64,000 bases of DNA from Terriglobia bacterium (GCA_963758435.1 CAVWVN010000010.1:3227-67226), one strand, 5' to 3'; counted from the first letter of the stretch, positions 1-64,000 are shown. The notes: generated from the sequence alone by a model not told the origin. Program-made: numbers and translations.

Positions 1-1
1 G

Positions 2-814
2 ATAAAGGCGCGCAAGGATTTCGACCTGCGGGAACTGTTTCCCTATATCAACGAAACCGCGCTGTTCAAGAACCAGTGGCAGCTGAAAACGGCGTCGCAG
101 GAAGACTATCTCCGCCTGGTGGAAGAGAAATTCCGTCCCATCAAAAAGAAGTTGGAAGAAGAAGTCATTGCCAGCGGAATCCTTGAACCAAAAGCCGTTT
201 ACGGATATTTTCCCGCGCAGAGCGAGGGCAATGACACCATTGTGTACGACCCGGCTTCGTGTGGCGCGGGCGCCCCCGCCCGTGAAACTGCCGACGCTCC
301 CGCCGCACCCAAGGAGCTTCTGCGCTTCACCTTCCCGCGTCAGCGCGAGGGCCGCAAGCTCTCCATCTCTGACTTCTTCGCTCCCAAGTCATCGGGAAAA
401 ATGGACGTCATCGGATTGTCCCTGGTCACCATGGGCGCCCACGCATCGGTAGAGACGCAGAAGCTATTCGAAGCCGGAGAGTACACCAAGTATCTCTACC
501 TGCACGGCCTCAGCGTGGAAACCGCCGAAGCCCTGGCCGAATACCTGCACAAAAAGATGCGCGAAGAGCTGGGCATCGCCGGTGAAGACTCGCCCCACAT
601 CCGCGACTTGTTCCACCAGAAGTATCGCGGCTCGCGCTATTCCTTTGGCTATCCCGCATGTCCGAATCTGGAAGACCAGACCAAGCTGTTCGCCCTGCTC
701 CATCCCGAGGAAAATATCGGAGTGCGCCTGACTACCGGATTTCTTCTGGATCCCGAGCAGTCCACTTCAGCCATCGTGGTGCATCACCCGGGAGCGAAGT
801 ATTTCGTGGTGTAA
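2..814 (+). CDS. metH: cobalamin-dependent methionine synthase, C-terminal reactivation (AdoMet-binding) domain; 5' end lies outside the window
   Basis: Frame is open from nt 2 (IKARKDFDLRELFPYINETALFKNQWQLK...). LHGLSVETAEALAEYLH...RYSFGYPACPNLEDQ fits the MetH activation domain. Confidence 0.8.
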   Translation: MKARKDFDLRELFPYINETALFKNQWQLKTASQEDYLRLVEEKFRPIKKKLEEEVIASGILEPKAVYGYFPAQSEGNDTIVYDPASCGAGAPARETADAPAAPKELLRFTFPRQREGRKLSISDFFAPKSSGKMDVIGLSLVTMGAHASVETQKLFEAGEYTKYLYLHGLSVETAEALAEYLHKKMREELGIAGEDSPHIRDLFHQKYRGSRYSFGYPACPNLEDQTKLFALLHPEENIGVRLTTGFLLDPEQSTSAIVVHHPGAKYFVV

Positions 815-845
815 GCGCATTTCCCCGCCGAGCAGGAAAATACTC

Positions 846-1262
846 TCAGCGTACCCAGGGATCAAAGAAAGCGATGCGGGTAACTTCGAGATGTTTGGTG
901 TCTCGCGTAACCAGCGTAAGGTCGTAGTGCAGGGCGGTGGCAGCGAGAAGCCCGTCAATAACCGGCAGCGGAGATCTCCGCGCAGCCGTACTACCCGCGA
1001 GTCGTCCCCAGCGGTCCGCGACCGCCTGATCGATCGGGAGGATGCGGTTCGAGAACCGAAGCGCCAGGTCCGGTCCAGCCAGGCTTCGAGCGCGGTGCGA
1101 CGCTTGGCGTCGGGCAGGGAAGTGATTCTTTTGCGAATTTCTCCGAGCGTACGCACGCTCAGGTAGAGCAGGCTTTCGTCCGTGGCCTCGATCCATTGCG
1201 TGACCCCTGGGTCCGGCCTGGCCCGCAAGGCGGTGGACTTCGCGATTCAGATCGCGAATGGC
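846..1262 (-). pseudogene. degraded VapC/FitB-type PIN toxin gene (frameshift plus in-frame stop, no antitoxin partner)
   Basis: The N-terminal PIN part (RARPDPGVTQWIEATDESLLYLSVRTLGEIRKRI...RTALEAWLD) is in the frame of ORF 767..1228. The C-terminal part (ILPIDQAVADRWGRL...LPVIDGLLAATALHYDLTLVTRDTKHL) is in the frame of ORF 846..1196. A TGA (plus-strand tca about 1247-1249) interrupts the expected N-terminal region. Confidence 0.6.
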
Positions 1263-1390
1263 CTTCGAAAGTGATCTTCATCTCCTGATTCCGCAGGGGA
1301 CATGGACGGCGTGATCCGGCGACAGCAACTGCGATGCCGACATCGTGCAGATGGACGGACTTCTGTAATAGCCGCGGTCTTGCCGGGGAC

Positions 1391-1897
1391 TTAAGCGCGA
1401 AAATACAGCACCATCAACTCTTCATCCACGTACTCATCGCCGATCTTCAAAGCGCGCCTTTCGCAACTGCAGATCTCAAAGCCCAGAGACTCATAGAGGG
1501 CCTTGGCTGCCGCATTCTGACGGCTGACCGCGAGCGCAACCTGTTCCATGCCGGGCAAAAGCTGCACCAGTCCGATCAGCTCCGCCAGCAAGGCCCGGCC
1601 TACGCCCATCCCGCGGCTCTCTTCCGAGACGTACACCCCCCAGATGCCGCCGCGGTGGCGGATCTTCTCCCCGCGCTGGCGAAAGAATCCAGCCATCCCG
1701 ACGAGTTGCCGATCAATGAAGGCGCCAAGAACAAAGTTGTCGTCGGCGGAGACCAAACGATTCTTGATCGTGTCCAAGGTCGTGGCCTGATGCTCGGTCA
1801 CCGATTCCGTGAAGGCGTGCGGCTCCCGCTCCAGCGCTTCGTGGCGAAGCTGCCGGTAAGACTCGGCATCGAGGTTTGTGAGGCGGCGAATTTCCAT
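1391..1897 (-). CDS. GNAT family N-acetyltransferase
   Basis: 168-aa ORF with an acetyl-CoA binding region (VYVSEESRGMGVGRALLAELI...AKALYESLGF). Confidence 0.9.
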   Translation of the reverse strand: MEIRRLTNLDAESYRQLRHEALEREPHAFTESVTEHQATTLDTIKNRLVSADDNFVLGAFIDRQLVGMAGFFRQRGEKIRHRGGIWGVYVSEESRGMGVGRALLAELIGLVQLLPGMEQVALAVSRQNAAAKALYESLGFEICSCERRALKIGDEYVDEELMVLYFRA

Positions 1898-2200
1898 AGT
1901 CAGTTGTCAGTTACGATCAGTTCTCGGTTCTCAGACCGGCATGATTATAGCGGCCGTGGGCTGACAAACCGCCTCGCCCCATCCGCATCCCAAAACGCCA
2001 TGATCCGCAAATTAAAGTCCCGACAGACCGTTTGTATTCGAGGAAGAAGAACGCGAAGACCTTCACGGCGAGGCCATGGTCCAGGCCTGCAGAGAAACAG
2101 GAGGAGGGAAGCAAGAGTGACCCCTCGCATGGCGATGAGCCTCGCCAGCTTTAGACGAAAGAAGAAGGGGGCGGCTGCAGGCAGGAGAGCTCAAAAAATC

Positions 2201-2262
2201 TGGCGGAGAGGGAGGGATTTGAACCCCCGATACCCGTTAAGGTATGTCCGCTTTCGAGGCGG
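2201..2262 (-). pseudogene. 3' half of a split tRNA-Ser(CGA) gene: anticodon loop, 3' anticodon stem, long variable arm, T-arm, acceptor 3' strand, CCA
   Basis: Minus strand reads CCGCCTCGAAAGCGGACATACCTTAACGGGTATCGGGGGTTCAAATCCCTCCCTCTCCGCCA. There is no matching 5' half nearby. It pairs perfectly with the 5' half at 23051-23090. Confidence 0.85.
2251..2262. repeat. 12-bp direct repeat (att core), left copy: plus-strand CTTTCGAGGCGG
   Basis: Identical 12-mer at 23051-23062. Flanking bases differ on both sides of both copies. Confidence 0.8.
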
Positions 2263-2310
2263 CCCGTAATCCGTCGATAAACCATTCTACGTCAATGGCT
2301 TAGAGTTTTG

Positions 2311-2330
2311 AAGGGTGCAGTAAGGGTGCA
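2311..2330 (+). promoter_or_regulatory. tandem AAGGGTGCA repeats between the att junction and int (candidate integrase arm-type sites)
   Basis: AAGGGTGCA at 2311-2319 and 2322-2330. A related AGGGTGCAAT inverted pair lies at 21864-21904 next to a tRNA-Asp-like relic. Confidence 0.3.
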
Positions 2331-2488
2331 AATAAGAAACTCGCAGCCATTTTTCGTCAGGGATTTTCTCGAAAGCAACTGCCGACTTCGCCCGCGGGGC
2401 GCCGCTTTCGGCTGTGTGACAGCTCTTGGTCGCGCGTTTGCGCGAAATCGAAAGCTGAACAACAATTCCAGCGCAGAGAGCAGGTTTC

Positions 2489-3697
2489 ATGGCACGCGGA
2501 CGTGCGCGTTATCAACGAGGCCGGGTCGTCGCTACCAAGGGCGGCGGCTGGGAGATCCACTACAACGTCTACTTGACCGATCCCACAACCGGCAAACCAA
2601 AGCGACATCACCGCAGTCGGGTCGTGGGCTATAAGCCGAAGATGCACCGGGCCGACGCAGAGAAGATCTTGGCCGCTGAACTGGCTGCCATCAACGGCGG
2701 TCCAGTCACCCGAGCGGCAGACGGGACAATCACATTTGGCAATTGGATGCGGAATTTCTACATCCCCATGCGCGGTGCCAACTGGCGCGACGCGACGCGA
2801 CGCACCAACCTCGACTACCTCACCAGCCATGTCTATCCAATCCTCGAACACGTCGCGCTCAAAGACGTCACCAAGTTTCAGGTGCAGATGCTACTCAACC
2901 GGCTGGCCGCGGAAGAATACTCGTACACGGTTGTTTATCATGTGCGCGACCTGATCAAAGCGGCCTTGGCCGAGGCCTTGGACCAAGAGGTCCTAGAGCG
3001 AAACGTCGCGCGCAAGACTGTCATTCCCGAGATAGAGGAGTCCGACAAGCCGGTTCTCCCCGTCGAAATGTACGCCAAGCTTCTGGCCGGTCTTGACGGT
3101 ATCCGTGACCGCGCCATCTTTCTGATTGCATGTTTTTGCGCCTTGCGACCGAGCGAGCTCTTCGGCCTGACCTGGGGATGCTACACCGGCAATGTATTCA
3201 CCATCGTGAATACCGCGTGGCGGGGTCGGCTGCAGCGCAAGAAAATCAAACGCAAGAACCGCTACGGGCGCACCAATTACAGGCTGGTCGCAATCCCCCA
3301 AGCCGTGCGCAAGGTGATCGACTTGTGGAGGGCGAGGTGCCCGAACCCGGACGCCAATGCCCTCATGTTCCCTGGGATGCAAGCGCGTGCGCGAAAGCCA
3401 CTGGCGACGCCGATCCATTCGGACAATTGGCTGCGCTTGCGCCTGTACCCGGTCGCGAAGACACTCGGAATGGGATTTCACCCTACTTTTCAGGTCCTCC
3501 GGAGGAGCTTCTCCACGCATGGCAAGACAGAAGCACACCCAACTGAGATGCAGGCCCAACTCGGACACAGCGACATTCGCACCACCCTGAACATCTATAC
3601 GCAGATTACGGACCCGGAAGTAGCCAGAATGGTGAACCAGGTCACCAACCGCATACTTGGCTTGGGTGAGGAGGTTGAGCCGGGCTCGGTTCAGTGA
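2489..3697 (+). CDS. int: tyrosine-type site-specific integrase
   Basis: 402 aa. The C-terminal catalytic region has ALRPSELFGL, HPTFQVLRRSF and LGHSDIRTTLNIYTQ (R...H-x-x-R...Y pattern). It lies adjacent to the att junction. Confidence 0.9.
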   Translation: MARGRARYQRGRVVATKGGGWEIHYNVYLTDPTTGKPKRHHRSRVVGYKPKMHRADAEKILAAELAAINGGPVTRAADGTITFGNWMRNFYIPMRGANWRDATRRTNLDYLTSHVYPILEHVALKDVTKFQVQMLLNRLAAEEYSYTVVYHVRDLIKAALAEALDQEVLERNVARKTVIPEIEESDKPVLPVEMYAKLLAGLDGIRDRAIFLIACFCALRPSELFGLTWGCYTGNVFTIVNTAWRGRLQRKKIKRKNRYGRTNYRLVAIPQAVRKVIDLWRARCPNPDANALMFPGMQARARKPLATPIHSDNWLRLRLYPVAKTLGMGFHPTFQVLRRSFSTHGKTEAHPTEMQAQLGHSDIRTTLNIYTQITDPEVARMVNQVTNRILGLGEEVEPGSVQ

Positions 3698-3760
3698 GAT
3701 GGCCGGGAAATTCGAAGCCCAGAGCTCCCCTGATAAAATAAGAATGAAACTGGTGGGTGC

Positions 3761-3850
3761 GGAGAGATGGCCGAGTGGCTGAAGGCGCGCGCCTCGAAAG
3801 CGTGTATACCTTTACGGGTATCGGGGGTTCGAATCCCTCTCTCTCCGCCA
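3761..3850 (+). tRNA. tRNA-Ser (anticodon CGA), intact, island-borne
   Basis: GGAGAGA/TCTCTCC acceptor, GCC/GGC D-stem, CGCGC-CTCGAAA-GCGTG anticodon arm, ATACC/GGTAT variable arm, GGGGG-TTCGAAT-CCCTC T-arm, encoded CCA. Folded by hand. Confidence 0.9.
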
Positions 3851-3920
3851 GACTTTAAGCCAGGGCTGACGCCGTCGTGCAAGCAGGGAAGTGCGCTTCC
3901 ATCAGGTGTCCCTGCCATCG

Positions 3921-3995
3921 TCGGCAGCCGAAACCGGTTCGGTTAGAACGCTGCCCTGTCACCGACTTCCCGACATCGATCGGGTATTCGTTGTT
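3921..3995 (+). pseudogene. decayed tRNA-Asp(GTC)-like sequence (relic A)
   Basis: GGTTCGGTTAGAACGCTGCCCTGTCACCGAC resembles a tRNA-Asp D-arm plus anticodon arm. The downstream T-arm is unrecognisable and no cloverleaf forms. Confidence 0.35.
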
Positions 3996-4045
3996 TCCTC
4001 GCAGAGCACACCTTTAGCCCGCCAATTCTCTCTTACATTCGTCAC

Positions 4046-4120
4046 GGGCCGCTTCACTCAAAATTAGAACGCCTGCCTATCACGCAGGAGGCCGCGGGTT
4101 CGAGTCCAGTCGCTCCCGCC
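4046..4120 (+). pseudogene. decayed tRNA-Asp-like gene (relic B) with loop CTATCAC (anticodon ATC)
   Basis: TTAGAACGCCTGCCTATCACGCAGGAGGCCGCGGGTTCGAGTCCAGTCGCTCCCGCC matches tRNA-Asp closely. However, the 5' strand GGGCCGC cannot pair with CGCTCCC and the T-stem has a mismatch. Confidence 0.5.
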
Positions 4121-4127
4121 GAGTCTC

Positions 4128-4400
4128 GTGGGCCGCCGCAACCATGAGGCGAATGACCTAGAATATCGAACGGGAGGAGAATGCGTGCTTCGTCGGCGTC
4201 CCGTGCGCGTGCTGGTCGCATTAAGTGGCGTTGTTCTCGTCACATATGTCGGCTATCGCGTAGTTCCCGTGAACGCCACAACCGTCGGGTTCGCCTACTT
4301 GCTCCTGATCCTGATTGTCGCCAGCACCTCCGGATTTCTTGAGGCGGCCCTGTCCTCGTTACCTGCCACGCTCCTGTTCAACTTCTTCTTCCTGCCCGGA
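4128..4400 (+). pseudogene. N-terminal DUF4118-type membrane domain fragment of a sensor histidine kinase (truncated)
   Basis: VNATTVGFAYLLLILIVASTSGFLEAALSSLPATLLFNFFFLPG fits the DUF4118 pattern. The ORF then runs into unrelated sequence and stops at 4481, with no kinase core. Confidence 0.5.
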
Positions 4401-4486
4401 GTCCGGATCGGGCTTATAATTTCACAACGCTATATCGTCCTCCTTCGCCCGAACTACATCGGCGTGGACACGAGCAGCTGAGGTAA

Positions 4487-6406
4487 ATGGAATTGCCGAT
4501 CTGGTCGATACACGAAGTTAGGTGCCAGCACTATTTTGCTGCTATTGCTATGTACTTTGCTCTCGCCGCATCAGCTGTCTGCGGTGAGCCATTGCGTCCG
4601 ATCAAAGCAAATTCGAACCACAGTCCATCTGGGGTTCTGCGCGACGGTGTTCTCAGGATTGCGCTTGAAATTGCACGCGGAGAATGGCATCCGGAAGCTG
4701 ACGACGGTATGGCACTCGCCGTATACGCATTTGGTGAAGTTGGACACCCGCTGCAAAATCCGGGCCCACTCATCCGCGTGCCGCAAGGTACAGAGATCCG
4801 TGCTTCCTTGCGGAACACGCTTGCCGTACCCATCACCGTGCATGGCTTACGCAGTTCAAGCGGTGATGTGGGCTTGCGTATCTCGCCTGGAGCGGTAGAG
4901 CAGGTCGCCTTCAAAGCGACAACACCGGGTCTCTATTTCTATTGGGGTGCATCCGAAGTTGACGACCTTAAGCTCCGTAACGGCATTGACTCAGAGTTGA
5001 CCGGTGCTTTTGTGGTCGACCCACCGAATACAAGCCCTCGTGACGAAATTTTCCTGATGGAGATGATGTCGGAGCGCCCCGGTCCAAGTGCAAGGCAAAC
5101 GCTGGCCACCGTTAATGGCAAGTCCTGGCCCTACACCCAACGATTTTCATACGCCGTGGGCGACTTGGTGCGCTGGCGATGGATCAACGCTACCAACGAG
5201 CCGCATGCGCTGCACCTGCATGGCTTCTACTACAACATTGACGCCTTCAATCGCGGCGGACGAGTGGAGAATTACCCGGCAGATTCACGCCCCACAGTTG
5301 TAACCCAGCGCATCGCTCAGGGAGAGACGTTCGACATGAGCTGGACACCTGCTCGGTCCGGGAACTGGCTTTTCCACTGCCATATGTTTCAACACATGAT
5401 TCGTCCAATCGTGCCGAAAGTACCCGGCCTCGTGATGACGGCGGGCGTCACGCACGCAGACGAACATATGACGGAGCACGAAGTCCCCGGAATGGGACAG
5501 ATGGTGTTGGGCATAACTGTGCCGGGAAATTCAAATGCGGGAACTAGTCCCGCTTGGCATGCCGATCGCAAGATTCAACTAGAGATCGAGGAACGGAGTG
5601 GCGCGCCACGTTACTTGCTTCGCCTGCACGATGATGCAGAATCCAGAAATGTCTCCACAGAGTCTGAGATGGCCAGATCCGGGTTGATTGGTCCTCCAAT
5701 TGTGCTCACGCGCAGCCAACCCGTGGAAATTGAGGTAGTAAACAAACTGAAAGATCCAACTGCGATTCATTGGCATGGAATCGAGCTCGAGAGCTATTAC
5801 GACGGAGTGCCCGGATGGACGGGTTCGGGCAGTCAGATCACGCCTCCGATTGGGCCAGGAACATCGTTTGTTGCTCGAATGGCGCCTCCTCGTGCTGGCA
5901 CCTTCATCTATCACACGCACTGGCACGATCCGTCGCAGCTCACCAATGGCCTCTACGGGCCTTTGATCGTGTTGCCGCCAGGAGAAAAGTTTGACCCCTC
6001 ATTAGACCTCACGTTTCTGTTCAGCATCGGCGACTTTGGCGCATTGCAAGAAATGGCACTGATCAATGGAACGCCACAAAGCAAAACACTCCAATTGCAG
6101 ACAGGTAAGAATTACCGCTTTCGATTCATCAACATCTCGACGAACAATCAGGGAATGCAAGTGTCACTTCACGGCACAAATGGTCCCGTAGAGTGGCTGA
6201 ATATTGCGAAGGATGGCGCTGACCTACCGGCGCAAGCTGTGTATACAACCAAAGCGCAATTGACGATTACGGTAGGCGAAACTTACGACGTTCGGTTCTC
6301 AACGTCTACGCAGCAGGATTTGTTGCTCGACTTGCTTCTACCCGCCCAGAAAATCCACACGACACAAACGCTTTCTTTCGCGGCGTCCCCGTCTAATCCG
6401 AAGTAG
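4487..6406 (+). CDS. multicopper oxidase family protein (secreted)
   Basis: Copper-ligand motifs HALHLHGFYY, HCHMFQH, IHWHGIE and YHTHWHD. The true start may be the internal Met at about 4550 (MYFALAASAVCG signal-like). Confidence 0.85.
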   Translation: MELPIWSIHEVRCQHYFAAIAMYFALAASAVCGEPLRPIKANSNHSPSGVLRDGVLRIALEIARGEWHPEADDGMALAVYAFGEVGHPLQNPGPLIRVPQGTEIRASLRNTLAVPITVHGLRSSSGDVGLRISPGAVEQVAFKATTPGLYFYWGASEVDDLKLRNGIDSELTGAFVVDPPNTSPRDEIFLMEMMSERPGPSARQTLATVNGKSWPYTQRFSYAVGDLVRWRWINATNEPHALHLHGFYYNIDAFNRGGRVENYPADSRPTVVTQRIAQGETFDMSWTPARSGNWLFHCHMFQHMIRPIVPKVPGLVMTAGVTHADEHMTEHEVPGMGQMVLGITVPGNSNAGTSPAWHADRKIQLEIEERSGAPRYLLRLHDDAESRNVSTESEMARSGLIGPPIVLTRSQPVEIEVVNKLKDPTAIHWHGIELESYYDGVPGWTGSGSQITPPIGPGTSFVARMAPPRAGTFIYHTHWHDPSQLTNGLYGPLIVLPPGEKFDPSLDLTFLFSIGDFGALQEMALINGTPQSKTLQLQTGKNYRFRFINISTNNQGMQVSLHGTNGPVEWLNIAKDGADLPAQAVYTTKAQLTITVGETYDVRFSTSTQQDLLLDLLLPAQKIHTTQTLSFAASPSNPK

Positions 6407-6451
6407 GTCGTTGCTTTGCGGCGGCAACGCTCTGAAGCTCCGTAAGCTGGC

Positions 6452-7459
6452 CTAGTACACGTCTAAGTCTTTTCCAATTACGAATTTTCCCGAATATTGC
6501 GAGCCGATCTCTTTCTGAAGCATTTCCGGTGAAGCGTAGAGAGCATCCGCACCACCTTTGGGCGGAAGAAGCCGGGGAGGCGCAATCCCCGGCGGAAAGC
6601 TAACGGTGTGGTAGATAACGAGCAGCTTCGGCTTGGCCTTGTTCGCCAACTCCGCGAGCTGTCCGGTCGTCGTATGGTATTTCGCTACGAACGACTGGAT
6701 GCTTTCGGGCATCTTGGCCAGCAACTCCACAGGTTGCGCTTCGTGGATCAGTACGTCACAGCCGCTGCAGGCGTTGATCGTTGCCTCAACCGGATTTGTG
6801 TCGCCTGAGATCACAATACTGCGATCCGGCGTATCGAAACGATAGCCATAACTCTCCATCGCATGTTTCGTCGCAAATGCCGTGACGGTGACCTTTTCGT
6901 CCTTGTAGATGACTCCCGGTTTTACTTCGTGGGCGTTCACTTTGGCCCCATCAGGAAAGCGGCGCTGGTTTCCGTCAGGATTCGTACGCGTCTCGATGTC
7001 GACGCGATACGCCTCCAAAATGTGCTCGGTCATCGATCGCATTCCGGGCGGACCGTATACTTCCAGCGGGACCGTCCGTCCCGATGTCCATCCAGTCAGG
7101 ATTAGGTCAGAATAGCCAGCCGTGTGATCGGAATGGAGGTGGGTCACAAAGGCCACCTTCAGATTGCCGGGTTCGACTGCCGGAATCTTTCTGTTGAGAG
7201 CAGCGGACTCTGCTCTGCGCACAACGCCTGGTCCAAAATCAATAAGGTAAGCGTGATCGTCAACAACGATAGCGGTTGCCGGGCCGGAACGATCGGGATC
7301 GGGAACTGGCGTGCCGGTCCCGAGGAGCACTACTCTGGTTCGGGCTGCATGCTGGCTGGGCGACTCGCTGGTCGCCTGTTGGGCTGCAGCGGTTACCGTC
7401 ATCAATATCGAAAGAAAAAATACAAACACAATGCGCCAGCATTCCATGAGGCCCCCCAA
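6452..7459 (-). CDS. MBL-fold metallo-hydrolase (RNase Z/beta-lactamase superfamily), signal peptide
   Basis: HLHSDHTAG motif, downstream H/D ligands, and a hydrophobic N-terminus ending AAAQQ. Confidence 0.85.
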   Translation of the reverse strand: MGGLMECWRIVFVFFLSILMTVTAAAQQATSESPSQHAARTRVVLLGTGTPVPDPDRSGPATAIVVDDHAYLIDFGPGVVRRAESAALNRKIPAVEPGNLKVAFVTHLHSDHTAGYSDLILTGWTSGRTVPLEVYGPPGMRSMTEHILEAYRVDIETRTNPDGNQRRFPDGAKVNAHEVKPGVIYKDEKVTVTAFATKHAMESYGYRFDTPDRSIVISGDTNPVEATINACSGCDVLIHEAQPVELLAKMPESIQSFVAKYHTTTGQLAELANKAKPKLLVIYHTVSFPPGIAPPRLLPPKGGADALYASPEMLQKEIGSQYSGKFVIGKDLDVY

Positions 7460-7794
7460 CAGAACTTGGATGTAAAGTGCACACTATAACTCGTGATCAT
7501 ACCGCATGCGCAAGTGAGGGCGGTTCGGGAGCAATCATTGTGATTGTGACGAAGGCGAAAACAGCCGCGTGAATTGCTTTCCGGCGGCAATGCTACTTGA
7601 GATGCGACGACTCCCCTCTCGCGATAACTTCCTGTTTGCCGACAATTCGGGAGCTATCGCAGGAGTGCCTCGATCGAGCCGAAAAGCTGAGCGCGTCACA
7701 GGGCCAGATAATCGCATTCCATTTAGGAAGCTAATCCATTGACGCGCATATCCCCCGCTCCTAACATGGCAGGGCAAGGGTTCGCGCCAGCCCA

Positions 7795-10500
7795 ATGATC
7801 GGTCAAGTCATCTCGCACTATCGTGTCATCGAGAAGCTCGGTGGCGGCGGTATGGGTGTGGTCTATAAGGCTGAGGACACCGAACTTGGCCGCTTCATCG
7901 CCCTGAAGTTCCTGACCGATGAGTCAGCCCGAGATCCGCAGGCGTTGGAACGTTTTCGTCGTGAAGCGCGTGCTGCCTCTGCTCTCAATCATCCCAACAT
8001 TTGCACCATCTATGAGATCGGCAAACACGGGGACCAATCCTTCATTGCCATGGAGTTTCTGGAAGGGGTGACGCTCAGACACAGGATCGCCGGGAAGCCA
8101 TTAGACGTCGACACCTTGCTATCGGTCGGGATCGAGGTTGCTGACGCACTTGCTGCGGCTCATGCGAAGGGCATCGTCCACCGCGACATAAAGCCTGCAA
8201 ACATCTTTGTGATTGCTGACGGGCATGCCAAGGTGCTCGACTTCGGTTTGGCTAAGGTCGGATTAGCGGCGACGCGGATGAACGCTGCACCTGCCGCGCT
8301 CACAATGAGCGAGGAACTGCTGACCAGCCCCGGTTCGGCGATGGGAACGGCGGCGTACATGTCGCCTGAGCAAGCCCTGGGTAAGGAATTGGATTCTAGG
8401 ACCGACTTGTTTTCCTTTGGCTCAGTCTTGTATGAGATGGCGACGGGAATGCTTGCCTTTCGAGGCGACACGTCAGCTGCTGTTTTCGATGCCATCCTGC
8501 ACAAGGAACCAACCGCCCCGGTACGCCTCAATCCCAATTTGCCCCCGGGGCTTGAGCGCATTATCGACAAGTGCTTGGAGAAAGATCGGGAGCTACGTTA
8601 CCAGCACGCTGCCGACATCCGCACTGACTTGAAGCGGCTAAAGCGGGATACGGATTCCAGCCACTCGCACGGATTGAGCGATGTCATTTCAATGGGTTCC
8701 GCAGGACCAGTCATACTTGCCGAAGCGAGACGCCATAAGGGAATTCTGGCAATGACGCTGGTTGGATTGGCAGTGCTGATCGCTGGGTTAGGGATTTACT
8801 TCTCTAGACTGAGCGGACGCGGCAACGAGTGGAACGCGCAGGGTATGACGATCAGGCGAGTCACACACAGCGGGAACGCGGTTAACGTCGCCATTTCCCC
8901 TGACGGCCGCTATGTGGTCTACGCTCTACAAGAAGGGGAAAAGCAGGGCCTGAATGTTCGTCAAGTAGCTACCGGAAGCGACGTGCAGATTCTACCGCCG
9001 GATGAAGTTTTCATTTATGGTCTGACTTTTACGCCAGACGCCAACTACATTGATTTTGTCCGATCCGAGAAAAACAATCAAGCTAGCACTTTTCTTTATC
9101 GAATGCCCACGCTGGGAGGAACACCGCGTCTCGTGATGCAGGGAGGAATCGACTTTTCAAACAGCTATTCTCCGGACGGCGCTCAGTTCGCTTTCTTACG
9201 GGTAGGCGGTGAAGGAATTGAACTATTAATTGCAAAGGCTGATGGAAGTAACCAACGGGTGCTCGCTACGCGTCCTTACCTTGACGGGTTTACTTGGGGT
9301 ACAGCGTGGTCCCCCGACGGCAAAACGATTGTCTTCTCAACTGTGGAATCGAAGAAAAGCGTTCGTTCGGTGCTCTGGGCAGTCTCGGTCGCCGATGGAT
9401 CGGTGCGTGAAATCTACTCTACGCCCAACTCTATCGGTCGTCCGCACTGGCTGCCGGATGGAAGTGGCCTTCTGGCGTCGATTGGCAACATTGATCCGCC
9501 CTTTGGCGGGCAACTCTGGTTCATTTCTTTTCCAAAGGGACAAGCAAGGCGTCTTACGAATGATTTGATGGATTACCAACCCTGGTCCCTGGATCTCACT
9601 CAGGACGGCAGGACTCTAGTCGACACCGTGCGGACGCGAGTCTCGGATCTGTGGATAGCGCCGGCCGATGATACCACCAAGGCCAAGCAGGTTACACGAA
9701 ATGACCATGCTGTTGGACGATTCTCCTGGACGCCTGACGGTCGGATCGTCTTCGCAAGCGGCGAGGGCAATCTGTCTGTTCTAAATCCCGATGGGAATGC
9801 GCGTGCCCTACTCATGCCCAACGACCATGCAATCCTGGACCCATCGATTTGTGGCGATGGACGCTATGTTGTCTACTCCGCCTACCTGGAACAAAAGCTT
9901 GGCATCTGGCGGATGGATGCCGATGGTTCCAACCACATCCGCATCGCGGACGAGACAGTCGCGACGTCCCCAAAATGTTCTCCGGATGGCAAGTGGGTGA
10001 TCTATTTAGGGGGTGGTTCCTTTACTCCGATGCGTGTGGCGATCACGGGCGAAAAGCCTCCAGAACCGATTGCGCAGAGCCCGGCGGTTTGGATTGGCGA
10101 TGTTCTCGCGTTCTCGCCAGACGGCAAGCGGATCGCATATCTTGCCGTTCCGGAGTCTTCCGTCGTTAACCCTAGTTCGCCCTCTGGATCACAACCAAAT
10201 AGGCTAATGGTAATTGCCTTCGATGGCGGTACCCTTTTGCATCAGTTTGATTGGCCCGGCGACGCGTCAGCCGGGGAGCCCCGCTGGGCACCAGCCGGTG
10301 AGGCAATTGACTATGTACTGATCCGGAACGGCGTCTCCAACATCTGGCGACAGAAGCTGGCTGGCGGAACGCCGAAGCAAATTACAAATTTCGAGTCGGG
10401 ACAGATCTTCGACTTCGAGTGGACGCGTGACGGCAAGCAACTCGCGTTGACCCGAGGCAGCGAGAGCAGCGACGTCATCCTGATCAGTAATTTTCGGTGA
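7795..10500 (+). CDS. Ser/Thr protein kinase fused to TM segment and TolB-like (PD40) beta-propeller repeats
   Basis: [11 protein letters not shown]...[21 protein letters not shown] and SPEQ kinase motifs. The C-terminal half has repeated SPDG/TPDG propeller blades. Confidence 0.9.
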
Positions 10501-10612
10501 TCGCCCTGCGTTCCGATGCGGTGTCTCCAAGATCCGCCGCGCGATATAGGCTAGTCCACTGAACGATCAGTCGGTAACCCGGATGTGGCCGTCCCCTGAC
10601 ATTTTGGCGATT

Positions 10613-10664
10613 GCTCCCGAGTGACGAGCAACTCTTCCCTAATCTTAAAGGAAGGGTTGCCGAC
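10613..10664 (+). repeat. about 52-nt conserved element, copy 1 (GCTCCCGAGTGACGAGCAACTCTTCCCTAATCTTAAAGGAAGGGTTGCCGAC)
   Basis: Second copy at 14657-14710, with 4 substitutions and a 2-nt indel. Conserved CTTCC/GGAAG hairpin. Confidence 0.6.
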
Positions 10665-10808
10665 GATCCGGGAGTTACCGCGTGGTGGCTCAATCTGAGA
10701 TGCTGGATGTGGCCACCTCTAGCTAGCTTGCTGTAGAGTCGGATACAGTCGAGAAGGCCCGGGAAGTCAAAGCCGAAATCGGGGAGAATTAAATAGGAGG
10801 CACAAACA

Positions 10809-11859
10809 ATGGTCCAATCGGGTGCGCACAAGAACGAATGCCTGAGGATTCTGTTCTGTCTAATCGCCTGCGCCTTATTGTTGACCGCGTCTCCTCCACC
10901 TGCAGCGGCACAGTTCAAGGCTTGGGTCATGGCCAAGCTCCCCGACACGCCTGAGGGTCTGGGAGTCGATTCGCATGGCAACCTCTACGCGACCCTGATG
11001 CATATTGGAGAAGTCGTCATGCTCAAGGATGACGGCAGCTACGATCACATCGCGTGGGTGCCGTCGAAGGAAGAAAGCGAAAATGGAGACCTGATCGGAC
11101 TGGATCTTGACTATGCTGGCAACATTTACGTCGCATACACGGGCCATTCGAAACATGACTTTAGGAAGGACTTGGCAGATCCAATCCATCCCGCTTGCCG
11201 GGACGCGACGGTGACCCAATCTGGCGTTTATAAGATCGACGCTAAAACCCGAAAGGTAACGCCCCTCGCGACAAAAGCGGAGGGTTGGCCATTTTGCTAT
11301 CCCGACGATGTTGCGATCGACTCCGAGCGGCAACGTGTACATGACGGATCTCACGTACTCCGGAATTTGGAAAATCTCTCCCGATGGGAAAAAGGTGGAC
11401 CTGTGGTCGGCACATCCCCTCCTTAATTGGTTTTCTAAGCCCTATTCGGGATTCCCCCTAGGCGTCAATGATCTCGTGCTCGATAAGCAAGAGAAGAACA
11501 TCTATGCCGTGACCGACGGCGATCCCTTGGTACTCAGGATCCCGATTAAAGATGATGGAACGGCCGGTGAACCTGTGCCATTGCCTTACGGATTCTCAGC
11601 ATTCGATGGGATCGAGTTGGACGACAAAGGCAACATCTACGTATCGGAGATTTTGCTCAACCAGATCTGGGTCCTTTCGCCCAACGGTTCGCAGCGCATC
11701 CTGATAGCCACTAAGCAGAACGCGCCGCTGGACAACAACACTAGCCTGGTCTTGAAAGGAGATGTTCTTTGTACGGCCAACCTTGGCTTCACACACGCGA
11801 AACCCGAGGAAGCAGACCGGACAGTGGTCTGCATGAAGGGTTTCCCCCTGCCGAAATAG
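10809..11859 (+). pseudogene. SMP-30/gluconolactonase/strictosidine-synthase-like beta-propeller gene with a 1-nt frameshift near 11328
   Basis: ORF 10809..11426 (signal peptide...PDDVAIDSE) continues in ORF 11308..11859 (GNVYMTDLTYSGIWKISPDGK...). The propeller motif is split between the two frames. Confidence 0.7.
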
Positions 11860-12021
11860 TTGGATTATGGAAGAGTAGCCGACCACTCTGGAGTTATGGC
11901 GTGCTGGCGGGCAGCGTGCGAATTGAGAGAGCCGCCGAGTTTCTTAATCTGGCGCCATCGGGAGACCACTCGGGGAAGAGTGCCAATATCGGTTGGCGTT
12001 AGTGGGCTGCAGTTTTCCGCT

Positions 12022-13869
12022 TCACGATTGAAACCCGATGCGGCGTAACCAGCTGGCAAACCGCGGATCCGAGCGGAGATTGTCGAGGGTCGGATCAACC
12101 TTCATGTTTCGGACTCCCGCTCGGTCGACAAATATCTTCTCCAATGCAGCATATGCGGCATCTTTATCGCCGAGCATCGCATACTGCCCAGCCGCATAGT
12201 AGGATTGGCCTGCGGCTTTAAAATCTTTGGCCGATCGCCGAAGATAGCCAGGATAACCCGACTGATCGTAAATATGTTTCAGTTCCTCAGCGTGCGCCTC
12301 GTGACCACTCAGTCGTTCCACCTCGATCCATTCTGACATCGCTTGTTTGTAGTTCCCCTTCTGCTCATACGCAAGTCCCAGCGTGATCCTTGCTTGCCAA
12401 TAGGCTGGACCCATCGCCAGTGTTTTGTTCGCTTGCTCGATGGCATGGTCGTAGTCGCGTGCCCAGTAGTACTCAAAGGCCAGACTCAAATTGCTTTGTT
12501 CCGCGAGAGGATCAAGTTCCACAGCTCTTCTGCACTCGGCGAGCCCCTCCTGGGTTCTGCCCATGCTGACCTTGATCCAACAGGAAACCTCATGGGCGTA
12601 GGCAGAGTTGACATCAAGTGCCAGAGCCTTCTGAATCTCCTCTTCTGCTTCCGGAAAGTTCCAGAAATAATTGAGATCAAGATTGGCTAAGGCAATGTGG
12701 GACTCGGGAATCTGGGCGTCGAGTTCCAGTGCGCGACGGGCGGCAGACCGCGCTCTTTCCATCAACTCAGGCCCGGAGAGATAACCCATGTAGCCCTGAA
12801 CCGCGTAAACATCAGCCAGCCCAGCATGCGCAGCCGCAAAGTTGGGGTCCGTGGCGACCGCCCGGTCGAAAAAGTCTGTCGCTGCCTTCAAGCTTTCGGG
12901 TGTCCAACTTTCGAAGTCGTACCTCCCCCGCAGGTAGAGCCGGTACGCCTCGGCATTAATCGTGCCCACTTGCGCCAGGCTTGCCCGTTCATTTCCGCTT
13001 AAGTGTGGCCGCAGTATGGCGGCAAGGTCGCGTGTGATGGCGGTTCGGAGCCGAGAGGCCTCATCCGCACTGCGCGTGTATCGTTCACCCCAGAGTTGTG
13101 CTCCAGAGGCAACGTCTACCAACTCGGTTTCAACGCTAAGTTCACTGCCGTGCTCAGCCACACGGCCTGTCAGTACGGCATCGACATGCAGATTACGTCC
13201 CGCACCTTGCGGATCGTCTTGAGACTTGTAGTGAGAGACACTGCTGCGGGCCATGACTCGGAGATTCGGAAGCCGGGAAAGGCTGTTCGTGATCTCCTCG
13301 GAAAGACCGTCGACAAGGTAGTCCATCTCGGGTTTGTTGCTTGCGTTCTTAAAAGCGAGCACGGCGAGGGACCGAATTCTTGGTTCACGAACGTGGCGGA
13401 TATAGAGCCAAAGCAGAAAGCCAGCCACGAGCAGCGCTGCGAGAGCGCAGGCGGCGAAAACCCACTTTGGGAGTGGACGAACTACCGGCTGCGGCGCCGG
13501 CTCTGCCGTCTGATTCGCTGGCCGCTGATCCCCAATCAAAGTCCCGATGAAGCGATAGCCACGCTTCGGCACGGTTTCAACAAAGCGGGGATTCTCTGCC
13601 TGCTCCTGGAGCGCCTCGCGCAGCTTCTTGATCGCGCTATTCAGGCTGTGATCGAAGTCGACAAACGTGTCGGCCGGCCAAAGCCTTCGCTGCAGTTCCT
13701 CCCGGGTTACGATCTCCCCCGGGCGCTCTAGCAACATGACCAACACCTGAAAGGGCTGGCCCTGTAACTTGATCCTCAGCCCGCTTTTGCGCAATTCGCC
13801 CTCCCGAGGATCGACCTCGAACACTCCGAAGCGAAAAAGACGCGGGGGTTGTGGGGAGAATGGCATCAT
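12022..13869 (-). CDS. CadC/OmpR-type winged-helix transcriptional regulator with TM segment and TPR domain
   Basis: N-terminus FRFGVFEVDPREGELRKSG...GQPFQVLVMLLERPGEIVTREEL...VETVPKRGYRF. One TM segment, then TPR-like repeats. Confidence 0.85.
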   Translation of the reverse strand: MMPFSPQPPRLFRFGVFEVDPREGELRKSGLRIKLQGQPFQVLVMLLERPGEIVTREELQRRLWPADTFVDFDHSLNSAIKKLREALQEQAENPRFVETVPKRGYRFIGTLIGDQRPANQTAEPAPQPVVRPLPKWVFAACALAALLVAGFLLWLYIRHVREPRIRSLAVLAFKNASNKPEMDYLVDGLSEEITNSLSRLPNLRVMARSSVSHYKSQDDPQGAGRNLHVDAVLTGRVAEHGSELSVETELVDVASGAQLWGERYTRSADEASRLRTAITRDLAAILRPHLSGNERASLAQVGTINAEAYRLYLRGRYDFESWTPESLKAATDFFDRAVATDPNFAAAHAGLADVYAVQGYMGYLSGPELMERARSAARRALELDAQIPESHIALANLDLNYFWNFPEAEEEIQKALALDVNSAYAHEVSCWIKVSMGRTQEGLAECRRAVELDPLAEQSNLSLAFEYYWARDYDHAIEQANKTLAMGPAYWQARITLGLAYEQKGNYKQAMSEWIEVERLSGHEAHAEELKHIYDQSGYPGYLRRSAKDFKAAGQSYYAAGQYAMLGDKDAAYAALEKIFVDRAGVRNMKVDPTLDNLRSDPRFASWLRRIGFQS

Positions 13870-14082
13870 CCCACCAGGGACTGGAGATGAAGTCTACCAC
13901 CATCTGCTGTCGAATCGGGTCGCCCACCGCTGGTCATTCTCAGAGTTAAACATCCCGGAATCATTGAGTTGGGTGGTGACAACCCCTTCACCTACAAGTG
14001 ATTCGGAGAGTATTGCCGCTTCCTGTCGGCCATGAGAATTTCGCTCCGTCAGCGGTTTGGACCGCTTGACGAGGAGGATGGT

Positions 14083-14496
14083 ATGAAAAGGAAACTATGG
14101 CAAGTAGTGGGATTTCTGGCAGCACTTCTGGCAGCTGCAACTGCAGTCGGCCAGACCGAGCGGGACGACACAATTGCGGACATCCCATTCGCGTTCACCG
14201 TGGCGAACCATACGCTTCCGCCAGGACGCTACATCGTCACACGTCCGAGCGAGAAGTTTCTCCGCATTTTCAACTCCCACAACCAAGGCATGTTCGCGCT
14301 GACCAACAAGGTGGAAGGTAAGGCGCCCCAGAGCGGCAAGCTGGTTTTTCACCGCTACGGGGATGCCTACTTTCTTTCTGAGGTGTGGGTCTCCGCCAGC
14401 AGGACCGGGCGCAAGGTTGTCCAGTCCCGATCCGAGGAGGACGTGGCCGGAAAACAAACTGCAATGGAGATCGCAGAACTGCAAATTGCCCGATAA
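14083..14496 (+). CDS. small secreted hypothetical protein
   Basis: ATG at 14083 preceded by GAGGAGGA. Signal peptide MKRKLWQVVGFLAALLAAATAVGQ. Divergent from the CadC-like gene. Confidence 0.6.
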   Translation: MKRKLWQVVGFLAALLAAATAVGQTERDDTIADIPFAFTVANHTLPPGRYIVTRPSEKFLRIFNSHNQGMFALTNKVEGKAPQSGKLVFHRYGDAYFLSEVWVSASRTGRKVVQSRSEEDVAGKQTAMEIAELQIAR

Positions 14497-14656
14497 CCAA
14501 CTGATGGCGAGGGATCTGCAGTTGTGGAGAAATCCCAAGGAAAAACTGCAGGTTCCTCGTGGGGGCTGTTCCCGGGGCTGTTCCCCCGAATGATGCGCTC
14601 CAAGCCTTTTCAATGAGACTTCGAGATGCGGTCCGTTAGTGAACCTAAGGCGTATG

Positions 14657-14710
14657 GCTCCCGAGCGACGGGCTACTCTTCCCTAATCTTGTAAAGGAAG
14701 GTTTGCCGAC
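14657..14710 (+). repeat. about 52-nt conserved element, copy 2
   Basis: GCTCCCGAGCGACGGGCTACTCTTCCCTAATCTTGTAAAGGAAGGTTTGCCGAC; see 10613-10664. Confidence 0.6.
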
Positions 14711-14856
14711 AAGCCATCCAGCATCGCTGATTCCCTTGGAGTGGCAGTGATGATCCCAACGCTACTTTGGGTACGCCGCTCGAAGAACCCCCTCACTGGA
14801 TGATCATGTGGCCATTCGATCCATCGACCGGACTTTCGGTCGAGCCGAGGCAGACA

Positions 14857-14950
14857 GAAGTCTTAGTGCTGTATCTGAAGCGCCCCTTCACAGCTCATCG
14901 GAACGATAAATCTTCACTCGTGGGCGCTTCAGATACAGCACTAAGACTTC
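14857..14950. repeat. perfect 27-bp inverted repeat with 40-nt spacer
   Basis: GAAGTCTTAGTGCTGTATCTGAAGCGC (14857-14883) is the exact reverse complement of 14924-14950. Confidence 0.9.
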
Positions 14951-15333
14951 CCGGTACTGATCCGCTCGGTGCCCATCTAGATTGCTTCCGGATTGCCGAC
15001 AATCCACGAACTTGGACTCAATCTTTCCTAGCCGTACGTACCGTGGATCATCTCATTGTGCAGAGTGGCGACCTAAGAAGCTCAGAATTGCCGTGGCGTT
15101 TTCTGTTGGATTTCGTCCTCAACAAAATGCGTCGCCCTGGAGATTGCAGACAATTCCGGATTCGGCAAGCACTGCGAAAGACGTATTACTACGGCACGAT
15201 ATGCCCCCTTGCCAGGATTGACCAATGTGGTCGCGGCCCCCACAGCAGAGCGCGGGCCGCCAATCTTGTAGTCATCATTTCGCACTTCCCATAGGTTTCG
15301 GTTGGTCGGCTGCTCTAAAGCTTGATGCGCTGC

Positions 15334-15696
15334 CTAAGTGCCCATCTGGTCCGGTCGCTGAAAGTAGGCTCTCGCTTCCGGTCGGAATAGAACATAGGCG
15401 GTCAGCACGAACATCAAACCGTGTGCTGCGACCTTTTGCAGCGAATCGAAGAAGCTGATGACGACGTGAAATCCGATCCAGGCTAGCACTAGCCACCGCG
15501 CCCAGTTGTTGCCTCGGAGCATAAATGCTCCACCCACAATTGCAGCAACCTCGATGATCTCGATTAGGAGGTCGTCGCGGTGAAAACCATGCCCGCCGAA
15601 GTCGGGGTAGAGGTGGTAGGCAAAACCAACAGTGCCTACCGTGACATAGATGCATGCGAGGATGGTTACAGAAACGGGACGCTTATTTGCATTCAC
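15334..15696 (-). CDS. small integral membrane protein (hypothetical)
   Basis: Hydrophobic helices (VTILACIYVTVGTVGFAY..., IIEVAAIVGGAFML, WLVLAWIGFHVVISFF). The GTG at 15696 after GGAG avoids overlap with the upstream VOC gene. The start is uncertain. Confidence 0.5.
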   Translation of the reverse strand: MNANKRPVSVTILACIYVTVGTVGFAYHLYPDFGGHGFHRDDLLIEIIEVAAIVGGAFMLRGNNWARWLVLAWIGFHVVISFFDSLQKVAAHGLMFVLTAYVLFRPEARAYFQRPDQMGT

Positions 15697-15721
15697 ACGG
15701 ATGTCTCCATAGTGCGCCAGA

Positions 15722-16135
15722 TCATTGGAGAATCTTTCCGATGAGCCACATGTGCCCAAACGGATCGAGCACAGCTCCTTGCAGCATGCTTTTGATCGGG
15801 TTTGGCCCCGCAGTTGTGTGTGTATGTTCGCGAACGGGGTCTTTCTCAATGGCTCCTGCCTCCAAGGCCCGGCGATGCACCGCAACGGGATCATCCACGA
15901 ACAGTTCTATTCTGACCGTGGTGAAACCGGCGCCGGCTGGGGACCGTGTACCGTAAGCTGGGGTCTCGGTTGCGAGAAAGAATTGCGCGCCCTGAACCGA
16001 GAGCCCTGCGACGACATCCCCTCCACCTCCAAGGCGCCAGAGAGCTGTCGCTCCGAATGCGCGTTTGTAGAATTCAATCGCAGCGTTCCCATCGCTGACA
16101 GCCAGCATAGGAGAAATTTGCGGCATTGTGGTCAC
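15722..16135 (-). CDS. VOC (glyoxalase/bleomycin-resistance/PhnB-like) family protein
   Basis: 137 aa; ISPMLAVSDGNAAIEFYKRAFGA...LDPFGHMWLI pattern. Confidence 0.85.
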   Translation of the reverse strand: MTTMPQISPMLAVSDGNAAIEFYKRAFGATALWRLGGGGDVVAGLSVQGAQFFLATETPAYGTRSPAGAGFTTVRIELFVDDPVAVHRRALEAGAIEKDPVREHTHTTAGPNPIKSMLQGAVLDPFGHMWLIGKILQ

Positions 16136-16217
16136 CTAGTAAAGCTGCGCACATTTGAACAACGTGCCTAGGAAATTAGGGTAAAGAACTGCTGGCCGGC
16201 TGTATTGTAGAAAAGCG

Positions 16218-16510
16218 TCACAGCGCCGCAATGGGCACATGATTATTCCGCTGCGGAGAGTGGGGTCTGTATTCCGTTGGCGTAATGCCCGCTATATCCT
16301 GAAAATCGTGGATAAGGTGAGCTTGGTCGGTGTATCCATGTTCGGCCGCTAGCACGCACCAGTCGGGTTTACTGGAGAGACGTACCGCACGCAAGACCCG
16401 TTGCAGCCTGTGGACACGCGCAAACCGTTTGGGAGTGATCCCAACCTGAGCAGAGAATCGACGCTCAAGGGTTCTCAGCGAAAGCCCCAGGCGCAAGGCA
16501 ACGTGCGATA
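16218..16510 (-). pseudogene. AraC-family HTH domain only (N-terminally truncated fragment)
   Basis: LSLRTLERRFSAQVGITPKRFARVHRLQRV...AAEHGYTDQAHLIHDFQDIAGITPTEY. There is no sensor domain upstream. Confidence 0.6.
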
Positions 16511-16513
16511 CTG

Positions 16514-16834
16514 ATGCGCCGGCTCCTTGCCCGGCCTGACTTCCTACACAAACCACCAGCGTACGCGGTCGCCGGCAAACCACTGGAGCTGGTGCTGCAC
16601 GTTCGCGGCGCGAATCCCGCTGCGATCCGCCTGCATTACCGTGCCCTCAACCAGCAGGAAAGCTTTCGCACCATCGAAGGCGGCCCGTCCTTCACGATAC
16701 CTGCAGACCAGATTTCCGCACGCTTCGACCTCCTTTACTACTTCGAGGTGCTGAATACCGAAAAGACGGGATGGTTCTATCCCGACCCGGCTACGAGCAC
16801 GCCCTATTTTGTGGTCGAGACGAAAACGAAATGA
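16514..16834 (+). pseudogene. probable C-terminal fragment of a larger conserved hypothetical protein
   Basis: The 106-aa ORF has no plausible N-terminal domain or RBS and abuts another fragment. The family was not recognised. Confidence 0.3.
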
Positions 16835-16914
16835 GCGAGAGCGATCAAGACGGCGATTGATGCGGGATTCGCCGACCACCGGCGCCGATCACGGATTGAC
16901 GTACCTGATCATCG

Positions 16915-16963
16915 CCCCGGCTGTCACGGCAGAGGCCGCTGGTTCGAGTCCCGTCGTCCCCGC
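16915..16963 (+). pseudogene. tRNA-Asp(GTC)-like 3' half (relic D): anticodon loop to 3' end
   Basis: CCCCGGCTGTCACGGCAGAGGCCGCTGGTTCGAGTCCCGTCGTCCCCGC; no 5' half. Confidence 0.55.
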
Positions 16964-17010
16964 TATTCATTCCAAATTCCAAAAGAGTGGAACGAATCTC
17001 ACTGCACGCC

Positions 17011-17045
17011 TTTTCGTCAATTAGAAGCGTTTTCAGGTGCGCTCC
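17011..17045 (+). repeat. 35-nt conserved segment following relic D (TTTTCGTCAATTAGAAGCGTTTTCAGGTGCGCTCC)
   Basis: 34/35 identical to 21905-21939, which follows relic E. Confidence 0.8.
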
Positions 17046-17048
17046 TGT

Positions 17049-17300
17049 TCATGACTTGGTCATACTTACGCTGGTCGGAGAGTCGGCTAGGACTAAGCCG
17101 CTGGTGCGACGGACGCTGCGCGAGCCAGGATGCACTCCAGAGATCGTGGTTTTTACCCAAGCGCTTTTCGCCCCACGATACAAGGCCGCAAGAAAAGCCC
17201 CTCCGGGTCGCAACACAGATTTGAAACGAGAGAGAGTCTTTTCGATTTCACTCGCGCGAATGGCGAGGTCAAACGGTTGATAGTGGGTGGATGTGCATCG
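17049..17300 (-). pseudogene. C-terminal fragment of a class I SAM-dependent methyltransferase
   Basis: SRFKSVLRPGGAFLAALY resembles the post-motif-II region. There is no SAM-binding GxGxG part. Confidence 0.3.
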
Positions 17301-17613
17301 CGCAGTCTCCGGGTTGGCCGACAATCCGGTAAATTCGCACCAATTCAATCAACTCAAGCGCGTCTATGAAGAGTTGACGGACGAGGCGATCTCCGCACGC
17401 CGCGGCGCCGACGAATTTACTGGCGAGAGAACCAAAGCTGGAATATCTTACCCACAGCGGCAAATCGAAGCGCTTCGGGTCAGCTACACTTCTCCCCGGT
17501 ATCTTTCAAAGCGAGACGCTCCAGGAGCGAGCAGCACCGTGCAGCCAATCGAAAGAGCGACCGACGATACGGGGCCAGAGCGTCCTCAACAACGTGATTT
17601 TCGGGGCACGAGC

Positions 17614-18318
17614 TTGATAGGTCCGCGCCTCTATCTGCCGGCGACGATTCTCATAATCGTCATCGCCTTTATTGGCTTCTGGCCCACTTATTTCGGCCCC
17701 GCCCTCAAGGGCAGGGTCCACGTTCCTCCGCTTATCCATTTGCATGCCGTCATTTATGTGACATGGCTGACACTGTTCGCTACCCAGGTCACGCTGGCGG
17801 CGACGAACCGTGTCAAGCTGCACATGCAGTTGGGCCGATGGATCATGGCCTACGGCGTGGTAGTCGTCATCGCAGGCCTGATGGCGGCAGCTCAGGGCTT
17901 TGGGACAAGACTTGCAACCGAAGATGTGTTCCGTGCCCAACGATGGCTTTTCGGTGTACTGCGTGACTTGGTGTTTTTCGTGCCGTTCTTAATCGCTGGT
18001 TGGATCTATCGGGGAAAGCCAGAAATTCACAAGCGACTCATGGTCCTGGCTACCACGATCTTAGTGCTACCAGCCGTCAGTCGAATGTCCTTCCTGGGTT
18101 CGCCAGTCCCGCTGTGGAAATTCATGCTGGTATGGCCAATACCTGTCTACCTCTTGATGATTCATGATTTCTACAAGAAACGCCTCATTCATCCGGTGTA
18201 TCTGATCGGCGTGGCCACCATGCTGACTATGCGATTAATACTGCCGTTCGGAAGTTCTCACGCGTGGCAGTCGATCGCTGCCATGATTACGGCGTTCTAT
18301 CGAGCGACACTCGGCTAA
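17614..18318 (+). CDS. polytopic membrane protein (hypothetical; paralogous fragments at 22173-22334 and 22517-22924)
   Basis: At least 6 hydrophobic helices. The maximal ORF starts at 17287, but its hydrophilic lead is probably not coding. The TTG at 17614 is a guess. Confidence 0.55.
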   Translation: MIGPRLYLPATILIIVIAFIGFWPTYFGPALKGRVHVPPLIHLHAVIYVTWLTLFATQVTLAATNRVKLHMQLGRWIMAYGVVVVIAGLMAAAQGFGTRLATEDVFRAQRWLFGVLRDLVFFVPFLIAGWIYRGKPEIHKRLMVLATTILVLPAVSRMSFLGSPVPLWKFMLVWPIPVYLLMIHDFYKKRLIHPVYLIGVATMLTMRLILPFGSSHAWQSIAAMITAFYRATLG

Positions 18319-18442
18319 GGCTCAGTCTGGGCTTTCTTGCCAATGTGGTCTAACTCCCCGTAAGTCGGCTTAGTCCTAGCCCGTAATTCGCCCGCAATCG
18401 GCGGCGAGTGCCATAGACCGCTTAACTTCCTCTCCCATTGAT

Positions 18443-19093
18443 TCACAGGTGAAAGACGAGCGGTAGGTGTGGACTGAAATCCACGATCTCTTTGCGGCGA
18501 CTGCCGTCGAATCCAATTTCGAGGAGAGATTGTGGTCCTCTTTGAGTTGATAAAATTCCACTCTCGACCAATCTGTGAGACACGGTGGACTGAAGCGGTA
18601 CAGGCGTTGTGAGGGTTAGGCTCGTGATCTCTCGAATGCCCACTGCATGGTCAACGAAGTGATGTTCGCGATCAAGCCGCCGCATGAAGCTTAGGTAGAT
18701 CCACATCGGCTCCTCAAGTCCCGCTTCGCCGATATGCATCGCGAGCGGATCTGGTAGGTAGGCAGGCCGATATTCCCACCCCGGAAACGGTAACTCTTGG
18801 TCCTGAGAATCAACAGGGCGCAGGCAAATCCCGAAGGGAGAGGCCCCGCCTTCCCGACCAGACCACCGCTCCCAAAGCAGGGTGCGTCGTGGGGATTCGC
18901 TTTGAGCCTCCTTCGCATCGCTCACCCAGAGCAACTCAATCATCGCGTTCGCGAAGGCGAAGCGCCGATTCGCTGTGCCTTGTCCGGGATGTATATTTGC
19001 GGGTCCCTCACTCAAGCCAAAGCGAACAAGTTCTTCACCCTCAGGAGCGCCTGGAGCGGTGCAAAGGAATAAGTGGTCCAACTCAATATGCAT
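18443..19093 (-). CDS. glyoxalase-like (VOC superfamily, Glyoxalase_3-type) protein
   Basis: 216 aa; begins MHIELDHLFLCTAPGAPEGEELVRFGLSEG..., typical of this family. Confidence 0.7.
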   Translation of the reverse strand: MHIELDHLFLCTAPGAPEGEELVRFGLSEGPANIHPGQGTANRRFAFANAMIELLWVSDAKEAQSESPRRTLLWERWSGREGGASPFGICLRPVDSQDQELPFPGWEYRPAYLPDPLAMHIGEAGLEEPMWIYLSFMRRLDREHHFVDHAVGIREITSLTLTTPVPLQSTVSHRLVESGILSTQRGPQSLLEIGFDGSRRKEIVDFSPHLPLVFHL

Positions 19094-19354
19094 ACGAGCT
19101 AGTCTAACTGAACTCCGCTCAGCGCAGTCGATTCAGGCCTACGTGGGTGCTGTTACTACCCATACTCAAGAATCCACCCTGGCGGGTCAGGTTCGAGTCT
19201 GCCGTCCACCTTCACGCCTTGCGTTGCGGCCCAGCGATATCCTCTATCGGTCCGTACTCAGTCGCGATTTAGGGACACCTAAATATCATCTGGATGCGAG
19301 AGCAAAGCGAACTCCTTAAGAATATGCCATCGGCCAGTCTCCTTTGTGTTTCGA

Positions 19355-19403
19355 GTGCCTGTTACGGCAAAGGTCGCGCGTTCGAGTCTCCCTCTCGTCG
19401 GGA
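19355..19403 (+). pseudogene. tRNA-Asp-like 3' half (relic F), loop CTGTTAC
   Basis: GTGCCTGTTACGGCAAAGGTCGCGCGTTCGAGTCTCCCTCTCGTCGGGA. The T-arm is decayed. A further T-arm-like GGTTCGAGTC lies at about 19189. Confidence 0.4.
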
Positions 19404-19756
19404 TAACCGTCGTCGCGCCATCCTTCCAAATGACACTCTGTTCGTACCTCTTTTACACCTCTCGTTCTGTTTGCGCGAAGCCTGATGAGCGCGGCGGGGC
19501 GCGAATGAATTGCCTTGCGGCGGCAACGGCCCTGGGTTGCAGCGCCAGGCGGTGTTGGTGATCACTTCCGTATTATCGAGAATCTACTCGGAGCGCAGCA
19601 ATAGCCGCCAACCCAAGTATTTGCGTGCGACCGTGGGCAGATCTAGGTACACGGAACCTTGCGAATCGACGATTACGGGCGTACGATTCGAAGTCGGCCT
19701 ATCGCCAACTATGCGTGGGCAGATCGTTTGGTCGTTTACCGTCGACCTGGGGATCA

Positions 19757-20419
19757 ATGAAAAAGAACTTGGCATGTTCCTCAATTGGAGTGATGCTCCT
19801 CTCACTGCTGACGGCGAATATGGCAGCTGGGCAGCTGGCACCTATTTGCGTCGAGAATTCGCCCGAGCGACGAGGTGAGGTTGGATGCAGCATTATTGAA
19901 AACAAATCGCTGCCTGACGGCCTCAAGGAGCCGCTTTTTTGGCACATCGATGGCTTTGATTCCCCGGAGCGTGCCCGCACAGCAGTTGGCCCAGCAAGCG
20001 TCGCATTCGAGGCCGACGGCACGTCCTGGCTCATGACGCTTGAGTCTCAGCCCTCCAACCATCATGGTGGCCGCCATGTGGCACAGGTCGGACCTCTGCA
20101 GCTGCCACGGGCCCCGAAACTTTCGATGCAGGTCATGTCAGCGGCGCTCACGCCCGGAATGTACTCCTTGCTTCATCATCATTCCGGCGTTGAAGCGATC
20201 TATGTGATTAAAGGCGAGGCATGCTTCGAGACGCCGGCACGCGCTTTCAAGCTCCAAAAGGGCGAGACGCTCGCTCTTCCAGGCGGTACTCCGCATCGGG
20301 CCGTGGTCATCGGACCGACGCTTCGCTACGTCTTGTCGGTCATCGTCTACGACGCGGCGCAACCGCCCACAATGCGGATGGACGAAGGAACAGGGCCACG
20401 GCTCACCGCCTGCAAGTAG
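19757..20419 (+). CDS. secreted cupin-domain protein
   Basis: ATG at 19757 with signal peptide MKKNLACSSIGVMLLSLLTANMAAGQ. Cupin core HHHSGVEAIYVIKGEACFE...GETLALPGGTPHRAV. Confidence 0.7.
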   Translation: MKKNLACSSIGVMLLSLLTANMAAGQLAPICVENSPERRGEVGCSIIENKSLPDGLKEPLFWHIDGFDSPERARTAVGPASVAFEADGTSWLMTLESQPSNHHGGRHVAQVGPLQLPRAPKLSMQVMSAALTPGMYSLLHHHSGVEAIYVIKGEACFETPARAFKLQKGETLALPGGTPHRAVVIGPTLRYVLSVIVYDAAQPPTMRMDEGTGPRLTACK

Positions 20420-20684
20420 CAAATTCGGATTGTTGTACAGTGACGCTAGTGCATTCGCTATCCTGGTGGTGTTCGCGCGTTGCCGTTTATTTCTCTACAT
20501 ATTCGGTGCGAACTTTTTCGCCGCGGGACTGAGCTGTGGAAGCTACCTCGACATCCATAACGGTGCGATCGTCGCTGTGCCCTTGTTCGCATCCGCAACC
20601 GCACTCGTCTGGCGCGACGTCAGACGGCCCAGAGTGCGCGAGCGCGTAAGAACCCGTCGTATTAACTCGCTTATGTGGAGGAAC

Positions 20685-21629
20685 ATGGACTCGCATTCGA
20701 CTGGCCCGACGATAACCCGGCGTTCCCTCCTGTTGGTTGCGCCGTTAGCGTTGGCTGCGCTGCGCAGCGTCAGCGGCGCAGCGCCGCAGATCGGATTCTG
20801 TCTCGGCACATACGGCATGCGGGACCTGCCGATCGAGACGGCACTGACACTCATCGCCAGTGCCGGATATGACGGAGTCGAACTCTCGCTGATGCCGGAA
20901 TGGCAGTGCGATCCGGCGAAGATGTCGAAGGCTGACGGTGAACGGCTTCGTGCCCTGCTCCGCGAGACCCGGCTCGCTCTTCCTGCGTTGAACGATGTGC
21001 TGTTCATCACGGCCGACAGCCGCGTGCGCAATCTCGAGCGACTGAGACTCGCCGCGGACCTCGCCCACTACCTCGTGCCCAAGAGCCCGCCCGTGATCGA
21101 GACGACGCTCGGTGGCAAGACAGCGGACTGGCCTGGCTCGAGGGACTTGATCGCGGAGGAACTCCGCTCATGGACTGATCTCGCCAAACGGCACGATGTG
21201 ACGGTCTGTTTCAAGCCGCACGCCGGCCAGGCCATTCATAACTCCGCCCGCGCGCTCGAGATGCTGCGCATCGTCAACAGCCGGAGACTGAAGATCTGCT
21301 ACGACTATTGCCACATGTTCGCCGCGCCGGAGCCACTCGAAACCAGCCTCCGCACACTAGCTCCGCACATTGGATTCATCACCCTCAAGGACGCTCGCAG
21401 GACCGATACCGGCCCTGAGTTTTTGCTTCCGGGCGACGGGGATACGGATTACGCGCTCTATTTTCGACTGTTGAAGGAACTAGGATATCGGGGGTGGGTG
21501 GTTGCGGAAGTTACCTCGATGATCTGGCGCAAGCCTGGCTATGATCCTGCAGCGACTGCACGCAGAGCGTACGCGAACATCGCGCCAGCCTGGAAGGTCG
21601 CCGGTCTCGACCGCAAATCGCGCACGTAG
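20685..21629 (+). CDS. sugar phosphate isomerase/epimerase (xylose-isomerase-like TIM barrel) with Tat-type signal
   Basis: GGAGGA-N2-ATG at 20685; TRRSLLLVAPLALAAL twin-arginine signal; AGYDGVELS...KPHAGQAIHN... Confidence 0.85.
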   Translation: MDSHSTGPTITRRSLLLVAPLALAALRSVSGAAPQIGFCLGTYGMRDLPIETALTLIASAGYDGVELSLMPEWQCDPAKMSKADGERLRALLRETRLALPALNDVLFITADSRVRNLERLRLAADLAHYLVPKSPPVIETTLGGKTADWPGSRDLIAEELRSWTDLAKRHDVTVCFKPHAGQAIHNSARALEMLRIVNSRRLKICYDYCHMFAAPEPLETSLRTLAPHIGFITLKDARRTDTGPEFLLPGDGDTDYALYFRLLKELGYRGWVVAEVTSMIWRKPGYDPAATARRAYANIAPAWKVAGLDRKSRT

Positions 21630-21770
21630 GATTTCGGAACGAGGGGCAACCTTGTCCCGCGACGGCTATACTTGAAAAGCTGTAAGTGATCGGGGCACGG
21701 TTGGAGGACCTATCACAATCGCCGTCATCGCGCACGCTGCGCGGCTGTAAGTTGTTGTAAAACCGTTCAG

Positions 21771-21822
21771 GGGGCCGCTGTCGCGGCAGAAGTCGCGAGT
21801 TCGAGTCTCGTCGTCCCCGCCA
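21771..21822 (+). pseudogene. tRNA-Asp(GTC)-like 3' half (relic E), best preserved, ends in CCA
   Basis: GGGGCCGCTGTCGCGGCAGAAGTCGCGAGTTCGAGTCTCGTCGTCCCCGCCA. The T-arm GCGAG-TTCGAGT-CTCGT pairs fully. The required 5' strand GGGGACG is absent. Confidence 0.6.
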
Positions 21823-21863
21823 TTCCTTCTAAAAGGCTTGTTACGATTTCTCTGAAGCCAACG

Positions 21864-21939
21864 AGGGTGCAATAGGACACAAATCGGTGCCTTTATTGCA
21901 CCCTTTTTCGTCAATTAGAAACGTTTTCAGGTGCGCTCC
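21864..21939 (+). repeat. AGGGTGCAAT/ATTGCACCCT 10-bp inverted repeat followed by the 35-nt conserved segment
   Basis: Stem arms at 21864-21873 and 21895-21904; TTTTCGTCAATTAGAAACGTTTTCAGGTGCGCTCC at 21905-21939. Confidence 0.8.
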
Positions 21940-22172
21940 GCTGATCTCGTTGGGGTCCGCCCTGGTGGCAAATTCGTTGTTGTCGAGGGCAGGAGAAATG
22001 TATGATGCGCGAGACAGCGGTTCAAAACCGGAAATCCCGGCTAAGAGGCTTCCGTAATTGCGCACTTGATGGCCTCGTGCGCGCTGGCGGCTGCGGTGTT
22101 CGGGCGATTTCCGATCGCGGCGGCGCGGGATGTGTGGTTCTAGGCAGGCGTGGAGAGCCTCATTCTGCTCGG

Positions 22173-22334
22173 GTTGTCCAGAATCTGTTGGTGAACAAGC
22201 GCATCCATCCGGTGTATTTATATGGACTGCCGCTGCTGATGATGGGTCAACTCACGATTATGTACACGAGCTTGCACAGCCTGCCAGTGTGGATGCGCAT
22301 CGCGTACGCTATTTTCGGATATGTTTGCTTATAG
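22173..22334 (+). pseudogene. C-terminal fragment of a paralogue of membrane protein 17614..18318
   Basis: KRIHPVYLYGLPLLMMGQLTIMY... aligns with KRLIHPVYLIGVATMLTMRLILP... of the full copy. Confidence 0.5.
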
Positions 22335-22516
22335 GCCGCGGGTGAGAGCTTCTTCAACGCTGGCTGGCGAAGCTAAAGACACATACGCTAATTCTGTCAG
22401 CGGCAGATTGACTCAATAGGCCCGCGGACCGCGACGAGCGAAGATTGGAGGCACGAATGGCGCAGGTCGGGAGCGTCGCCGACGGAGCTACTTCTTCGGG
22501 CAAGACATCATCGTAA

Positions 22517-22924
22517 GGCCACTCAACGTTAGCGGTTGGGAGTTCAGGCGGGAAAGCTGCGGAGACGTGGGGGCGTTCGTTTTATTTCTTGATGTCGCTG
22601 CTGGTGATGGTGGTGGTGGCGTATGGATTCGGGCGGAAGCTCGATGAGAAATTGATTCATGCTGCGTCGCCTCGGCCGACGATCCTTTATATCCACGCGT
22701 TGTTGTTCGCGGCCTGGGTGATGTTCTACGCCGTGCAGTCGGCGCTGGTGCGGACGCGAAGGGTGAAAGTGCATAAGATGCTGGGGTGGTTTGGGCTGGC
22801 GCTGGGATCGGCAATTCCTGTTGTTGGCATTGCGACCGTGTTGGTGATGATTCGGATGGAAGTGCGACAGGGTCTGACTTTTGTTGCACCCTTCTTTCGC
22901 GATACACATCGCGATACACAATAA
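22517..22924 (+). pseudogene. N-terminal fragment of a paralogue of membrane protein 17614..18318
   Basis: FYFLMSLLVMVVVAYGFG...PTILYIHALLFAAWVMFYAVQSALVRTRRVKVHKMLG aligns with the first helices of the full copy. It is truncated after about 135 aa. Confidence 0.5.
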
Positions 22925-23050
22925 CTTTGTCTACGACGTACTTCCAATGTCTTGCAATGCCGTCCGTGCTCTTCTATGTCGTTGAAAGTACTTGTAACCC
23001 GCTAACTGTCACTGCAACGTTCTGGCGCATGCAATCGACTAGTCGACTGA

Positions 23051-23062
23051 CTTTCGAGGCGG
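23051..23062. repeat. 12-bp direct repeat (att core), right copy
   Basis: CTTTCGAGGCGG, identical to 2251-2262. Confidence 0.8.
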
Positions 23063-23090
23063 ATCGTTTCAACCACTCACGCACCTCTCC
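23051..23090 (-). pseudogene. 5' half of the split tRNA-Ser(CGA) gene: acceptor 5' strand, D-arm, anticodon 5' stem and loop
   Basis: Minus strand reads GGAGAGGTGCGTGAGTGGTTGAAACGATCCGCCTCGAAAG. It is followed by non-tRNA island DNA. Confidence 0.85.
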
Positions 23091-23096
23091 GGAAAG

Positions 23097-23188
23097 CAGT
23101 CTTCAGTCGTCGGTCTTCAGTCGTCAGGAGAAACAGATAGAATTCATTCGTCGGCCTCTGACGACTGAGGACTGGCGGCCGACGACTG
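23097..23188. repeat. two-segment hairpin built from CAGTCGT-type units, overlapping the tadA 3' end
   Basis: TCAGTCGTCAG (23116-23126) pairs with CTGACGACTGA (23157-23167). CAGTCGTCGG (23104-23113) pairs with CCGACGACTG (23179-23188). Confidence 0.7.
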
Positions 23189-23677
23189 TTCTTCCCGCCG
23201 CTGGCGGAAGAACTCCTGCAAAACTTCCGCGCAACGCCCCGCCAGAACGCCGCTGCGGACTTCCATGCGGTGGTTCAGGCTGGGATGATTCAGCACCTGC
23301 ATCACCGACCGGATGGCGCCCGCCTTGGGGTCGGCCGCGCCATAAACCAGGCGTTTCAGCCGGGCATGGAGCAGCGCGCCGGCACACATGGCGCACGGCT
23401 CAATTGTAGCAAACAGTTCGCAGCCTTCCAGGCGGTGGTTGCCGAGGGCGGCACCGGCTTCCCGCAGGGCGACGATCTCGGCGTGTGCGGTGGGATCGCA
23501 ATCGGTCAGGTTTCGATTGCCGCCGCGTCCCACGATCTTGCCATCGCAGACGACGATCGCGCCCACCGGAACCTCTCCTGCCTCGAGCGCTCGCTGGGCT
23601 GAGCGCAGAGCTTCCTCCATGAACAGTTCATCGCTGTTAGCCTGGTCAGACGAGGGAAGGGTGTCCGCGCGGCTCAA
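23144..23677 (-). CDS. tadA: tRNA adenosine(34) deaminase
   Basis: HAEIVALREAG and TIEPCAMCAGAL zinc-binding motifs. An unusual Ser/Glu-rich C-terminal tail is encoded by the hairpin arm. Confidence 0.9.
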   Translation of the reverse strand: MSRADTLPSSDQANSDELFMEEALRSAQRALEAGEVPVGAIVVCDGKIVGRGGNRNLTDCDPTAHAEIVALREAGAALGNHRLEGCELFATIEPCAMCAGALLHARLKRLVYGAADPKAGAIRSVMQVLNHPSLNHRMEVRSGVLAGRCAEVLQEFFRQRREEQSSAASPQSSEADE

Positions 23678-23681
23678 CGGT

Positions 23682-25502
23682 TTACTCCGCCGGATGGTGC
23701 TTCAGCACGGATGCAAGCAGCGGCAGGTCCGGGCGCACCGGCTGGTTGACGAAGATATATTTTCCAGCGCTTTCCGCCAGCAGGTAGCTGGAATCCGGAG
23801 GCAAGCGGGAAAGCGCGTCCTTGCGAAATTCTTCCGGAACAAAAATGAATACCCGCTCGGGTCCCTTCCAGAAGGCGGGGAACTGTTTGTCGTCCAGAAA
23901 GGTGGGCGGCGCGTCGGGATAATTCGAGCCGATCTCAAGGTTGGTGCCAAAGCGTCCGTTGTAAATCCACACGTGGCGGTGGGTGTAGAAGGGAATGCTC
24001 GAGCCCGAATTGAAATCGCCATACTGCACGATCTGGTCCTGGGGACGAAGATAGGGAAGGATGGCGTCGGCCAGCGCCCGCGATGACATGCGCGGCTCAA
24101 ACCGCTTGAAGGCCCAGTTGGCGGCAAAGAAAAATAGCGCCATGGCAAACGCCAGGGTAAGAGTGGCGGCGAAACTCTTCAAGCGCCGCCGCAACAGCCA
24201 CGCTTTTCCAAAACCGATAATGAAAATCAGGATGGCGAAAACCGCCGGACCACGCAGCGCCGCGAAAGTTTGCGGCGTCAGGTCGAAAATGTGCGCCATC
24301 GACAGCCGGTAAGTATCGAGCGGGTGATACTGGATGAGGTGCGAGATGCCGCCTTTGGACGAAACATCAAGCGACGTCAGGACCAGGTAGCCCAGGCACA
24401 CCGAGGCCAGGACTCCGATGACCGCGAGCCCGGACTGCAGGCGCGGCAACCACCGGTCGTGCATTTCTTCCGCATCGTTCAGCCCGATTCCCAGCAGGAC
24501 GGCAATCGCAGGCCAGGCGCCGAAACTGTAGTACTCCATGCGCGATCCCGAGGTCAGCGAAAAGAAAAACAGGATCAGCCCCGCCCAGATGAAAAGCAGC
24601 AGGCGTGCTTCCTGGACGTGTTCCATCTTCGGTCCCCAGGTCTTGGGCCTCGGAAACTCGCGCAGGGCATAGCCGATAAAGAAGCTCCAGGGAAAAAACC
24701 AGACCAGGTGCAGCGCCCACCACAACAGCAGGGGTACGGCTTCATAATCCGGCGGGTAGCGAGTGCCGAGGGCGCGCTTGAAATGCTCGTTGATGAAGTA
24801 AGACCAGAGAAATCCGGGCGAGCGACGTTCGGCAATCCAGTGCCAGGGCACGGCGATCACCAGGAAGATCAGAGCGCTGGAGAAAATTCGCAATTCACGC
24901 CAGCGTCCCCAGCTGCGCGTGAACAGGATGAAGAAAAACACCACGCCGAGAGGGAAGAGCACTCCGATCAAGCCCAGGGTCAGCGCGGCCAGCGCCATGA
25001 CCACCGCCGCGCCCCAATAGGCGACACGAGTGTCCAGGCTGCCCTGCCAGCCGCGCAGGAAGAGGTAGAAGAGCGCGGTCAATTGCAGCGCAAAGATGGC
25101 CTCCGGGACCATCACCCGGGTAAACAGCCATGGTCCCACGCTGGTGCATATGATCAGCCCGGAGTAAAACGCCGCCGTCTCGCCGAAAAAGCGCCGGGCA
25201 AAAAAATAGACCATCAGGACCAGTCCGGCCACCGAAAGCACTAGCGGCAGCCGGGTCTGGAAGGCCCCCTGCCCGAATAGCTTGTAGCTGACCGCCACCA
25301 TCCAGTAATGCAGCGGCGCTTTTTCGAGATAGCGGATGCCGTCCTGATACATCACCACCCAGTCGCCGCGCTGCAGCATCTCGCGTGAGACCAGCGCGTG
25401 CGAGGCGTCGGCATCGTCGAGCAACGCCGGTTGAGCGGCGGTGGCGACGTAAATTCCGAGAGACATCACGAGCAGGGTGAGGATGGAGAATCGGCGATTC
25501 AT
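23682..25502 (-). CDS. ArnT/PMT-like (GT39/GT83-type) membrane glycosyltransferase
   Basis: 606 aa, more than 10 TM helices. The first loop LLDDADASHALVSREMLQRGDWVVMYQDGIRYLEKAPLHYW is typical of this family. Confidence 0.8.
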   Translation of the reverse strand: MNRRFSILTLLVMSLGIYVATAAQPALLDDADASHALVSREMLQRGDWVVMYQDGIRYLEKAPLHYWMVAVSYKLFGQGAFQTRLPLVLSVAGLVLMVYFFARRFFGETAAFYSGLIICTSVGPWLFTRVMVPEAIFALQLTALFYLFLRGWQGSLDTRVAYWGAAVVMALAALTLGLIGVLFPLGVVFFFILFTRSWGRWRELRIFSSALIFLVIAVPWHWIAERRSPGFLWSYFINEHFKRALGTRYPPDYEAVPLLLWWALHLVWFFPWSFFIGYALREFPRPKTWGPKMEHVQEARLLLFIWAGLILFFFSLTSGSRMEYYSFGAWPAIAVLLGIGLNDAEEMHDRWLPRLQSGLAVIGVLASVCLGYLVLTSLDVSSKGGISHLIQYHPLDTYRLSMAHIFDLTPQTFAALRGPAVFAILIFIIGFGKAWLLRRRLKSFAATLTLAFAMALFFFAANWAFKRFEPRMSSRALADAILPYLRPQDQIVQYGDFNSGSSIPFYTHRHVWIYNGRFGTNLEIGSNYPDAPPTFLDDKQFPAFWKGPERVFIFVPEEFRKDALSRLPPDSSYLLAESAGKYIFVNQPVRPDLPLLASVLKHHPAE

Positions 25503-25763
25503 TGATTCATCAGAGGACGACTGCTTTGTTTACCTTTCTGTACGAGGGCCGGAAGATGAGGGTCAGAACACTTGGGACGAACTGCTAATCATAGCATCTG
25601 GCCCGGAATGTGCATTCCATAACCATGGAAGGGGTGCCTCATCCAAGCTCCGCCTGGGCAGGAGCAGGCCGGATTCCCCCCTTGCCCAGTTCGCTTACCA
25701 ATCGATGCAGCCTGCGTCAGAGTAGAAGTCCCCACCGGAACGCGGACATAAAAAGGAGATCTC

Positions 25764-26564
25764 ATGTTCACCAGGTTGGCTTGGCTCGGCTTTCTTCTTC
25801 CGTTCGCAACGCTGATCGTGTTTGCATCCTCTGCAAACGCCCAGACTTCGGTGGTGGCTCCACTCAAGATCAAGCTTGGCGATCCCTCCGTAGATGGATC
25901 GTTTCTCAAGCCTTACAAAAATGCATGGAAGGTGGTTTACGCATTTCCGGGGAAAGAACCCTTTCTGGTGGGGGTGTGGACGGATGAACTCACGGAAGTG
26001 GAAGCCGATGGGCGGCGCCTGCTCCAGCGCACTCAAATGGCGGATTACGCGAAATACAACATCGTTACTACCTACGCCAACTTATTTGACCCGAAGACCA
26101 TGTCTCCGGTCTCGATGGATTTCAAGCGTAGCGACACGGGAGAGTGGGCACATCGTGATTTCGACGGCGCCCTGGTGAAGTATCGGCGCGGAGATTCTGC
26201 CGACCCGGCCAAAACCCAGACCGGCCAGCTGAAGATGGAAGAGCCCATCTTCGACTACAACGGCGGAATGTACGGGGTTCTGCTGGCAACGCTCCCGCTC
26301 AAAGAGGGTCTCAAGGCGACCTTCCCGACGCTTTCCGAAGACCGGGACGAACTGGACTGGATCACTTTCACGGTAGGCAAGCAGGAGTTGGTGGACGCTG
26401 GACCGGGGAAGCAAGTGCTGGCGTGGCCGGTTGACACCGAAGGGAACTATGCCAACCAGAGCCACAGCATCTTCTGGGTGACGAAAGAACCTCCCTACGT
26501 GATCAAGCTGGTCACAACCATTCCAACCGGTAAGTGGGTGACGGTGACGCTCAGCATGATCTGA
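25764..26564 (+). CDS. secreted hypothetical protein
   Basis: 266 aa with a signal peptide ending SSANAQ. No confident family call. Confidence 0.6.
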   Translation: MFTRLAWLGFLLPFATLIVFASSANAQTSVVAPLKIKLGDPSVDGSFLKPYKNAWKVVYAFPGKEPFLVGVWTDELTEVEADGRRLLQRTQMADYAKYNIVTTYANLFDPKTMSPVSMDFKRSDTGEWAHRDFDGALVKYRRGDSADPAKTQTGQLKMEEPIFDYNGGMYGVLLATLPLKEGLKATFPTLSEDRDELDWITFTVGKQELVDAGPGKQVLAWPVDTEGNYANQSHSIFWVTKEPPYVIKLVTTIPTGKWVTVTLSMI

Positions 26565-26747
26565 GCATATTCCACTCTCACCTGGTTCGCGCTGTCCACG
26601 GCGGTTTGAGTTCGACGGTGCGCCATCCTGATGGAGTTGGCGGAGCGAACTGAGGCTGAAGCCCGGTTGTTCCCGAGTGTCTCTCGCAACGCTGAAGCGC
26701 TCTCTTCGAACGGGGCTGTGGGTTTCGGAGTGACACTATAAAATCCA

Positions 26748-26795
26748 GCCGAGCCTGGCTCGGCCAGGACGGGCGAGGGCGCCCGTCCCTACGTG
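26748..26795. repeat. REP family B copy (GCCGAGCC-TGGCTCGGC head, GGACGGGCG-AGG-GCGCCCGTCC hairpin, CTACGTG tail)
   Basis: The same architecture recurs at 28052, 38650, 39049, 43909 (reversed), 44075, 52126, 56448 and 61657. Confidence 0.8.
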
Positions 26796-26812
26796 AGGTG
26801 CGGCGCCGTCTT

Positions 26813-27562
26813 TTATCGGTAGCCGCCCGAGGCCAGCAGAGTTTCGCCCGTCAGCCATCCTGAATTTTCTGACGCCAGGAAGACCGCGATGGGCGCGATA
26901 TCTTGCGGTTGGCCGAATCGGCCGAGCGGCGTAGCCGCGACCATCCCTTTCTGGAAGTCGGTGCCGATGATGCCCATGGTGTGGACGCCCTCGGTCTCAA
27001 CCCCTCCCGGATTGATGGAGTTCACCCGGATTTTTCGGGGGCCCAGTTCTTTCGAGAGCACGGCCGTGACCGCGTCCACCGCCCCTTTGGTTGCCGAGTA
27101 AACGGAGGACGTGGCCGGAGCCAGTCGGCTGGCCACTGACCCGATGTTGATCACGCTTCCGCCCTTGGGCCCAAAATACTTGACCGCTTCGCGCGTGGCC
27201 AGAAGCAAGCCCAGCACGTTGGTGTTGAACTGGCGGTGAAATTCCTCTTCGGTGACCGCCTCGAGCGGTTCGAACTTGTAGACGCCGGCGTTGTTGACCA
27301 GCACGTCCAGTGCTCCAAAGGCCTTCTTGGTTTCCTTGAAGAGGCGTTGCACGTCAGCGGCCTTCGAGACGTCGCCCTGCACCGCGATGGCCTTGCCGCC
27401 CTTGCCGTTAATATCCGCCACCACGCGGTCGGCGCCCTCTTTGCTGGAGGCGTAGTTCACAACCACGGCCGCGCCCGCAGCTCCCAAATCTCTAGCGATC
27501 TGGGCGCCAATGCCCTTGGATGCGCCGGTTACAATAGCCACTTTGCCTGTCAGTTCGCTCAT
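26813..27562 (-). CDS. SDR family oxidoreductase (FabG-like)
   Basis: TGASKGIG cofactor motif, NNAG, and the S...YxxxK catalytic pattern (YSATKGAV). Confidence 0.9.
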   Translation of the reverse strand: MSELTGKVAIVTGASKGIGAQIARDLGAAGAAVVVNYASSKEGADRVVADINGKGGKAIAVQGDVSKAADVQRLFKETKKAFGALDVLVNNAGVYKFEPLEAVTEEEFHRQFNTNVLGLLLATREAVKYFGPKGGSVINIGSVASRLAPATSSVYSATKGAVDAVTAVLSKELGPRKIRVNSINPGGVETEGVHTMGIIGTDFQKGMVAATPLGRFGQPQDIAPIAVFLASENSGWLTGETLLASGGYR

Positions 27563-27664
27563 GTGAAATCTCCTGTCCCGGTATTGAATGACTTCGATAC
27601 TTAGATAACTATCGAATCGATAACGATTCGAAATTAGTTCGTGACATGAACTTTGGCCCGTGAA

Positions 27665-27958
27665 CTAGATTTTGGAGAGTCGCGCCAAATAGGCGCGCAG
27701 GACGTCGCGCTGCAGCATCAGGTTGGCGAACTTTCCTTCTCGAATGATTTGGATCAAGCCCGCGGTTTCCAACTCCTTGAGATGGTGAGACATGGTGGCG
27801 GCGCTGACGCGGTGGTTCTTAAGCAGGGCGGTGCAGGGCATCGACTGGGCACAGGCCCCAATCTCCTTGAGGATCTGGTAGCGCCGCGGTTCGGCCAGGG
27901 CGCGGGCGATGCGCGCAAACTGCCGGTCGGTCAGGCGGCCGGCTTCAGAGGTTGCCAT
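27665..27958 (-). CDS. ArsR/SmtB family transcriptional regulator
   Basis: 97 aa; [20 protein letters not shown]...[14 protein letters not shown] winged-helix motif. Confidence 0.85.
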
Positions 27959-28051
27959 GATTTCAAGGTACGCTGCGGCGGACGGCGATGTCCAGATGGT
28001 CAGAGGTTTGACAGCGGGCTTCGCGACAGCTGGAAAGTTTCACAAGAGCTT

Positions 28052-28087
28052 GCCGAGCTTTGCTCGGCCCGGACGGGCGAGGGCGCC
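28052..28087. repeat. REP family B copy directly preceding the 17-bp array
   Basis: GCCGAGCTTTGCTCGGCCCGGACGGGCGAGGGCGCC. Confidence 0.75.
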
Positions 28088-28172
28088 CGGCCCCACACGT
28101 GCACCGGCCCCACACGTGCACCGGCCCCACACGTGCACCGTCCCCACACGTGTACCGTCCCCACACCTGCAC
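28088..28172. repeat. tandem array, 5 x 17 bp (CGGCCCCACACGTGCAC)
   Basis: CACACGTG recurs at 28094, 28111, 28128, 28145 and 28162 (degenerate in the last unit). Units 1-3 are identical and units 4-5 carry 2 substitutions each. Confidence 0.9.
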
Positions 28173-29146
28173 TAGGTGCCGAATCTCCTCCGGTAGGCGC
28201 TGGGAGAGACCCCGGTGTGGCGCTGGAACAGGCTGCGGAAATAGGCTGGGTCCTGATAGCCCACCGCGTCACTGATTTCCTGCATGCTGCGGTGGTCGCT
28301 TTCCAGCAGGCGTTTGGCAGCCGCGACGCGCAGCTTCTGCAAATAGATCAGCGGGCTGTCTCCCGTGGCATGCTTGAAGCGACGAACGAAATTGCGCAGG
28401 CTCATGCCCACGCGCCGGGCCGGCGCCTCCAGCGGGAAGCTCTGGCGAAAATTCTCGTGCATCCAATCCTGCGCGCTGGAAATGCTATCGTCGGAGTGCT
28501 CGGTTTTTAAAGGCACGATGGCGAACCCAGCCTGCCATGCGCGGGGTGTCTCGATGAGCAGTGCCTTGGCACTTTGCATGGCAACCTCATGGCCGCAGAA
28601 TCGTTCTACCAGGTACAGGCTGAGATCGAGCGAAGCGTTTACTCCTCCGCCGCAGTAGAATCCGCGATCCTCGGTCACCATCAATTCCGGCATCCACTTC
28701 ACCTTCGGATATTTTTCGCGGAAGCGCTCCGCCAGTCCCCAGTGTGTGGTGGCGCGCTTGCCGTCGAGCAGGCCGGTGGCTGCCACCAGGCCGACACCTG
28801 AACACACGCTGGCGATGGCAGCGCCGCGCTTGTGCCAGCGCCGCAACCAGGGCACAACCGCCGCATTGCGTTCGACTACGTCGTCCAGGCTTAGTCCGGT
28901 GGTCGGAATGAAGATAAGATCGGTTTTGCGGACATCTGCCAGCGCCGCGGAGGGCTGGATCCGGATTTCCCCGTCGCAGCGGACGGCGCGTCCGTCGGCC
29001 GAAGCTGTCGTCACGCGAAAGCGGGGAACCGCCTGCTTGCCGGTGAGAACGTTCCACAGCGATCCGGTATGGCGGAAAACCTCCATCGGCCCGATAGCGG
29101 TTGAAGAGAAAGTTCCGTCGAGAAACAGGACTGTGATGTCGGTCAT
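28172..29146 (-). CDS. GlxA-type transcriptional regulator (DJ-1/PfpI domain plus AraC HTH)
   Basis: The N-terminal domain has the IASVCSG nucleophile elbow. The C-terminal AraC HTH reads YLQKLRVAAAKRLLE...AVGYQDPAYFRSLFQRHTGVSPSAYRR. The ATG at 29146 follows GGAGG. Confidence 0.85.
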   Translation of the reverse strand: MTDITVLFLDGTFSSTAIGPMEVFRHTGSLWNVLTGKQAVPRFRVTTASADGRAVRCDGEIRIQPSAALADVRKTDLIFIPTTGLSLDDVVERNAAVVPWLRRWHKRGAAIASVCSGVGLVAATGLLDGKRATTHWGLAERFREKYPKVKWMPELMVTEDRGFYCGGGVNASLDLSLYLVERFCGHEVAMQSAKALLIETPRAWQAGFAIVPLKTEHSDDSISSAQDWMHENFRQSFPLEAPARRVGMSLRNFVRRFKHATGDSPLIYLQKLRVAAAKRLLESDHRSMQEISDAVGYQDPAYFRSLFQRHTGVSPSAYRRRFGT

Positions 29147-29259
29147 GGCTGGTCCTCCCCCGCGGGGCAAAATGAGAATGGCGTAATCACCTACGTATAA
29201 TGGCAAATATGCCATCTTGTGACAAGGGCCTTTTGTCACTAATCTCGCAGTGTAAGGAA

Positions 29260-29370
29260 GCAGTCGTCAGTCGTCGGTCGTCGTTGTCAGTCCGCAGTCG
29301 TCCTGTCTTCAGTCACTCCCCCGGAGGCGACGGGGTCTTGATGACTGACGACCGACGAGTGACGACTGCC
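29260..29370. repeat. about 110-nt imperfect palindrome built from CAGTCGT-type heptamers
   Basis: GCAGTCGTCAGTCGTCGGTCGTC (29260-29282) pairs 22/23 with 29348-29370. Confidence 0.75.
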
Positions 29371-29393
29371 GCCTGTACCTAACGGAGGGGTTT

Positions 29394-29666
29394 ATGAAGA
29401 AATACGTGATCGAGCGCGAGATACCGAAAATCGGCAGTCTGGAGCGGGAACAATTGCAGCAGGGCGCGGCCAAGTCGAACCAGGTGCTGCGCCAGCTTGG
29501 ACCGGATATCCAGTGGTTGGAGTCGTTCGTTGCCGCCAACAAGATGTACTGCATGTATCTGGCCAAGAATGAAGCGCTGATCTACCGGCACGCGGAACTC
29601 AGTGGCTTTCCGGCCACCAGGGTGACGGAGATCGGCACGACCATTGATCCCACGACGGCGCTGTAG
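29394..29666 (+). CDS. DUF4242 family protein
   Basis: 90 aa: MKKYVIEREIP...VQW-like IQWLESFVAANKMYCMYLAKNEALIYRHAELSGFPA. Confidence 0.75.
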   Translation: MKKYVIEREIPKIGSLEREQLQQGAAKSNQVLRQLGPDIQWLESFVAANKMYCMYLAKNEALIYRHAELSGFPATRVTEIGTTIDPTTAL

Positions 29667-29748
29667 ATAGACCGTCGGGGCCCATGAAAGATCCCCGCCC
29701 AAGCAAAGCTTGGACGGGGCATCCCCCGAGATTGCTGCAGAGTTGTCC

Positions 29749-30564
29749 TTAGGCCACCGTGGCGTGCACTTCGAGGTACTCCGCTTTGATGACGGTGCGA
29801 TTGGCGTCGCCCAGGTTCCTGCTAGTCCAGTGCTGGGTGAGGTCCTCTGCCAGGGCGCGCTGACCGGCGTCGTCGAGGCGCGCGAATGTGGTTTGGGTGG
29901 GGCCAAAGTATTTGCGGAAAAAAGCAACCGCGTCGGACGGGGCAAAAGGATAATCAAAAAGCAGCTCCCGCTTGTTCATTTCGAGGCGCGCTTTTCCCCC
30001 CAGACGTTCGCTGACCACCCTTTCAACTCCCCACAGTGACGGCGGCAGTATGCCGGGCGGCGGCGGGGCGTGACGCGCGGTGATCTGGAACATCTGGCCG
30101 ACGAAGCCTTCCGGCGTCCAGTTTCCCATCGCGATCTTGCCGCCCGGGCGGCAGACGCGCAGTAGCTCTGCGGCAACAAAATCGGGCCGGGGAGCAAACA
30201 TGGCGCCGAACATGGACATCACCACGTCGAAGCGACCGTCATCGTAAGGCAGACTCTCGGCATCGCCCTCGACGAATTCGATTTTCAGATTTTCTTCCGC
30301 GGCGCGTTTGCGGGCCTGTTCCAGAAGATTGGGAGCGAGGTCGAGGCCGGTGACGTCCGCGCCGGTGCGGGCAGCGGGGAGGGATTGATTTCCCGTGCCG
30401 CAGGCCACGTCCAGCACCTTCGTCCCTGGCTTGAGATTGATGCGCTGGATGAAACCTTCTCCCTCGCGGACATTCAGTTTTGCAATTTCACCAAAGTCGC
30501 CGGCCATCCAGCTGGCCCGCAGGCGCTGTTTTAACTCCCCGAAACTGTCCGGCCCGCTGGCCAT
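29749..30564 (-). CDS. class I SAM-dependent methyltransferase
   Basis: VLDVACGTGNQSL...GADVTGLDLAPNLL motif I/II. The ATG at 30564 follows AGGAGG. The longer ORF start at 30630 lies inside a repeat element. Confidence 0.85.
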   Translation of the reverse strand: MASGPDSFGELKQRLRASWMAGDFGEIAKLNVREGEGFIQRINLKPGTKVLDVACGTGNQSLPAARTGADVTGLDLAPNLLEQARKRAAEENLKIEFVEGDAESLPYDDGRFDVVMSMFGAMFAPRPDFVAAELLRVCRPGGKIAMGNWTPEGFVGQMFQITARHAPPPPGILPPSLWGVERVVSERLGGKARLEMNKRELLFDYPFAPSDAVAFFRKYFGPTQTTFARLDDAGQRALAEDLTQHWTSRNLGDANRTVIKAEYLEVHATVA

Positions 30565-30615
30565 GGTTGCCTCCTGAAATAGTCTCGGGAAAATTATACG
30601 GGAGCCGGCCTCTGA

Positions 30616-30808
30616 GTGTGGGTCGGACACTCCCTTCGACTTCGCTCAGGGCAGGCTTTGTCAGACGCCTTTGAACTTAAGTTCTTGTCTTTGACTTTAT
30701 GTCCGAAAGACGAACCGGCCGGCTCGCCAACGACCAGCAAAAATCAAATTCAAAGGCGTCGGACAAAGCCTGCCCTGAGCGAAGTCGAAGGGAGTGTCCG
30801 ACCCACAC
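30616..30808. mobile_element. 193-bp MITE-like element with 60-bp terminal inverted repeats (59/60) and a 73-nt centre
   Basis: The arms at 30616-30675 and 30749-30808 are reverse complements except for one base. Each arm nests REP-A (GTGGGTCGGACACTCC...) around family-E (CCTTCGACTTCGCTCAGGGCAGGC). Confidence 0.7.
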
Positions 30809-30814
30809 TACTTT

Positions 30815-31621
30815 TTATTGCGAGGCTCCCACGATTTTGCTTTGCACGTGGGTGTGCTCGAAGGCCTTGTTCTCCAAAGACACGGTCATGTTTCGATTGA
30901 AGAAGAAGAGTGCGCGAATGCGAAATTCGCTGCCCAGGCTGACCGGGAACCAGACTCCGTCTTCCTGTCTGCGGTAGTGGACGGCAAATCCGATGCCGGG
31001 CAGATCTGTGCCCAGGAAAGTCCGTACTCCGAAGGGCAGGCGGCGCGACAACTTGGTGAATACGTACATCGGCTGAAACTCCTGGGCGTCGATGTAGGCC
31101 TCACCCGCCCAATCAGTGTCATCGTCGTCTTTGGGAGTGAAAGCGATGTGGTAGGACTGGCGGCCTTCGAACGGCTCCTGATCCATGAGGCGGAATTTGT
31201 ACTCTTTTTGCTGCTCGGTGGTGAGCGGGAAGAGGTCGCGGGCCATGCCGTCCTTCGACTCATCGTTGGTGAGGTCTTCGCGAAAATCGTGAATCAGTTC
31301 TCCGTCAGTGCTGTCGGCGTTGGGCACAGGCTCGCCGCTGAAGCCCTCGTACTTGCCCTTGTGCCAGTAGCGGCCGGTGAGTTGCTGCAGCGTTCTATCG
31401 CTATGGTCGGGTTTGGGGACGACCTGGTAGTCGGCGGTCTCCTCGCGCAGGACTTTGCCATTGGTCTTTCGGGCGATGATTTGGATGTGTTGCTGGTAGA
31501 GGTACTGGCTGCGCAGCTTTTCGCTGCTGTCCTGATTGGTGGCCACCCGCGCCATGATGGCGTCGGCGGTCAGAGGTTCGTCCGCTTTTGCCTGTGGCAA
31601 GCAAACGGCGAGGACAAGCAT
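30815..31621 (-). CDS. secreted hypothetical protein (possibly LolA-like fold)
   Basis: Signal-like MLVLAVCLPQAKA. The longer ORF start (31696) would translate a REP-A copy. The family call is weak. Confidence 0.5.
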   Translation of the reverse strand: MLVLAVCLPQAKADEPLTADAIMARVATNQDSSEKLRSQYLYQQHIQIIARKTNGKVLREETADYQVVPKPDHSDRTLQQLTGRYWHKGKYEGFSGEPVPNADSTDGELIHDFREDLTNDESKDGMARDLFPLTTEQQKEYKFRLMDQEPFEGRQSYHIAFTPKDDDDTDWAGEAYIDAQEFQPMYVFTKLSRRLPFGVRTFLGTDLPGIGFAVHYRRQEDGVWFPVSLGSEFRIRALFFFNRNMTVSLENKAFEHTHVQSKIVGASQ

Positions 31622-31633
31622 CGGGAACAGTAA

Positions 31634-31667
31634 GTGTGGGTCGGACACTCTTGTCCGACGCCTTTGA
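31634..31667. repeat. REP family A single copy (GTGTGGGTCGGACACTCTTGTCCGACGCCTTTGA)
   Basis: Internal hairpin GTCGGACA-CTCT-TGTCCGAC. Confidence 0.8.
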
Positions 31668-31827
31668 CTCACCATAGCAGTCTCAAGCGGTCTCACGATT
31701 AGGTACGGAGACTCCGGGGCTGGAGTTCCGTTTTGTTTTGCGAGATCGGCGGAGCTTTGCTCCGCTGGGCAGGTGAGGAGATCCTTCGACTTCGCTCAGG
31801 ACAGGCTCTGCCCCCGCATGAGTGGCG

Positions 31828-33069
31828 TTAACTTCCCATCTGGACCTGCAGGGTTTCTCCAGGGAGGCGGACCATTCTTCCCCGGGCTGCGGCTTCGGCA
31901 GGATCGATGTGAACCCGAGTGCGGGCCGGCTTTTCCAAGGGAGCGTCGTCGGCCTGCATTCTCTCCATACGGATGCCCAGGGTGCGTTCCAACTGGTGCA
32001 GCTCGGAGCGCTGTTCCCGGCCGAAGAGTGTGGAGGCTACGCCCTGTTCGCCGGCGCGTCCGGTGCGGCCTACGCGGTGGATGAAGTTTTCCGCCACCTC
32101 GGGCAGATCGTAGTTGATCACGTGGGCAATGTCCTGCACGTGAATGCCGCGTGAGGCCAGGTCGGTAGCGACCAGAATGCGGTAGCGTCCCTGCTGAAAT
32201 CCAGTCAGGGCCGCGATGCGTTGCGACTGCGAGCGGTCACCGTGGATCATGGCGGCGGCAAAGCCTTCGCGATTCAGGTTGCGGGCCAGGCGCTCGGTGC
32301 CGCGCTTGGTGCGGGCGAAGATCAGACAGCGGCCGGTCTCCTTTGACAGCAGGCGGTGGAGCATCTCCTGTTTGCGGTCGGTATCCACTTCGAAAGCCTG
32401 CACCCGTACATTTTCCGACGGCTTCAAGATGGAGCCGAAGGCCAAACGCACCGGGTTTCTGGTGTAGTCACTGACCAGGTGCGCAACCGACGCTTCCAGA
32501 GTGGCGGAAAAGCACAAGGTCTGGCGATCTTTGGGCAGAACTCTCGCGATCCGGCGCAGCGCGGGAAGAAATCCCATGTCGAGCATGCGGTCGGCTTCAT
32601 CCAGCACGAGAACCTGAAGGCTCTGGAAGCTGATCAGGCGGCGGTCGAGAAAGTCTTCGAGGCGGCCTGGCGTGGCCACCACGATACGCGCTCCCCTGCG
32701 AAGCGCAGTCAGCTGATTTCCTTCTGCCAGTCCGCCTACGACCAGGGCCGCGGGCGACAATTTCGTGCCCCGCAAGGCGTTGTACTGGTCCACCACCTGC
32801 ATGGCCAGTTCACGCGTGGGAACCAGCACCAGTGCGGCGATGCCGGATTTTCCGGAGTCCGCCTTTCCGGGCTGGAGCAGACGCTCGATGATCGGGATCA
32901 GGAAGGCCAGGGTTTTGCCGGTACCGGTCTGGGCTGTGGCCAGTACGTCTTTGCCGGTAAGGGCCTGCGGAATGGCCGCAGCTTGCACCGGGGTTGGGAT
33001 GGAAAAGTTAAGGGACGACAACCTCTCCTGGGTATAAGGGGAGATTGGTAATTCTGAAAAACTCTGCAT
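31828..33069 (-). CDS. rhlE: DEAD-box ATP-dependent RNA helicase
   Basis: AQTGTGKT, DEAD (VLDEADRMLD), SAT and HRVGRTGRAG motifs. Start at MQSFSELPISP (33069). Confidence 0.9.
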   Translation of the reverse strand: MQSFSELPISPYTQERLSSLNFSIPTPVQAAAIPQALTGKDVLATAQTGTGKTLAFLIPIIERLLQPGKADSGKSGIAALVLVPTRELAMQVVDQYNALRGTKLSPAALVVGGLAEGNQLTALRRGARIVVATPGRLEDFLDRRLISFQSLQVLVLDEADRMLDMGFLPALRRIARVLPKDRQTLCFSATLEASVAHLVSDYTRNPVRLAFGSILKPSENVRVQAFEVDTDRKQEMLHRLLSKETGRCLIFARTKRGTERLARNLNREGFAAAMIHGDRSQSQRIAALTGFQQGRYRILVATDLASRGIHVQDIAHVINYDLPEVAENFIHRVGRTGRAGEQGVASTLFGREQRSELHQLERTLGIRMERMQADDAPLEKPARTRVHIDPAEAAARGRMVRLPGETLQVQMGS

Positions 33070-33385
33070 TGATGTTTTTTCTCTTTTTCTGTTGGCGGAA
33101 GCAAGGGCGGCGCGCACACAGGCGGGCAGCAACTAGCATTTGCCAGTATTTACGCCGAAGACTTACGGAGGGAAATTAGGCGGGAATTCAGATACAAACC
33201 AGAGCAACCGCACCACAACCGTGGTATTAGACGCACCCACAGTATAGCACGTGGAGTGAGGGGTTCTTGCAGTTCGAGGTGACTTTGGTGATGCGGGGAA
33301 GAGTAAGCCATTGTTTTCAACGTTGTCGCTCTCGCCATGGTTCAGTAGCAGCCGTCGCAGACCGAAAGATCATGACCGCTAACGG

Positions 33386-33919
33386 TTAGGTGACGAAGGT
33401 CGGCGCAGTCAGATAGCGCAGCGCTCGATCGACACATGCTTCCAGAGGTTCGTCGGTGTCGATAACGAGTCTGGGTGGGTCGATCGGCTCCCACGCCTTC
33501 CGGATCTCGCGATAGAGTTGCGGCGTGCGATTCGCGGCGAGGTGGCTGTTTGCCGCCACCGCTTCCGCGATGCGTCCTAGTGCAGACGCCTCTGAACAGA
33601 CGCACTCCAGTGTGGCCCACGTGGTTCCCAATTGCGTGCTGAACTCGATCACTCGGTCCCGCTGGTATCGCCGCGAGAAGGTGCGGCCATCCAACAGAAC
33701 GTGGAGTTCGGGATGTTTCGACAGCAGATACGCGGCCGTCTGCAGCATGATGTCCCCGCAGAAATCGTCCTGCGCTAGCGAATACTCGACATATGCCGGT
33801 GGGAAGAGCGACGCTCGAATCGAGTCCTTTTCGAGAACCGCGCCGGGAAGCCGCTGTGCGAGTGCCCGGGCCAGCGTGCTCTTGCCTGTCCCCGGGAGGC
33901 CCGCGATGATCACGATCAT
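33386..33919 (-). CDS. P-loop kinase-like ATP-binding protein (AAA_33-type)
   Basis: MIVIIAGLPGTGKSTLARAL Walker A at the N-terminus; 177 aa. Confidence 0.7.
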   Translation of the reverse strand: MIVIIAGLPGTGKSTLARALAQRLPGAVLEKDSIRASLFPPAYVEYSLAQDDFCGDIMLQTAAYLLSKHPELHVLLDGRTFSRRYQRDRVIEFSTQLGTTWATLECVCSEASALGRIAEAVAANSHLAANRTPQLYREIRKAWEPIDPPRLVIDTDEPLEACVDRALRYLTAPTFVT

Positions 33920-33975
33920 ATGAACTCCGCTTTGGTGGCGACTCGTTCATATTATGCATTTGTTCGGACGGGTGG

Positions 33976-34014
33976 CGGGTGGCCCACTCAAGTCCGGTTT
34001 TGGCTTGAGTGGGG
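33976..34014 (+). repeat. REP family D copy (CGGGTGGCCCACTCAAGTCCGGTTTTGGCTTGAGTGGGG)
   Basis: Internal 10-bp hairpin CCCACTCAAG/CTTGAGTGGG. An inverted partner lies at 35532-35570 (36/39 identical). Confidence 0.8.
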
Positions 34015-34046
34015 ATGGGTACAGACCGGAGACGTGCCTGACAGAA

Positions 34047-35395
34047 CAGACCGGAGAGATTCCTGACACTACATAAAAACCGAAGGGCATGTAGAAACAC
34101 TGCATGCCCTGGAAAGAGAGTAGTGTCGTGGAAGAACGTGCCAGATTTGTTTTGGAGTATGAGCGAGGTCTGTGCAGCATGGCGGAGTTGTGCCGAAGAT
34201 ACGGAGTTTCGCGAGAAACCGGTTACGTGTGGACGCGGCGTTACGAGGCGGAAGGAATCCACGGGTTACAGGACCACAGTCGGGCTCCGCATCGCCCTGG
34301 CAATCGCACGCCGAGCGAGATCGAGGCGGCGGTGTTGGAGCTGCGGCGGGAGCACATGCGCTGGGGGCCGCGCAAACTGAAGTGGCTCCTAGAGCAAGCC
34401 GAGCCCGCCGTCGCTTGGCCGGCGGCCAGCACCATCGGCGAGATGCTGGCGCGGGAGGGTTTGGTGGTGGCACGCAAGCGGCGCCAGCGCGTGCCGCCCT
34501 ATACCCGGCCATTCGCCACCGCCCAGGAATCGAACCGGGTTTGGTGCGTGGATTTCAAAGGCTGTTTTCGGACCGGGAATGGAGAACGCATCGACCCGTT
34601 GACCCTTAGCGACGCCTATAGCCGCTACTTACTGCGCTGTCAGGCGGTGGAGAAGACTGACACCGAGCGGGTGCAGGCTATCTTCGCCGCTGCCTTCGGC
34701 GAGTATGGCATGCCGGAAGTGATCCGCAGCGATAACGGGACGCCGTTTGCCGCACGAGCGGTCAACGGAGTTTCCCGGCTTTCGCTGTGGTGGATGAAGT
34801 TGGGGATTCGTCCGGAGCGCATTCAGGCCGGACATCCGGAGCAGAACGGTCGGCATGAGCGCATGCATCGTACGTTGAAACAGGAGACCGCGAGCCCGCC
34901 GGCGGCTACGGCACGGTCGCAGCAACGCGCCTTCGATCGTTTCCGTCGCGACTATAACGAACTGCGTCCCCACGAAGCGCTCGCCATGCGGACGCCAGCC
35001 TCGGTCTATCTTTGCTCGCCGCGGCTGTATCCGGGCCGAGCGCGGGACCCTGAGTATGACACCGGATTCCAGGTCAGGCGGATCCAGAAACAAGGCCAGT
35101 TTCGCTGGCGCTCGCAGCGCGTGTTTCTGGGCACCGTGTTTCAGGGCGAACGTGTGGGCTTGCTGCCCACCGATGACGGCTGCTTTACCGTGTACTTCGC
35201 CCAGTTTCCGATTGCACATTTTGACAGCCGCACCCTCAAGGTTCTTGCCTTGTCAAGAGGCCCAGGCTTCGACATGGATGAGGCAGGGGAAGTGGACGGT
35301 TCCCCTTCCCCTGCACCCCATCCCCTCGAACTGCAGGCCGAAGAAAAACTGTCAGGTATGTCTCCGGTCTAAAATGTCAGGAATCTCCCCGGCTG
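34047..35395 (+). mobile_element. IS481-family insertion sequence (about 1.35 kb)
   Basis: Imperfect terminal IRs: CAGACCGGAGAGATTCCTGACA (34047-34068) versus TGTCAGGAATCTCCCCGGCTG (35375-35395). A second related repeat pair is offset by 25 nt (34022-34044 and 35350-35370). No clear target duplication. Confidence 0.75.
34104..35372 (+). CDS. IS481-family transposase (HTH plus DDE/integrase core domain)
   Basis: 422 aa. N-terminal HTH (MAELCRRYGVSRETGYVW...) and an rve-type core (WCVDFKG...IRSDNGTPF...HPEQNGRHERMHRTLK). Confidence 0.9.
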   Translation: MPWKESSVVEERARFVLEYERGLCSMAELCRRYGVSRETGYVWTRRYEAEGIHGLQDHSRAPHRPGNRTPSEIEAAVLELRREHMRWGPRKLKWLLEQAEPAVAWPAASTIGEMLAREGLVVARKRRQRVPPYTRPFATAQESNRVWCVDFKGCFRTGNGERIDPLTLSDAYSRYLLRCQAVEKTDTERVQAIFAAAFGEYGMPEVIRSDNGTPFAARAVNGVSRLSLWWMKLGIRPERIQAGHPEQNGRHERMHRTLKQETASPPAATARSQQRAFDRFRRDYNELRPHEALAMRTPASVYLCSPRLYPGRARDPEYDTGFQVRRIQKQGQFRWRSQRVFLGTVFQGERVGLLPTDDGCFTVYFAQFPIAHFDSRTLKVLALSRGPGFDMDEAGEVDGSPSPAPHPLELQAEEKLSGMSPV

Positions 35396-35531
35396 CTCAG
35401 GGATGTTCACTGAGCGGAGCGATTGTTCGCACTACCGAACCGGGCGTGGGGAACAAGTTGCGACCGAGTCGGAATGGACGGCGCGAAAACGCGAACGAGT
35501 GGCGAGAGGACTTTGTCCAACTGGGGAATTG

Positions 35532-35570
35532 CCCCACTCAAGCCAAAACCGGGCTTGAATGGGCCACCCG
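35532..35570 (-). repeat. REP family D copy, inverted partner
   Basis: CCCCACTCAAGCCAAAACCGGGCTTGAATGGGCCACCCG. Confidence 0.8.
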
Positions 35571-35576
35571 TCGTGT

Positions 35577-37109
35577 CTAAGGCTTGGCGCTGTGGCCCAG
35601 GGCTACGAGGAAGATTGCGCTCTTGCCTTCGGCGTGAGGAGAGAAGAAGGCGGCAACGTCGTCATCGAAAAACGTCAGGCCGGTGGCGCCCAGGCGTTGC
35701 GCATAGGCGGCGAGATAGAGCTTGCCCCCGATGATGCCGGCTTCAAGTTGCACGGCGCGATAGCCGCGATTGCCAAAGCGCTGCAAAATCGGTTGCAAAT
35801 CAGCCAGGAAGAAAACGTCAGCCGCAGCGTCGGCCGGGAGAGCCTGCTGCAGTCCGAGGTACGCCGCCTGGTCGCGGAAATCTCCCTGCTTCAACAATTC
35901 GAGCACTCCGCGGCCGCGATGGAAGACGTAGGCTCCGGGCTCCAGACCTTCAACGGCGTGAACGATCAAATACAGGTGATTGAGCTGCGAACCCTGGGGA
36001 TCGAGGAAATCGGCGGGGACGCCACGAGTAGCACGGTCGAGCACGGTGGAGAGTTGCGCCAGCGTGATCGACGAGCGTGCAAATTTGCGGCTGGACCCGC
36101 GCCGCAGGATCACCTGCTCGATAAGGTCGCGAGGCATGGCCTCGTCAGATAACGGCGCAAGCTGGGTGACCCGTCCTGCCGGGGTCGCGAAGTGCATCAG
36201 CGGAGTTCCTCCGCGCCACCGTGTGACTTCCTCCGGCGATTCCACCGACGACGCGGCATGCGTCTCGCGCATGAGGGGATAGTCGATCTCATGGCGGGAG
36301 AGCGGCACAGTTTCGAATCCAAGAGGGGCAAGATTTGCCGGGGCTTGTTCCGAAACCGTGGAAGTGTAGCCGAGCGGCACGAGCGAAAAAGCCACCTCGC
36401 GCTGTGCATCGACATCAAGCAAGCGGTTCACCGTATCGTCAACAAATCCGCACACCACCTTCGCGGGCAGGCCAAGGGCGGTGCCGACAGCCAGCAGGTT
36501 GGCGAGCAGGGTGCCGTTGTCCCAGCCGAAGTGGCGGTAGGTGCGGTCCTGATACTTCCACGCGTTGCGCCAGTAAGTCGCAGTGCAGACGATAGTCAGC
36601 GGGGCGTGAGCGATAGCGGTCTCGGCGGCGGTAGCTTCGATAAGAACGCCGCGATAGTCTCCGGCGCGCAAGCGGCGCAAACCGAACTCGGCTGGTGCGA
36701 AGTGATACACGCCAGCCTCGAGGTTGGTTAGGTCCCCGCAGACCAGATAGAGTTCGACCTCGTACAGCGCTCCGGTGCAAGCCGCCGCGCGAAAGTAGAT
36801 TTCTCCGCCGGGATATTTTCTGTGCCGGGTGATGCCCGCCGAAAGGTAGAGCAGTTGGGCGATCGCTGCCAGATCAGGTGTAGCTGCAGTTTGCGGAGGA
36901 ACGATTTCCGAAATAGCGGAAAGGGCAGCGACTCCCGTCTGGCGCAGTTCTGCAGGCAGGGGCGACGGCTCCAGCGTGGGATAAATCTTGAAAGGGATAG
37001 GTTGGTTGTTGAAGTCCAGAGAGTGCTGATTGTTGCGGACGCTGGCGTAGGAATGCTTGGTGGCGTTGTGGTAGTGCAGGGCGACTTCGGAATCTCGGTT
37101 GTCAGACAT
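35577..37109 (-). CDS. SagB-type dehydrogenase / double nitroreductase-fold protein
   Basis: Starts MSDNRDSEVALHYHNATKHSY (typical SagB-type N-terminus). Two nitroreductase-like halves. The longer ORF start at 37415 runs through repeat hairpins. Confidence 0.75.
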   Translation of the reverse strand: MSDNRDSEVALHYHNATKHSYASVRNNQHSLDFNNQPIPFKIYPTLEPSPLPAELRQTGVAALSAISEIVPPQTAATPDLAAIAQLLYLSAGITRHRKYPGGEIYFRAAACTGALYEVELYLVCGDLTNLEAGVYHFAPAEFGLRRLRAGDYRGVLIEATAAETAIAHAPLTIVCTATYWRNAWKYQDRTYRHFGWDNGTLLANLLAVGTALGLPAKVVCGFVDDTVNRLLDVDAQREVAFSLVPLGYTSTVSEQAPANLAPLGFETVPLSRHEIDYPLMRETHAASSVESPEEVTRWRGGTPLMHFATPAGRVTQLAPLSDEAMPRDLIEQVILRRGSSRKFARSSITLAQLSTVLDRATRGVPADFLDPQGSQLNHLYLIVHAVEGLEPGAYVFHRGRGVLELLKQGDFRDQAAYLGLQQALPADAAADVFFLADLQPILQRFGNRGYRAVQLEAGIIGGKLYLAAYAQRLGATGLTFFDDDVAAFFSPHAEGKSAIFLVALGHSAKP

Positions 37110-37174
37110 TTTATGAGGACTGTACTCAGAATACTCTCCAGGCGGCGTCATCCTGAGCCGCGCTCTGCTCGGCC

Positions 37175-37246
37175 GGACGCCGGCGCTACGGCGTTCTTGG
37201 TAGCGCCGGCGTCCCGCCGGCTGTCGGGTGGGCGTCTCGCCCACCC
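37175..37246. repeat. double-hairpin repeat (family F)
   Basis: GGACGCCGGCGCTAC (37175-37189) pairs with GTAGCGCCGGCGTCC (37200-37214), a 15-bp stem. Then GGGTGGGCG-TCT-CGCCCACCC (37226-37246). 37200-37242 recurs reversed at 41273-41317. Confidence 0.8.
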
Positions 37247-37298
37247 ACCTGGCATCAGCTTCTGCCGCCAGCAATGTTAGTGGTATGCTTACTGCGAT

Positions 37299-37760
37299 AT
37301 GGGGATTCCGAGCCTGCTGCGCAAGATCTTCATGGTGGACCTGCTTAAGGGATTGAAGGTCACGTTCCTTTATCAGGATCCGAAAGAGATTTACACCGAG
37401 CAGTATCCGCTGCAACGGCCGCAGGTGGCAGAACGCTACCGTGGAGCGCCGCGGCTGAATGTGAATCCCGATACCGATGAGACCATGTGCATTGCCTGCG
37501 ACTTGTGCGCGCTGGCCTGTCCGGAAAATCTGATTGTGGTCTCGAGCGAACGCAACGAGAAGACCCGCCGCAAGGAACTCACCAACTTTACCTACGATTT
37601 GAGCCGCTGCATGTTCTGCGGCTTGTGCGAGGACGCCTGTCCTACCGACGCGCTGGAGCTGACCCAGGATTTCGAGCTGGCCAGCTACACCCGCGAAGGG
37701 GCCATCTGGAACCGCGAAATGCTGGAAAAGGGGCCGCAGCCAACGCAGTACAAGAGATAG
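37299..37760 (+). CDS. nuoI: NADH-quinone oxidoreductase subunit I-like 2x[4Fe-4S] protein, not flanked by other nuo genes
   Basis: CIACDLCALACP and CMFCGLCEDACP cluster motifs, with an N-terminus typical of NuoI (LLKGLKVTF...YP). Confidence 0.8.
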   Translation: MGIPSLLRKIFMVDLLKGLKVTFLYQDPKEIYTEQYPLQRPQVAERYRGAPRLNVNPDTDETMCIACDLCALACPENLIVVSSERNEKTRRKELTNFTYDLSRCMFCGLCEDACPTDALELTQDFELASYTREGAIWNREMLEKGPQPTQYKR

Positions 37761-37924
37761 TCGTTGGCCGCTAGTCGTTGGTCGTTAGCCATTGGTCGTT
37801 GGTCAAAACCCATCCCCCCAACATCATGGCAGGCAGCCCGTTGGCGCCCCTATCGGCGAAAGGCGCGGTTTCCCGTTTAACCAGTGCCCAGCGAATCGAC
37901 CAACGACTAACGACCAACGATCGG
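37758..37924. repeat. long hairpin built from TGGTCGT-type units between convergent nuoI and aguA
   Basis: TCGTTGGTCGTTAG (37775-37788) pairs perfectly with CTAACGACCAACGA (37907-37920). The right arm is the last codons plus the stop of aguA. Confidence 0.7.
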
Positions 37925-39010
37925 TTGCTGCTGGGTCATGCAGTGCATGGCGCCAAAGCCCCAGATTAAATCTCCGGAATAGATGCCTACGATCTCGCGG
38001 TCGGGGAAAAGGTCGGCGATGATGTCCAGCGCCACCCGGTCGTGGGCATCATTGAAGACCGGGACCAGCACGATTCCGTTGGCGATGTAAAAGTTGGCGT
38101 AGCTGGCAGGGAGCCGGCGCTTTTCGAAATGCACCGGGCCGGGCATCGGAAGTTCGATGATGGCCAGAGGCTTTCCGTCCTGATCGGTGGCCGTGCGCAG
38201 GCGGCGGATGTTTTCCCGCAGTGGTTCGTAGTTAGGATCTCCAGGGTCGGACTCGATGGCGGTAACGACTGTATCCGGGGAGACGAAGCGGGTAATGTCG
38301 TCCACGTGGCCGTGAGTATCGTCTCCGGCGATGCCGGAGTCCAGCCAGATCACATTCTTTATTCCCAGAAAATCTGAAAACAACTTCTCGTAGTCGGGGC
38401 GAGACATGGCCGGGTTGCGTTGCTGCTTCTTGCTCAGCAGGCATTCTTCGGTAGTGAGCAGGGTGCCTTGTCCGTTGACGTCAATGGAACCGCCTTCGAG
38501 TACGACGCGGGATTTTCCATGTAGCGGGCGTATTTCCTCGGCGTGCGCAGCTTTGGCCATGAGGCTGCCGATCTTTTCGTCGTTCTGGTAGTTGGGGTAT
38601 TTGGCCCAGGCGTTGAAACGCCACTTGACGGCCGCGCCTGTCGAGCTGTGCTCGACCGGACGGCCGGGGGCGGCCGTCCCTACGTGAGCATCGGCAAGCA
38701 CAAAGGTGCAGCCGGAGTCGCGGGTCCAGACGCGGTTCGTCGGCCAGCGGTGAAAGCGAACATTCTTACTCAGAGCGTTTGCCTTGCTCAGGACCTTGCG
38801 TGCATGCTTTTCCGAGGCTGCGCTGTTGACAATCAGATCGATGCGCTCGTGGCGGCCCAGGTGGCGGATGATTTCGGCGTACACCCACGGGATGGGCTCG
38901 AATTTGCCGGGCCAGTCGCCGCGGTAGTGCGGCCACGCCAGCCAGGTGGACGCGTGGGGTTCCCATTCGGCGGGCATGCGATAGCGGGGATTTGTTGGGG
39001 AGGATTTCAT
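37907..39010 (-). CDS. aguA: agmatine deiminase
   Basis: MKSSPTNPRYRMPAEWEPHASTWLAWPH..., WTRDSG, and a catalytic C-terminal GAMHCMTQQ. Contains an in-frame REP-B copy. Confidence 0.85.
   Translation of the reverse strand: MKSSPTNPRYRMPAEWEPHASTWLAWPHYRGDWPGKFEPIPWVYAEIIRHLGRHERIDLIVNSAASEKHARKVLSKANALSKNVRFHRWPTNRVWTRDSGCTFVLADAHVGTAAPGRPVEHSSTGAAVKWRFNAWAKYPNYQNDEKIGSLMAKAAHAEEIRPLHGKSRVVLEGGSIDVNGQGTLLTTEECLLSKKQQRNPAMSRPDYEKLFSDFLGIKNVIWLDSGIAGDDTHGHVDDITRFVSPDTVVTAIESDPGDPNYEPLRENIRRLRTATDQDGKPLAIIELPMPGPVHFEKRRLPASYANFYIANGIVLVPVFNDAHDRVALDIIADLFPDREIVGIYSGDLIWGFGAMHCMTQQQPIVGR
38650..38686. repeat. REP family B copy embedded in frame in aguA
   Basis: GCTCGACCGGACGGCCGGGGGCGGCCGTCCCTACGTG. 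A 9-bp hairpin GGACGGCCG/CGGCCGTCC. On the coding strand it translates as HVGTAAPGRPVEH. Confidence 0.75.
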
Positions 39011-39048
39011 CGCCAGAGAGTTAACTTCATGGATTGAGCCAAAGGCTT

Positions 39049-39096
39049 GGCGAGCCTTGCTCGCCCGGACAGTCGGGGGCGGCTGTCCCCACACGG
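39049..39096. repeat. REP family B copy between aguB and aguA
   Basis: GGCGAGCCTTGCTCGCC head, then the GGACAGTCGGGGGCGGCTGTCC hairpin. Confidence 0.7.
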
Positions 39097-39106
39097 TTCT
39101 TGCCGG

Positions 39107-40009
39107 TCAATCGCTTAGCCTGTTCGTAATCGCGCCGTAGCTGTCGATGCGGCGGTCGCGCAGGAAGGGCCAGTTGCGGCGGACATCTTCTACCACCCGC
39201 AGGTCAACTTCGCCGACTACAACTTCCTCCTTGTCATGCGAGGCCTCCGCAATCACGCGGCCGAAGGGATCGCAGAGAAACGATGCGCCCCAGAATTCCA
39301 GGCCGTCTCCGGCAACCGCATTGCCCCGGATGTCTCCGGTCTCATGTCCTACGCGATTGACGACTCCTACGTACACGCCATTGGCGATGGCGTGGGCACG
39401 CTGGATGGTGCGCCAGGCGTCGTGCTGCGACTCTCCAAACTCCGCTTTCTCCGACGGATGCCATCCGATGGCGGTGGGATAAAAGAGGATCTGCGCACCC
39501 TGCAGCGCGGTCAGCCGGGCGCCTTCGGGATACCACTGGTCCCAGCACACCAGCGTGCCCACGCGGCCGACGGCGGTATCGAAAGCGCGATAGCCCAGGT
39601 CGCCCGGAGTGAAGTAATACTTCTCGTAGTACAGCGGATCGTCGGGGATGTGCATCTTGCGATAAAGCCCGCGCAAGGAGCCGTCCGCGTCAAAAATAAC
39701 CGCTGTATTGTGATAAACCCCGGGAGCACGCTTCTCGAATAAGGACGCGATGAGGACGATCCGCAACTGTTTCGCCAGGGTTGCCAGCCGGTTCGTGACC
39801 GGGCTGGGAATGGGCTGGGCCAGATCGAAGAGATTGGCGTCCTGGCGCTGGCAGAAATACTGAGTCTGAAAAAGTTCGGGCAGGCAGACGATGTGGGCGC
39901 CGCGCGCCGAGGCCTGGTGGACCTTGTCGATGGCGTGCTGCAAATTCTTTTCGGGGTCGGACGTGGTGGACATTTGTATCAGTCCGACATTGAATTTCTG
40001 CGGCGGCAA
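39107..40009 (-). CDS. aguB: N-carbamoylputrescine amidase (carbon-nitrogen hydrolase family)
   Basis: 300 aa; CLPELF, a nitrilase-superfamily E-K-C pattern (LVCWDQWYPE), immediately upstream of aguA. Confidence 0.8.
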   Translation of the reverse strand: MPPQKFNVGLIQMSTTSDPEKNLQHAIDKVHQASARGAHIVCLPELFQTQYFCQRQDANLFDLAQPIPSPVTNRLATLAKQLRIVLIASLFEKRAPGVYHNTAVIFDADGSLRGLYRKMHIPDDPLYYEKYYFTPGDLGYRAFDTAVGRVGTLVCWDQWYPEGARLTALQGAQILFYPTAIGWHPSEKAEFGESQHDAWRTIQRAHAIANGVYVGVVNRVGHETGDIRGNAVAGDGLEFWGASFLCDPFGRVIAEASHDKEEVVVGEVDLRVVEDVRRNWPFLRDRRIDSYGAITNRLSD

Positions 40010-40174
40010 TGCGGTGGCCTCCTGAAAGGCAAATAGAATATCAGTTCCCAGTTTGTAGTTCCCGGATTTTCAGTTTCTGTTTGTCAGTGGCAATAGTTTG
40101 TTCGGTTCTAGTAGAGTAGTGCAGCATAACTTGGGGGTGTAATTTTGAAACCAGACAACCATGACGGCGCGGGC

Positions 40175-41257
40175 ATGGAGCGCCATTTGCACGATCCGAT
40201 TGAAGACCGGCTGATTCCACTGGAACCACTCGACCTCAGCCAGGTGCGCTCGATCGACGACCTGGTGCGGGCGATGTCCAAGACCGCTTTCACCGGCCGG
40301 CAATTGGGTGAAGCCGCCGACGTGCTGGAAGCCATGGCCCGCGACAAGGACTGTTTTGTGGTAATGACCCTGGCGGGGGCGATGACTGTGGCCAAGCAGG
40401 GGCTGGTGATCACGGAACTGATCGATCGCGGCATTGTCAATGCGATTGTCTCTACCGGGGCCCTGATGGCTCACGGACTGGTGGAAGCCACCGGTCGTGC
40501 CCACTTCCGCTACAACCCTGAAGTCTCTGATGAAGATCTCTACCAGCAGGGCTACAACCGGGTTTACGACACCCTGGAGCCCGAACAGAACCTGGACGAC
40601 GTGGAAAGGGTGATGTTTGATGTGCTGGAGCAGTGGGACCACAGCGAGATGCTTTGTTCTTACAAACTAAATCACGCCATTGGACAGTACCTGGCGGAGC
40701 ACTCCAAGGGGCAACGGGGAATTTTGAAGTCGGCGTTCGAGAAAGGCGTGCCGGTTTTCGTGCCCGCCTTCACCGACTCCGAACTAGGGTTGGATGTGGC
40801 GCTCTCCAATCGCATGCGGGAGGCGGCGGGAAGGCACAAACTGCGCTTCGATCCCTTCGAGGACCTGGAACATTTTGCCTCCACCCTGCTGCGGCAGAAG
40901 CGGCTGGGGATTTTTACCATCGGCGGGGGAGTACCGCGCAACTGGTCGCAGCAGTTTGGGCCGTTTATCGAATTGCGGCACCGGCGCATGGGGGAAAACG
41001 TTCCCCTGAAGCGTTATCACTACGGGCTGCGAATATGCCCCGAACCCGTGTTTTGGGGCGGGTTGTCAGGGAGTCCCTATAGCGAGGCCATCTCCTGGGG
41101 AAAGTTTGTGCCGCCGGCAGAAGGCGGAAAGTTCGGCGAAGTGTTTTTGGATGCGACCGTGGGTCTGCCCTTGATTGTGGCCGCAGTGCTGGAGCGGCTG
41201 GGAAAGAACGGGCAGAACCATAAGGCGAAGAAGGAGAAGATGCTGGCGAGGAAATAG
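40175..41257 (+). CDS. deoxyhypusine synthase-like protein
   Basis: GRQLGEAADVLEAM...MTLAGAMTVAKQG...IVSTGALMAHG...FTDSELG fits the DHS family. ATG at 40175 (the ORF track begins at the TTG at 40145). Confidence 0.8.
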   Translation: MERHLHDPIEDRLIPLEPLDLSQVRSIDDLVRAMSKTAFTGRQLGEAADVLEAMARDKDCFVVMTLAGAMTVAKQGLVITELIDRGIVNAIVSTGALMAHGLVEATGRAHFRYNPEVSDEDLYQQGYNRVYDTLEPEQNLDDVERVMFDVLEQWDHSEMLCSYKLNHAIGQYLAEHSKGQRGILKSAFEKGVPVFVPAFTDSELGLDVALSNRMREAAGRHKLRFDPFEDLEHFASTLLRQKRLGIFTIGGGVPRNWSQQFGPFIELRHRRMGENVPLKRYHYGLRICPEPVFWGGLSGSPYSEAISWGKFVPPAEGGKFGEVFLDATVGLPLIVAAVLERLGKNGQNHKAKKEKMLARK

Positions 41258-41272
41258 AAGTCACGAGCGCGC

Positions 41273-41317
41273 GGGCGAGACGCCCCCGCGACAAGCCGGC
41301 GGGACGCCGGCGCTTAC
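41273..41317. repeat. family F repeat, reversed copy
   Basis: The reverse complement GTAAGCGCCGGCGTCCCGCCGGCTTGTCGCGGGGGCGTCTCGCCC matches 37200-37242 apart from a few changes. Confidence 0.75.
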
Positions 41318-41325
41318 GAAAGGCA

Positions 41326-41360
41326 AAGGCCCATTCGCTTTGGCGATGGGCCTTCTTTAG
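41326..41360. terminator. bidirectional intrinsic-terminator-like hairpin between the convergent DHS-like gene and pdaD
   Basis: AAGGCCCAT (41326-41334), an 11-nt loop, ATGGGCCTT (41346-41354), followed by CTTTAGTTTT. Confidence 0.55.
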
Positions 41361-41375
41361 TTTTAGCCGAAAGTT

Positions 41376-41933
41376 TTAGTCGAAGATCAGGACGGCCGAG
41401 GCGATGACCGTGGTCCACAGGCCGCGCTTGTCGCCCACCGCAGACTGGGTGACGTTGGCGGTGCGGACGATTTTGTTGGAGATGCGGTAGATCTCTTTCT
41501 TCTCGTCCCAGGAACGGTCAGGGTCGAACTCCACGTTCAGAGTGGTGGCCAGCATCTCAGCCGCCAGCTCTTCGGCGTAGTCACCGGCCGCGTCTTCGGT
41601 CTCGCCAAACGAGTGATGCTCGCTGAGGTAGCCGTAGGTATTGCGGTCGGCGGGAATGGCCACGCCGATGCTCGAAGCCAGCAATCGGTGCGGCTCGTGA
41701 GTGGAGTTCTCGGCCACCACCGAAAAAACTACTTCGCCCGGGCTCAGGTATTTCAGTCCCTGGGAACGCGGCACAAGCTTGCATTGTGGCGGAAAAATCG
41801 AGGAGACTCGAACCAGATTCTGGGCAGCGATGCCGGCGTCCCGTAACGCCAGCTCAAACGACGTTAAACGTTCGCGATGTTTCCCGACCCCCTTGGTGAA
41901 GAAAATCTTTTTGGGGACCATGTCTTTAGACAA
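41376..41933 (-). CDS. pdaD: pyruvoyl-dependent arginine decarboxylase
   Basis: [31 protein letters not shown]...VSSI matches the PdaD family pattern, including the self-cleavage Ser region. Confidence 0.8.
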
Positions 41934-42072
41934 TTCGAGTTTCCTCCGGAAGCACTTTGGGTAAATTCGCTAAAACATAACATAGGGAGTTGCGCGGACA
42001 TATGAAAATTCAGGGAATTTGGAAAAAAAAGCCCCGGTGTGTCGAACTGGATACTTCCGGCGGCTGGGCAGC

Positions 42073-42429
42073 CTACTTGGCTGGGGCCACGGAAAGGACG
42101 GAGATGGTATCGCCGTCGGCTTTGCCGGTGACTTTGGCCTGCTGGTCAGCCAGTTTGTCGAGTTGATCCAGGGCGGTCTTGTCGCTGGTGTCCAGCGTGT
42201 ACACCTTGTCGCCCACCACCAGCGCGTACTTGGAACCTTTGCGGATACAGGCCCGGGTGCATTCGGCGGCATCGCCGGCCATCATGTGGTTGGCGCCGCA
42301 CATAGCGTCGCTGACCTTGCCGGTGAAAGCCTGGGGCTTATTGGCGGCCAGAGCGGAGGACAGCGACAGAGTTACGCCCAGGAACGTGGTCGCGAGGGCA
42401 ATGGCAAATCTCGAGGGAGTGGAACTCAT
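42073..42429 (-). CDS. small secreted Cys-containing hypothetical protein
   Basis: 118 aa; signal peptide ending SSALAA; MCGANHMM...ECTRAC. Confidence 0.6.
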   Translation of the reverse strand: MSSTPSRFAIALATTFLGVTLSLSSALAANKPQAFTGKVSDAMCGANHMMAGDAAECTRACIRKGSKYALVVGDKVYTLDTSDKTALDQLDKLADQQAKVTGKADGDTISVLSVAPAK

Positions 42430-42593
42430 TCGAACATTTCTCCTTGGGTTGGGTAGCGTGTCCCTACCATTAGATGCTGCGGAGGGACGGCGCTTTCTTT
42501 CCTTCCAAAATAATAACGAAAAGCTGGGCGCTATGGCGCCTTTCGGACAGGATCAAGACCTTTTTAACCGCAAAGGGTGCAAGCAAACCGGTA

Positions 42594-43886
42594 CTACCTT
42601 CTGGGATCAAAGTGCAAAGAGATGTCCACTGTCTTGTCCTGGTCCTCGGCGGTTTCATGGACCGTGATTTTCCATTGGTCGGCGGGGTACTGGCCGCTGA
42701 TGGAGTCCAGGAACTGCCCCGGATAATCCGAATTGTAGGTCTCGCCCGCGAGCAGCCTCCACGCCGCTACCATGCGGTCGGTGGCCTTGCTATCCAGGCC
42801 GCGAACTTCGAGGTCCCCCATCTTGTAGATGCTGCCCTCCTGAAACTGGAAAACGTAACCGACCGTAGAATCGCCATCATTCATTTCAGGAACCGGGCGG
42901 ATTTTGACGCCCATGTAGCCCCGCGCCCCGTACAGCTTTTTTAGGGCTTCCACATCCTGATCGGTCTGCATGGCGTTCGCCGGTTGGCTGGGCTGGAGGT
43001 GGATAAGCGCTCGCAGCTTTTCCACCGGAAACACATCCTTGTAGCCGGACAGCTCGATCCGGCTGACCTTGTACTGGCTGCCCGGAGTGATGGGGAAGAT
43101 GACGTCCACCAGGGTCTCCTCGGGCGTCTCCTCAGCCACCTTGGGTTGGGGCGCGCCGACGGCGGCCTTGAGGTAGCCGCGGGCAAGAAATACGGGAAGG
43201 AAATTCTTGTCCGCCTGAAGCATAAGTCGGCTGCGCAAGTAATCCTGACCGGAAAGTCTCCGGGCGGCAGCCTCAAGTTCCGGTAGTTCAGCCGGGCTGG
43301 CGCCGCTGAAAGTGATCTTGCGCACGCTGATGGGCTGGCCGGTCATGCTGAAATCGAAGGCTTCCATGGGACCGTCCTCGGGCCCGGCGCGCAGATAGTC
43401 GACGCGGCCGTGGAGCTTGAGTTCGATGGCCAGCACCTGCAAAGCCTCGGAAACCTCGTCGGCCAGGTCACCGGTCACCGGCAGCTGGCCCTGGAATAGA
43501 GGCACCCGGGTGCGCAGCTTGTCGAACAATTCCTGATCGGAAAGCCACACGAAGTTCTCAAACCGCACGGGCACGAAGGCATTGTTGTCCGTAACCTGCA
43601 AGGCCAGTTTCATGCCTGGGGGACCGAACTCGAAGGTGTAGGCAACGTCATCGAAAGCGCCGGTTTCTCCCAGGTGGCGGGTGACGCTCTTGAAATCTTC
43701 TTCGCTGACGTTCTGGCCAGGCTGCAGGCCGGTGGCGGCGATGATCTGCTCCGGGGTGTAACGCTTCGAGCCCGTCACGTTAATGGAGATGAGCTTGGAC
43801 GAGGAAGGAGGTGGAGAAGGCTTGCGGGTCTGGGCCAAAAGCAGGGAAGCGCAGGCCAGCAGAAGGACTGGGAGGGTCCGTTTCAC
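42594..43886 (-). CDS. secreted POTRA-repeat protein without a beta-barrel domain
   Basis: ISINVTGSKRYTPEQIIAATGLQPGQNVSEEDF... and further POTRA-like repeats. The GTG at 43886 (VKRTLPVLLLACASLLLAQ) is preferred because the ATG at 43931 lies inside a REP copy. Confidence 0.6.
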   Translation of the reverse strand: MKRTLPVLLLACASLLLAQTRKPSPPPSSSKLISINVTGSKRYTPEQIIAATGLQPGQNVSEEDFKSVTRHLGETGAFDDVAYTFEFGPPGMKLALQVTDNNAFVPVRFENFVWLSDQELFDKLRTRVPLFQGQLPVTGDLADEVSEALQVLAIELKLHGRVDYLRAGPEDGPMEAFDFSMTGQPISVRKITFSGASPAELPELEAAARRLSGQDYLRSRLMLQADKNFLPVFLARGYLKAAVGAPQPKVAEETPEETLVDVIFPITPGSQYKVSRIELSGYKDVFPVEKLRALIHLQPSQPANAMQTDQDVEALKKLYGARGYMGVKIRPVPEMNDGDSTVGYVFQFQEGSIYKMGDLEVRGLDSKATDRMVAAWRLLAGETYNSDYPGQFLDSISGQYPADQWKITVHETAEDQDKTVDISLHFDPRR

Positions 43887-43908
43887 TGCCGCGATTCTAC
43901 CCCAAGAC

Positions 43909-43955
43909 CACGTAGGGGCGGGTGCCCTCACCCGCCCGGCGGAGCGAAGCTCCGC
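43909..43955. repeat. REP family B copy (reverse orientation)
   Basis: CACGTAGGGGCGGGTGCCCTCACCCGCCCGGCGGAGCGAAGCTCCGC. Confidence 0.7.
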
Positions 43956-44074
43956 AACGTCAGCCGGCGTCGGACGTCGGGATGTCAGACCTGAGACCTC
44001 AGGGTTCGGTTCGCACCTCCTAGTTCGCTCTGAAGGCGTGGTTGAAGAGCCGAGATCCGACGCCCCAACCCCCA

Positions 44075-44120
44075 GGCGAGCTTCGCTCGCCCGCCCGGAC
44101 GTGGCGTCCGGGCCTACGTG
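44075..44120. repeat. REP family B copy
   Basis: GGCGAGCTTCGCTCGCC head, CGGACGTGGCGTCCG hairpin, GCCTACGTG tail. Confidence 0.7.
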
Positions 44121-44132
44121 GTTTGTGGTGCG

Positions 44133-45041
44133 TCAGCGTTTCGCGGCAACCACGGCGTCCACGGTCTTGATCTTTACTGTGGTGTCGATGAAGGCCAGCG
44201 CGGCGCGGCTGAGGGCCTTGTCTTTGCGGAACACCAGGGCCAGGTCGCGGCGAATCGGGGCCTCTGCCATGGGAATGGCGACCAGCACTTTGGCCTGCAC
44301 GTCTTCCTGCACATTCGAGCGGGCGATGAAGCCCACCCCGACGTCGGCGGCGACGAAGCGTTTAAGCAGTTCGCTGGAATCAAGTTCCATCGCGTATTGC
44401 GGCTTAAGTTTGTTTTCGTGGAAGAGATCTTCCAGAGCATCGCGGGTATGCCCGGCCTTGGGCATGACCAGGGGGAACTTGGCAACTTCGCAGATGGGTG
44501 CGGATTTCAACTTCGCCAGAGGATGCTGCGGAGGCGCGATGACCACCAGCTCATCGCGATGAATCAGCACAACCGTCAGGCGGGGGTCGGTGACCGGCAT
44601 GGACATGAAACCGAAGTCCACCGAATTGTCGATGACCGATTCCAGGATCTTGCCGTAATCGGCGCGCGTGATGTTGACCGCCACGTCGGGATACTGCTTC
44701 TTGAACTCGGCAAAGACTTCGGGGAGGATGTGCAGGCAGGTGCCTTCATTGGCCCCCACGATGATTTCTCCCCGGGGCACGCGTTCAGTTTCGGCGATCG
44801 CGATCAGGACCGCCTTGCGGGCTTCAAGAATCTCTTCAGCATATTTCTGGAAGAGCTTGCCGGAGGCGGTGATGGAAACCTTCCCCCCGGAGCGGTCGAG
44901 CAACTTGGCGCCGACTTCCTCCTCCAGGGCCCGGATCTGTGACGAGATCGCCGGCTGGGTGCGAAAGCGTTTCTCGGCAGCCCGCGAGAAGGAGCTGTGG
45001 CGCGCCACCTGGAGAAACGTTTCTAGCTGTTCAAAGTCCAT
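44133..45041 (-). CDS. LysR family transcriptional regulator
   Basis: MDFEQLETFLQVARHSSFSRAAEKRFRTQPAISSQIRALEEEVG HTH. Divergent from glnA. Confidence 0.9.
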   Translation of the reverse strand: MDFEQLETFLQVARHSSFSRAAEKRFRTQPAISSQIRALEEEVGAKLLDRSGGKVSITASGKLFQKYAEEILEARKAVLIAIAETERVPRGEIIVGANEGTCLHILPEVFAEFKKQYPDVAVNITRADYGKILESVIDNSVDFGFMSMPVTDPRLTVVLIHRDELVVIAPPQHPLAKLKSAPICEVAKFPLVMPKAGHTRDALEDLFHENKLKPQYAMELDSSELLKRFVAADVGVGFIARSNVQEDVQAKVLVAIPMAEAPIRRDLALVFRKDKALSRAALAFIDTTVKIKTVDAVVAAKR

Positions 45042-45047
45042 AAGTTG

Positions 45048-45219
45048 GCACTTAGCAATTGGCAATCAGCAATTGGCCAACCCGCCCCAGAACCGTCGGC
45101 CGGCCGCACCCGAAGTCACAGCGAACCACCCACCAGGTTCCAGAGTAGTAAAGCCAGTAATCTGCAATTCGCAGCCGTCCCGAGGTTTAGTCAATTGCTA
45201 ATTGCCAATTGCTAAGTGC
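45048..45219. repeat. 28-bp inverted repeat (27/28) built from CAATTGG/CAATTGC units, 116-nt spacer
   Basis: GCACTTAGCAATTGGCAATCAGCAATTG (45048-45075) versus CAATTGCTAATTGCCAATTGCTAAGTGC (45192-45219). Confidence 0.85.
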
Positions 45220-45444
45220 TTTCCGCTCTGGCCGCCAACGGGCATAAGCCTTCGTTATCCCAGCCATAAAAACAATATATTTCCCCACACAGGCTGCGTC
45301 CCTTTACAGTTACGTTCGGCTTATACAATGCGAGATTGTAGCAGGCAGGTTAACTTCCCTTAAAATGCGGCACTCTAGCCGCCCGCGCCGCTGCCGCATG
45401 AGTCGCAGGCTTGCGATCAGGAGCGAATCTGAAAGGAACTGTTC

Positions 45445-46857
<1,413 letters not shown>

Positions 46858-46882
46858 GCGCAGAATGTGTGAGTCTGGTGTC

Positions 46883-46978
46883 TGTGGGTCGGACACTCCT
46901 GTCCGACGCCTTTGTCTTGGACTTTCCTCAAACCAAAGTCAAAGTCAACGGCGTCGGACAGGAGTGTCCGACCCACAC
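46883..46978. repeat. REP family A inverted pair
   Basis: TGTGGGTCGGACACTCCTGTCCGACGCCTTTG (46883-46914) and its complement (46950-46978) flank CAAAGTCAAAGTCAA. Confidence 0.85.
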
Positions 46979-46998
46979 CACTGCATCGCTCCAGTTGA

Positions 46999-47667
46999 CT
47001 ACGGGGTTGACGACGAAAGCATCGTGTTCTGACGCCCGGATCGCGCTCGCGCCTCCAGGCGCATCAGCCTTGACTGGTCGGGCGTGAAGAGCAATCCGCC
47101 CATCATCAGTTGCCGCACCTGATTCACTTCCCAACGCGGCTGCATGATCCCGTTGTCGGAGTGGCTGTTCGAGCCCAGCAGCAGATGACCGAGTTCATGG
47201 GCCATAACACAACCCAAAATGATGGGGAGCTCGAACTCGGCGTCGTCGCTCCTGGCGCGCCGCAACGCAAACTCGTAGTAGACACTAGCGAGAACGGGAT
47301 GGACGGCAAAACCAAAAACGCTGTCCTGGAACTTGTCCAGAACGGGCGCAGCAAGAATGCGTAGCCGGATGCCGTTGGCCTCAGGCGCTTTCCGGCAAGG
47401 GTCTTGGGTGTTAGTGGTGGATGGCCCAACTGAACACTCCAACCACGATGTCCGCACGCCAGCCTGCCCGAGAATTCGACCAGCTTCGCGTTCGGCCGCG
47501 GCCACAATCGTGGGCGAAGCTTGGGAGTAGTTGGCCACCAGAACCCTGATCATGGGGGGCTCGTCCTCGCCGGCGAGCGCAGTTACCGGAAGGGCCAGTC
47601 CCATGACGATCCCAACCAAGGCGGCCATGACGCCGAAATTGCCACCGGACAAAGGGCGCGTTTTCAT
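46999..47667 (-). CDS. secreted putative zinc metalloprotease (HExxH)
   Basis: AHELGHLLLG motif and an N-terminal signal/TM segment. Confidence 0.55.
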   Translation of the reverse strand: MKTRPLSGGNFGVMAALVGIVMGLALPVTALAGEDEPPMIRVLVANYSQASPTIVAAAEREAGRILGQAGVRTSWLECSVGPSTTNTQDPCRKAPEANGIRLRILAAPVLDKFQDSVFGFAVHPVLASVYYEFALRRARSDDAEFELPIILGCVMAHELGHLLLGSNSHSDNGIMQPRWEVNQVRQLMMGGLLFTPDQSRLMRLEARARSGRQNTMLSSSTP

Positions 47668-47883
47668 GTCGTCCTCCACGGCGCGAGTGGCGCGGTGAGG
47701 GGCGACAATGGGCTTCGGGTGCGGCTACCTCAATGCAGGGAAGCGCGATTGATAGTCAGAAGAAGGTCGAAAGAAAGTCAGAGGCTAACTCACTCGAACT
47801 AGTGCGGTTGGGAGGCAGGGTCAGTCAAGTCGAGTCGGCCGGTCCAACTGGTTTAACGGGCGTTCAGTGCTAGACTGGCAAAC

Positions 47884-50163
47884 TTGAGGCGTGCGTCTGT
47901 GACAGAAGTTGTCCGTTCTCCTCGTCTAGTCCGGTTTGGAACCTTCGAAGTCGACCTTCCTGCGGGGGAACTACGTAAGAGCGGCGTGAAGCTGAAACTT
48001 ACCGGCCAGCCCTTTCAGGTTCTGGCCATGCTGCTGGAGCGTCCGGGCGAAGTGGTGACCCGGGAGGAACTACAGAAGCGCCTGTGGCCTGACACTTTTG
48101 TTGATGTTGACCACAACCTGAATACCGCCATCAACAAGATTCGCGAGGTGCTGGGCGACTCGGCGGAGAGCCCGCGCTTTGTCGAGACGCTTCCGCGGCG
48201 GGGGTATAGGTTTGTCGTGCCGGTCGAAGGCGTTGCTGTTGGGAAAGTGCCGGTCGAAGTGAGCGGCGGCGAGTTGAAGCAAGCATCGAAGCGCGCTCAG
48301 ACTCTGCGTCTCGCAATTCTGTTCGGGGCATGCGTGTTCGTGGTCGGAACGGGTTTCTTTGTTTACGAGCAGCGCCAAGCCCCCACGCCGCCGAAACAGC
48401 CCACTCTTACCCGCGTCACCTTCGACGAAGGCCTGCAGATCGGTGTTTCCTGGTCGCCCGACGGTCGTTATATCGCCTACAGTTCGGATCGAGGAGGAAA
48501 GTTCGACATTTGGGTACAGCAATTGAGCGGCGGCGACCCTGTTCAGATCACGAGGGGGACCGGCTACAACTGGCAGCCAGATTGGTCGCCGGACGGCAAA
48601 TATATAGCGTATCGCTCCGAAGAGGGAGACGGCGGATTGTATATAGTGCCGGCACTGGGTGGGGCAGGATTGGAACGGAAGATCGCGTCGTTTGGTTATC
48701 ACCCTCGGTGGTCACCGGATAGTTCGAGGATTCTGTTGCAAACGATAGAGTTTGGTTTGAGTTGTCAGCTCTACGTCGTGGGCTTGGATGGAAACCCACC
48801 CCGGGCGGTTCAAGTAGACTTGACGAACCGAATTGGCACGATTTCGGCGGCATGGCATCCTGACGGAAAGAGAATTTCCGTATGGGAGATGACGCCCTCG
48901 CCAATACCGGAGTTCTGGACGGCCCCGGTTGATGGAGGTGCGGCGGTAAAGACAGAGATCGGTCCCGAAATCTTAAAGTCAGCGGAGGCGATCGCAGGGA
49001 GAGGAATCACCGCCTTTGCGAATTCGGATTCCAAATTCTCGTGGGCAAGTTCCGGAACGGCAATCTACTTTGAACGAACCTTTCGAGGTGCAAGGAATAT
49101 CTGGCGGATGAGGGTTGATCCACAAACCCTGAACGCCATCGCCATCGAGCCTTTGACCACGGGCACCGAAGTAGATTCGGAATTCTCAGCCTCTCCCGAA
49201 GGAAGCAAGATGGCCTTTACCGGCGAGTCCAGACGGGTGCAGGCCTGGATGTTTCCGTTCGACGCTCAGCGCGGGCGGGTGACCGGCAGCGGAAGCGCGG
49301 TGACATCGCCGGGAATGGAAGCCTGGGCGACGAGCATCTCTCGTGACGGTCGCAGGTTGGCATACTCAGCCAAACGATCCGGCCGATGGGAGTTGTGGGA
49401 GACGTCCCTGCCGGACGGGCGGGAGACTCCCATCGCGGCGGACGATTCCTACGTCCGACCCTCGCCACAGTGGTCGCCAGATGGGGCGCGGCTAGCCTAC
49501 TTTCGCATGAATCCTTTCACGGGAGATGGCCAGGGGGTGATCTGGTCCCAGAGCCGGGGCGAGGAACCGATCACCACGTTAAGCAACCTTGGACCGATCG
49601 TATTTGATTGGTCCAAGGACGGCGAGTGGCTGCTGGCATCGCGGGCAAGGGCAGAAGGCGGTCAATCGGAAATCTGGGAGCTGCCGACGGCGGGTAGTGC
49701 AGCTAGAGGAAAAGAGCGAAAGCTCGTCGCGTGCGACGCGAACACCAACTTGTGGCAGAGTCGATATTCGCCGGATGGCCGCTGGATTGTTTTTGAAGCA
49801 TCGGAACATAGACCGACCGGGCACAAGATGACCATCTATGTCACCCCGGCGGCTGGTGGGCCGTGGACAACAATTACGGAAGGCAAACACTGGGACGACA
49901 AGCCGCGCTGGTCGCCAGATGGCAGGATCATCTACTTCCTTTCTGAGCGCCGAGGTTTTTTCAATGTCTGGGGGATTCATTTCGATCCCGTGAAGGGGAG
50001 AACGGAGGGCGAGCCGTTCCAGGTCACATCCTTCGATAATCCGAGGTTGATGGTTGCTGAATCGATGCCGGACGTTGGTCTTTCTCTAACCCAAAACCAA
50101 CTAATCGTGACTGTATCTCAAGTGTCTGGGAGCATCTGGGTGCTGGATAATGCGGGCCCCTAA
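47884..50163 (+). CDS. CadC/OmpR-type winged-helix regulator fused to TM and TolB-like (PD40) beta-propeller
   Basis: The N-terminus is very similar by eye to that of 12022..13869 (identity not counted). The C-terminal half has repeated WSPDG blades like the kinase at 7795..10500. The start codon is uncertain (TTG at 47884 or GTG at 47899). Confidence 0.85.
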   Translation: MRRASVTEVVRSPRLVRFGTFEVDLPAGELRKSGVKLKLTGQPFQVLAMLLERPGEVVTREELQKRLWPDTFVDVDHNLNTAINKIREVLGDSAESPRFVETLPRRGYRFVVPVEGVAVGKVPVEVSGGELKQASKRAQTLRLAILFGACVFVVGTGFFVYEQRQAPTPPKQPTLTRVTFDEGLQIGVSWSPDGRYIAYSSDRGGKFDIWVQQLSGGDPVQITRGTGYNWQPDWSPDGKYIAYRSEEGDGGLYIVPALGGAGLERKIASFGYHPRWSPDSSRILLQTIEFGLSCQLYVVGLDGNPPRAVQVDLTNRIGTISAAWHPDGKRISVWEMTPSPIPEFWTAPVDGGAAVKTEIGPEILKSAEAIAGRGITAFANSDSKFSWASSGTAIYFERTFRGARNIWRMRVDPQTLNAIAIEPLTTGTEVDSEFSASPEGSKMAFTGESRRVQAWMFPFDAQRGRVTGSGSAVTSPGMEAWATSISRDGRRLAYSAKRSGRWELWETSLPDGRETPIAADDSYVRPSPQWSPDGARLAYFRMNPFTGDGQGVIWSQSRGEEPITTLSNLGPIVFDWSKDGEWLLASRARAEGGQSEIWELPTAGSAARGKERKLVACDANTNLWQSRYSPDGRWIVFEASEHRPTGHKMTIYVTPAAGGPWTTITEGKHWDDKPRWSPDGRIIYFLSERRGFFNVWGIHFDPVKGRTEGEPFQVTSFDNPRLMVAESMPDVGLSLTQNQLIVTVSQVSGSIWVLDNAGP

Positions 50164-50185
50164 TTGGAAGCTGGGATACTTCGAA

Positions 50186-50217
50186 ACAAAAAGGCCCGAC
50201 CAAAGCCGGGCCTTTTC
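50186..50217. terminator. bidirectional intrinsic terminator
   Basis: ACAAAAA-GGCCCG-ACCAAAGC-CGGGCC-TTTT between convergent genes. Confidence 0.7.
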
Positions 50218-50240
50218 ACGAGTTAACGGGCCAGAGATTG

Positions 50241-50555
50241 TTAAGCGGGGCTGCTGAAGGCAGTTCGATCGGTCCGCGCGTGCATTCTTTCCGGATCCAG
50301 GTCGCGGGCCGGCTTCACTTCCTTGACCTCTGGCAGGCCGAGGACGATGGCTCCCAGGGTGGAGTTCGACTTCTCCAGCACCATGAGCAGATATTTTTGC
50401 GCTACGGCACGATCAGAAGGATGAATGAGTTTCCACCAGCGCCGAATCGACTCCTGCACCTCAACCGTGTTCTTGTCCCCTTCGACCATGGCATCAACGA
50501 GCTTGTAGACCTTGCTCTTGACCGCTTGGTAGGAGATAGAGACCTCCTGTGGCAT
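50241..50555 (-). CDS. hypothetical protein
   Basis: 104-aa ORF with coding-like composition. No family recognised. Confidence 0.45.
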   Translation of the reverse strand: MPQEVSISYQAVKSKVYKLVDAMVEGDKNTVEVQESIRRWWKLIHPSDRAVAQKYLLMVLEKSNSTLGAIVLGLPEVKEVKPARDLDPERMHARTDRTAFSSPA

Positions 50556-50741
50556 TGTCCACCCCCGGTGTGGTGACTGGTAGCAATACGCGGGCCAAAC
50601 GTATCCCTAAGCGTTATTGGGACTTAGTCTCGCGATTGATTCTAGTTGTTGGAGGAATAGAAAGATTTGATATGAATTTCCGTAGAACACGCCTGGGGCC
50701 AAGCTCAGGAGAAATCGTTTGCTGGCGGTTGCAATCCTCGC

Positions 50742-51311
50742 CTATTTCTGGCTCAACTGCTTTTCGACCGCGGAGACCACCTCGGTCGAATCCGGAGTCA
50801 CCGCGGATTCGAAACGCTGCACCACGTTCCCGTTTCGGTCCACCAGGAATTTGGTGAAGTTCCACTTGATCTCGCCCGCGATCGACGCCCCGGTCTGCTT
50901 GGTGAGGTACTGGTAGAGCGGAGTCTGGTCATCCCCCTTAACCGACACTTTGCTATACATGGGAAAGGTCACGTTGTACTTGCGGGAACAGAAAGTCTTG
51001 ATCTCCTGGTTCGTGCCGGGTTCCTGTCCACCGAAATTGTTGGCCGGGAAGCCCACGATGACGAAGCCCTGGTCTTTGTACTTCTCATACAAAGACTCCA
51101 GCGCGCTGTATTGCGGGGTGAAGCCGCAACGGCTGGCGACGTTGACCACCAGAACCACCTTGCCCTTGAAATCCGCCAGCGGCATGGGTTTGCCATCGAT
51201 CGAAGGCAGGGTGAAGTCGTAAATATTTGCCGCGACTGCGGATCCAGCCATAACCATCACCAGTCCCAGGACAAAAGATGCGTGGACACTTCGGTTGCGC
51301 ACAGCCTTCAT
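50742..51311 (-). CDS. glutathione peroxidase (Cys-type), signal peptide
   Basis: VVNVASRCGFTPQY, FPANNFGGQEPG and WNFTKFLV motifs. The active site is a Cys codon, not TGA. Confidence 0.9.
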   Translation of the reverse strand: MKAVRNRSVHASFVLGLVMVMAGSAVAANIYDFTLPSIDGKPMPLADFKGKVVLVVNVASRCGFTPQYSALESLYEKYKDQGFVIVGFPANNFGGQEPGTNQEIKTFCSRKYNVTFPMYSKVSVKGDDQTPLYQYLTKQTGASIAGEIKWNFTKFLVDRNGNVVQRFESAVTPDSTEVVSAVEKQLSQK

Positions 51312-51452
51312 TACTGTCTCCTTGGCGCTGCTGAACGTCCGAACGGGGTTGAGACGAGAATACCGGAGGAGGCTGCCAAGCGCAAAGGTTACAATGTGGC
51401 GCCCTGATGGGCGACTTCCAGTCAGTGCGGCAAAATTTCTCGCGGAGGCTTC

Positions 51453-52034
51453 ATGAAGCAGGCGCTGCTGTGGATGTTTCTATGTCTGACGCTGTCGGGC
51501 GTACTTTCAGCCCAAACCGAGCCGGCACGACCTGCAGTCAGCCATGACAGTTCGGAGCGAATGTTTCTTCCCCGCGACACCTTCTGGGGATACGGGCAGT
51601 TTGACCTGGCGCCTCCGCATAACGAAATTGATCCCAATATCTGCCGGGCGGACGCGGGAATTTCAGGTGGCGTCAACGATCCCTGCAACGCCTTCGCGCG
51701 CTACATGATCTCGGGGTACATAGAAGCGCATCCCTTCGGCCGCGGACAGTTCCGCAGGTTCTTTCTCTTTGGAGAACCGCGCTTCCTGTTCGGCAAGAAC
51801 CTGCCGCAAACGCTCTATACCTGGTCGATGGCGGCGATCGGACTGGAAAACTCGTGGGGCGGAGGACTCTACCTGGGCAAGGGTTTCGAAATGCGCGTGA
51901 CCCAGCACTTCCTGTTTACCCGCTTTGGAGCGCGCGACCGGAATCTGGGCGGGGCGGATCTTGGGCCCAACGGGCCCTGGGGCCGCTACAACACCATCGG
52001 AGTGCGGAAATATTTCGGGACCAGGCGGTATTGA
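51453..52034 (+). CDS. secreted hypothetical protein (possible outer-membrane protein; C-terminal aromatic residue)
   Basis: Signal peptide MKQALLWMFLCLTLSGVLSAQ. Ends in ...YFGTRRY. Confidence 0.5.
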   Translation: MKQALLWMFLCLTLSGVLSAQTEPARPAVSHDSSERMFLPRDTFWGYGQFDLAPPHNEIDPNICRADAGISGGVNDPCNAFARYMISGYIEAHPFGRGQFRRFFLFGEPRFLFGKNLPQTLYTWSMAAIGLENSWGGGLYLGKGFEMRVTQHFLFTRFGARDRNLGGADLGPNGPWGRYNTIGVRKYFGTRRY

Positions 52035-52204
52035 GGGTATGCTGAAATTCCGAGCCGAGCCTCTTGCCTCCATCGAAACTGACAAATGAGCTGACCGGGA
52101 TGAGCGCCGATCCCGGGCAAAATAGCCGGGCCTTGCCCGGCCGGGCGAGTGAGGGCACCCACCCCTACGCGGGCTGCGGCTTTCGCAATCCTGACCTGGC
52201 CAAA

Positions 52205-55069
52205 GTGACCCTGGAACGGGTCAGCACGCGGCTATCGCCTGCATTGGCCGCAGCCCTGCCCGGGCTGCTGGCGGAGGCCCCTGATCCCGATGGCGCTCTC
52301 CTTTTGTTTGAGCGCTTGTGCGAGTCGGAAGAAATCGTACGCTTGCTGGAACAGCATAATTTCCTGGCGCACTATGCCATTGTGGTTTTCGGTCACAGCC
52401 GGTTTCTGGGCGAGACCCTGGTACAGAATGCCGACCTGCTGCCATCCTTTCTGCGGGAGAAGAATTTTGACCGCAGCTTTTCCCAGGAAGAATTTCACGA
52501 AAGCCTGGCGCGCTTCCGGACGCGCTCGCTGGACAGCGACGTTGCGCTGACCCTGGCGCGCTTCAAGCGGCGCGAGTATGTCCGCATCATGCTGCGCGAT
52601 GTGCTGAAGATCGCGCCCCTGGCCGAGACCACCGCGGAAATCTCGGCCCTGGCGGATGTGCTGATCGAGGAGGCCTTGCGCGAGGCGGACAGCAAACTGC
52701 AACGGCGCCACGGAACCCCGCAGCATCTCGATGCCCTGGGCCGGCGGGTGGACACGCCCTTTGCCATCCTCGCCCTGGGCAAGCTGGGAGGCAACGAGCT
52801 CAACTACAGCTCGGACGTGGACCTGATGTACATCTATGGAGACGGCGAAGAGCCGCCCCGGACGCCGGTTTCCAATCGCGAATACTTCATCCGGCTGGCC
52901 CAGCATACGACCGACATCCTGTCTCGGATCACCGGGGAGGGGCCGGTATTCCGCATCGACTTGCGCTTGCGCCCGCAGGGCGGGGAAGGCGAGTTGGCCA
53001 TCCGTTTGTCGCAGGCGCTGACTTACTACGCCGAAACCGCGCACGACTGGGAGCGCCAGGCGCTGATCAAAGTCCGGCACGCGGCTGGAGACACCGGCCT
53101 GGCCCGCGACTTTATTCGGGCGGTGCAGCCGCACGTTTACACCGAGCAAGTGAATTTTGCCGCCATCAAGACCGCGTTGGTGGCGCGCGAGAAGATGCAG
53201 AAACGGCGCCAGTTGGGAAAGACGCTGGGGCAGCCGGAACCGACTATCGATGTGAAGGTCGATCGCGGGGGCATCCGCGATATTGAGTTTCTGGTGCAGT
53301 GCCTGCAGCGGGTGTACGGCGGTGCCGAACCCTGGTTGCGCTCGGGCGGAACTCTGTTCTCGCTGCACAAACTGCATGACAAGGGCCACATCACCGGCAA
53401 GGAATTTCATGACCTCACCAGCGCCTACGAATTCCTGCGGCACCTGGAACACAGGCTGCAACTGCGCGAGGGACAACAGATCCACCGTTTACCGGCGTCG
53501 GAGGCCGATCTCAGGGTGCTACAGCGCGCCATGGAAGGTTATTCGCCGGGGGAGCACAGGTCGGGCGACCTGGGTTCCCTGGTGCAACGGCGGATGGCAA
53601 CGGTGGCCGAAATTTACCAGCGCATTATCTACCAGCAGCAGACCCGCGGCCGGCAACAGTTGCCTGGCGCGGAATTTAAATTACTGAGCACCTTCGAACC
53701 GATGACGGCGGACCCCTCCAGCCAGCAGATACTCGAGCGGCTGGCGGCGGACGCGCCCGCCCTCTATGAAAATGTTGGCCGCGGCGATTTGAACCCGCAG
53801 GCACGGAAGAATCTTTACCGGTTTCTGGGTTCGGCATTCAGCAGTTCGCAACGTTACTCGACCGTGCTGCAACACCAGGAAGGAATGCGTCGCGCGCTGG
53901 TCCTGTTTGAAACCAGCGACTATCTGACGGAGATCCTCATTCGCCATCCTGAGGAAATTGTCACACTGGCGGAGTTGGAGGAAGTCCCGCACGCCGGCGG
54001 AAGGTATTTGTTCGAACGGTCTCTCGGGCTCACCGAAACTGCCCGCGATCCGGTGTTTGCATACTTGGCCGATTCACCGGCCCCCTACGCGGAAAAGCTG
54101 GCCATGTTGCGGCAGCACTTCAGACACCGCGCGTTCGTAGTCGGGGCCCGAGATGTTATCGAGTTGCGCGATGTGTACGAATCGTTCGAAGCCACCACGG
54201 CGGCCGCGGAAGACGTGATGGCAACCGCGATTCGCCTGGCCGGCGCGGAGGGGTTGGCCGTAATGGCCGTGGGCCGGCTGGGAAGCGGAGAATTCGATTT
54301 GTTGTCGGATGCCGATGTCCTGTTTGTCTGTGGGGAAGGCAGCGACCGCATTGCCCTGACCAAATCTGCGGAACAGATGATGCATGCGCTCGCCGCCTAC
54401 ACCCGGGACGGAACCGTGTTTCCGGTGGACGCGCGCTTGCGTCCGCGGGGCGGCGAAGGCGAACTGCTTTCCACTCCGGCCCAGCTGGCAGCCTATTTCG
54501 AACACGAGGCCCAGGCCTGGGAAGCGCTGATGTACACCAAGCTGCGCTTTCTCGCCGGATCTCAAACCCAGGGCGAACATGCGCTGGCGATGCTGAAGAT
54601 ATTGTTCGCAAGATTTGCCGCCGATCCCGGGTTTGCCGAATCTGTACGAGAAATGCGGGCGAAACTGGAAATCGCAGAAGGCCCTGGCAAGAGCTTCAAG
54701 TCCTCGCCGGGGGCGATCTATGACATCGACTTCATGACCAGCTTTCTGCTGGTGAAGCACGGCGTGGCCGACAAGCAGGGAAGCTTGCGTGACCGTCTGT
54801 GGCGCTGCGCTACCTCTGGAGTGCTGGACAAAAACGACGCGGGAGTGCTCGACCATGCCGCGGAATTGCTGCGCACAGTGGAACACGTGGCTCGGCTGGT
54901 CGTCGGACGGGCCGGGAAGTGGCTGCCCGCGACCGAACACGGCCGGAAAATCACCGAGAAGCTGACGGCTCAGATTCTGGAACGCGAATTTCCCGACGGC
55001 CTGGAGAGCGAGTTGGAGCACACACTCCACAAGGTACGCACGATCTACGAGCGGGTGTTTGCGGAGTAG
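52205..55069 (+). CDS. glnE: bifunctional glutamine synthetase adenylyltransferase/adenylyl-removing enzyme
   Basis: Two nucleotidyltransferase halves (GKLGGNELNYSSDVDL and GRLGSGEFDLLSDADV). The GTG at 52205 is preferred because the ORF 5' extension (from 52064) translates a REP-B copy at 52126-52172. Confidence 0.85.
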   Translation: MTLERVSTRLSPALAAALPGLLAEAPDPDGALLLFERLCESEEIVRLLEQHNFLAHYAIVVFGHSRFLGETLVQNADLLPSFLREKNFDRSFSQEEFHESLARFRTRSLDSDVALTLARFKRREYVRIMLRDVLKIAPLAETTAEISALADVLIEEALREADSKLQRRHGTPQHLDALGRRVDTPFAILALGKLGGNELNYSSDVDLMYIYGDGEEPPRTPVSNREYFIRLAQHTTDILSRITGEGPVFRIDLRLRPQGGEGELAIRLSQALTYYAETAHDWERQALIKVRHAAGDTGLARDFIRAVQPHVYTEQVNFAAIKTALVAREKMQKRRQLGKTLGQPEPTIDVKVDRGGIRDIEFLVQCLQRVYGGAEPWLRSGGTLFSLHKLHDKGHITGKEFHDLTSAYEFLRHLEHRLQLREGQQIHRLPASEADLRVLQRAMEGYSPGEHRSGDLGSLVQRRMATVAEIYQRIIYQQQTRGRQQLPGAEFKLLSTFEPMTADPSSQQILERLAADAPALYENVGRGDLNPQARKNLYRFLGSAFSSSQRYSTVLQHQEGMRRALVLFETSDYLTEILIRHPEEIVTLAELEEVPHAGGRYLFERSLGLTETARDPVFAYLADSPAPYAEKLAMLRQHFRHRAFVVGARDVIELRDVYESFEATTAAAEDVMATAIRLAGAEGLAVMAVGRLGSGEFDLLSDADVLFVCGEGSDRIALTKSAEQMMHALAAYTRDGTVFPVDARLRPRGGEGELLSTPAQLAAYFEHEAQAWEALMYTKLRFLAGSQTQGEHALAMLKILFARFAADPGFAESVREMRAKLEIAEGPGKSFKSSPGAIYDIDFMTSFLLVKHGVADKQGSLRDRLWRCATSGVLDKNDAGVLDHAAELLRTVEHVARLVVGRAGKWLPATEHGRKITEKLTAQILEREFPDGLESELEHTLHKVRTIYERVFAE

Positions 55070-55201
55070 ACAGTATTGTGTGGCGCGGGCGCCCTCGCCC
55101 GCGACCGGCGGCCGCGCGGCATACTGGGGTCGAGCGCTCGGAACGATTTCGTATTCTTCCAACTGAGAACGCGGTCGAGGCGCCCGCGCCACTCGGACCC
55201 G

Positions 55202-55720
55202 TCAGCTCCGGCGCAAGGTGTACGCGGGAACTGGTGCGGGACGCCGGCCGCGTTGGATCAGCCAGATAATCAGGGCAACAATGCCGCCGAGAAAGAGGAA
55301 GGGCAGCAGGAAGATCAGAAAGATCCAGGCGCCTCCTCCTCCGATGGTTGTGACATCGCCGCCCACGGTGGCCTGTGGGTCGCGGCGCACGGCCCCGCCG
55401 ATTGCAGTCAGGTCGCCGGCCACCTGCGCACCGCTTTCCACCCGGGCGTTACCGCCGATGGCCGTGACGTCCCCCGAAATCGAGGCACCTGACTCCGCGA
55501 ATACGCTTCCGGCAATGGCGGTGACGTCGCCGGAGGACTGACCTCTGATGTGAATCGAGCAGGCGATACAGGTCACGTCGCCGACTCTTTCGCCCGACTC
55601 AATGCGAATGTCGTGATTGAACTGGGTGCGGTCAGAATCGGCGGCCGCCGCCTGAGAGCTGTAGGGCGCTGCCAAAATCGCAAGCATACAAAAGGCTGGG
55701 AGGGGAGAGAGCAAGGTCAT
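55202..55720 (-). CDS. membrane-anchored beta-helix repeat protein (bactofilin-like repeats; hypothetical)
   Basis: Signal peptide, repeated GDVTAIGG/GDLTAIGG units, and a C-terminal TM segment (WIFLIFLLPFLFLGGIVALIIWLI). Confidence 0.5.
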   Translation of the reverse strand: MTLLSPLPAFCMLAILAAPYSSQAAAADSDRTQFNHDIRIESGERVGDVTCIACSIHIRGQSSGDVTAIAGSVFAESGASISGDVTAIGGNARVESGAQVAGDLTAIGGAVRRDPQATVGGDVTTIGGGGAWIFLIFLLPFLFLGGIVALIIWLIQRGRRPAPVPAYTLRRS

Positions 55721-55785
55721 GAAGGTCTCCTGACAAACACTTGCGGACAGTATAAGCCGGTTTGGGTTTCGTGGAAATGAACCCG

Positions 55786-55941
55786 TGTGGGTGTGGGTCG
55801 GACACCCCTGTGTGGGTCGGACACTCCTGTCCGACGCCTTTGCCTTTGATGTGTTTGGTTCTTGCTTGCTCGGAACAGGGATGAGAGTTTTGGGGGCAGA
55901 GTCAAAGTCAAAGGCGTCGGACAAGAGTGTCCGACCCACAC
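55786..55941. repeat. REP family A inverted pair with a partly duplicated left arm
   Basis: GTGTGGGTGTGGGTCGGACACCCCTGTGTGGGTCGGACACTCCTGTCCGACGCCTTTG ... CAAAGGCGTCGGACAAGAGTGTCCGACCCACAC. Confidence 0.8.
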
Positions 55942-55948
55942 CTGCGCC

Positions 55949-56422
55949 TTAGTGTTTCGATTTCAGCGAGTAGTTTCTTACCACGCCGAAGCCGGTGACC
56001 CCGATGTGGACGATTGAAATCCAGCGTTCGATCTGGTGATGATTGGCGCGATGCATCCAGTAGGACAGTCCGACAGAGGTGAGCGTTGCCGCCGCTTCCA
56101 GGCCGGCAAACGCCGCCGAGTTGTTGACAACGTCATCGGGGATGAGGATTTCTTCGCGGCCGCGCGCCTGAAAATTGCGGGTGGAAGCATAGTCTAGTCC
56201 GCGGAAGACAGCGACCCCGGAGAAAAGCAGGACATTGGTGCGGTCCCAAAAGGCGTGGGGCGGAGTTTGAGAAGGAGCATCGGGCGCCGGGGCGGGCGCG
56301 GAGGCGGGCCTTCGATTTTGGAGCTGGGGTTGCTGGGCTTTGGCGGATGCGGCGCAGAGCAAGCAGATTGCAAAAAGGAATGCCCGGAAAGAGTTCCGGC
56401 CACGGAAGAAATTACGGGCCAT
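55949..56422 (-). CDS. membrane protein (hypothetical)
   Basis: The start MARNFFRGRNSFRAFLFAICLLCAASAKA (56422) lies just downstream of the REP-B copy at 56448-56492. Confidence 0.5.
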   Translation of the reverse strand: MARNFFRGRNSFRAFLFAICLLCAASAKAQQPQLQNRRPASAPAPAPDAPSQTPPHAFWDRTNVLLFSGVAVFRGLDYASTRNFQARGREEILIPDDVVNNSAAFAGLEAAATLTSVGLSYWMHRANHHQIERWISIVHIGVTGFGVVRNYSLKSKH

Positions 56423-56597
56423 TCGGGCATTGTAAAGGCAATTCCTTGCCGAGCTTTGCTCGGCCGGGCAGGTGGGACACCTGTCCCTACGTAACCAGCG
56501 GTGTCCGCGTGACTCGTGGACTGTCGCCATCCGGCAGCGAACCTTTATAATTGATCGTTTCGACCGACAATCGTTGACCATCAGGTAGGAGGGTTTA

Positions 56598-58025
56598 ATG
56601 GCGGCTTCCTATAACGGTGTGCCTGTGCCTGCAAATGGCGCCGGGATTCGCTACAGCAACGGGACCTACCAGGTCCCCGACAATCCCATTGTGCCTTTCA
56701 TCGAAGGCGACGGCACGGGACGCGATATCTGGAAGGCTTCGGTGCGGGTGTTCGATGCGGCCGTGGAGAAGGCCTACAAGGGCAAGCGCCGCATCGCCTG
56801 GTACGAAGTGTTTGCCGGCGAGAAGGCAATGGCGAAATTCAATAGCTGGTTGCCGGATGACAGCGTCGCGGCCATCCGCGAGTTCCGCGTGGCCATCAAG
56901 GGCCCGCTGACTACTCCGGTGGGTGGCGGCATCCGGTCGCTGAACGTGGCCCTGCGGCAGATTCTTGATCTCTATTGTTGCGTGCGCCCGGTGAAGTATT
57001 ACAAAGGCGTGCCCTCGCCGGTGAAGCATCCCGAACGCATGGATGTCGTCATCTACCGCGAAAATACGGAAGACGTTTATGCCGGCATCGAGTGGGAGCA
57101 GGGAACGCCGGAGGCGGCGCGGCTGATCGAATTCCTCAACAAAGACATGCTGAAAGGCGGCAAGAAGCAGGTGCGTCTCGATTCCGGCGTAGGCATCAAG
57201 CCCATTTCAATTGCCGGGACCAAGCGCCTGGTGCGCATGGCCATCAAGTTTGCCCTACAGAACGCGCGCAAGAGTGTGACCCTGGTGCACAAAGGCAATA
57301 TCCAGAAGTTTACCGAGGGCGCCTTCCGCAAATGGGGTTACGAACTGGCCACCGAAGAGTTTCGCGACCAGGTCATTACCGAACGCGAGAGCTGGATTCT
57401 CGACAACAAAGATAGAAACCCCAACCTCTCGATCGAGCAGAACGCGGCTCTGGTCGAACCCGGCATGGAGTTTGGCACGGAAGACTTCCGGCAGTCGGTT
57501 TACAAGGAAGTGAAGCAGGTCCTGGATTCGATCTATGCCACACATGGCAAGGGCGCCTGGAAAAAGAAACTCATGATCAACGACCGGATTGCCGATTCTA
57601 TCTTCCAGCAGGTAGTGACCCGGGCGGACGAGTATTCCGTGCTGGCCTGCCCCAATCTGAACGGCGACTACATCTCCGACGCGTGCGCCGCTCAGGTAGG
57701 TGGGTTGGGCATCGCGCCCGGCGCCAATATCGGCGACGGCTTCGCCTGTTTCGAGGCCACCCACGGGACTGCCCCCAAGTATGCGGACAAAGATATCATC
57801 AATCCCGGTTCGGTGATTCTTTCCGGAGTCATGATGCTGCGCTTCCTGGGATGGAATGAAGCCGCCGACCTGGTGGAACATGGACTGGAGCGCACCATCG
57901 AACAGAAGAAAGTTACCTATGACTTTGAACGGCTGATGGAAGGTGCCACCAAGGTCAAAACCAGCGAGTTCGCCAATTACATCATCGAGAACATGGGCGC
58001 GGGTGTTCTGACCGCGGCCGATTGA
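56598..58025 (+). CDS. icd: NADP-dependent isocitrate dehydrogenase
   Basis: AGGAGG RBS. 475 aa with [22 protein letters not shown] and NLNGDYISD motifs. Confidence 0.95.
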
Positions 58026-58030
58026 TTCCT

Positions 58031-58109
58031 AACCACCGAGGACGCGGAGGACACCGAGGAAGCTTGGGGTTTTGGTTTTGTCTCTGTGTCCTCCGTGTCC
58101 TCCGTGGTT
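58031..58109. terminator. long hairpin built from GGAGGACAC-type 9-nt units between icd and mdh
   Basis: AACCACCGAGGACGCGGAGGACACCGAGGA versus TCTCTGTGTCCTCCGTGTCCTCCGTGGTT (about 26/30 pairing). Confidence 0.55.
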
Positions 58110-58132
58110 AACCAGGTTTAGAAAGGGCATTC

Positions 58133-59059
58133 ATGCGAAAGAAAGTGACAATTGTTGGTTCGGGCAACGTAGGCGCAACCGCGGCTCACTGGATCGCGGC
58201 CAAGGAACTGGCGGACGTGGTGCTGATCGACATCATCGAAGGCGTGCCGCAGGGCAAGGGATTGGACTTGCTCGAAGCCATGCCGATCGAGAAGCGCGAT
58301 TCGTACGTGCTGGGCACGCAGGATTACGCCGATACCGCGAATTCTGACGTTGTCGTGATCACCGCCGGCATCCCGCGCAAGCCCGGCATGAGCCGCGACG
58401 ATCTGCTCAATACCAACCACAAGATCATGAAAGACGTTGTGGGCAAGGTGGTGCAGCACTCGCCCAACTGCATTCTGATTATCGTCTCGAATCCCCTGGA
58501 TGCCATGGCCCAGGCGGCCTACAAGATGGCCGGTTTCCCGCGGGAGCGAGTCATCGGCATGGCTGGCGTGCTCGACTCGGCGCGCTTCCGAACGTTTATC
58601 GCGCAGGAACTAAAAGTCAGCGTGGAGAACGTGACCGCATTCGTGCTGGGCGGACACGGCGACACCATGGTCCCTTTGCCGCGCTACTCGACGGTCGCGG
58701 GAATTCCGATTACCGAGTTAATGGATGCGGCCACCGTGGAGCGCCTGGTGCAGCGCACCCGTGACGGCGGAGCGGAAATTGTGAAGTATCTGAAGACCGG
58801 GTCGGCCTTCTACGCTCCGTCGGCGGCCGCGACTGAGATGGTCGAGGCGATCATCAAAGACAAGAAAAAGATTTTGCCTTGTGCCGCTTATCTTCAAGGC
58901 GAATACGGGATCAACGGACTGTATGTCGGTGTGCCCTGCAAACTGGGCGCAAAGGGCCTGGAGCAGATCATCGAAATCAAACTCACTCCCGAAGAGAAGG
59001 TGGCCCTGGACAAGAGCGCGGCCGCGGTGAAGGAGTTGGTAGCCGTGATCGGGGTTTGA
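58133..59059 (+). CDS. mdh: malate dehydrogenase (LDH-like family)
   Basis: [13 protein letters not shown], the [16 protein letters not shown] substrate loop, and GGHGDTMVP. Confidence 0.95.
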
Positions 59060-59118
59060 ATTGGGTCTTTGGGTGGTGGCGGTTTTCGGGTGCAATCCGT
59101 CACTTGGAGGAGTGACCG

Positions 59119-59616
59119 ATGCGCAGGATCATCCTGGTTGCAATGATTGTTTTCAGTCTTGCGGTGATCTTTCTCACATTTGCGAAGCACACTCAGCATC
59201 AGTTGGAATTAAAGACTTACTTTCGGGATGCTCACGGTTTGAGGGTAGGGGCGCCGGTGCAGATGGCCGGAGTTGACGTCGGTCGGGTAATCGAAGTCCG
59301 CGTCCGACCCGACTTAAAACAACATCCCGCTGAGGTTGTCCTACTCTTTCAAACTCCGTATAAACTGGAGATCCCTGCAGATTCAGTTGTGTTTTTGAGC
59401 CGTGCCGGATTGCTGGGCGAGACCTACGCCGCCGTCGACATTCACTCTGCTGCGGGGCCGCCCGTCGGAAACCTAGGGGTTTTGAAAGCCCGGGAAGAAG
59501 AAGCCCCGCGGGCCGAAGAAGAGAGCCCGGAGAATCCTGAAGTCACCAAACCGGCCAAGCCGGATCCCGCCCTCTCCCCACCGAATCATCCCAGTAAGGT
59601 TGACCATGGTCATTGA
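59119..59616 (+). CDS. MlaD/MCE-domain protein
   Basis: N-terminal TM segment, then YFRDAHGLRVGAPVQMAGVDVGRV. Confidence 0.7.
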   Translation: MRRIILVAMIVFSLAVIFLTFAKHTQHQLELKTYFRDAHGLRVGAPVQMAGVDVGRVIEVRVRPDLKQHPAEVVLLFQTPYKLEIPADSVVFLSRAGLLGETYAAVDIHSAAGPPVGNLGVLKAREEEAPRAEEESPENPEVTKPAKPDPALSPPNHPSKVDHGH

Positions 59617-59628
59617 CCATGGTATAAA
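59600..59628 (+). promoter_or_regulatory. candidate phd-vapC promoter/operator: -35 TTGACC, 17-nt spacer, -10 TATAAA, overlapping tandem TTGACCATGGT repeats
   Basis: TTGACCATGGT at 59600-59610 and 59613-59623. The first is part of the perfect palindrome TGACCATGGTCA (59601-59612). ATG at 59639. Confidence 0.45.
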
Positions 59629-59638
59629 TTAAAACAGA

Positions 59639-59881
59639 ATGAAGGAAGTCGCCATCTCGGAGTTCAAAGCCAAGTGTCTGGGCATGCTGGAAGAGGTGCG
59701 CAAAACCGGCAAACCGATTCGTGTAACCCGCTTTGGCAAACCCGTTGCTGAAGTGGTGCCTCCTTCTCCTCAACCCCGCCCCAAAAGCTGGCTGGGATGC
59801 ATGGCTGGAAGCATAGAAATCGTGGGCGACATTGTCGGCCCTACCGGCAGTTTTGATGACTGGGAAGCGTTTCGGGAATGA
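59639..59881 (+). CDS. Phd/YefM-type antitoxin
   Basis: MKEVAISEFKAKCLGMLEEVRKTGKPIRVTRFGKPVAEVVP. A 4-nt ATGA overlap with the toxin gene. Confidence 0.85.
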   Translation: MKEVAISEFKAKCLGMLEEVRKTGKPIRVTRFGKPVAEVVPPSPQPRPKSWLGCMAGSIEIVGDIVGPTGSFDDWEAFRE

Positions 59882-60270
59882 AACTTCTCTTAGACACTCA
59901 CATCTGGATTTGGAGTGTCGGCGACCCCCAGCGGTTGAGTCGCCGCGTCGCGAAGGCATTGGAAGACGTTCAGAACCAACTCTGGTTGTCTCCCGTCAGC
60001 ATCTGGGAAGCGCTGCTCCTCCATCGCAAAGGGCGCCTCAAAGTACCTGAGGGTTTTTCAACCTGGGTGACGCGCGCTCTAACTACGATGCCACTCACCG
60101 AGGCCCCCTTTAACTTTGAGGTTGCCGCCGCGCTGACAGAGGTCAGTTTGCCGCATGCTGATCCCGCTGACCACTTCCTGGCTGCGTCTGCGAAAGCTTT
60201 CGGCCTCACGCTCATTACGTCCGACCGCAATCTGATCCGCACCAGGGAAATTTCTGTAATGGAAAATTGA
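59878..60270 (+). CDS. vapC: VapC-type PIN-domain toxin
   Basis: MKLLLDTHIWIW...ADHFLAASA...LITSDRNL acidic PIN residues. Confidence 0.85.
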   Translation: MKLLLDTHIWIWSVGDPQRLSRRVAKALEDVQNQLWLSPVSIWEALLLHRKGRLKVPEGFSTWVTRALTTMPLTEAPFNFEVAAALTEVSLPHADPADHFLAASAKAFGLTLITSDRNLIRTREISVMEN

Positions 60271-60274
60271 CGGA

Positions 60275-60802
60275 CTACACCCTCTCAATCACCACCGACT
60301 TCACCGCCGCATCCTTCAGCGGCTTGTCCTGGCGGTTGCGCGGGGTGGCGACGATTTTCTCCGCCACCTCGTAGCCCTCCACTACTTCTCCAAAAATTGT
60401 GTGCTTGCCTGTGAGCCATTGCGTGGGTGCAATGGTGATGAAGAACTGCGAGCCATTGGTGTTGGGGCCGGAGTTCGCCATGGCCAGCTTGCCCGGCTTG
60501 TCGAACTTGTGCGGGGAGCCCTTGGTTTCGTCCTCAAACTGGTAGCCGGGGCCGCCGAATCCGGTTCCGGCTGGGTCGCCACCCTGGATCATGAAGTCGG
60601 GAATCACGCGGTGGAAAATGGTGCCGTCATAAAGGCGGTCTTTGCTCTTCTTGCGGCTGACGGGGTGGGTCCACTCGCGTTTGCCTTCGGCGAGTTCGGT
60701 GAAGTTGGCTACGGTTTTGGGCGCCTCTTTTTCGAAGAGGCGGCAGACGATGGTGCCTTCACTGGTATCGAAGATGGCGTAGGTACCGGGTTGACGTGAC
60801 AT
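60275..60802 (-). CDS. ppiB: cytoplasmic cyclophilin-type peptidyl-prolyl isomerase
   Basis: [15 protein letters not shown] and [15 protein letters not shown] motifs. Confidence 0.9.
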
Positions 60803-60822
60803 GAGGTCCTTTCATTTCAGAA

Positions 60823-60847
60823 TTGCGAGGGCAAGCTGCCCTCGCAA
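60823..60847. terminator. 11-bp perfect hairpin between the two PPIase genes
   Basis: TTGCGAGGGCA-AGC-TGCCCTCGCAA. The U-tract on the minus strand is weak. Confidence 0.4.
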
Positions 60848-60886
60848 CAGCCGGAGCCTGCCCTGAGCGAAGTCGAAGGGCCGGCG

Positions 60887-61642
60887 CTACTTTGGAGCGG
60901 TTGCGGGTGCGGCCGGTTTCTTGACTGCAGGCTTGGCCGCGGTCGACGCCGGTTTGGGCGCGACTGGCTTTGCCGCTGGAGCAGCGCCGCCCTTTGTGAT
61001 GACGATGTGAGTGATCTTGACCGGGCGATAGGGCCGGTCGTTGGCATCGCGACCCATGCTGGCAATCTGCTTGACCAGGGCGACGCTGGCTTCGTCACAT
61101 TGACCGAACAGGGTGTATCCGCCGTTCAAACTAGGGTACGGGACCTCGGTTATGAAGAACTGGGAGCCGTTGGTGCCGGGGCCGGCATTGGCATAGGCCA
61201 GCCGTCCGGGGCGGTCGAACTTCACGGTGGGAGAAGTCTCGTTCTTGAATTCAAAACCAACGTCGCCGCTGCCGCTGCCGGCGGGATCTCCACCCTGAAT
61301 CATGAAATCAGGAATCACGCGGTGGAAAATAGTCCCATCATAGAGCGGGACGCCGTGTTTTTTGGCATGAGAAATGGGATTGGTCCAGTCTTTGGTGCCC
61401 TGGGCCAGGCCGATAAAATTGGCGACCCCGATGGGAGCGACGTCGGGAAACAGGGTGCAGGTCAGCTTGCCGGCGGTGGTCTCGATGATGGCGGTAGGAC
61501 GGGCGGGCGTGGCGGCTACCGGTTTGGCAGCAGCAGCGGCTGGCGTCTTCGCGGGCGCGGCCTTGTGCGCGGGCGCGGTCTGCGACCATCCTGCCGAACA
61601 CGCCGCCGCAATCAGCAAACAAATTGAGAAACACTTTCTCAT
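60887..61642 (-). CDS. ppiA: secreted cyclophilin-type peptidyl-prolyl isomerase with an Ala/Pro/Lys-rich C-terminal tail
   Basis: Signal peptide MRKCFSICLLIAAACSAGWSQ, the [15 protein letters not shown] motif, and the tail AAPAAKPVAPKPASTAAKPAVKKPAAPATAPK. Confidence 0.85.
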   Translation of the reverse strand: MRKCFSICLLIAAACSAGWSQTAPAHKAAPAKTPAAAAAKPVAATPARPTAIIETTAGKLTCTLFPDVAPIGVANFIGLAQGTKDWTNPISHAKKHGVPLYDGTIFHRVIPDFMIQGGDPAGSGSGDVGFEFKNETSPTVKFDRPGRLAYANAGPGTNGSQFFITEVPYPSLNGGYTLFGQCDEASVALVKQIASMGRDANDRPYRPVKITHIVITKGGAAPAAKPVAPKPASTAAKPAVKKPAAPATAPK

Positions 61643-61751
61643 GGACGCTCCTGAGCGCCGGGTCTTGCCCGGCCGGACGGGTGAGGGCACCCATCCCTAC
61701 GTGGTTTATGGTGACTGCGAAATATGATTCTATCCTAGAGTTCCCAAAATA

Positions 61752-62999
61752 CTATTTACTGGTCGAGGTCTGAGCGGACCCGGCCTGCATCTCGCGGCTT
61801 ACCCGCTCCACCTCGCCGAAAACGCGTAGCAGGTTTCCGCCGAGAATCTTGTGGATGTCTTTTTCGCTGTAGCCTCGATCCAGCAGGGCCTGGGTGATCT
61901 TAGGCAGGTCGGCGGCGGAATCGATGCCCTCAGGCAAAGCGCCACTTACGCCGTCAAAGTCCGACCCCAGCCCCACATGATCGACTCCGGCAACCTTGGC
62001 GATGTGGTCGATGTGATCGATCAGGCTTTTTAGCGGAGGGCGTGGAATTTTGGCAGCCCATTCGCGCTCGACCTGGTCTTTGTCCAGATAGGTGACGGGT
62101 TTGTCTGCCGCCTTTAACTCTGCAACCCGTGCCTCCACCGCAGCGTCAGCGTCCTTCTTCTGGGCCTCAGCGGCCTTGCGGTAATTTTCGTCGATGAAGG
62201 CGGAATAGAAGTTGGTTTGCACCACTCCGCCGTTTTTCGCTACCGCACGCAGCATGTCATCGGTCATGTTGCGGGGATGGTTGGTCAAGGAGCGCGCCGC
62301 AGAGTGGGACGCTATCACCGGTGCCCGGCTGGTCGCAATAGCGTCAAAGAAAGTCTTGTCTGCGACGTGGGAAATGTCCACCATCATGCCCATGCGGTTC
62401 ATCTCGAGAACCACCTGCTTGCCGAAATCCGTCAGACCGTTGTGGTGCTGGATTTTGGGATCGTCGATATCGCCCGAAGAGTCGGCCCATTCATTCGTGT
62501 TGGACCAACTCAAAGTCATGTAACGCACGCCCAGGCGGTAATAGTCGCGCAGCAGGCGAATATCGTTTTCGATGGAGTGGCCACCTTCGATTCCCATCAG
62601 CGCAGCCAGCTTCTTCTGTTTGTGGGCGCGCTCGATATCAGCGACCGAAAAGGCCATCATCATGCGGTCAGGATGGCGCGCCGCCTGCTCGTAAACCGAA
62701 TCGATCATGTCGAAGGTGGACTTGGCGAAATGTCCGCTGGTGGTTTCAGGATCGGCCCAGATGGAAAAGAATTCCGCGCCCAGGTTGCCGGTGCGGGCTT
62801 TGTCCAGGCTGATGTGGCCGATGTCCTTTGGGTCGGAGTTGCCGATATCGAAGTTCTCGTAAAGAAATCGTTGCGGGGTATCGGCGTGGGTATCCACGAT
62901 AATGGCGGAGTTGTGGATGGCGCGGGCCTGGGGAGTAATAGTTTGTGCGGCCAGGGATGCAGACAGCAGCAGGAACAGCGAAGACCTGAAAATATTCAT
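61752..62999 (-). CDS. membrane dipeptidase (peptidase M19 family), signal peptide
   Basis: IVDTHADTP, GIEGGH, DISHV and LGSDFDG motifs. Confidence 0.9.
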   Translation of the reverse strand: MNIFRSSLFLLLSASLAAQTITPQARAIHNSAIIVDTHADTPQRFLYENFDIGNSDPKDIGHISLDKARTGNLGAEFFSIWADPETTSGHFAKSTFDMIDSVYEQAARHPDRMMMAFSVADIERAHKQKKLAALMGIEGGHSIENDIRLLRDYYRLGVRYMTLSWSNTNEWADSSGDIDDPKIQHHNGLTDFGKQVVLEMNRMGMMVDISHVADKTFFDAIATSRAPVIASHSAARSLTNHPRNMTDDMLRAVAKNGGVVQTNFYSAFIDENYRKAAEAQKKDADAAVEARVAELKAADKPVTYLDKDQVEREWAAKIPRPPLKSLIDHIDHIAKVAGVDHVGLGSDFDGVSGALPEGIDSAADLPKITQALLDRGYSEKDIHKILGGNLLRVFGEVERVSREMQAGSAQTSTSK

Positions 63000-63107
63000 G
63001 GGGTTTTAGGATGTGCGACCAAGGATTTTATACGTTCGAGAAGTGGGGCGTAAGAGCTTTGTACGGCGAAGTTTTCCGCGCGCCAAAACACACGCGAAGG
63101 GCCGTCG

Positions 63108-63911
63108 TTACTCCGCCCTTTCCGATACCCAGCGCGAGACCGCGGTCGCCATTTTGCGGGGTGAGAAACGCACCGATTCGGCAACCAGCCAGTTGCGGAA
63201 TCCTGGAATCACCATGGTCCTTCCTTTGAGCAATCCCTGATAGCCGGCGCGAGCCACGGTCTTCGCCTCCATAGGGCGAAGTTTCTTGAACAGGCGTGAC
63301 TGGTCGTTCCCGGCCCGGCCGGCAAACCCGGTCTCGGTCGCTCCCGGACAAAGGCAAGTCACCGAAATGCCCTTGCCGGCCAACTCGTTGGCCAGCGCCT
63401 CCGAAAACGAGATCACGTACGCCTTGGTCGCGTAGTACACCGCCATCAAGGGGCCGGGCTGAAATCCCGCGGTCGACGCCACATTCATGATCTTGCCTGA
63501 GCCGCGCTCCAGCATCGACCCCAGAAAGAGCTTGGTGAGACACGTAAGCGCGGTGATGTTAAGTTGGATCTGCCCCAGGCTTTCCTCTAGGGGCTCATCG
63601 GCGAATTCTCCCAACTTGCCATAGCCGGCGTTGTTGACCAGAATATCGACGTTAACCCCGTCGTGCCCTAGTTCCTCGAACAGAAACTGGGGGGCAGTTG
63701 GGGCCGCGAGATCGAGGGCCACTGTCCTGACCGTGATGCCGAACTGGCGCTGGAGTTCGTTCCCCACCTGCTCCAGCCTGGGTCCATTGCGGGCCACCAG
63801 AACCAGATTGTGATGGTCTTTGGCGAACAGCTTGGCCAGTTCGTATCCGATGCCGCCGGAAGCGCCGGTGATCAACGCGGTGAGTGCGCTCTGATTCACA
63901 ACATTCCCCAA
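63108..63911 (-). CDS. SDR family oxidoreductase
   Basis: ITGASGGIGYE cofactor motif, NNAG, and the YYATKAYV catalytic pattern. Confidence 0.9.
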   Translation of the reverse strand: MGNVVNQSALTALITGASGGIGYELAKLFAKDHHNLVLVARNGPRLEQVGNELQRQFGITVRTVALDLAAPTAPQFLFEELGHDGVNVDILVNNAGYGKLGEFADEPLEESLGQIQLNITALTCLTKLFLGSMLERGSGKIMNVASTAGFQPGPLMAVYYATKAYVISFSEALANELAGKGISVTCLCPGATETGFAGRAGNDQSRLFKKLRPMEAKTVARAGYQGLLKGRTMVIPGFRNWLVAESVRFSPRKMATAVSRWVSERAE

Positions 63912-64000
63912 AAAGGGTTTGTCATCCGGAACCGGGTTCAGGCCATGATGTGCCAGGCGTGAATGCCGAACGGGCAGGGGATGGATTTAGAAAAACGGCA

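Follow-up and report, generated by a model that had tools for sequence, protein, structure and literature searches.

The stretch of DNA analysed here (the window) covers 64 kb of a Terriglobia bacterium, a soil Acidobacterium, and contains an island of 20,788 bp (2263-23050) that separates the two parts of a host tRNA-Ser(CGA) gene. It was compared with 28 related loci from Terriglobia MAGs in GTDB, each a different species-representative genome, with integrase identities of 64-98%. The locus contains the following features:

1391-1897, minus strand: GNAT acetyltransferase gene in the host flank
2201-2262, minus strand: 3' part of the host tRNA-Ser(CGA) gene, from the anticodon loop to CCA, ending at the left junction
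2251-2262, no strand: left 12-bp core CTTTCGAGGCGG, spanning the 7-nt anticodon loop together with 4 nt of the 5' and 1 nt of the 3' stem strand
2263-2488, plus strand: left arm, the equivalent of a P-arm, kept in 28/28 loci and not tRNA-like
2489-3697, plus strand: tyrosine integrase gene, full length, 402 aa (Pfam, PHROG)
3731-3739, plus strand: extended -10-like box TGATAAAAT, ahead of the element tRNA at a distance of 21 nt
3761-3850, plus strand: tRNA-Ser(CGA) of the element, the putative replacement (ARAGORN; Rfam, 55.5 bits)
3851-22880, no strand: cargo, in which no phage or conjugation genes were detected
22885-22891, minus strand: inverted GGGTGCA copy in the right arm
23051-23062, no strand: right 12-bp core, identical to the left copy
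23051-23090, minus strand: 5' part of the host tRNA-Ser(CGA) gene, from the acceptor to the anticodon loop, with equivalents in L009 and L013
23144-23677, minus strand: tadA (tRNA adenosine deaminase) in the host flank (NCBIfam TadA equivalog, E = 1.5e-60), directly upstream of the host tRNA and in the same orientation

Joining the reverse complement of 23051-23090 to that of 2201-2250 yields a 90-nt sequence that ARAGORN calls as tRNA-Ser(CGA) and that matches intact tRNA genes on seven metagenome contigs at 100%. With Rfam RF00005, these intact genes reach 55.3 bits (gathering score 29), and both halves in the window are undamaged and identical to such live genes. The left junction, the right junction and the joined putative attP contain no tRNA that is recognized by ARAGORN or Rfam. 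Because the common core is short (12 bp in the window, 8-17 bp in the family), neither attL nor attR harbors a functional tRNA. Only two copies of CTTTCGAGGCGG exist in the window (2251-2262 and 23051-23062), against about 0.006 occurrences per strand expected by chance, and the same junction recurs in 28 assemblies. The initial annotation, which had described a host gene that is split in its anticodon loop, can be joined at the 12-mer and is rebuilt at neither end, is thus confirmed, and its junction sequences and coordinates were all correct on re-extraction.

Uninterrupted attB sites are present in more than 120 metagenome contigs. The search for such sites in relatives, which had also been proposed, identified an intact tRNA beside tadA in L031, L139 and L121, with 79-85% identity to the window. 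In L121, a homologue of window positions 1824-2061, which cover the beginning of the GNAT gene and the DNA directly upstream, is located approx. 1.2 kb beyond the intact tRNA.

The element-borne tRNA-Ser(CGA) is the sole tRNA called in the window. As initially noted, it is intact, lies on the strand opposite to the host gene, 63 nt past the integrase stop codon, and deviates from the reconstructed host gene in 17 of its 90 nucleotides; the changes in the acceptor stem, the D stem and the anticodon stem are compensatory. Its sequence hardly varies between the window and all 28 loci, the few variants that occur show compensatory changes in the anticodon stem, the D stem and the variable arm, and the gene is under purifying selection. 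Throughout the family, its anticodon stem is always unlike that of the target. In the acceptor, D arm and anticodon stem, the element tRNA is near-identical to a host-lineage tRNA-Ser(GGA), and a 'xenologous' origin of the cargo tRNA, as suggested earlier, is therefore not established. An alignment of 20 integrase-tRNA spacers, including distant ones and L151, revealed a conserved CTGnTAAAAT motif, which reads GCTAGAAT in L153. No sigma-70 promoter upstream of the element tRNA passed a consensus scan; the -10 box was not called because the -35 region is weak. The near-invariance of the tRNA, its compensatory variants and the conserved -10 box indirectly suggest that it may be needed for viable or fit integrants.

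The integrase reading frame starts 226 nt inside the left junction, as originally annotated, and matches the Pfam domains Phage_integrase (PF00589; E = 8.7e-12), Phage_int_M and SAM_3, as well as the phrog_1 integrase (E = 3e-43). The search for homologues found 139. The catalytic residues R220, R338, H360 and Y370 are invariant in the integrase alignment. No close phage relative was detected among 50,697 phage records; the best matches reach 24-31% identity and none is from a mycobacteriophage, which argues for an origin independent of the mycobacteriophage systems. Two direct GGGTGCA repeats in the left arm (2313-2319 and 2324-2330) are candidate arm-type integrase sites, and the motif is present on both island arms. 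The right arm of the window does not match the 105-nt right arm common to L009 and L013, and the right core half-site is degenerate, reading CTGAC instead of CCCGC.

The cargo encodes a DUF4118 protein, a multicopper oxidase, a metallo-beta-lactamase-fold protein, a Ser/Thr kinase with PD40 repeats, a Trans_reg_C-TPR regulator, AraC-like, glyoxalase-like and cupin proteins and a xylose-isomerase-like TIM barrel. These resemble ordinary acidobacterial genes, and their GC content (53-61%) differs little from the flanking values. Searches with PHROG and Pfam revealed no phage structural, lysis or replication genes in the islands of the window, L009 and L013. The cargo differs from locus to locus, and blastn homology with other loci ends at or shortly after position 3850.

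The order host 3' half, arm, integrase, element tRNA is found in 28/28 loci. The host 3' half is located approx. 230 nt upstream of the integrase in each of them, and the element tRNA follows 52-73 nt after the integrase gene, except for L014, where the distance is about 1.2 kb. ARAGORN did not detect a second tRNA-Ser(CGA) in any of the 28 loci. The host 3' halves are identical to the 3' part of the intact metagenomic tRNA in 23 of the 28 loci and are decaying in L013, L016 and L022. The core is reduced to CTTTCGAG in L017, L019, L020 and L024 and extends to 15-17 bp in L009, L021-L023 and L028. Complete islands with both tRNA halves at their ends were found in L009 and L013 (5.7 and 10.7 kb); their 5' halves are located at 15480-15518 and 11478-11516, respectively, and tadA constitutes the right flank in both. 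The block conserved between loci ends exactly at the cassette (window 2201-3850; 67-95% nucleotide identity), while the flanks are unalignable or less similar, e.g. 72% for tadA of L009 compared to 91% for its cassette. Conservation of the cassette beyond that of the flanks indicates horizontal spread, and the element family is widespread in Terriglobia (Acidobacteriota) as integrative genomic islands.

Further relatives (L151-L153, L156, L158, L160, L161 and L163) also carry their own tRNA-Ser(CGA). In L151 and L152 (58% integrase identity), the host 3' half is left unrebuilt beside it; in L151, the attachment site is on the other side of the integrase gene, and the anticodon still matches that of the destroyed gene. 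L153 (50% integrase identity) is phage-like and contains a terminase, an excisionase-like gene, the integrase, tRNA-Ser(CGA) and three further tRNAs. Its attP-like site consists only of the 15-bp anticodon stem-loop CCGCCTCGAAAGCGG, which is bordered by non-tRNA sequence on both sides (CTGCC before and CTCAT after it). Across the loci, homology breaks exactly at the 3' end of the element tRNA. In L156-L159, a second integrase immediately follows this tRNA.

We consider it probable (roughly 0.85) that the published mechanism of tRNA-dependent lysogeny operates here on an island without phage genes, which splits its target and carries a cognate replacement. The same combination of split tRNA, absent rebuilding and cognate replacement, which was the core inference of the initial annotation, recurs in 28/28 loci, in further metagenome contigs and in the phage-like relative. 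The integrase would act on a short attP core, which is essentially limited to the 7-nt anticodon loop and some adjoining stem bases, and recombine it with the corresponding loop of the host tRNA-Ser(CGA) gene that follows tadA; the crossover presumably falls within this core. As attP would lack the tRNA 3' half, two dead tRNA halves would be left at the island ends. The element tRNA-Ser(CGA), which begins about 65 nt past the integrase gene and has its own extended -10 promoter, would compensate for the lost gene, provided that it is expressed and aminoacylated. Since it retains the anticodon loop on a different stem, it is probably no substrate for its own integrase, which would confer self-immunity. 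The host would then possibly depend on the island. In E. coli, tRNA-Ser(UGA), i.e. cmo5UGA, reads UCG; if this also applies here, tRNA-Ser(CGA) may be dispensable, and for a non-essential tRNA the replacement would be a fitness aid rather than a requirement.

A more far-reaching scenario, to which we would give slightly less than even odds, is that the integrase-tRNA(-excisionase) cassette is a portable module that replaces what it destroys, that it escaped from phages and now drives non-viral Terriglobia islands, and that the native tRNA-Ser(CGA) has effectively been swapped for the element allele in a considerable share of the Acidobacteria in soil. The recoded anticodon stem would shield the carried tRNA from the integrase of its own element, and the 3' end of this tRNA could act as a landing pad for nested island growth, as suggested by the homology break exactly there and by the second integrase in L156-L159.

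Whether the window copy is still mobile is a question of its present state, and a loss of excision ability is compatible with the same origin. Possibly, although we are inclined to doubt it, the island is a locked-in relic that has permanently replaced the native gene and become ordinary chromosome. An excisionase-like gene (HTH_17 / phrog_66) is present within 10 kb in 16 of the 28 relatives, whereas tblastn and a family HMM applied to six-frame fragments (best E about 1) detected none in window 1-26000. This absence, combined with the lack of the right arm that L009 and L013 have in common, suggests that the window copy may be locked in and renders doubtful the earlier assumption that precise excision would restore its host gene. 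The degenerate core half-site, the ordinary-looking cargo with its flank-like GC content and the decaying 3' halves of a few relatives are in line with such a loss. However, the integrase is full length and retains its catalytic residues, the 12-bp cores are identical, both tRNA halves are undamaged and the same as live genes, GGGTGCA occurs on both arms, and an excision factor could be provided in trans.

Other readings dispute the replacement itself or the split. If the host reads UCG otherwise, by a second tRNA-Ser(CGA) or by wobble of tRNA-Ser(UGA), the carried tRNA could be auxiliary and serve codon supply or the evasion of a tRNA-targeting defence. This is in agreement with E. coli, where serU (CGA) can give rise to the supD suppressor while tRNA-Ser(cmo5UGA) covers UCG, and also with the three further tRNAs of L153 and with the anti-defence roles of phage tRNAs raised in the discussion of PMC10865867. 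It nevertheless appears unlikely, because all family members examined, even L151, carry a tRNA with exactly the anticodon of the gene that was destroyed, and this one-to-one pairing is a prediction of compensation. A canonical island with a regenerated tRNA copy that decayed past recognition would conform to the usual attP of anticodon-loop integrases, which contains the tRNA 3' half in the Islander description (PMC4383910). This is highly improbable and effectively refuted by the sharp end of tRNA identity after 8-17 bp in 28/28 loci, by the arm beside the core, which is conserved among elements and unrelated to tRNA, and by the stem-loop-only site of L153. Even less credible are a chance 12-mer, an assembly chimera or halves that act in trans as a split tRNA: these are refuted by the low expectation for the 12-mer, the recurrence of the junction in 28 independent assemblies and the intact identical genes, while the half-flanking sequences show no excess complementarity (duplex z = -0.35) and differ between the window and L009/L013.

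If the replacement reading holds, disrupt-and-replace integration is not peculiar to actinobacteriophages but also takes place in a major, poorly cultured soil phylum on islands free of phage genes, and it is common there, as it would apply to 28/28 family loci, all from separate species-representative genomes, and to many metagenome contigs. By analogy with the integration plasmids built in PMC10865867, the attP-integrase-tRNA cassette (approx. 1.6 kb) could be developed into an integration vector for Acidobacteria. Island finders that search for a regenerated tRNA and a displaced fragment would miss such islands, and tRNA annotation would present the element allele as a 'normal' tRNA-Ser(CGA).

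Williams is said to have reported in 2002 that anticodon-loop integrases carry the tRNA 3' half in attP, and Zhao and Williams reportedly described in 2002 a reverse-orientation element of Mesorhizobium loti that supplies the tRNA 5' part and a promoter and still regenerates the gene. The window family shares with the M. loti element the departure from the usual rule on which tRNA part is supplied, but provides neither part at its junctions. Canonical tRNA islands and prophages, as far as described for Islander (PMC4383910), resemble the Terriglobia family in the integrase near the attachment site, the crossover in the symmetric anticodon stem-loop (presumed for the Terriglobia family), the direct repeats at the two ends and the variable cargo. 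In contrast to the Terriglobia elements, their attP holds the 3' part of the tRNA, and the gene is restored; the corresponding signature, a rebuilt tRNA at one end and a 3' fragment displaced to the other, was found neither in the window nor in the 28 loci. The Lj965 prophage of Lactobacillus johnsonii and phage-related sequences of Sinorhizobium meliloti likewise do not rebuild the tRNA and carry a cognate one, according to the descriptions in PMC10865867 and PMC11476347 on which this comparison is based; unlike the window element, they are prophages or phage-related and belong to Firmicutes and Alphaproteobacteria.

The closest functional counterpart is the experimentally supported tRNA-dependent lysogeny (Guerrero-Bustamante and Hatfull, mBio 2024, PMC10865867) of the actinobacteriophages, including mycobacteriophages, Fionnbharth/K4, Cluster L, Cain/K6, BrutonGaster, OneUp, Mollymur and Gaia. 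Disrupting a tRNA gene while supplying its substitute is the defining behaviour of these phages, and the initial view of an unusual, undescribed solution is thus outdated. Common to both systems are a tyrosine integrase with arm-type sites (candidate sites here), an attB that overlaps a tRNA gene, a core of only 8-17 bp and the lack of a functional tRNA at attL and attR; in Gaia, the tRNA is even located just downstream of the integrase gene, as in the window element. They differ in the host, which is an acidobacterium here, and in the target, which is tRNA-Ser(CGA) and not a tRNA for Lys, Ile2 or Leu. Moreover, the phage systems were studied by experiments, while the Terriglobia family is known from sequence alone, and the window element, devoid of phage genes, is an island rather than a temperate phage, although its relative L153 is phage-like. 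It would therefore function like the tRNA-dependent lysogeny family without being a prophage. The strategy itself has been known since 2024 (PMC10865867); new is its occurrence in Acidobacteriota, on an island without phage genes.

The 12-mer CTTTCGAGGCGG occurs in the 64-kb window only at 2251-2262 and 23051-23062, against a chance expectation of about 0.006 per strand, and is common to both junctions of an island that spans 2263-23050 (20,788 bp). Joining the reverse complement of 23051-23090 to that of 2201-2250 yields a 90-nt molecule with every stem paired, which ARAGORN calls tRNA-Ser(CGA). The same program reports no tRNA at either junction or in the joined putative attP. The relevant features are:

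2201-2262, minus strand: 3' half of the host tRNA-Ser(CGA) gene
2489-3697: tyrosine integrase gene (402 aa)
3761-3850, plus strand: intact tRNA-Ser(CGA) of the element
23051-23090, minus strand: 5' half of the host tRNA-Ser(CGA) gene
joined from the window: putative attP junction, ...GACTGA-CTTTCGAGGCGG-CCCGTAAT...

The initial annotation had claimed a host gene that is split, not rebuilt, and replaced by an element-borne copy. The sequences it quoted are present in the window where it placed them, its rejoined halves are recognized by a tRNA finder, and each test to which it exposed the split-gene observation came out in favour of that observation. This includes the empty site, for which the window flanks were joined into a single query and compared with metagenome contigs. 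The right flank of the window is tadA (NCBIfam equivalog, E = 1.5e-60), and the host tRNA lies downstream of it in the same orientation. In many metagenome contigs an intact tRNA gene directly follows tadA, with tadA identities to the window of 79% in L031, 85% in L139 and 84% in L121. In L121, homology to window 1824-2061, which covers the start of a GNAT gene and its upstream sequence, is found about 1.2 kb past the intact tRNA. The combination of tadA, an intact tRNA and GNAT-side homology therefore places both window flanks next to each other around an intact gene in relatives. The uninterrupted anticodon region (GTCCGCTTTCGAGGCGGATCGTTTCAACC) was present in at least 120 contigs of the metagenome scan, the reconstructed 90-mer is matched exactly in seven contigs, and in L139 and L121 it scores 55.3 bits with the Rfam tRNA model (gathering score, 29). 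Assembly of a split tRNA in trans from the two halves was considered and rejected, because the flanks show no excess complementarity (z = -0.35) and are not conserved. The 4.3-kb metagenome contig L144 contains two inverted tadA-tRNA-Ser(CGA) copies, at 627-716 (minus) and 3594-3682 (plus), and is probably a palindromic assembly artefact.

Exact-protein look-ups with the window integrase and tadA returned no record. IMG/VR provided no close integrase relative, its only two matches showing 26-30% identity, and no relative above 31% identity was detected among GenBank phages; beyond the family level, the window integrase shows no relationship to the integrases of sequenced phages. Of 139 homologues with E <= 1e-20, 13 were aligned, and this alignment served as the query against a collection with a single genome for each GTDB species. 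The 28 loci obtained (integrase identity 64-98%) are all from MAGs, labelled Acidobacteriota, Terriglobia or Terriglobales except for one Binatia. This exception, L012 (DATKAP010000155.1), is labelled Candidatus Binatia, a different phylum, and its cassette is 87.5% identical to that of the window, which points to a wrong bin or label or else to transfer between phyla.

All 28 loci share one architecture. On the integrase strand, ARAGORN places a tRNA-Ser(CGA) 52-73 nt past the integrase gene, with a wider spacing in L014 only, and the host tRNA 3' half is located about 230 nt upstream of the integrase gene on the opposite strand. In every locus this half ends in the anticodon loop and continues into a conserved non-tRNA arm; past the tRNA 3' end the sequence varies, as expected for different host chromosomes. 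In L014 (11207-12451), and there alone, an insertion of about 1.2 kb separates the element tRNA from the integrase gene. Alignment of the window with the loci by blastn covers exactly 2201-3850, i.e. a cassette of 3' half, arm, integrase and element tRNA, at 67-95% identity. Almost nothing aligns further, and the cargo is therefore unrelated between loci. The far end is present in L009 (5' half at 15480-15518, island of about 5.7 kb) and L013 (5' half at 11478-11516, about 10.7 kb), with tadA as the next gene in both, and joining the halves of L009 reconstructs tRNA-Ser(CGA) there too. Further cassette copies reside on the metagenome contigs L156-L165.

The window's two junctions are identical over 12 bp and those of L009 over 15 bp (CCGCTTTCGAGGCGG); the core is longer (17 bp) in L021-L023 and L028 and reduced to CTTTCGAG in L017, L019, L020 and L024, the common denominator across loci being the 7-nt anticodon loop. 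Williams reportedly described this loop in 2002 as the expected position of the overlap region of an anticodon-loop integrase. In mycobacteriophages, the anticodon loop is the usual integration site (PMC10865867). The left arm contains two direct GGGTGCA repeats, at 2313 and 2324, that are conserved in relatives. The right arm contains GAAGGGTGCAAAAT in L009 and L013 and has a single inverted GGGTGCA copy, at 22885, in the window. The 105-nt right arm common to L009 and L013 has no match in the window, and the window's right-side core half-site is degenerate. Neither a second internal junction, nor a tandem element copy, nor another core-like site with tRNA context was found inside the island.

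The cassette is more conserved than the surrounding host DNA. It is 90.6% identical between the window and L009, where tadA is 72% identical, 88.9% identical to that of L013 against 82.5% for tadA, and 94.8% identical to that of L001, whose flank is not alignable. Elements at least 93.5% identical to that of the window lie beside three different host tRNA variants, hosts that share the window's variant carry elements of 73-92% identity, and occupied and empty sites are interleaved at similar tadA divergence. The displaced 3' halves are identical to the 3' part of a live gene in 23/28 loci and changed in five, and the changes in L013, L016 and L022 look damaging. Together, the conserved cassette, the mismatch with tRNA variants, the interleaved sites and the mostly intact 3' halves indicate recent horizontal spread, with occasional old insertions.

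In 16/28 loci, including the complete L009 island, the element tRNA is followed downstream by a 91-aa HTH_17/phrog_66 excisionase-like gene, which is homologous to a small gene directly upstream of the integrase in the distant relatives L151 and L153. Neither tblastn nor the family HMM on six-frame fragments detected such a gene in the window. The missing excisionase gene, the unmatched right arm and the degenerate half-site, set against an intact integrase and two intact cores, suggest that the window copy may be excision-defective or reliant on a factor supplied in trans.

More distant relatives extend the arrangement. L151 and L152 (58% integrase identity) carry an excisionase-like gene, the integrase and tRNA-Ser(CGA), with the host 3' half about 115 nt further on, on the same strand (junction ...GAAACGAG|CCGCCTCGAAAGCGG...). 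The host gene is likewise not rebuilt, and the attachment site is on the opposite side of the integrase gene. L153 (50% identity) is situated on a 52-kb contig on which a large terminase subunit (phrog_979, E = 4e-42) and an SNF2 helicase are also encoded; it carries an excisionase-like gene, the integrase, tRNA-Ser(CGA) and three more tRNAs. Its site, ...TTACTGCC|CCGCCTCGAAAGCGG|CTCATAACC... with ACGGCAG repeats on the flanks, has the appearance of an attP before recombination, with nothing of the tRNA but the anticodon stem-loop. Within one integrase clade, the strategy is therefore common to a phage-like genome and to islands without phage genes. In L154/L155 (5648-7327; 34% integrase identity), an excisionase-like gene, an integrase, arm repeats (TTTGGTACG, twice) and tRNA-Val(CAC) are followed by small phage-like genes; these contigs may represent the same strategy on another tRNA, and the sequence examined contains no split Val gene.

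The element tRNA (55.5 bits) is the sole tRNA detected by ARAGORN in the whole window and by Rfam at a permissive threshold in 1500-24000. It differs from the reconstructed host gene at 17/90 positions, with compensatory changes at acceptor pair 7:66 and in the D and anticodon stems. In the window and 25/28 loci it is identical or deviates by 1 nt in the variable loop, even at integrase DNA identities of 73-77%, and the changes in the three divergent copies (L024, L027, L028) are paired and affect the anticodon stem, the D stem or the variable arm. This pattern reflects strong purifying selection on its structure. Although a sigma-70 consensus scan found no promoter for the element tRNA, alignment of the otherwise variable spacer revealed that all aligned loci, L151 among them, share an extended -10 box, cCTGnTAAAAT, about 20 nt before the tRNA. 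We infer that the element tRNA is expressed, aminoacylated and needed. The only sigma-70-like match in 2150-4150 (TTCAAA-17-TAGAAT; 2312-2284, minus strand; 0.5 expected) faces outward from the left arm into the dead host 3' half and may be due to chance. E. coli can do without tRNA-Ser(CGA), since tRNA-Ser(cmo5UGA) reads UCG; by analogy, the 'dependence' of the host on the island may amount to an effect on fitness and not to lethality.

The loop CTCGAAA is retained in all element tRNAs, whose anticodon stem is CGCGC/GCGTG, CCTGC/GCAGG, GACGC/GCGTC or CCGGT/ACCGG, never the host's TCCGC/GCGGA. We infer that such a recoded stem would keep the integrase from targeting the element's own tRNA. The host tRNA-Ser(GGA) of L003 (2098-2187) agrees with window 3761-3850 in acceptor stem, D arm and anticodon stem: only one of the first 32 nt differs, and both have the strands GCGTG and TCTCTCC. 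In its variable arm and T stem, the element tRNA is closer to host tRNA-Ser(CGA). The replacement may thus be a Ser(GGA)/Ser(CGA) chimera from this lineage, and not the foreign gene that the initial annotation proposed.

The cargo genes of the island have metabolic and regulatory functions and are of kinds typical of Acidobacteria; no phage or conjugation genes were detected among them. A repeat of about 50 nt occurs in four direct copies on the plus strand (4072-4124, 16916-16968, 19355-19390 and 21774-21825) and also in L025 (11589-11641) and L001 (11554-11590). It resembles a class II tRNA 3' end (best copy ...GCCGCTGTCGCGGCAGAAGTCGCGAGTTCGAGTCTCGTCGTCCCCGCCA) that differs from that of Ser(CGA). 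A 43-nt repeat with TGCACCC comes after both copy 2 and copy 4 (17003-17045 and 21897-21939; 93% identical), and homology between the window and L025 stops where the first copy ends. The repeats of about 50 nt resemble scars left where cassettes attached one behind the other within the island. No second integrase was found in connection with them, and neither Rfam nor the tRNAs of the loci compared provided a source tRNA. A perfect 29-bp inverted repeat with a 36-nt spacer is also present in the cargo (14857-14950), where an Rfam microRNA-like hairpin match is spurious. In the two complete small islands, the gene adjoining the right arm shows a weak Swt1-like HEPN match (L009, 14253-15251) or encodes DUF4145 (L013, 10410-11246), and these HEPN-type genes may be defence cargo. 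In L156 (11386-12752) and also L157-L159, a second integrase and an HTH_17 gene start about 75 nt past the element tRNA 3' end, and in L159 (around 1080) the element tRNA and the displaced host 3' half both continue into TTACCTTAGTTATCTAG. A different family of elements appears to attach at tRNA-Ser 3' ends, the element-borne copy included, and this could account for the loss of homology between loci precisely at 3850.

The initial annotation assumed that tRNA-targeting elements normally regenerate their target gene. This holds as the classical rule (PMC4383910), but a named exception exists: tRNA-dependent lysogeny, described by Guerrero-Bustamante and Hatfull (mBio 2024; PMC10865867). In it, a tyrosine integrase acts on an attB that lies within a tRNA gene, the core measures 8-17 bp, the tRNA is not reconstructed, and the phage encodes a cognate tRNA, which genetics showed to be required for lysogeny (PMC10865867). 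It occurs in actinobacteriophages of several clusters and has probably arisen repeatedly; in Gaia the tRNA lies just downstream of the integrase gene (PMC10865867). An earlier probable case, the Lj965 prophage of L. johnsonii, is cited by the same authors, and a similar tRNA substitution was reported in 2024 for phage-related sequences of S. meliloti (PMC11476347). The window element displays every sequence-level property of tRNA-dependent lysogeny and departs from it solely in not being a temperate phage. By these properties, it belongs to a kind of element that has already been described, and its interest lies in the phylum, in a carrier without phage genes, in a very compact and conserved cassette and in the recoded anticodon stem.
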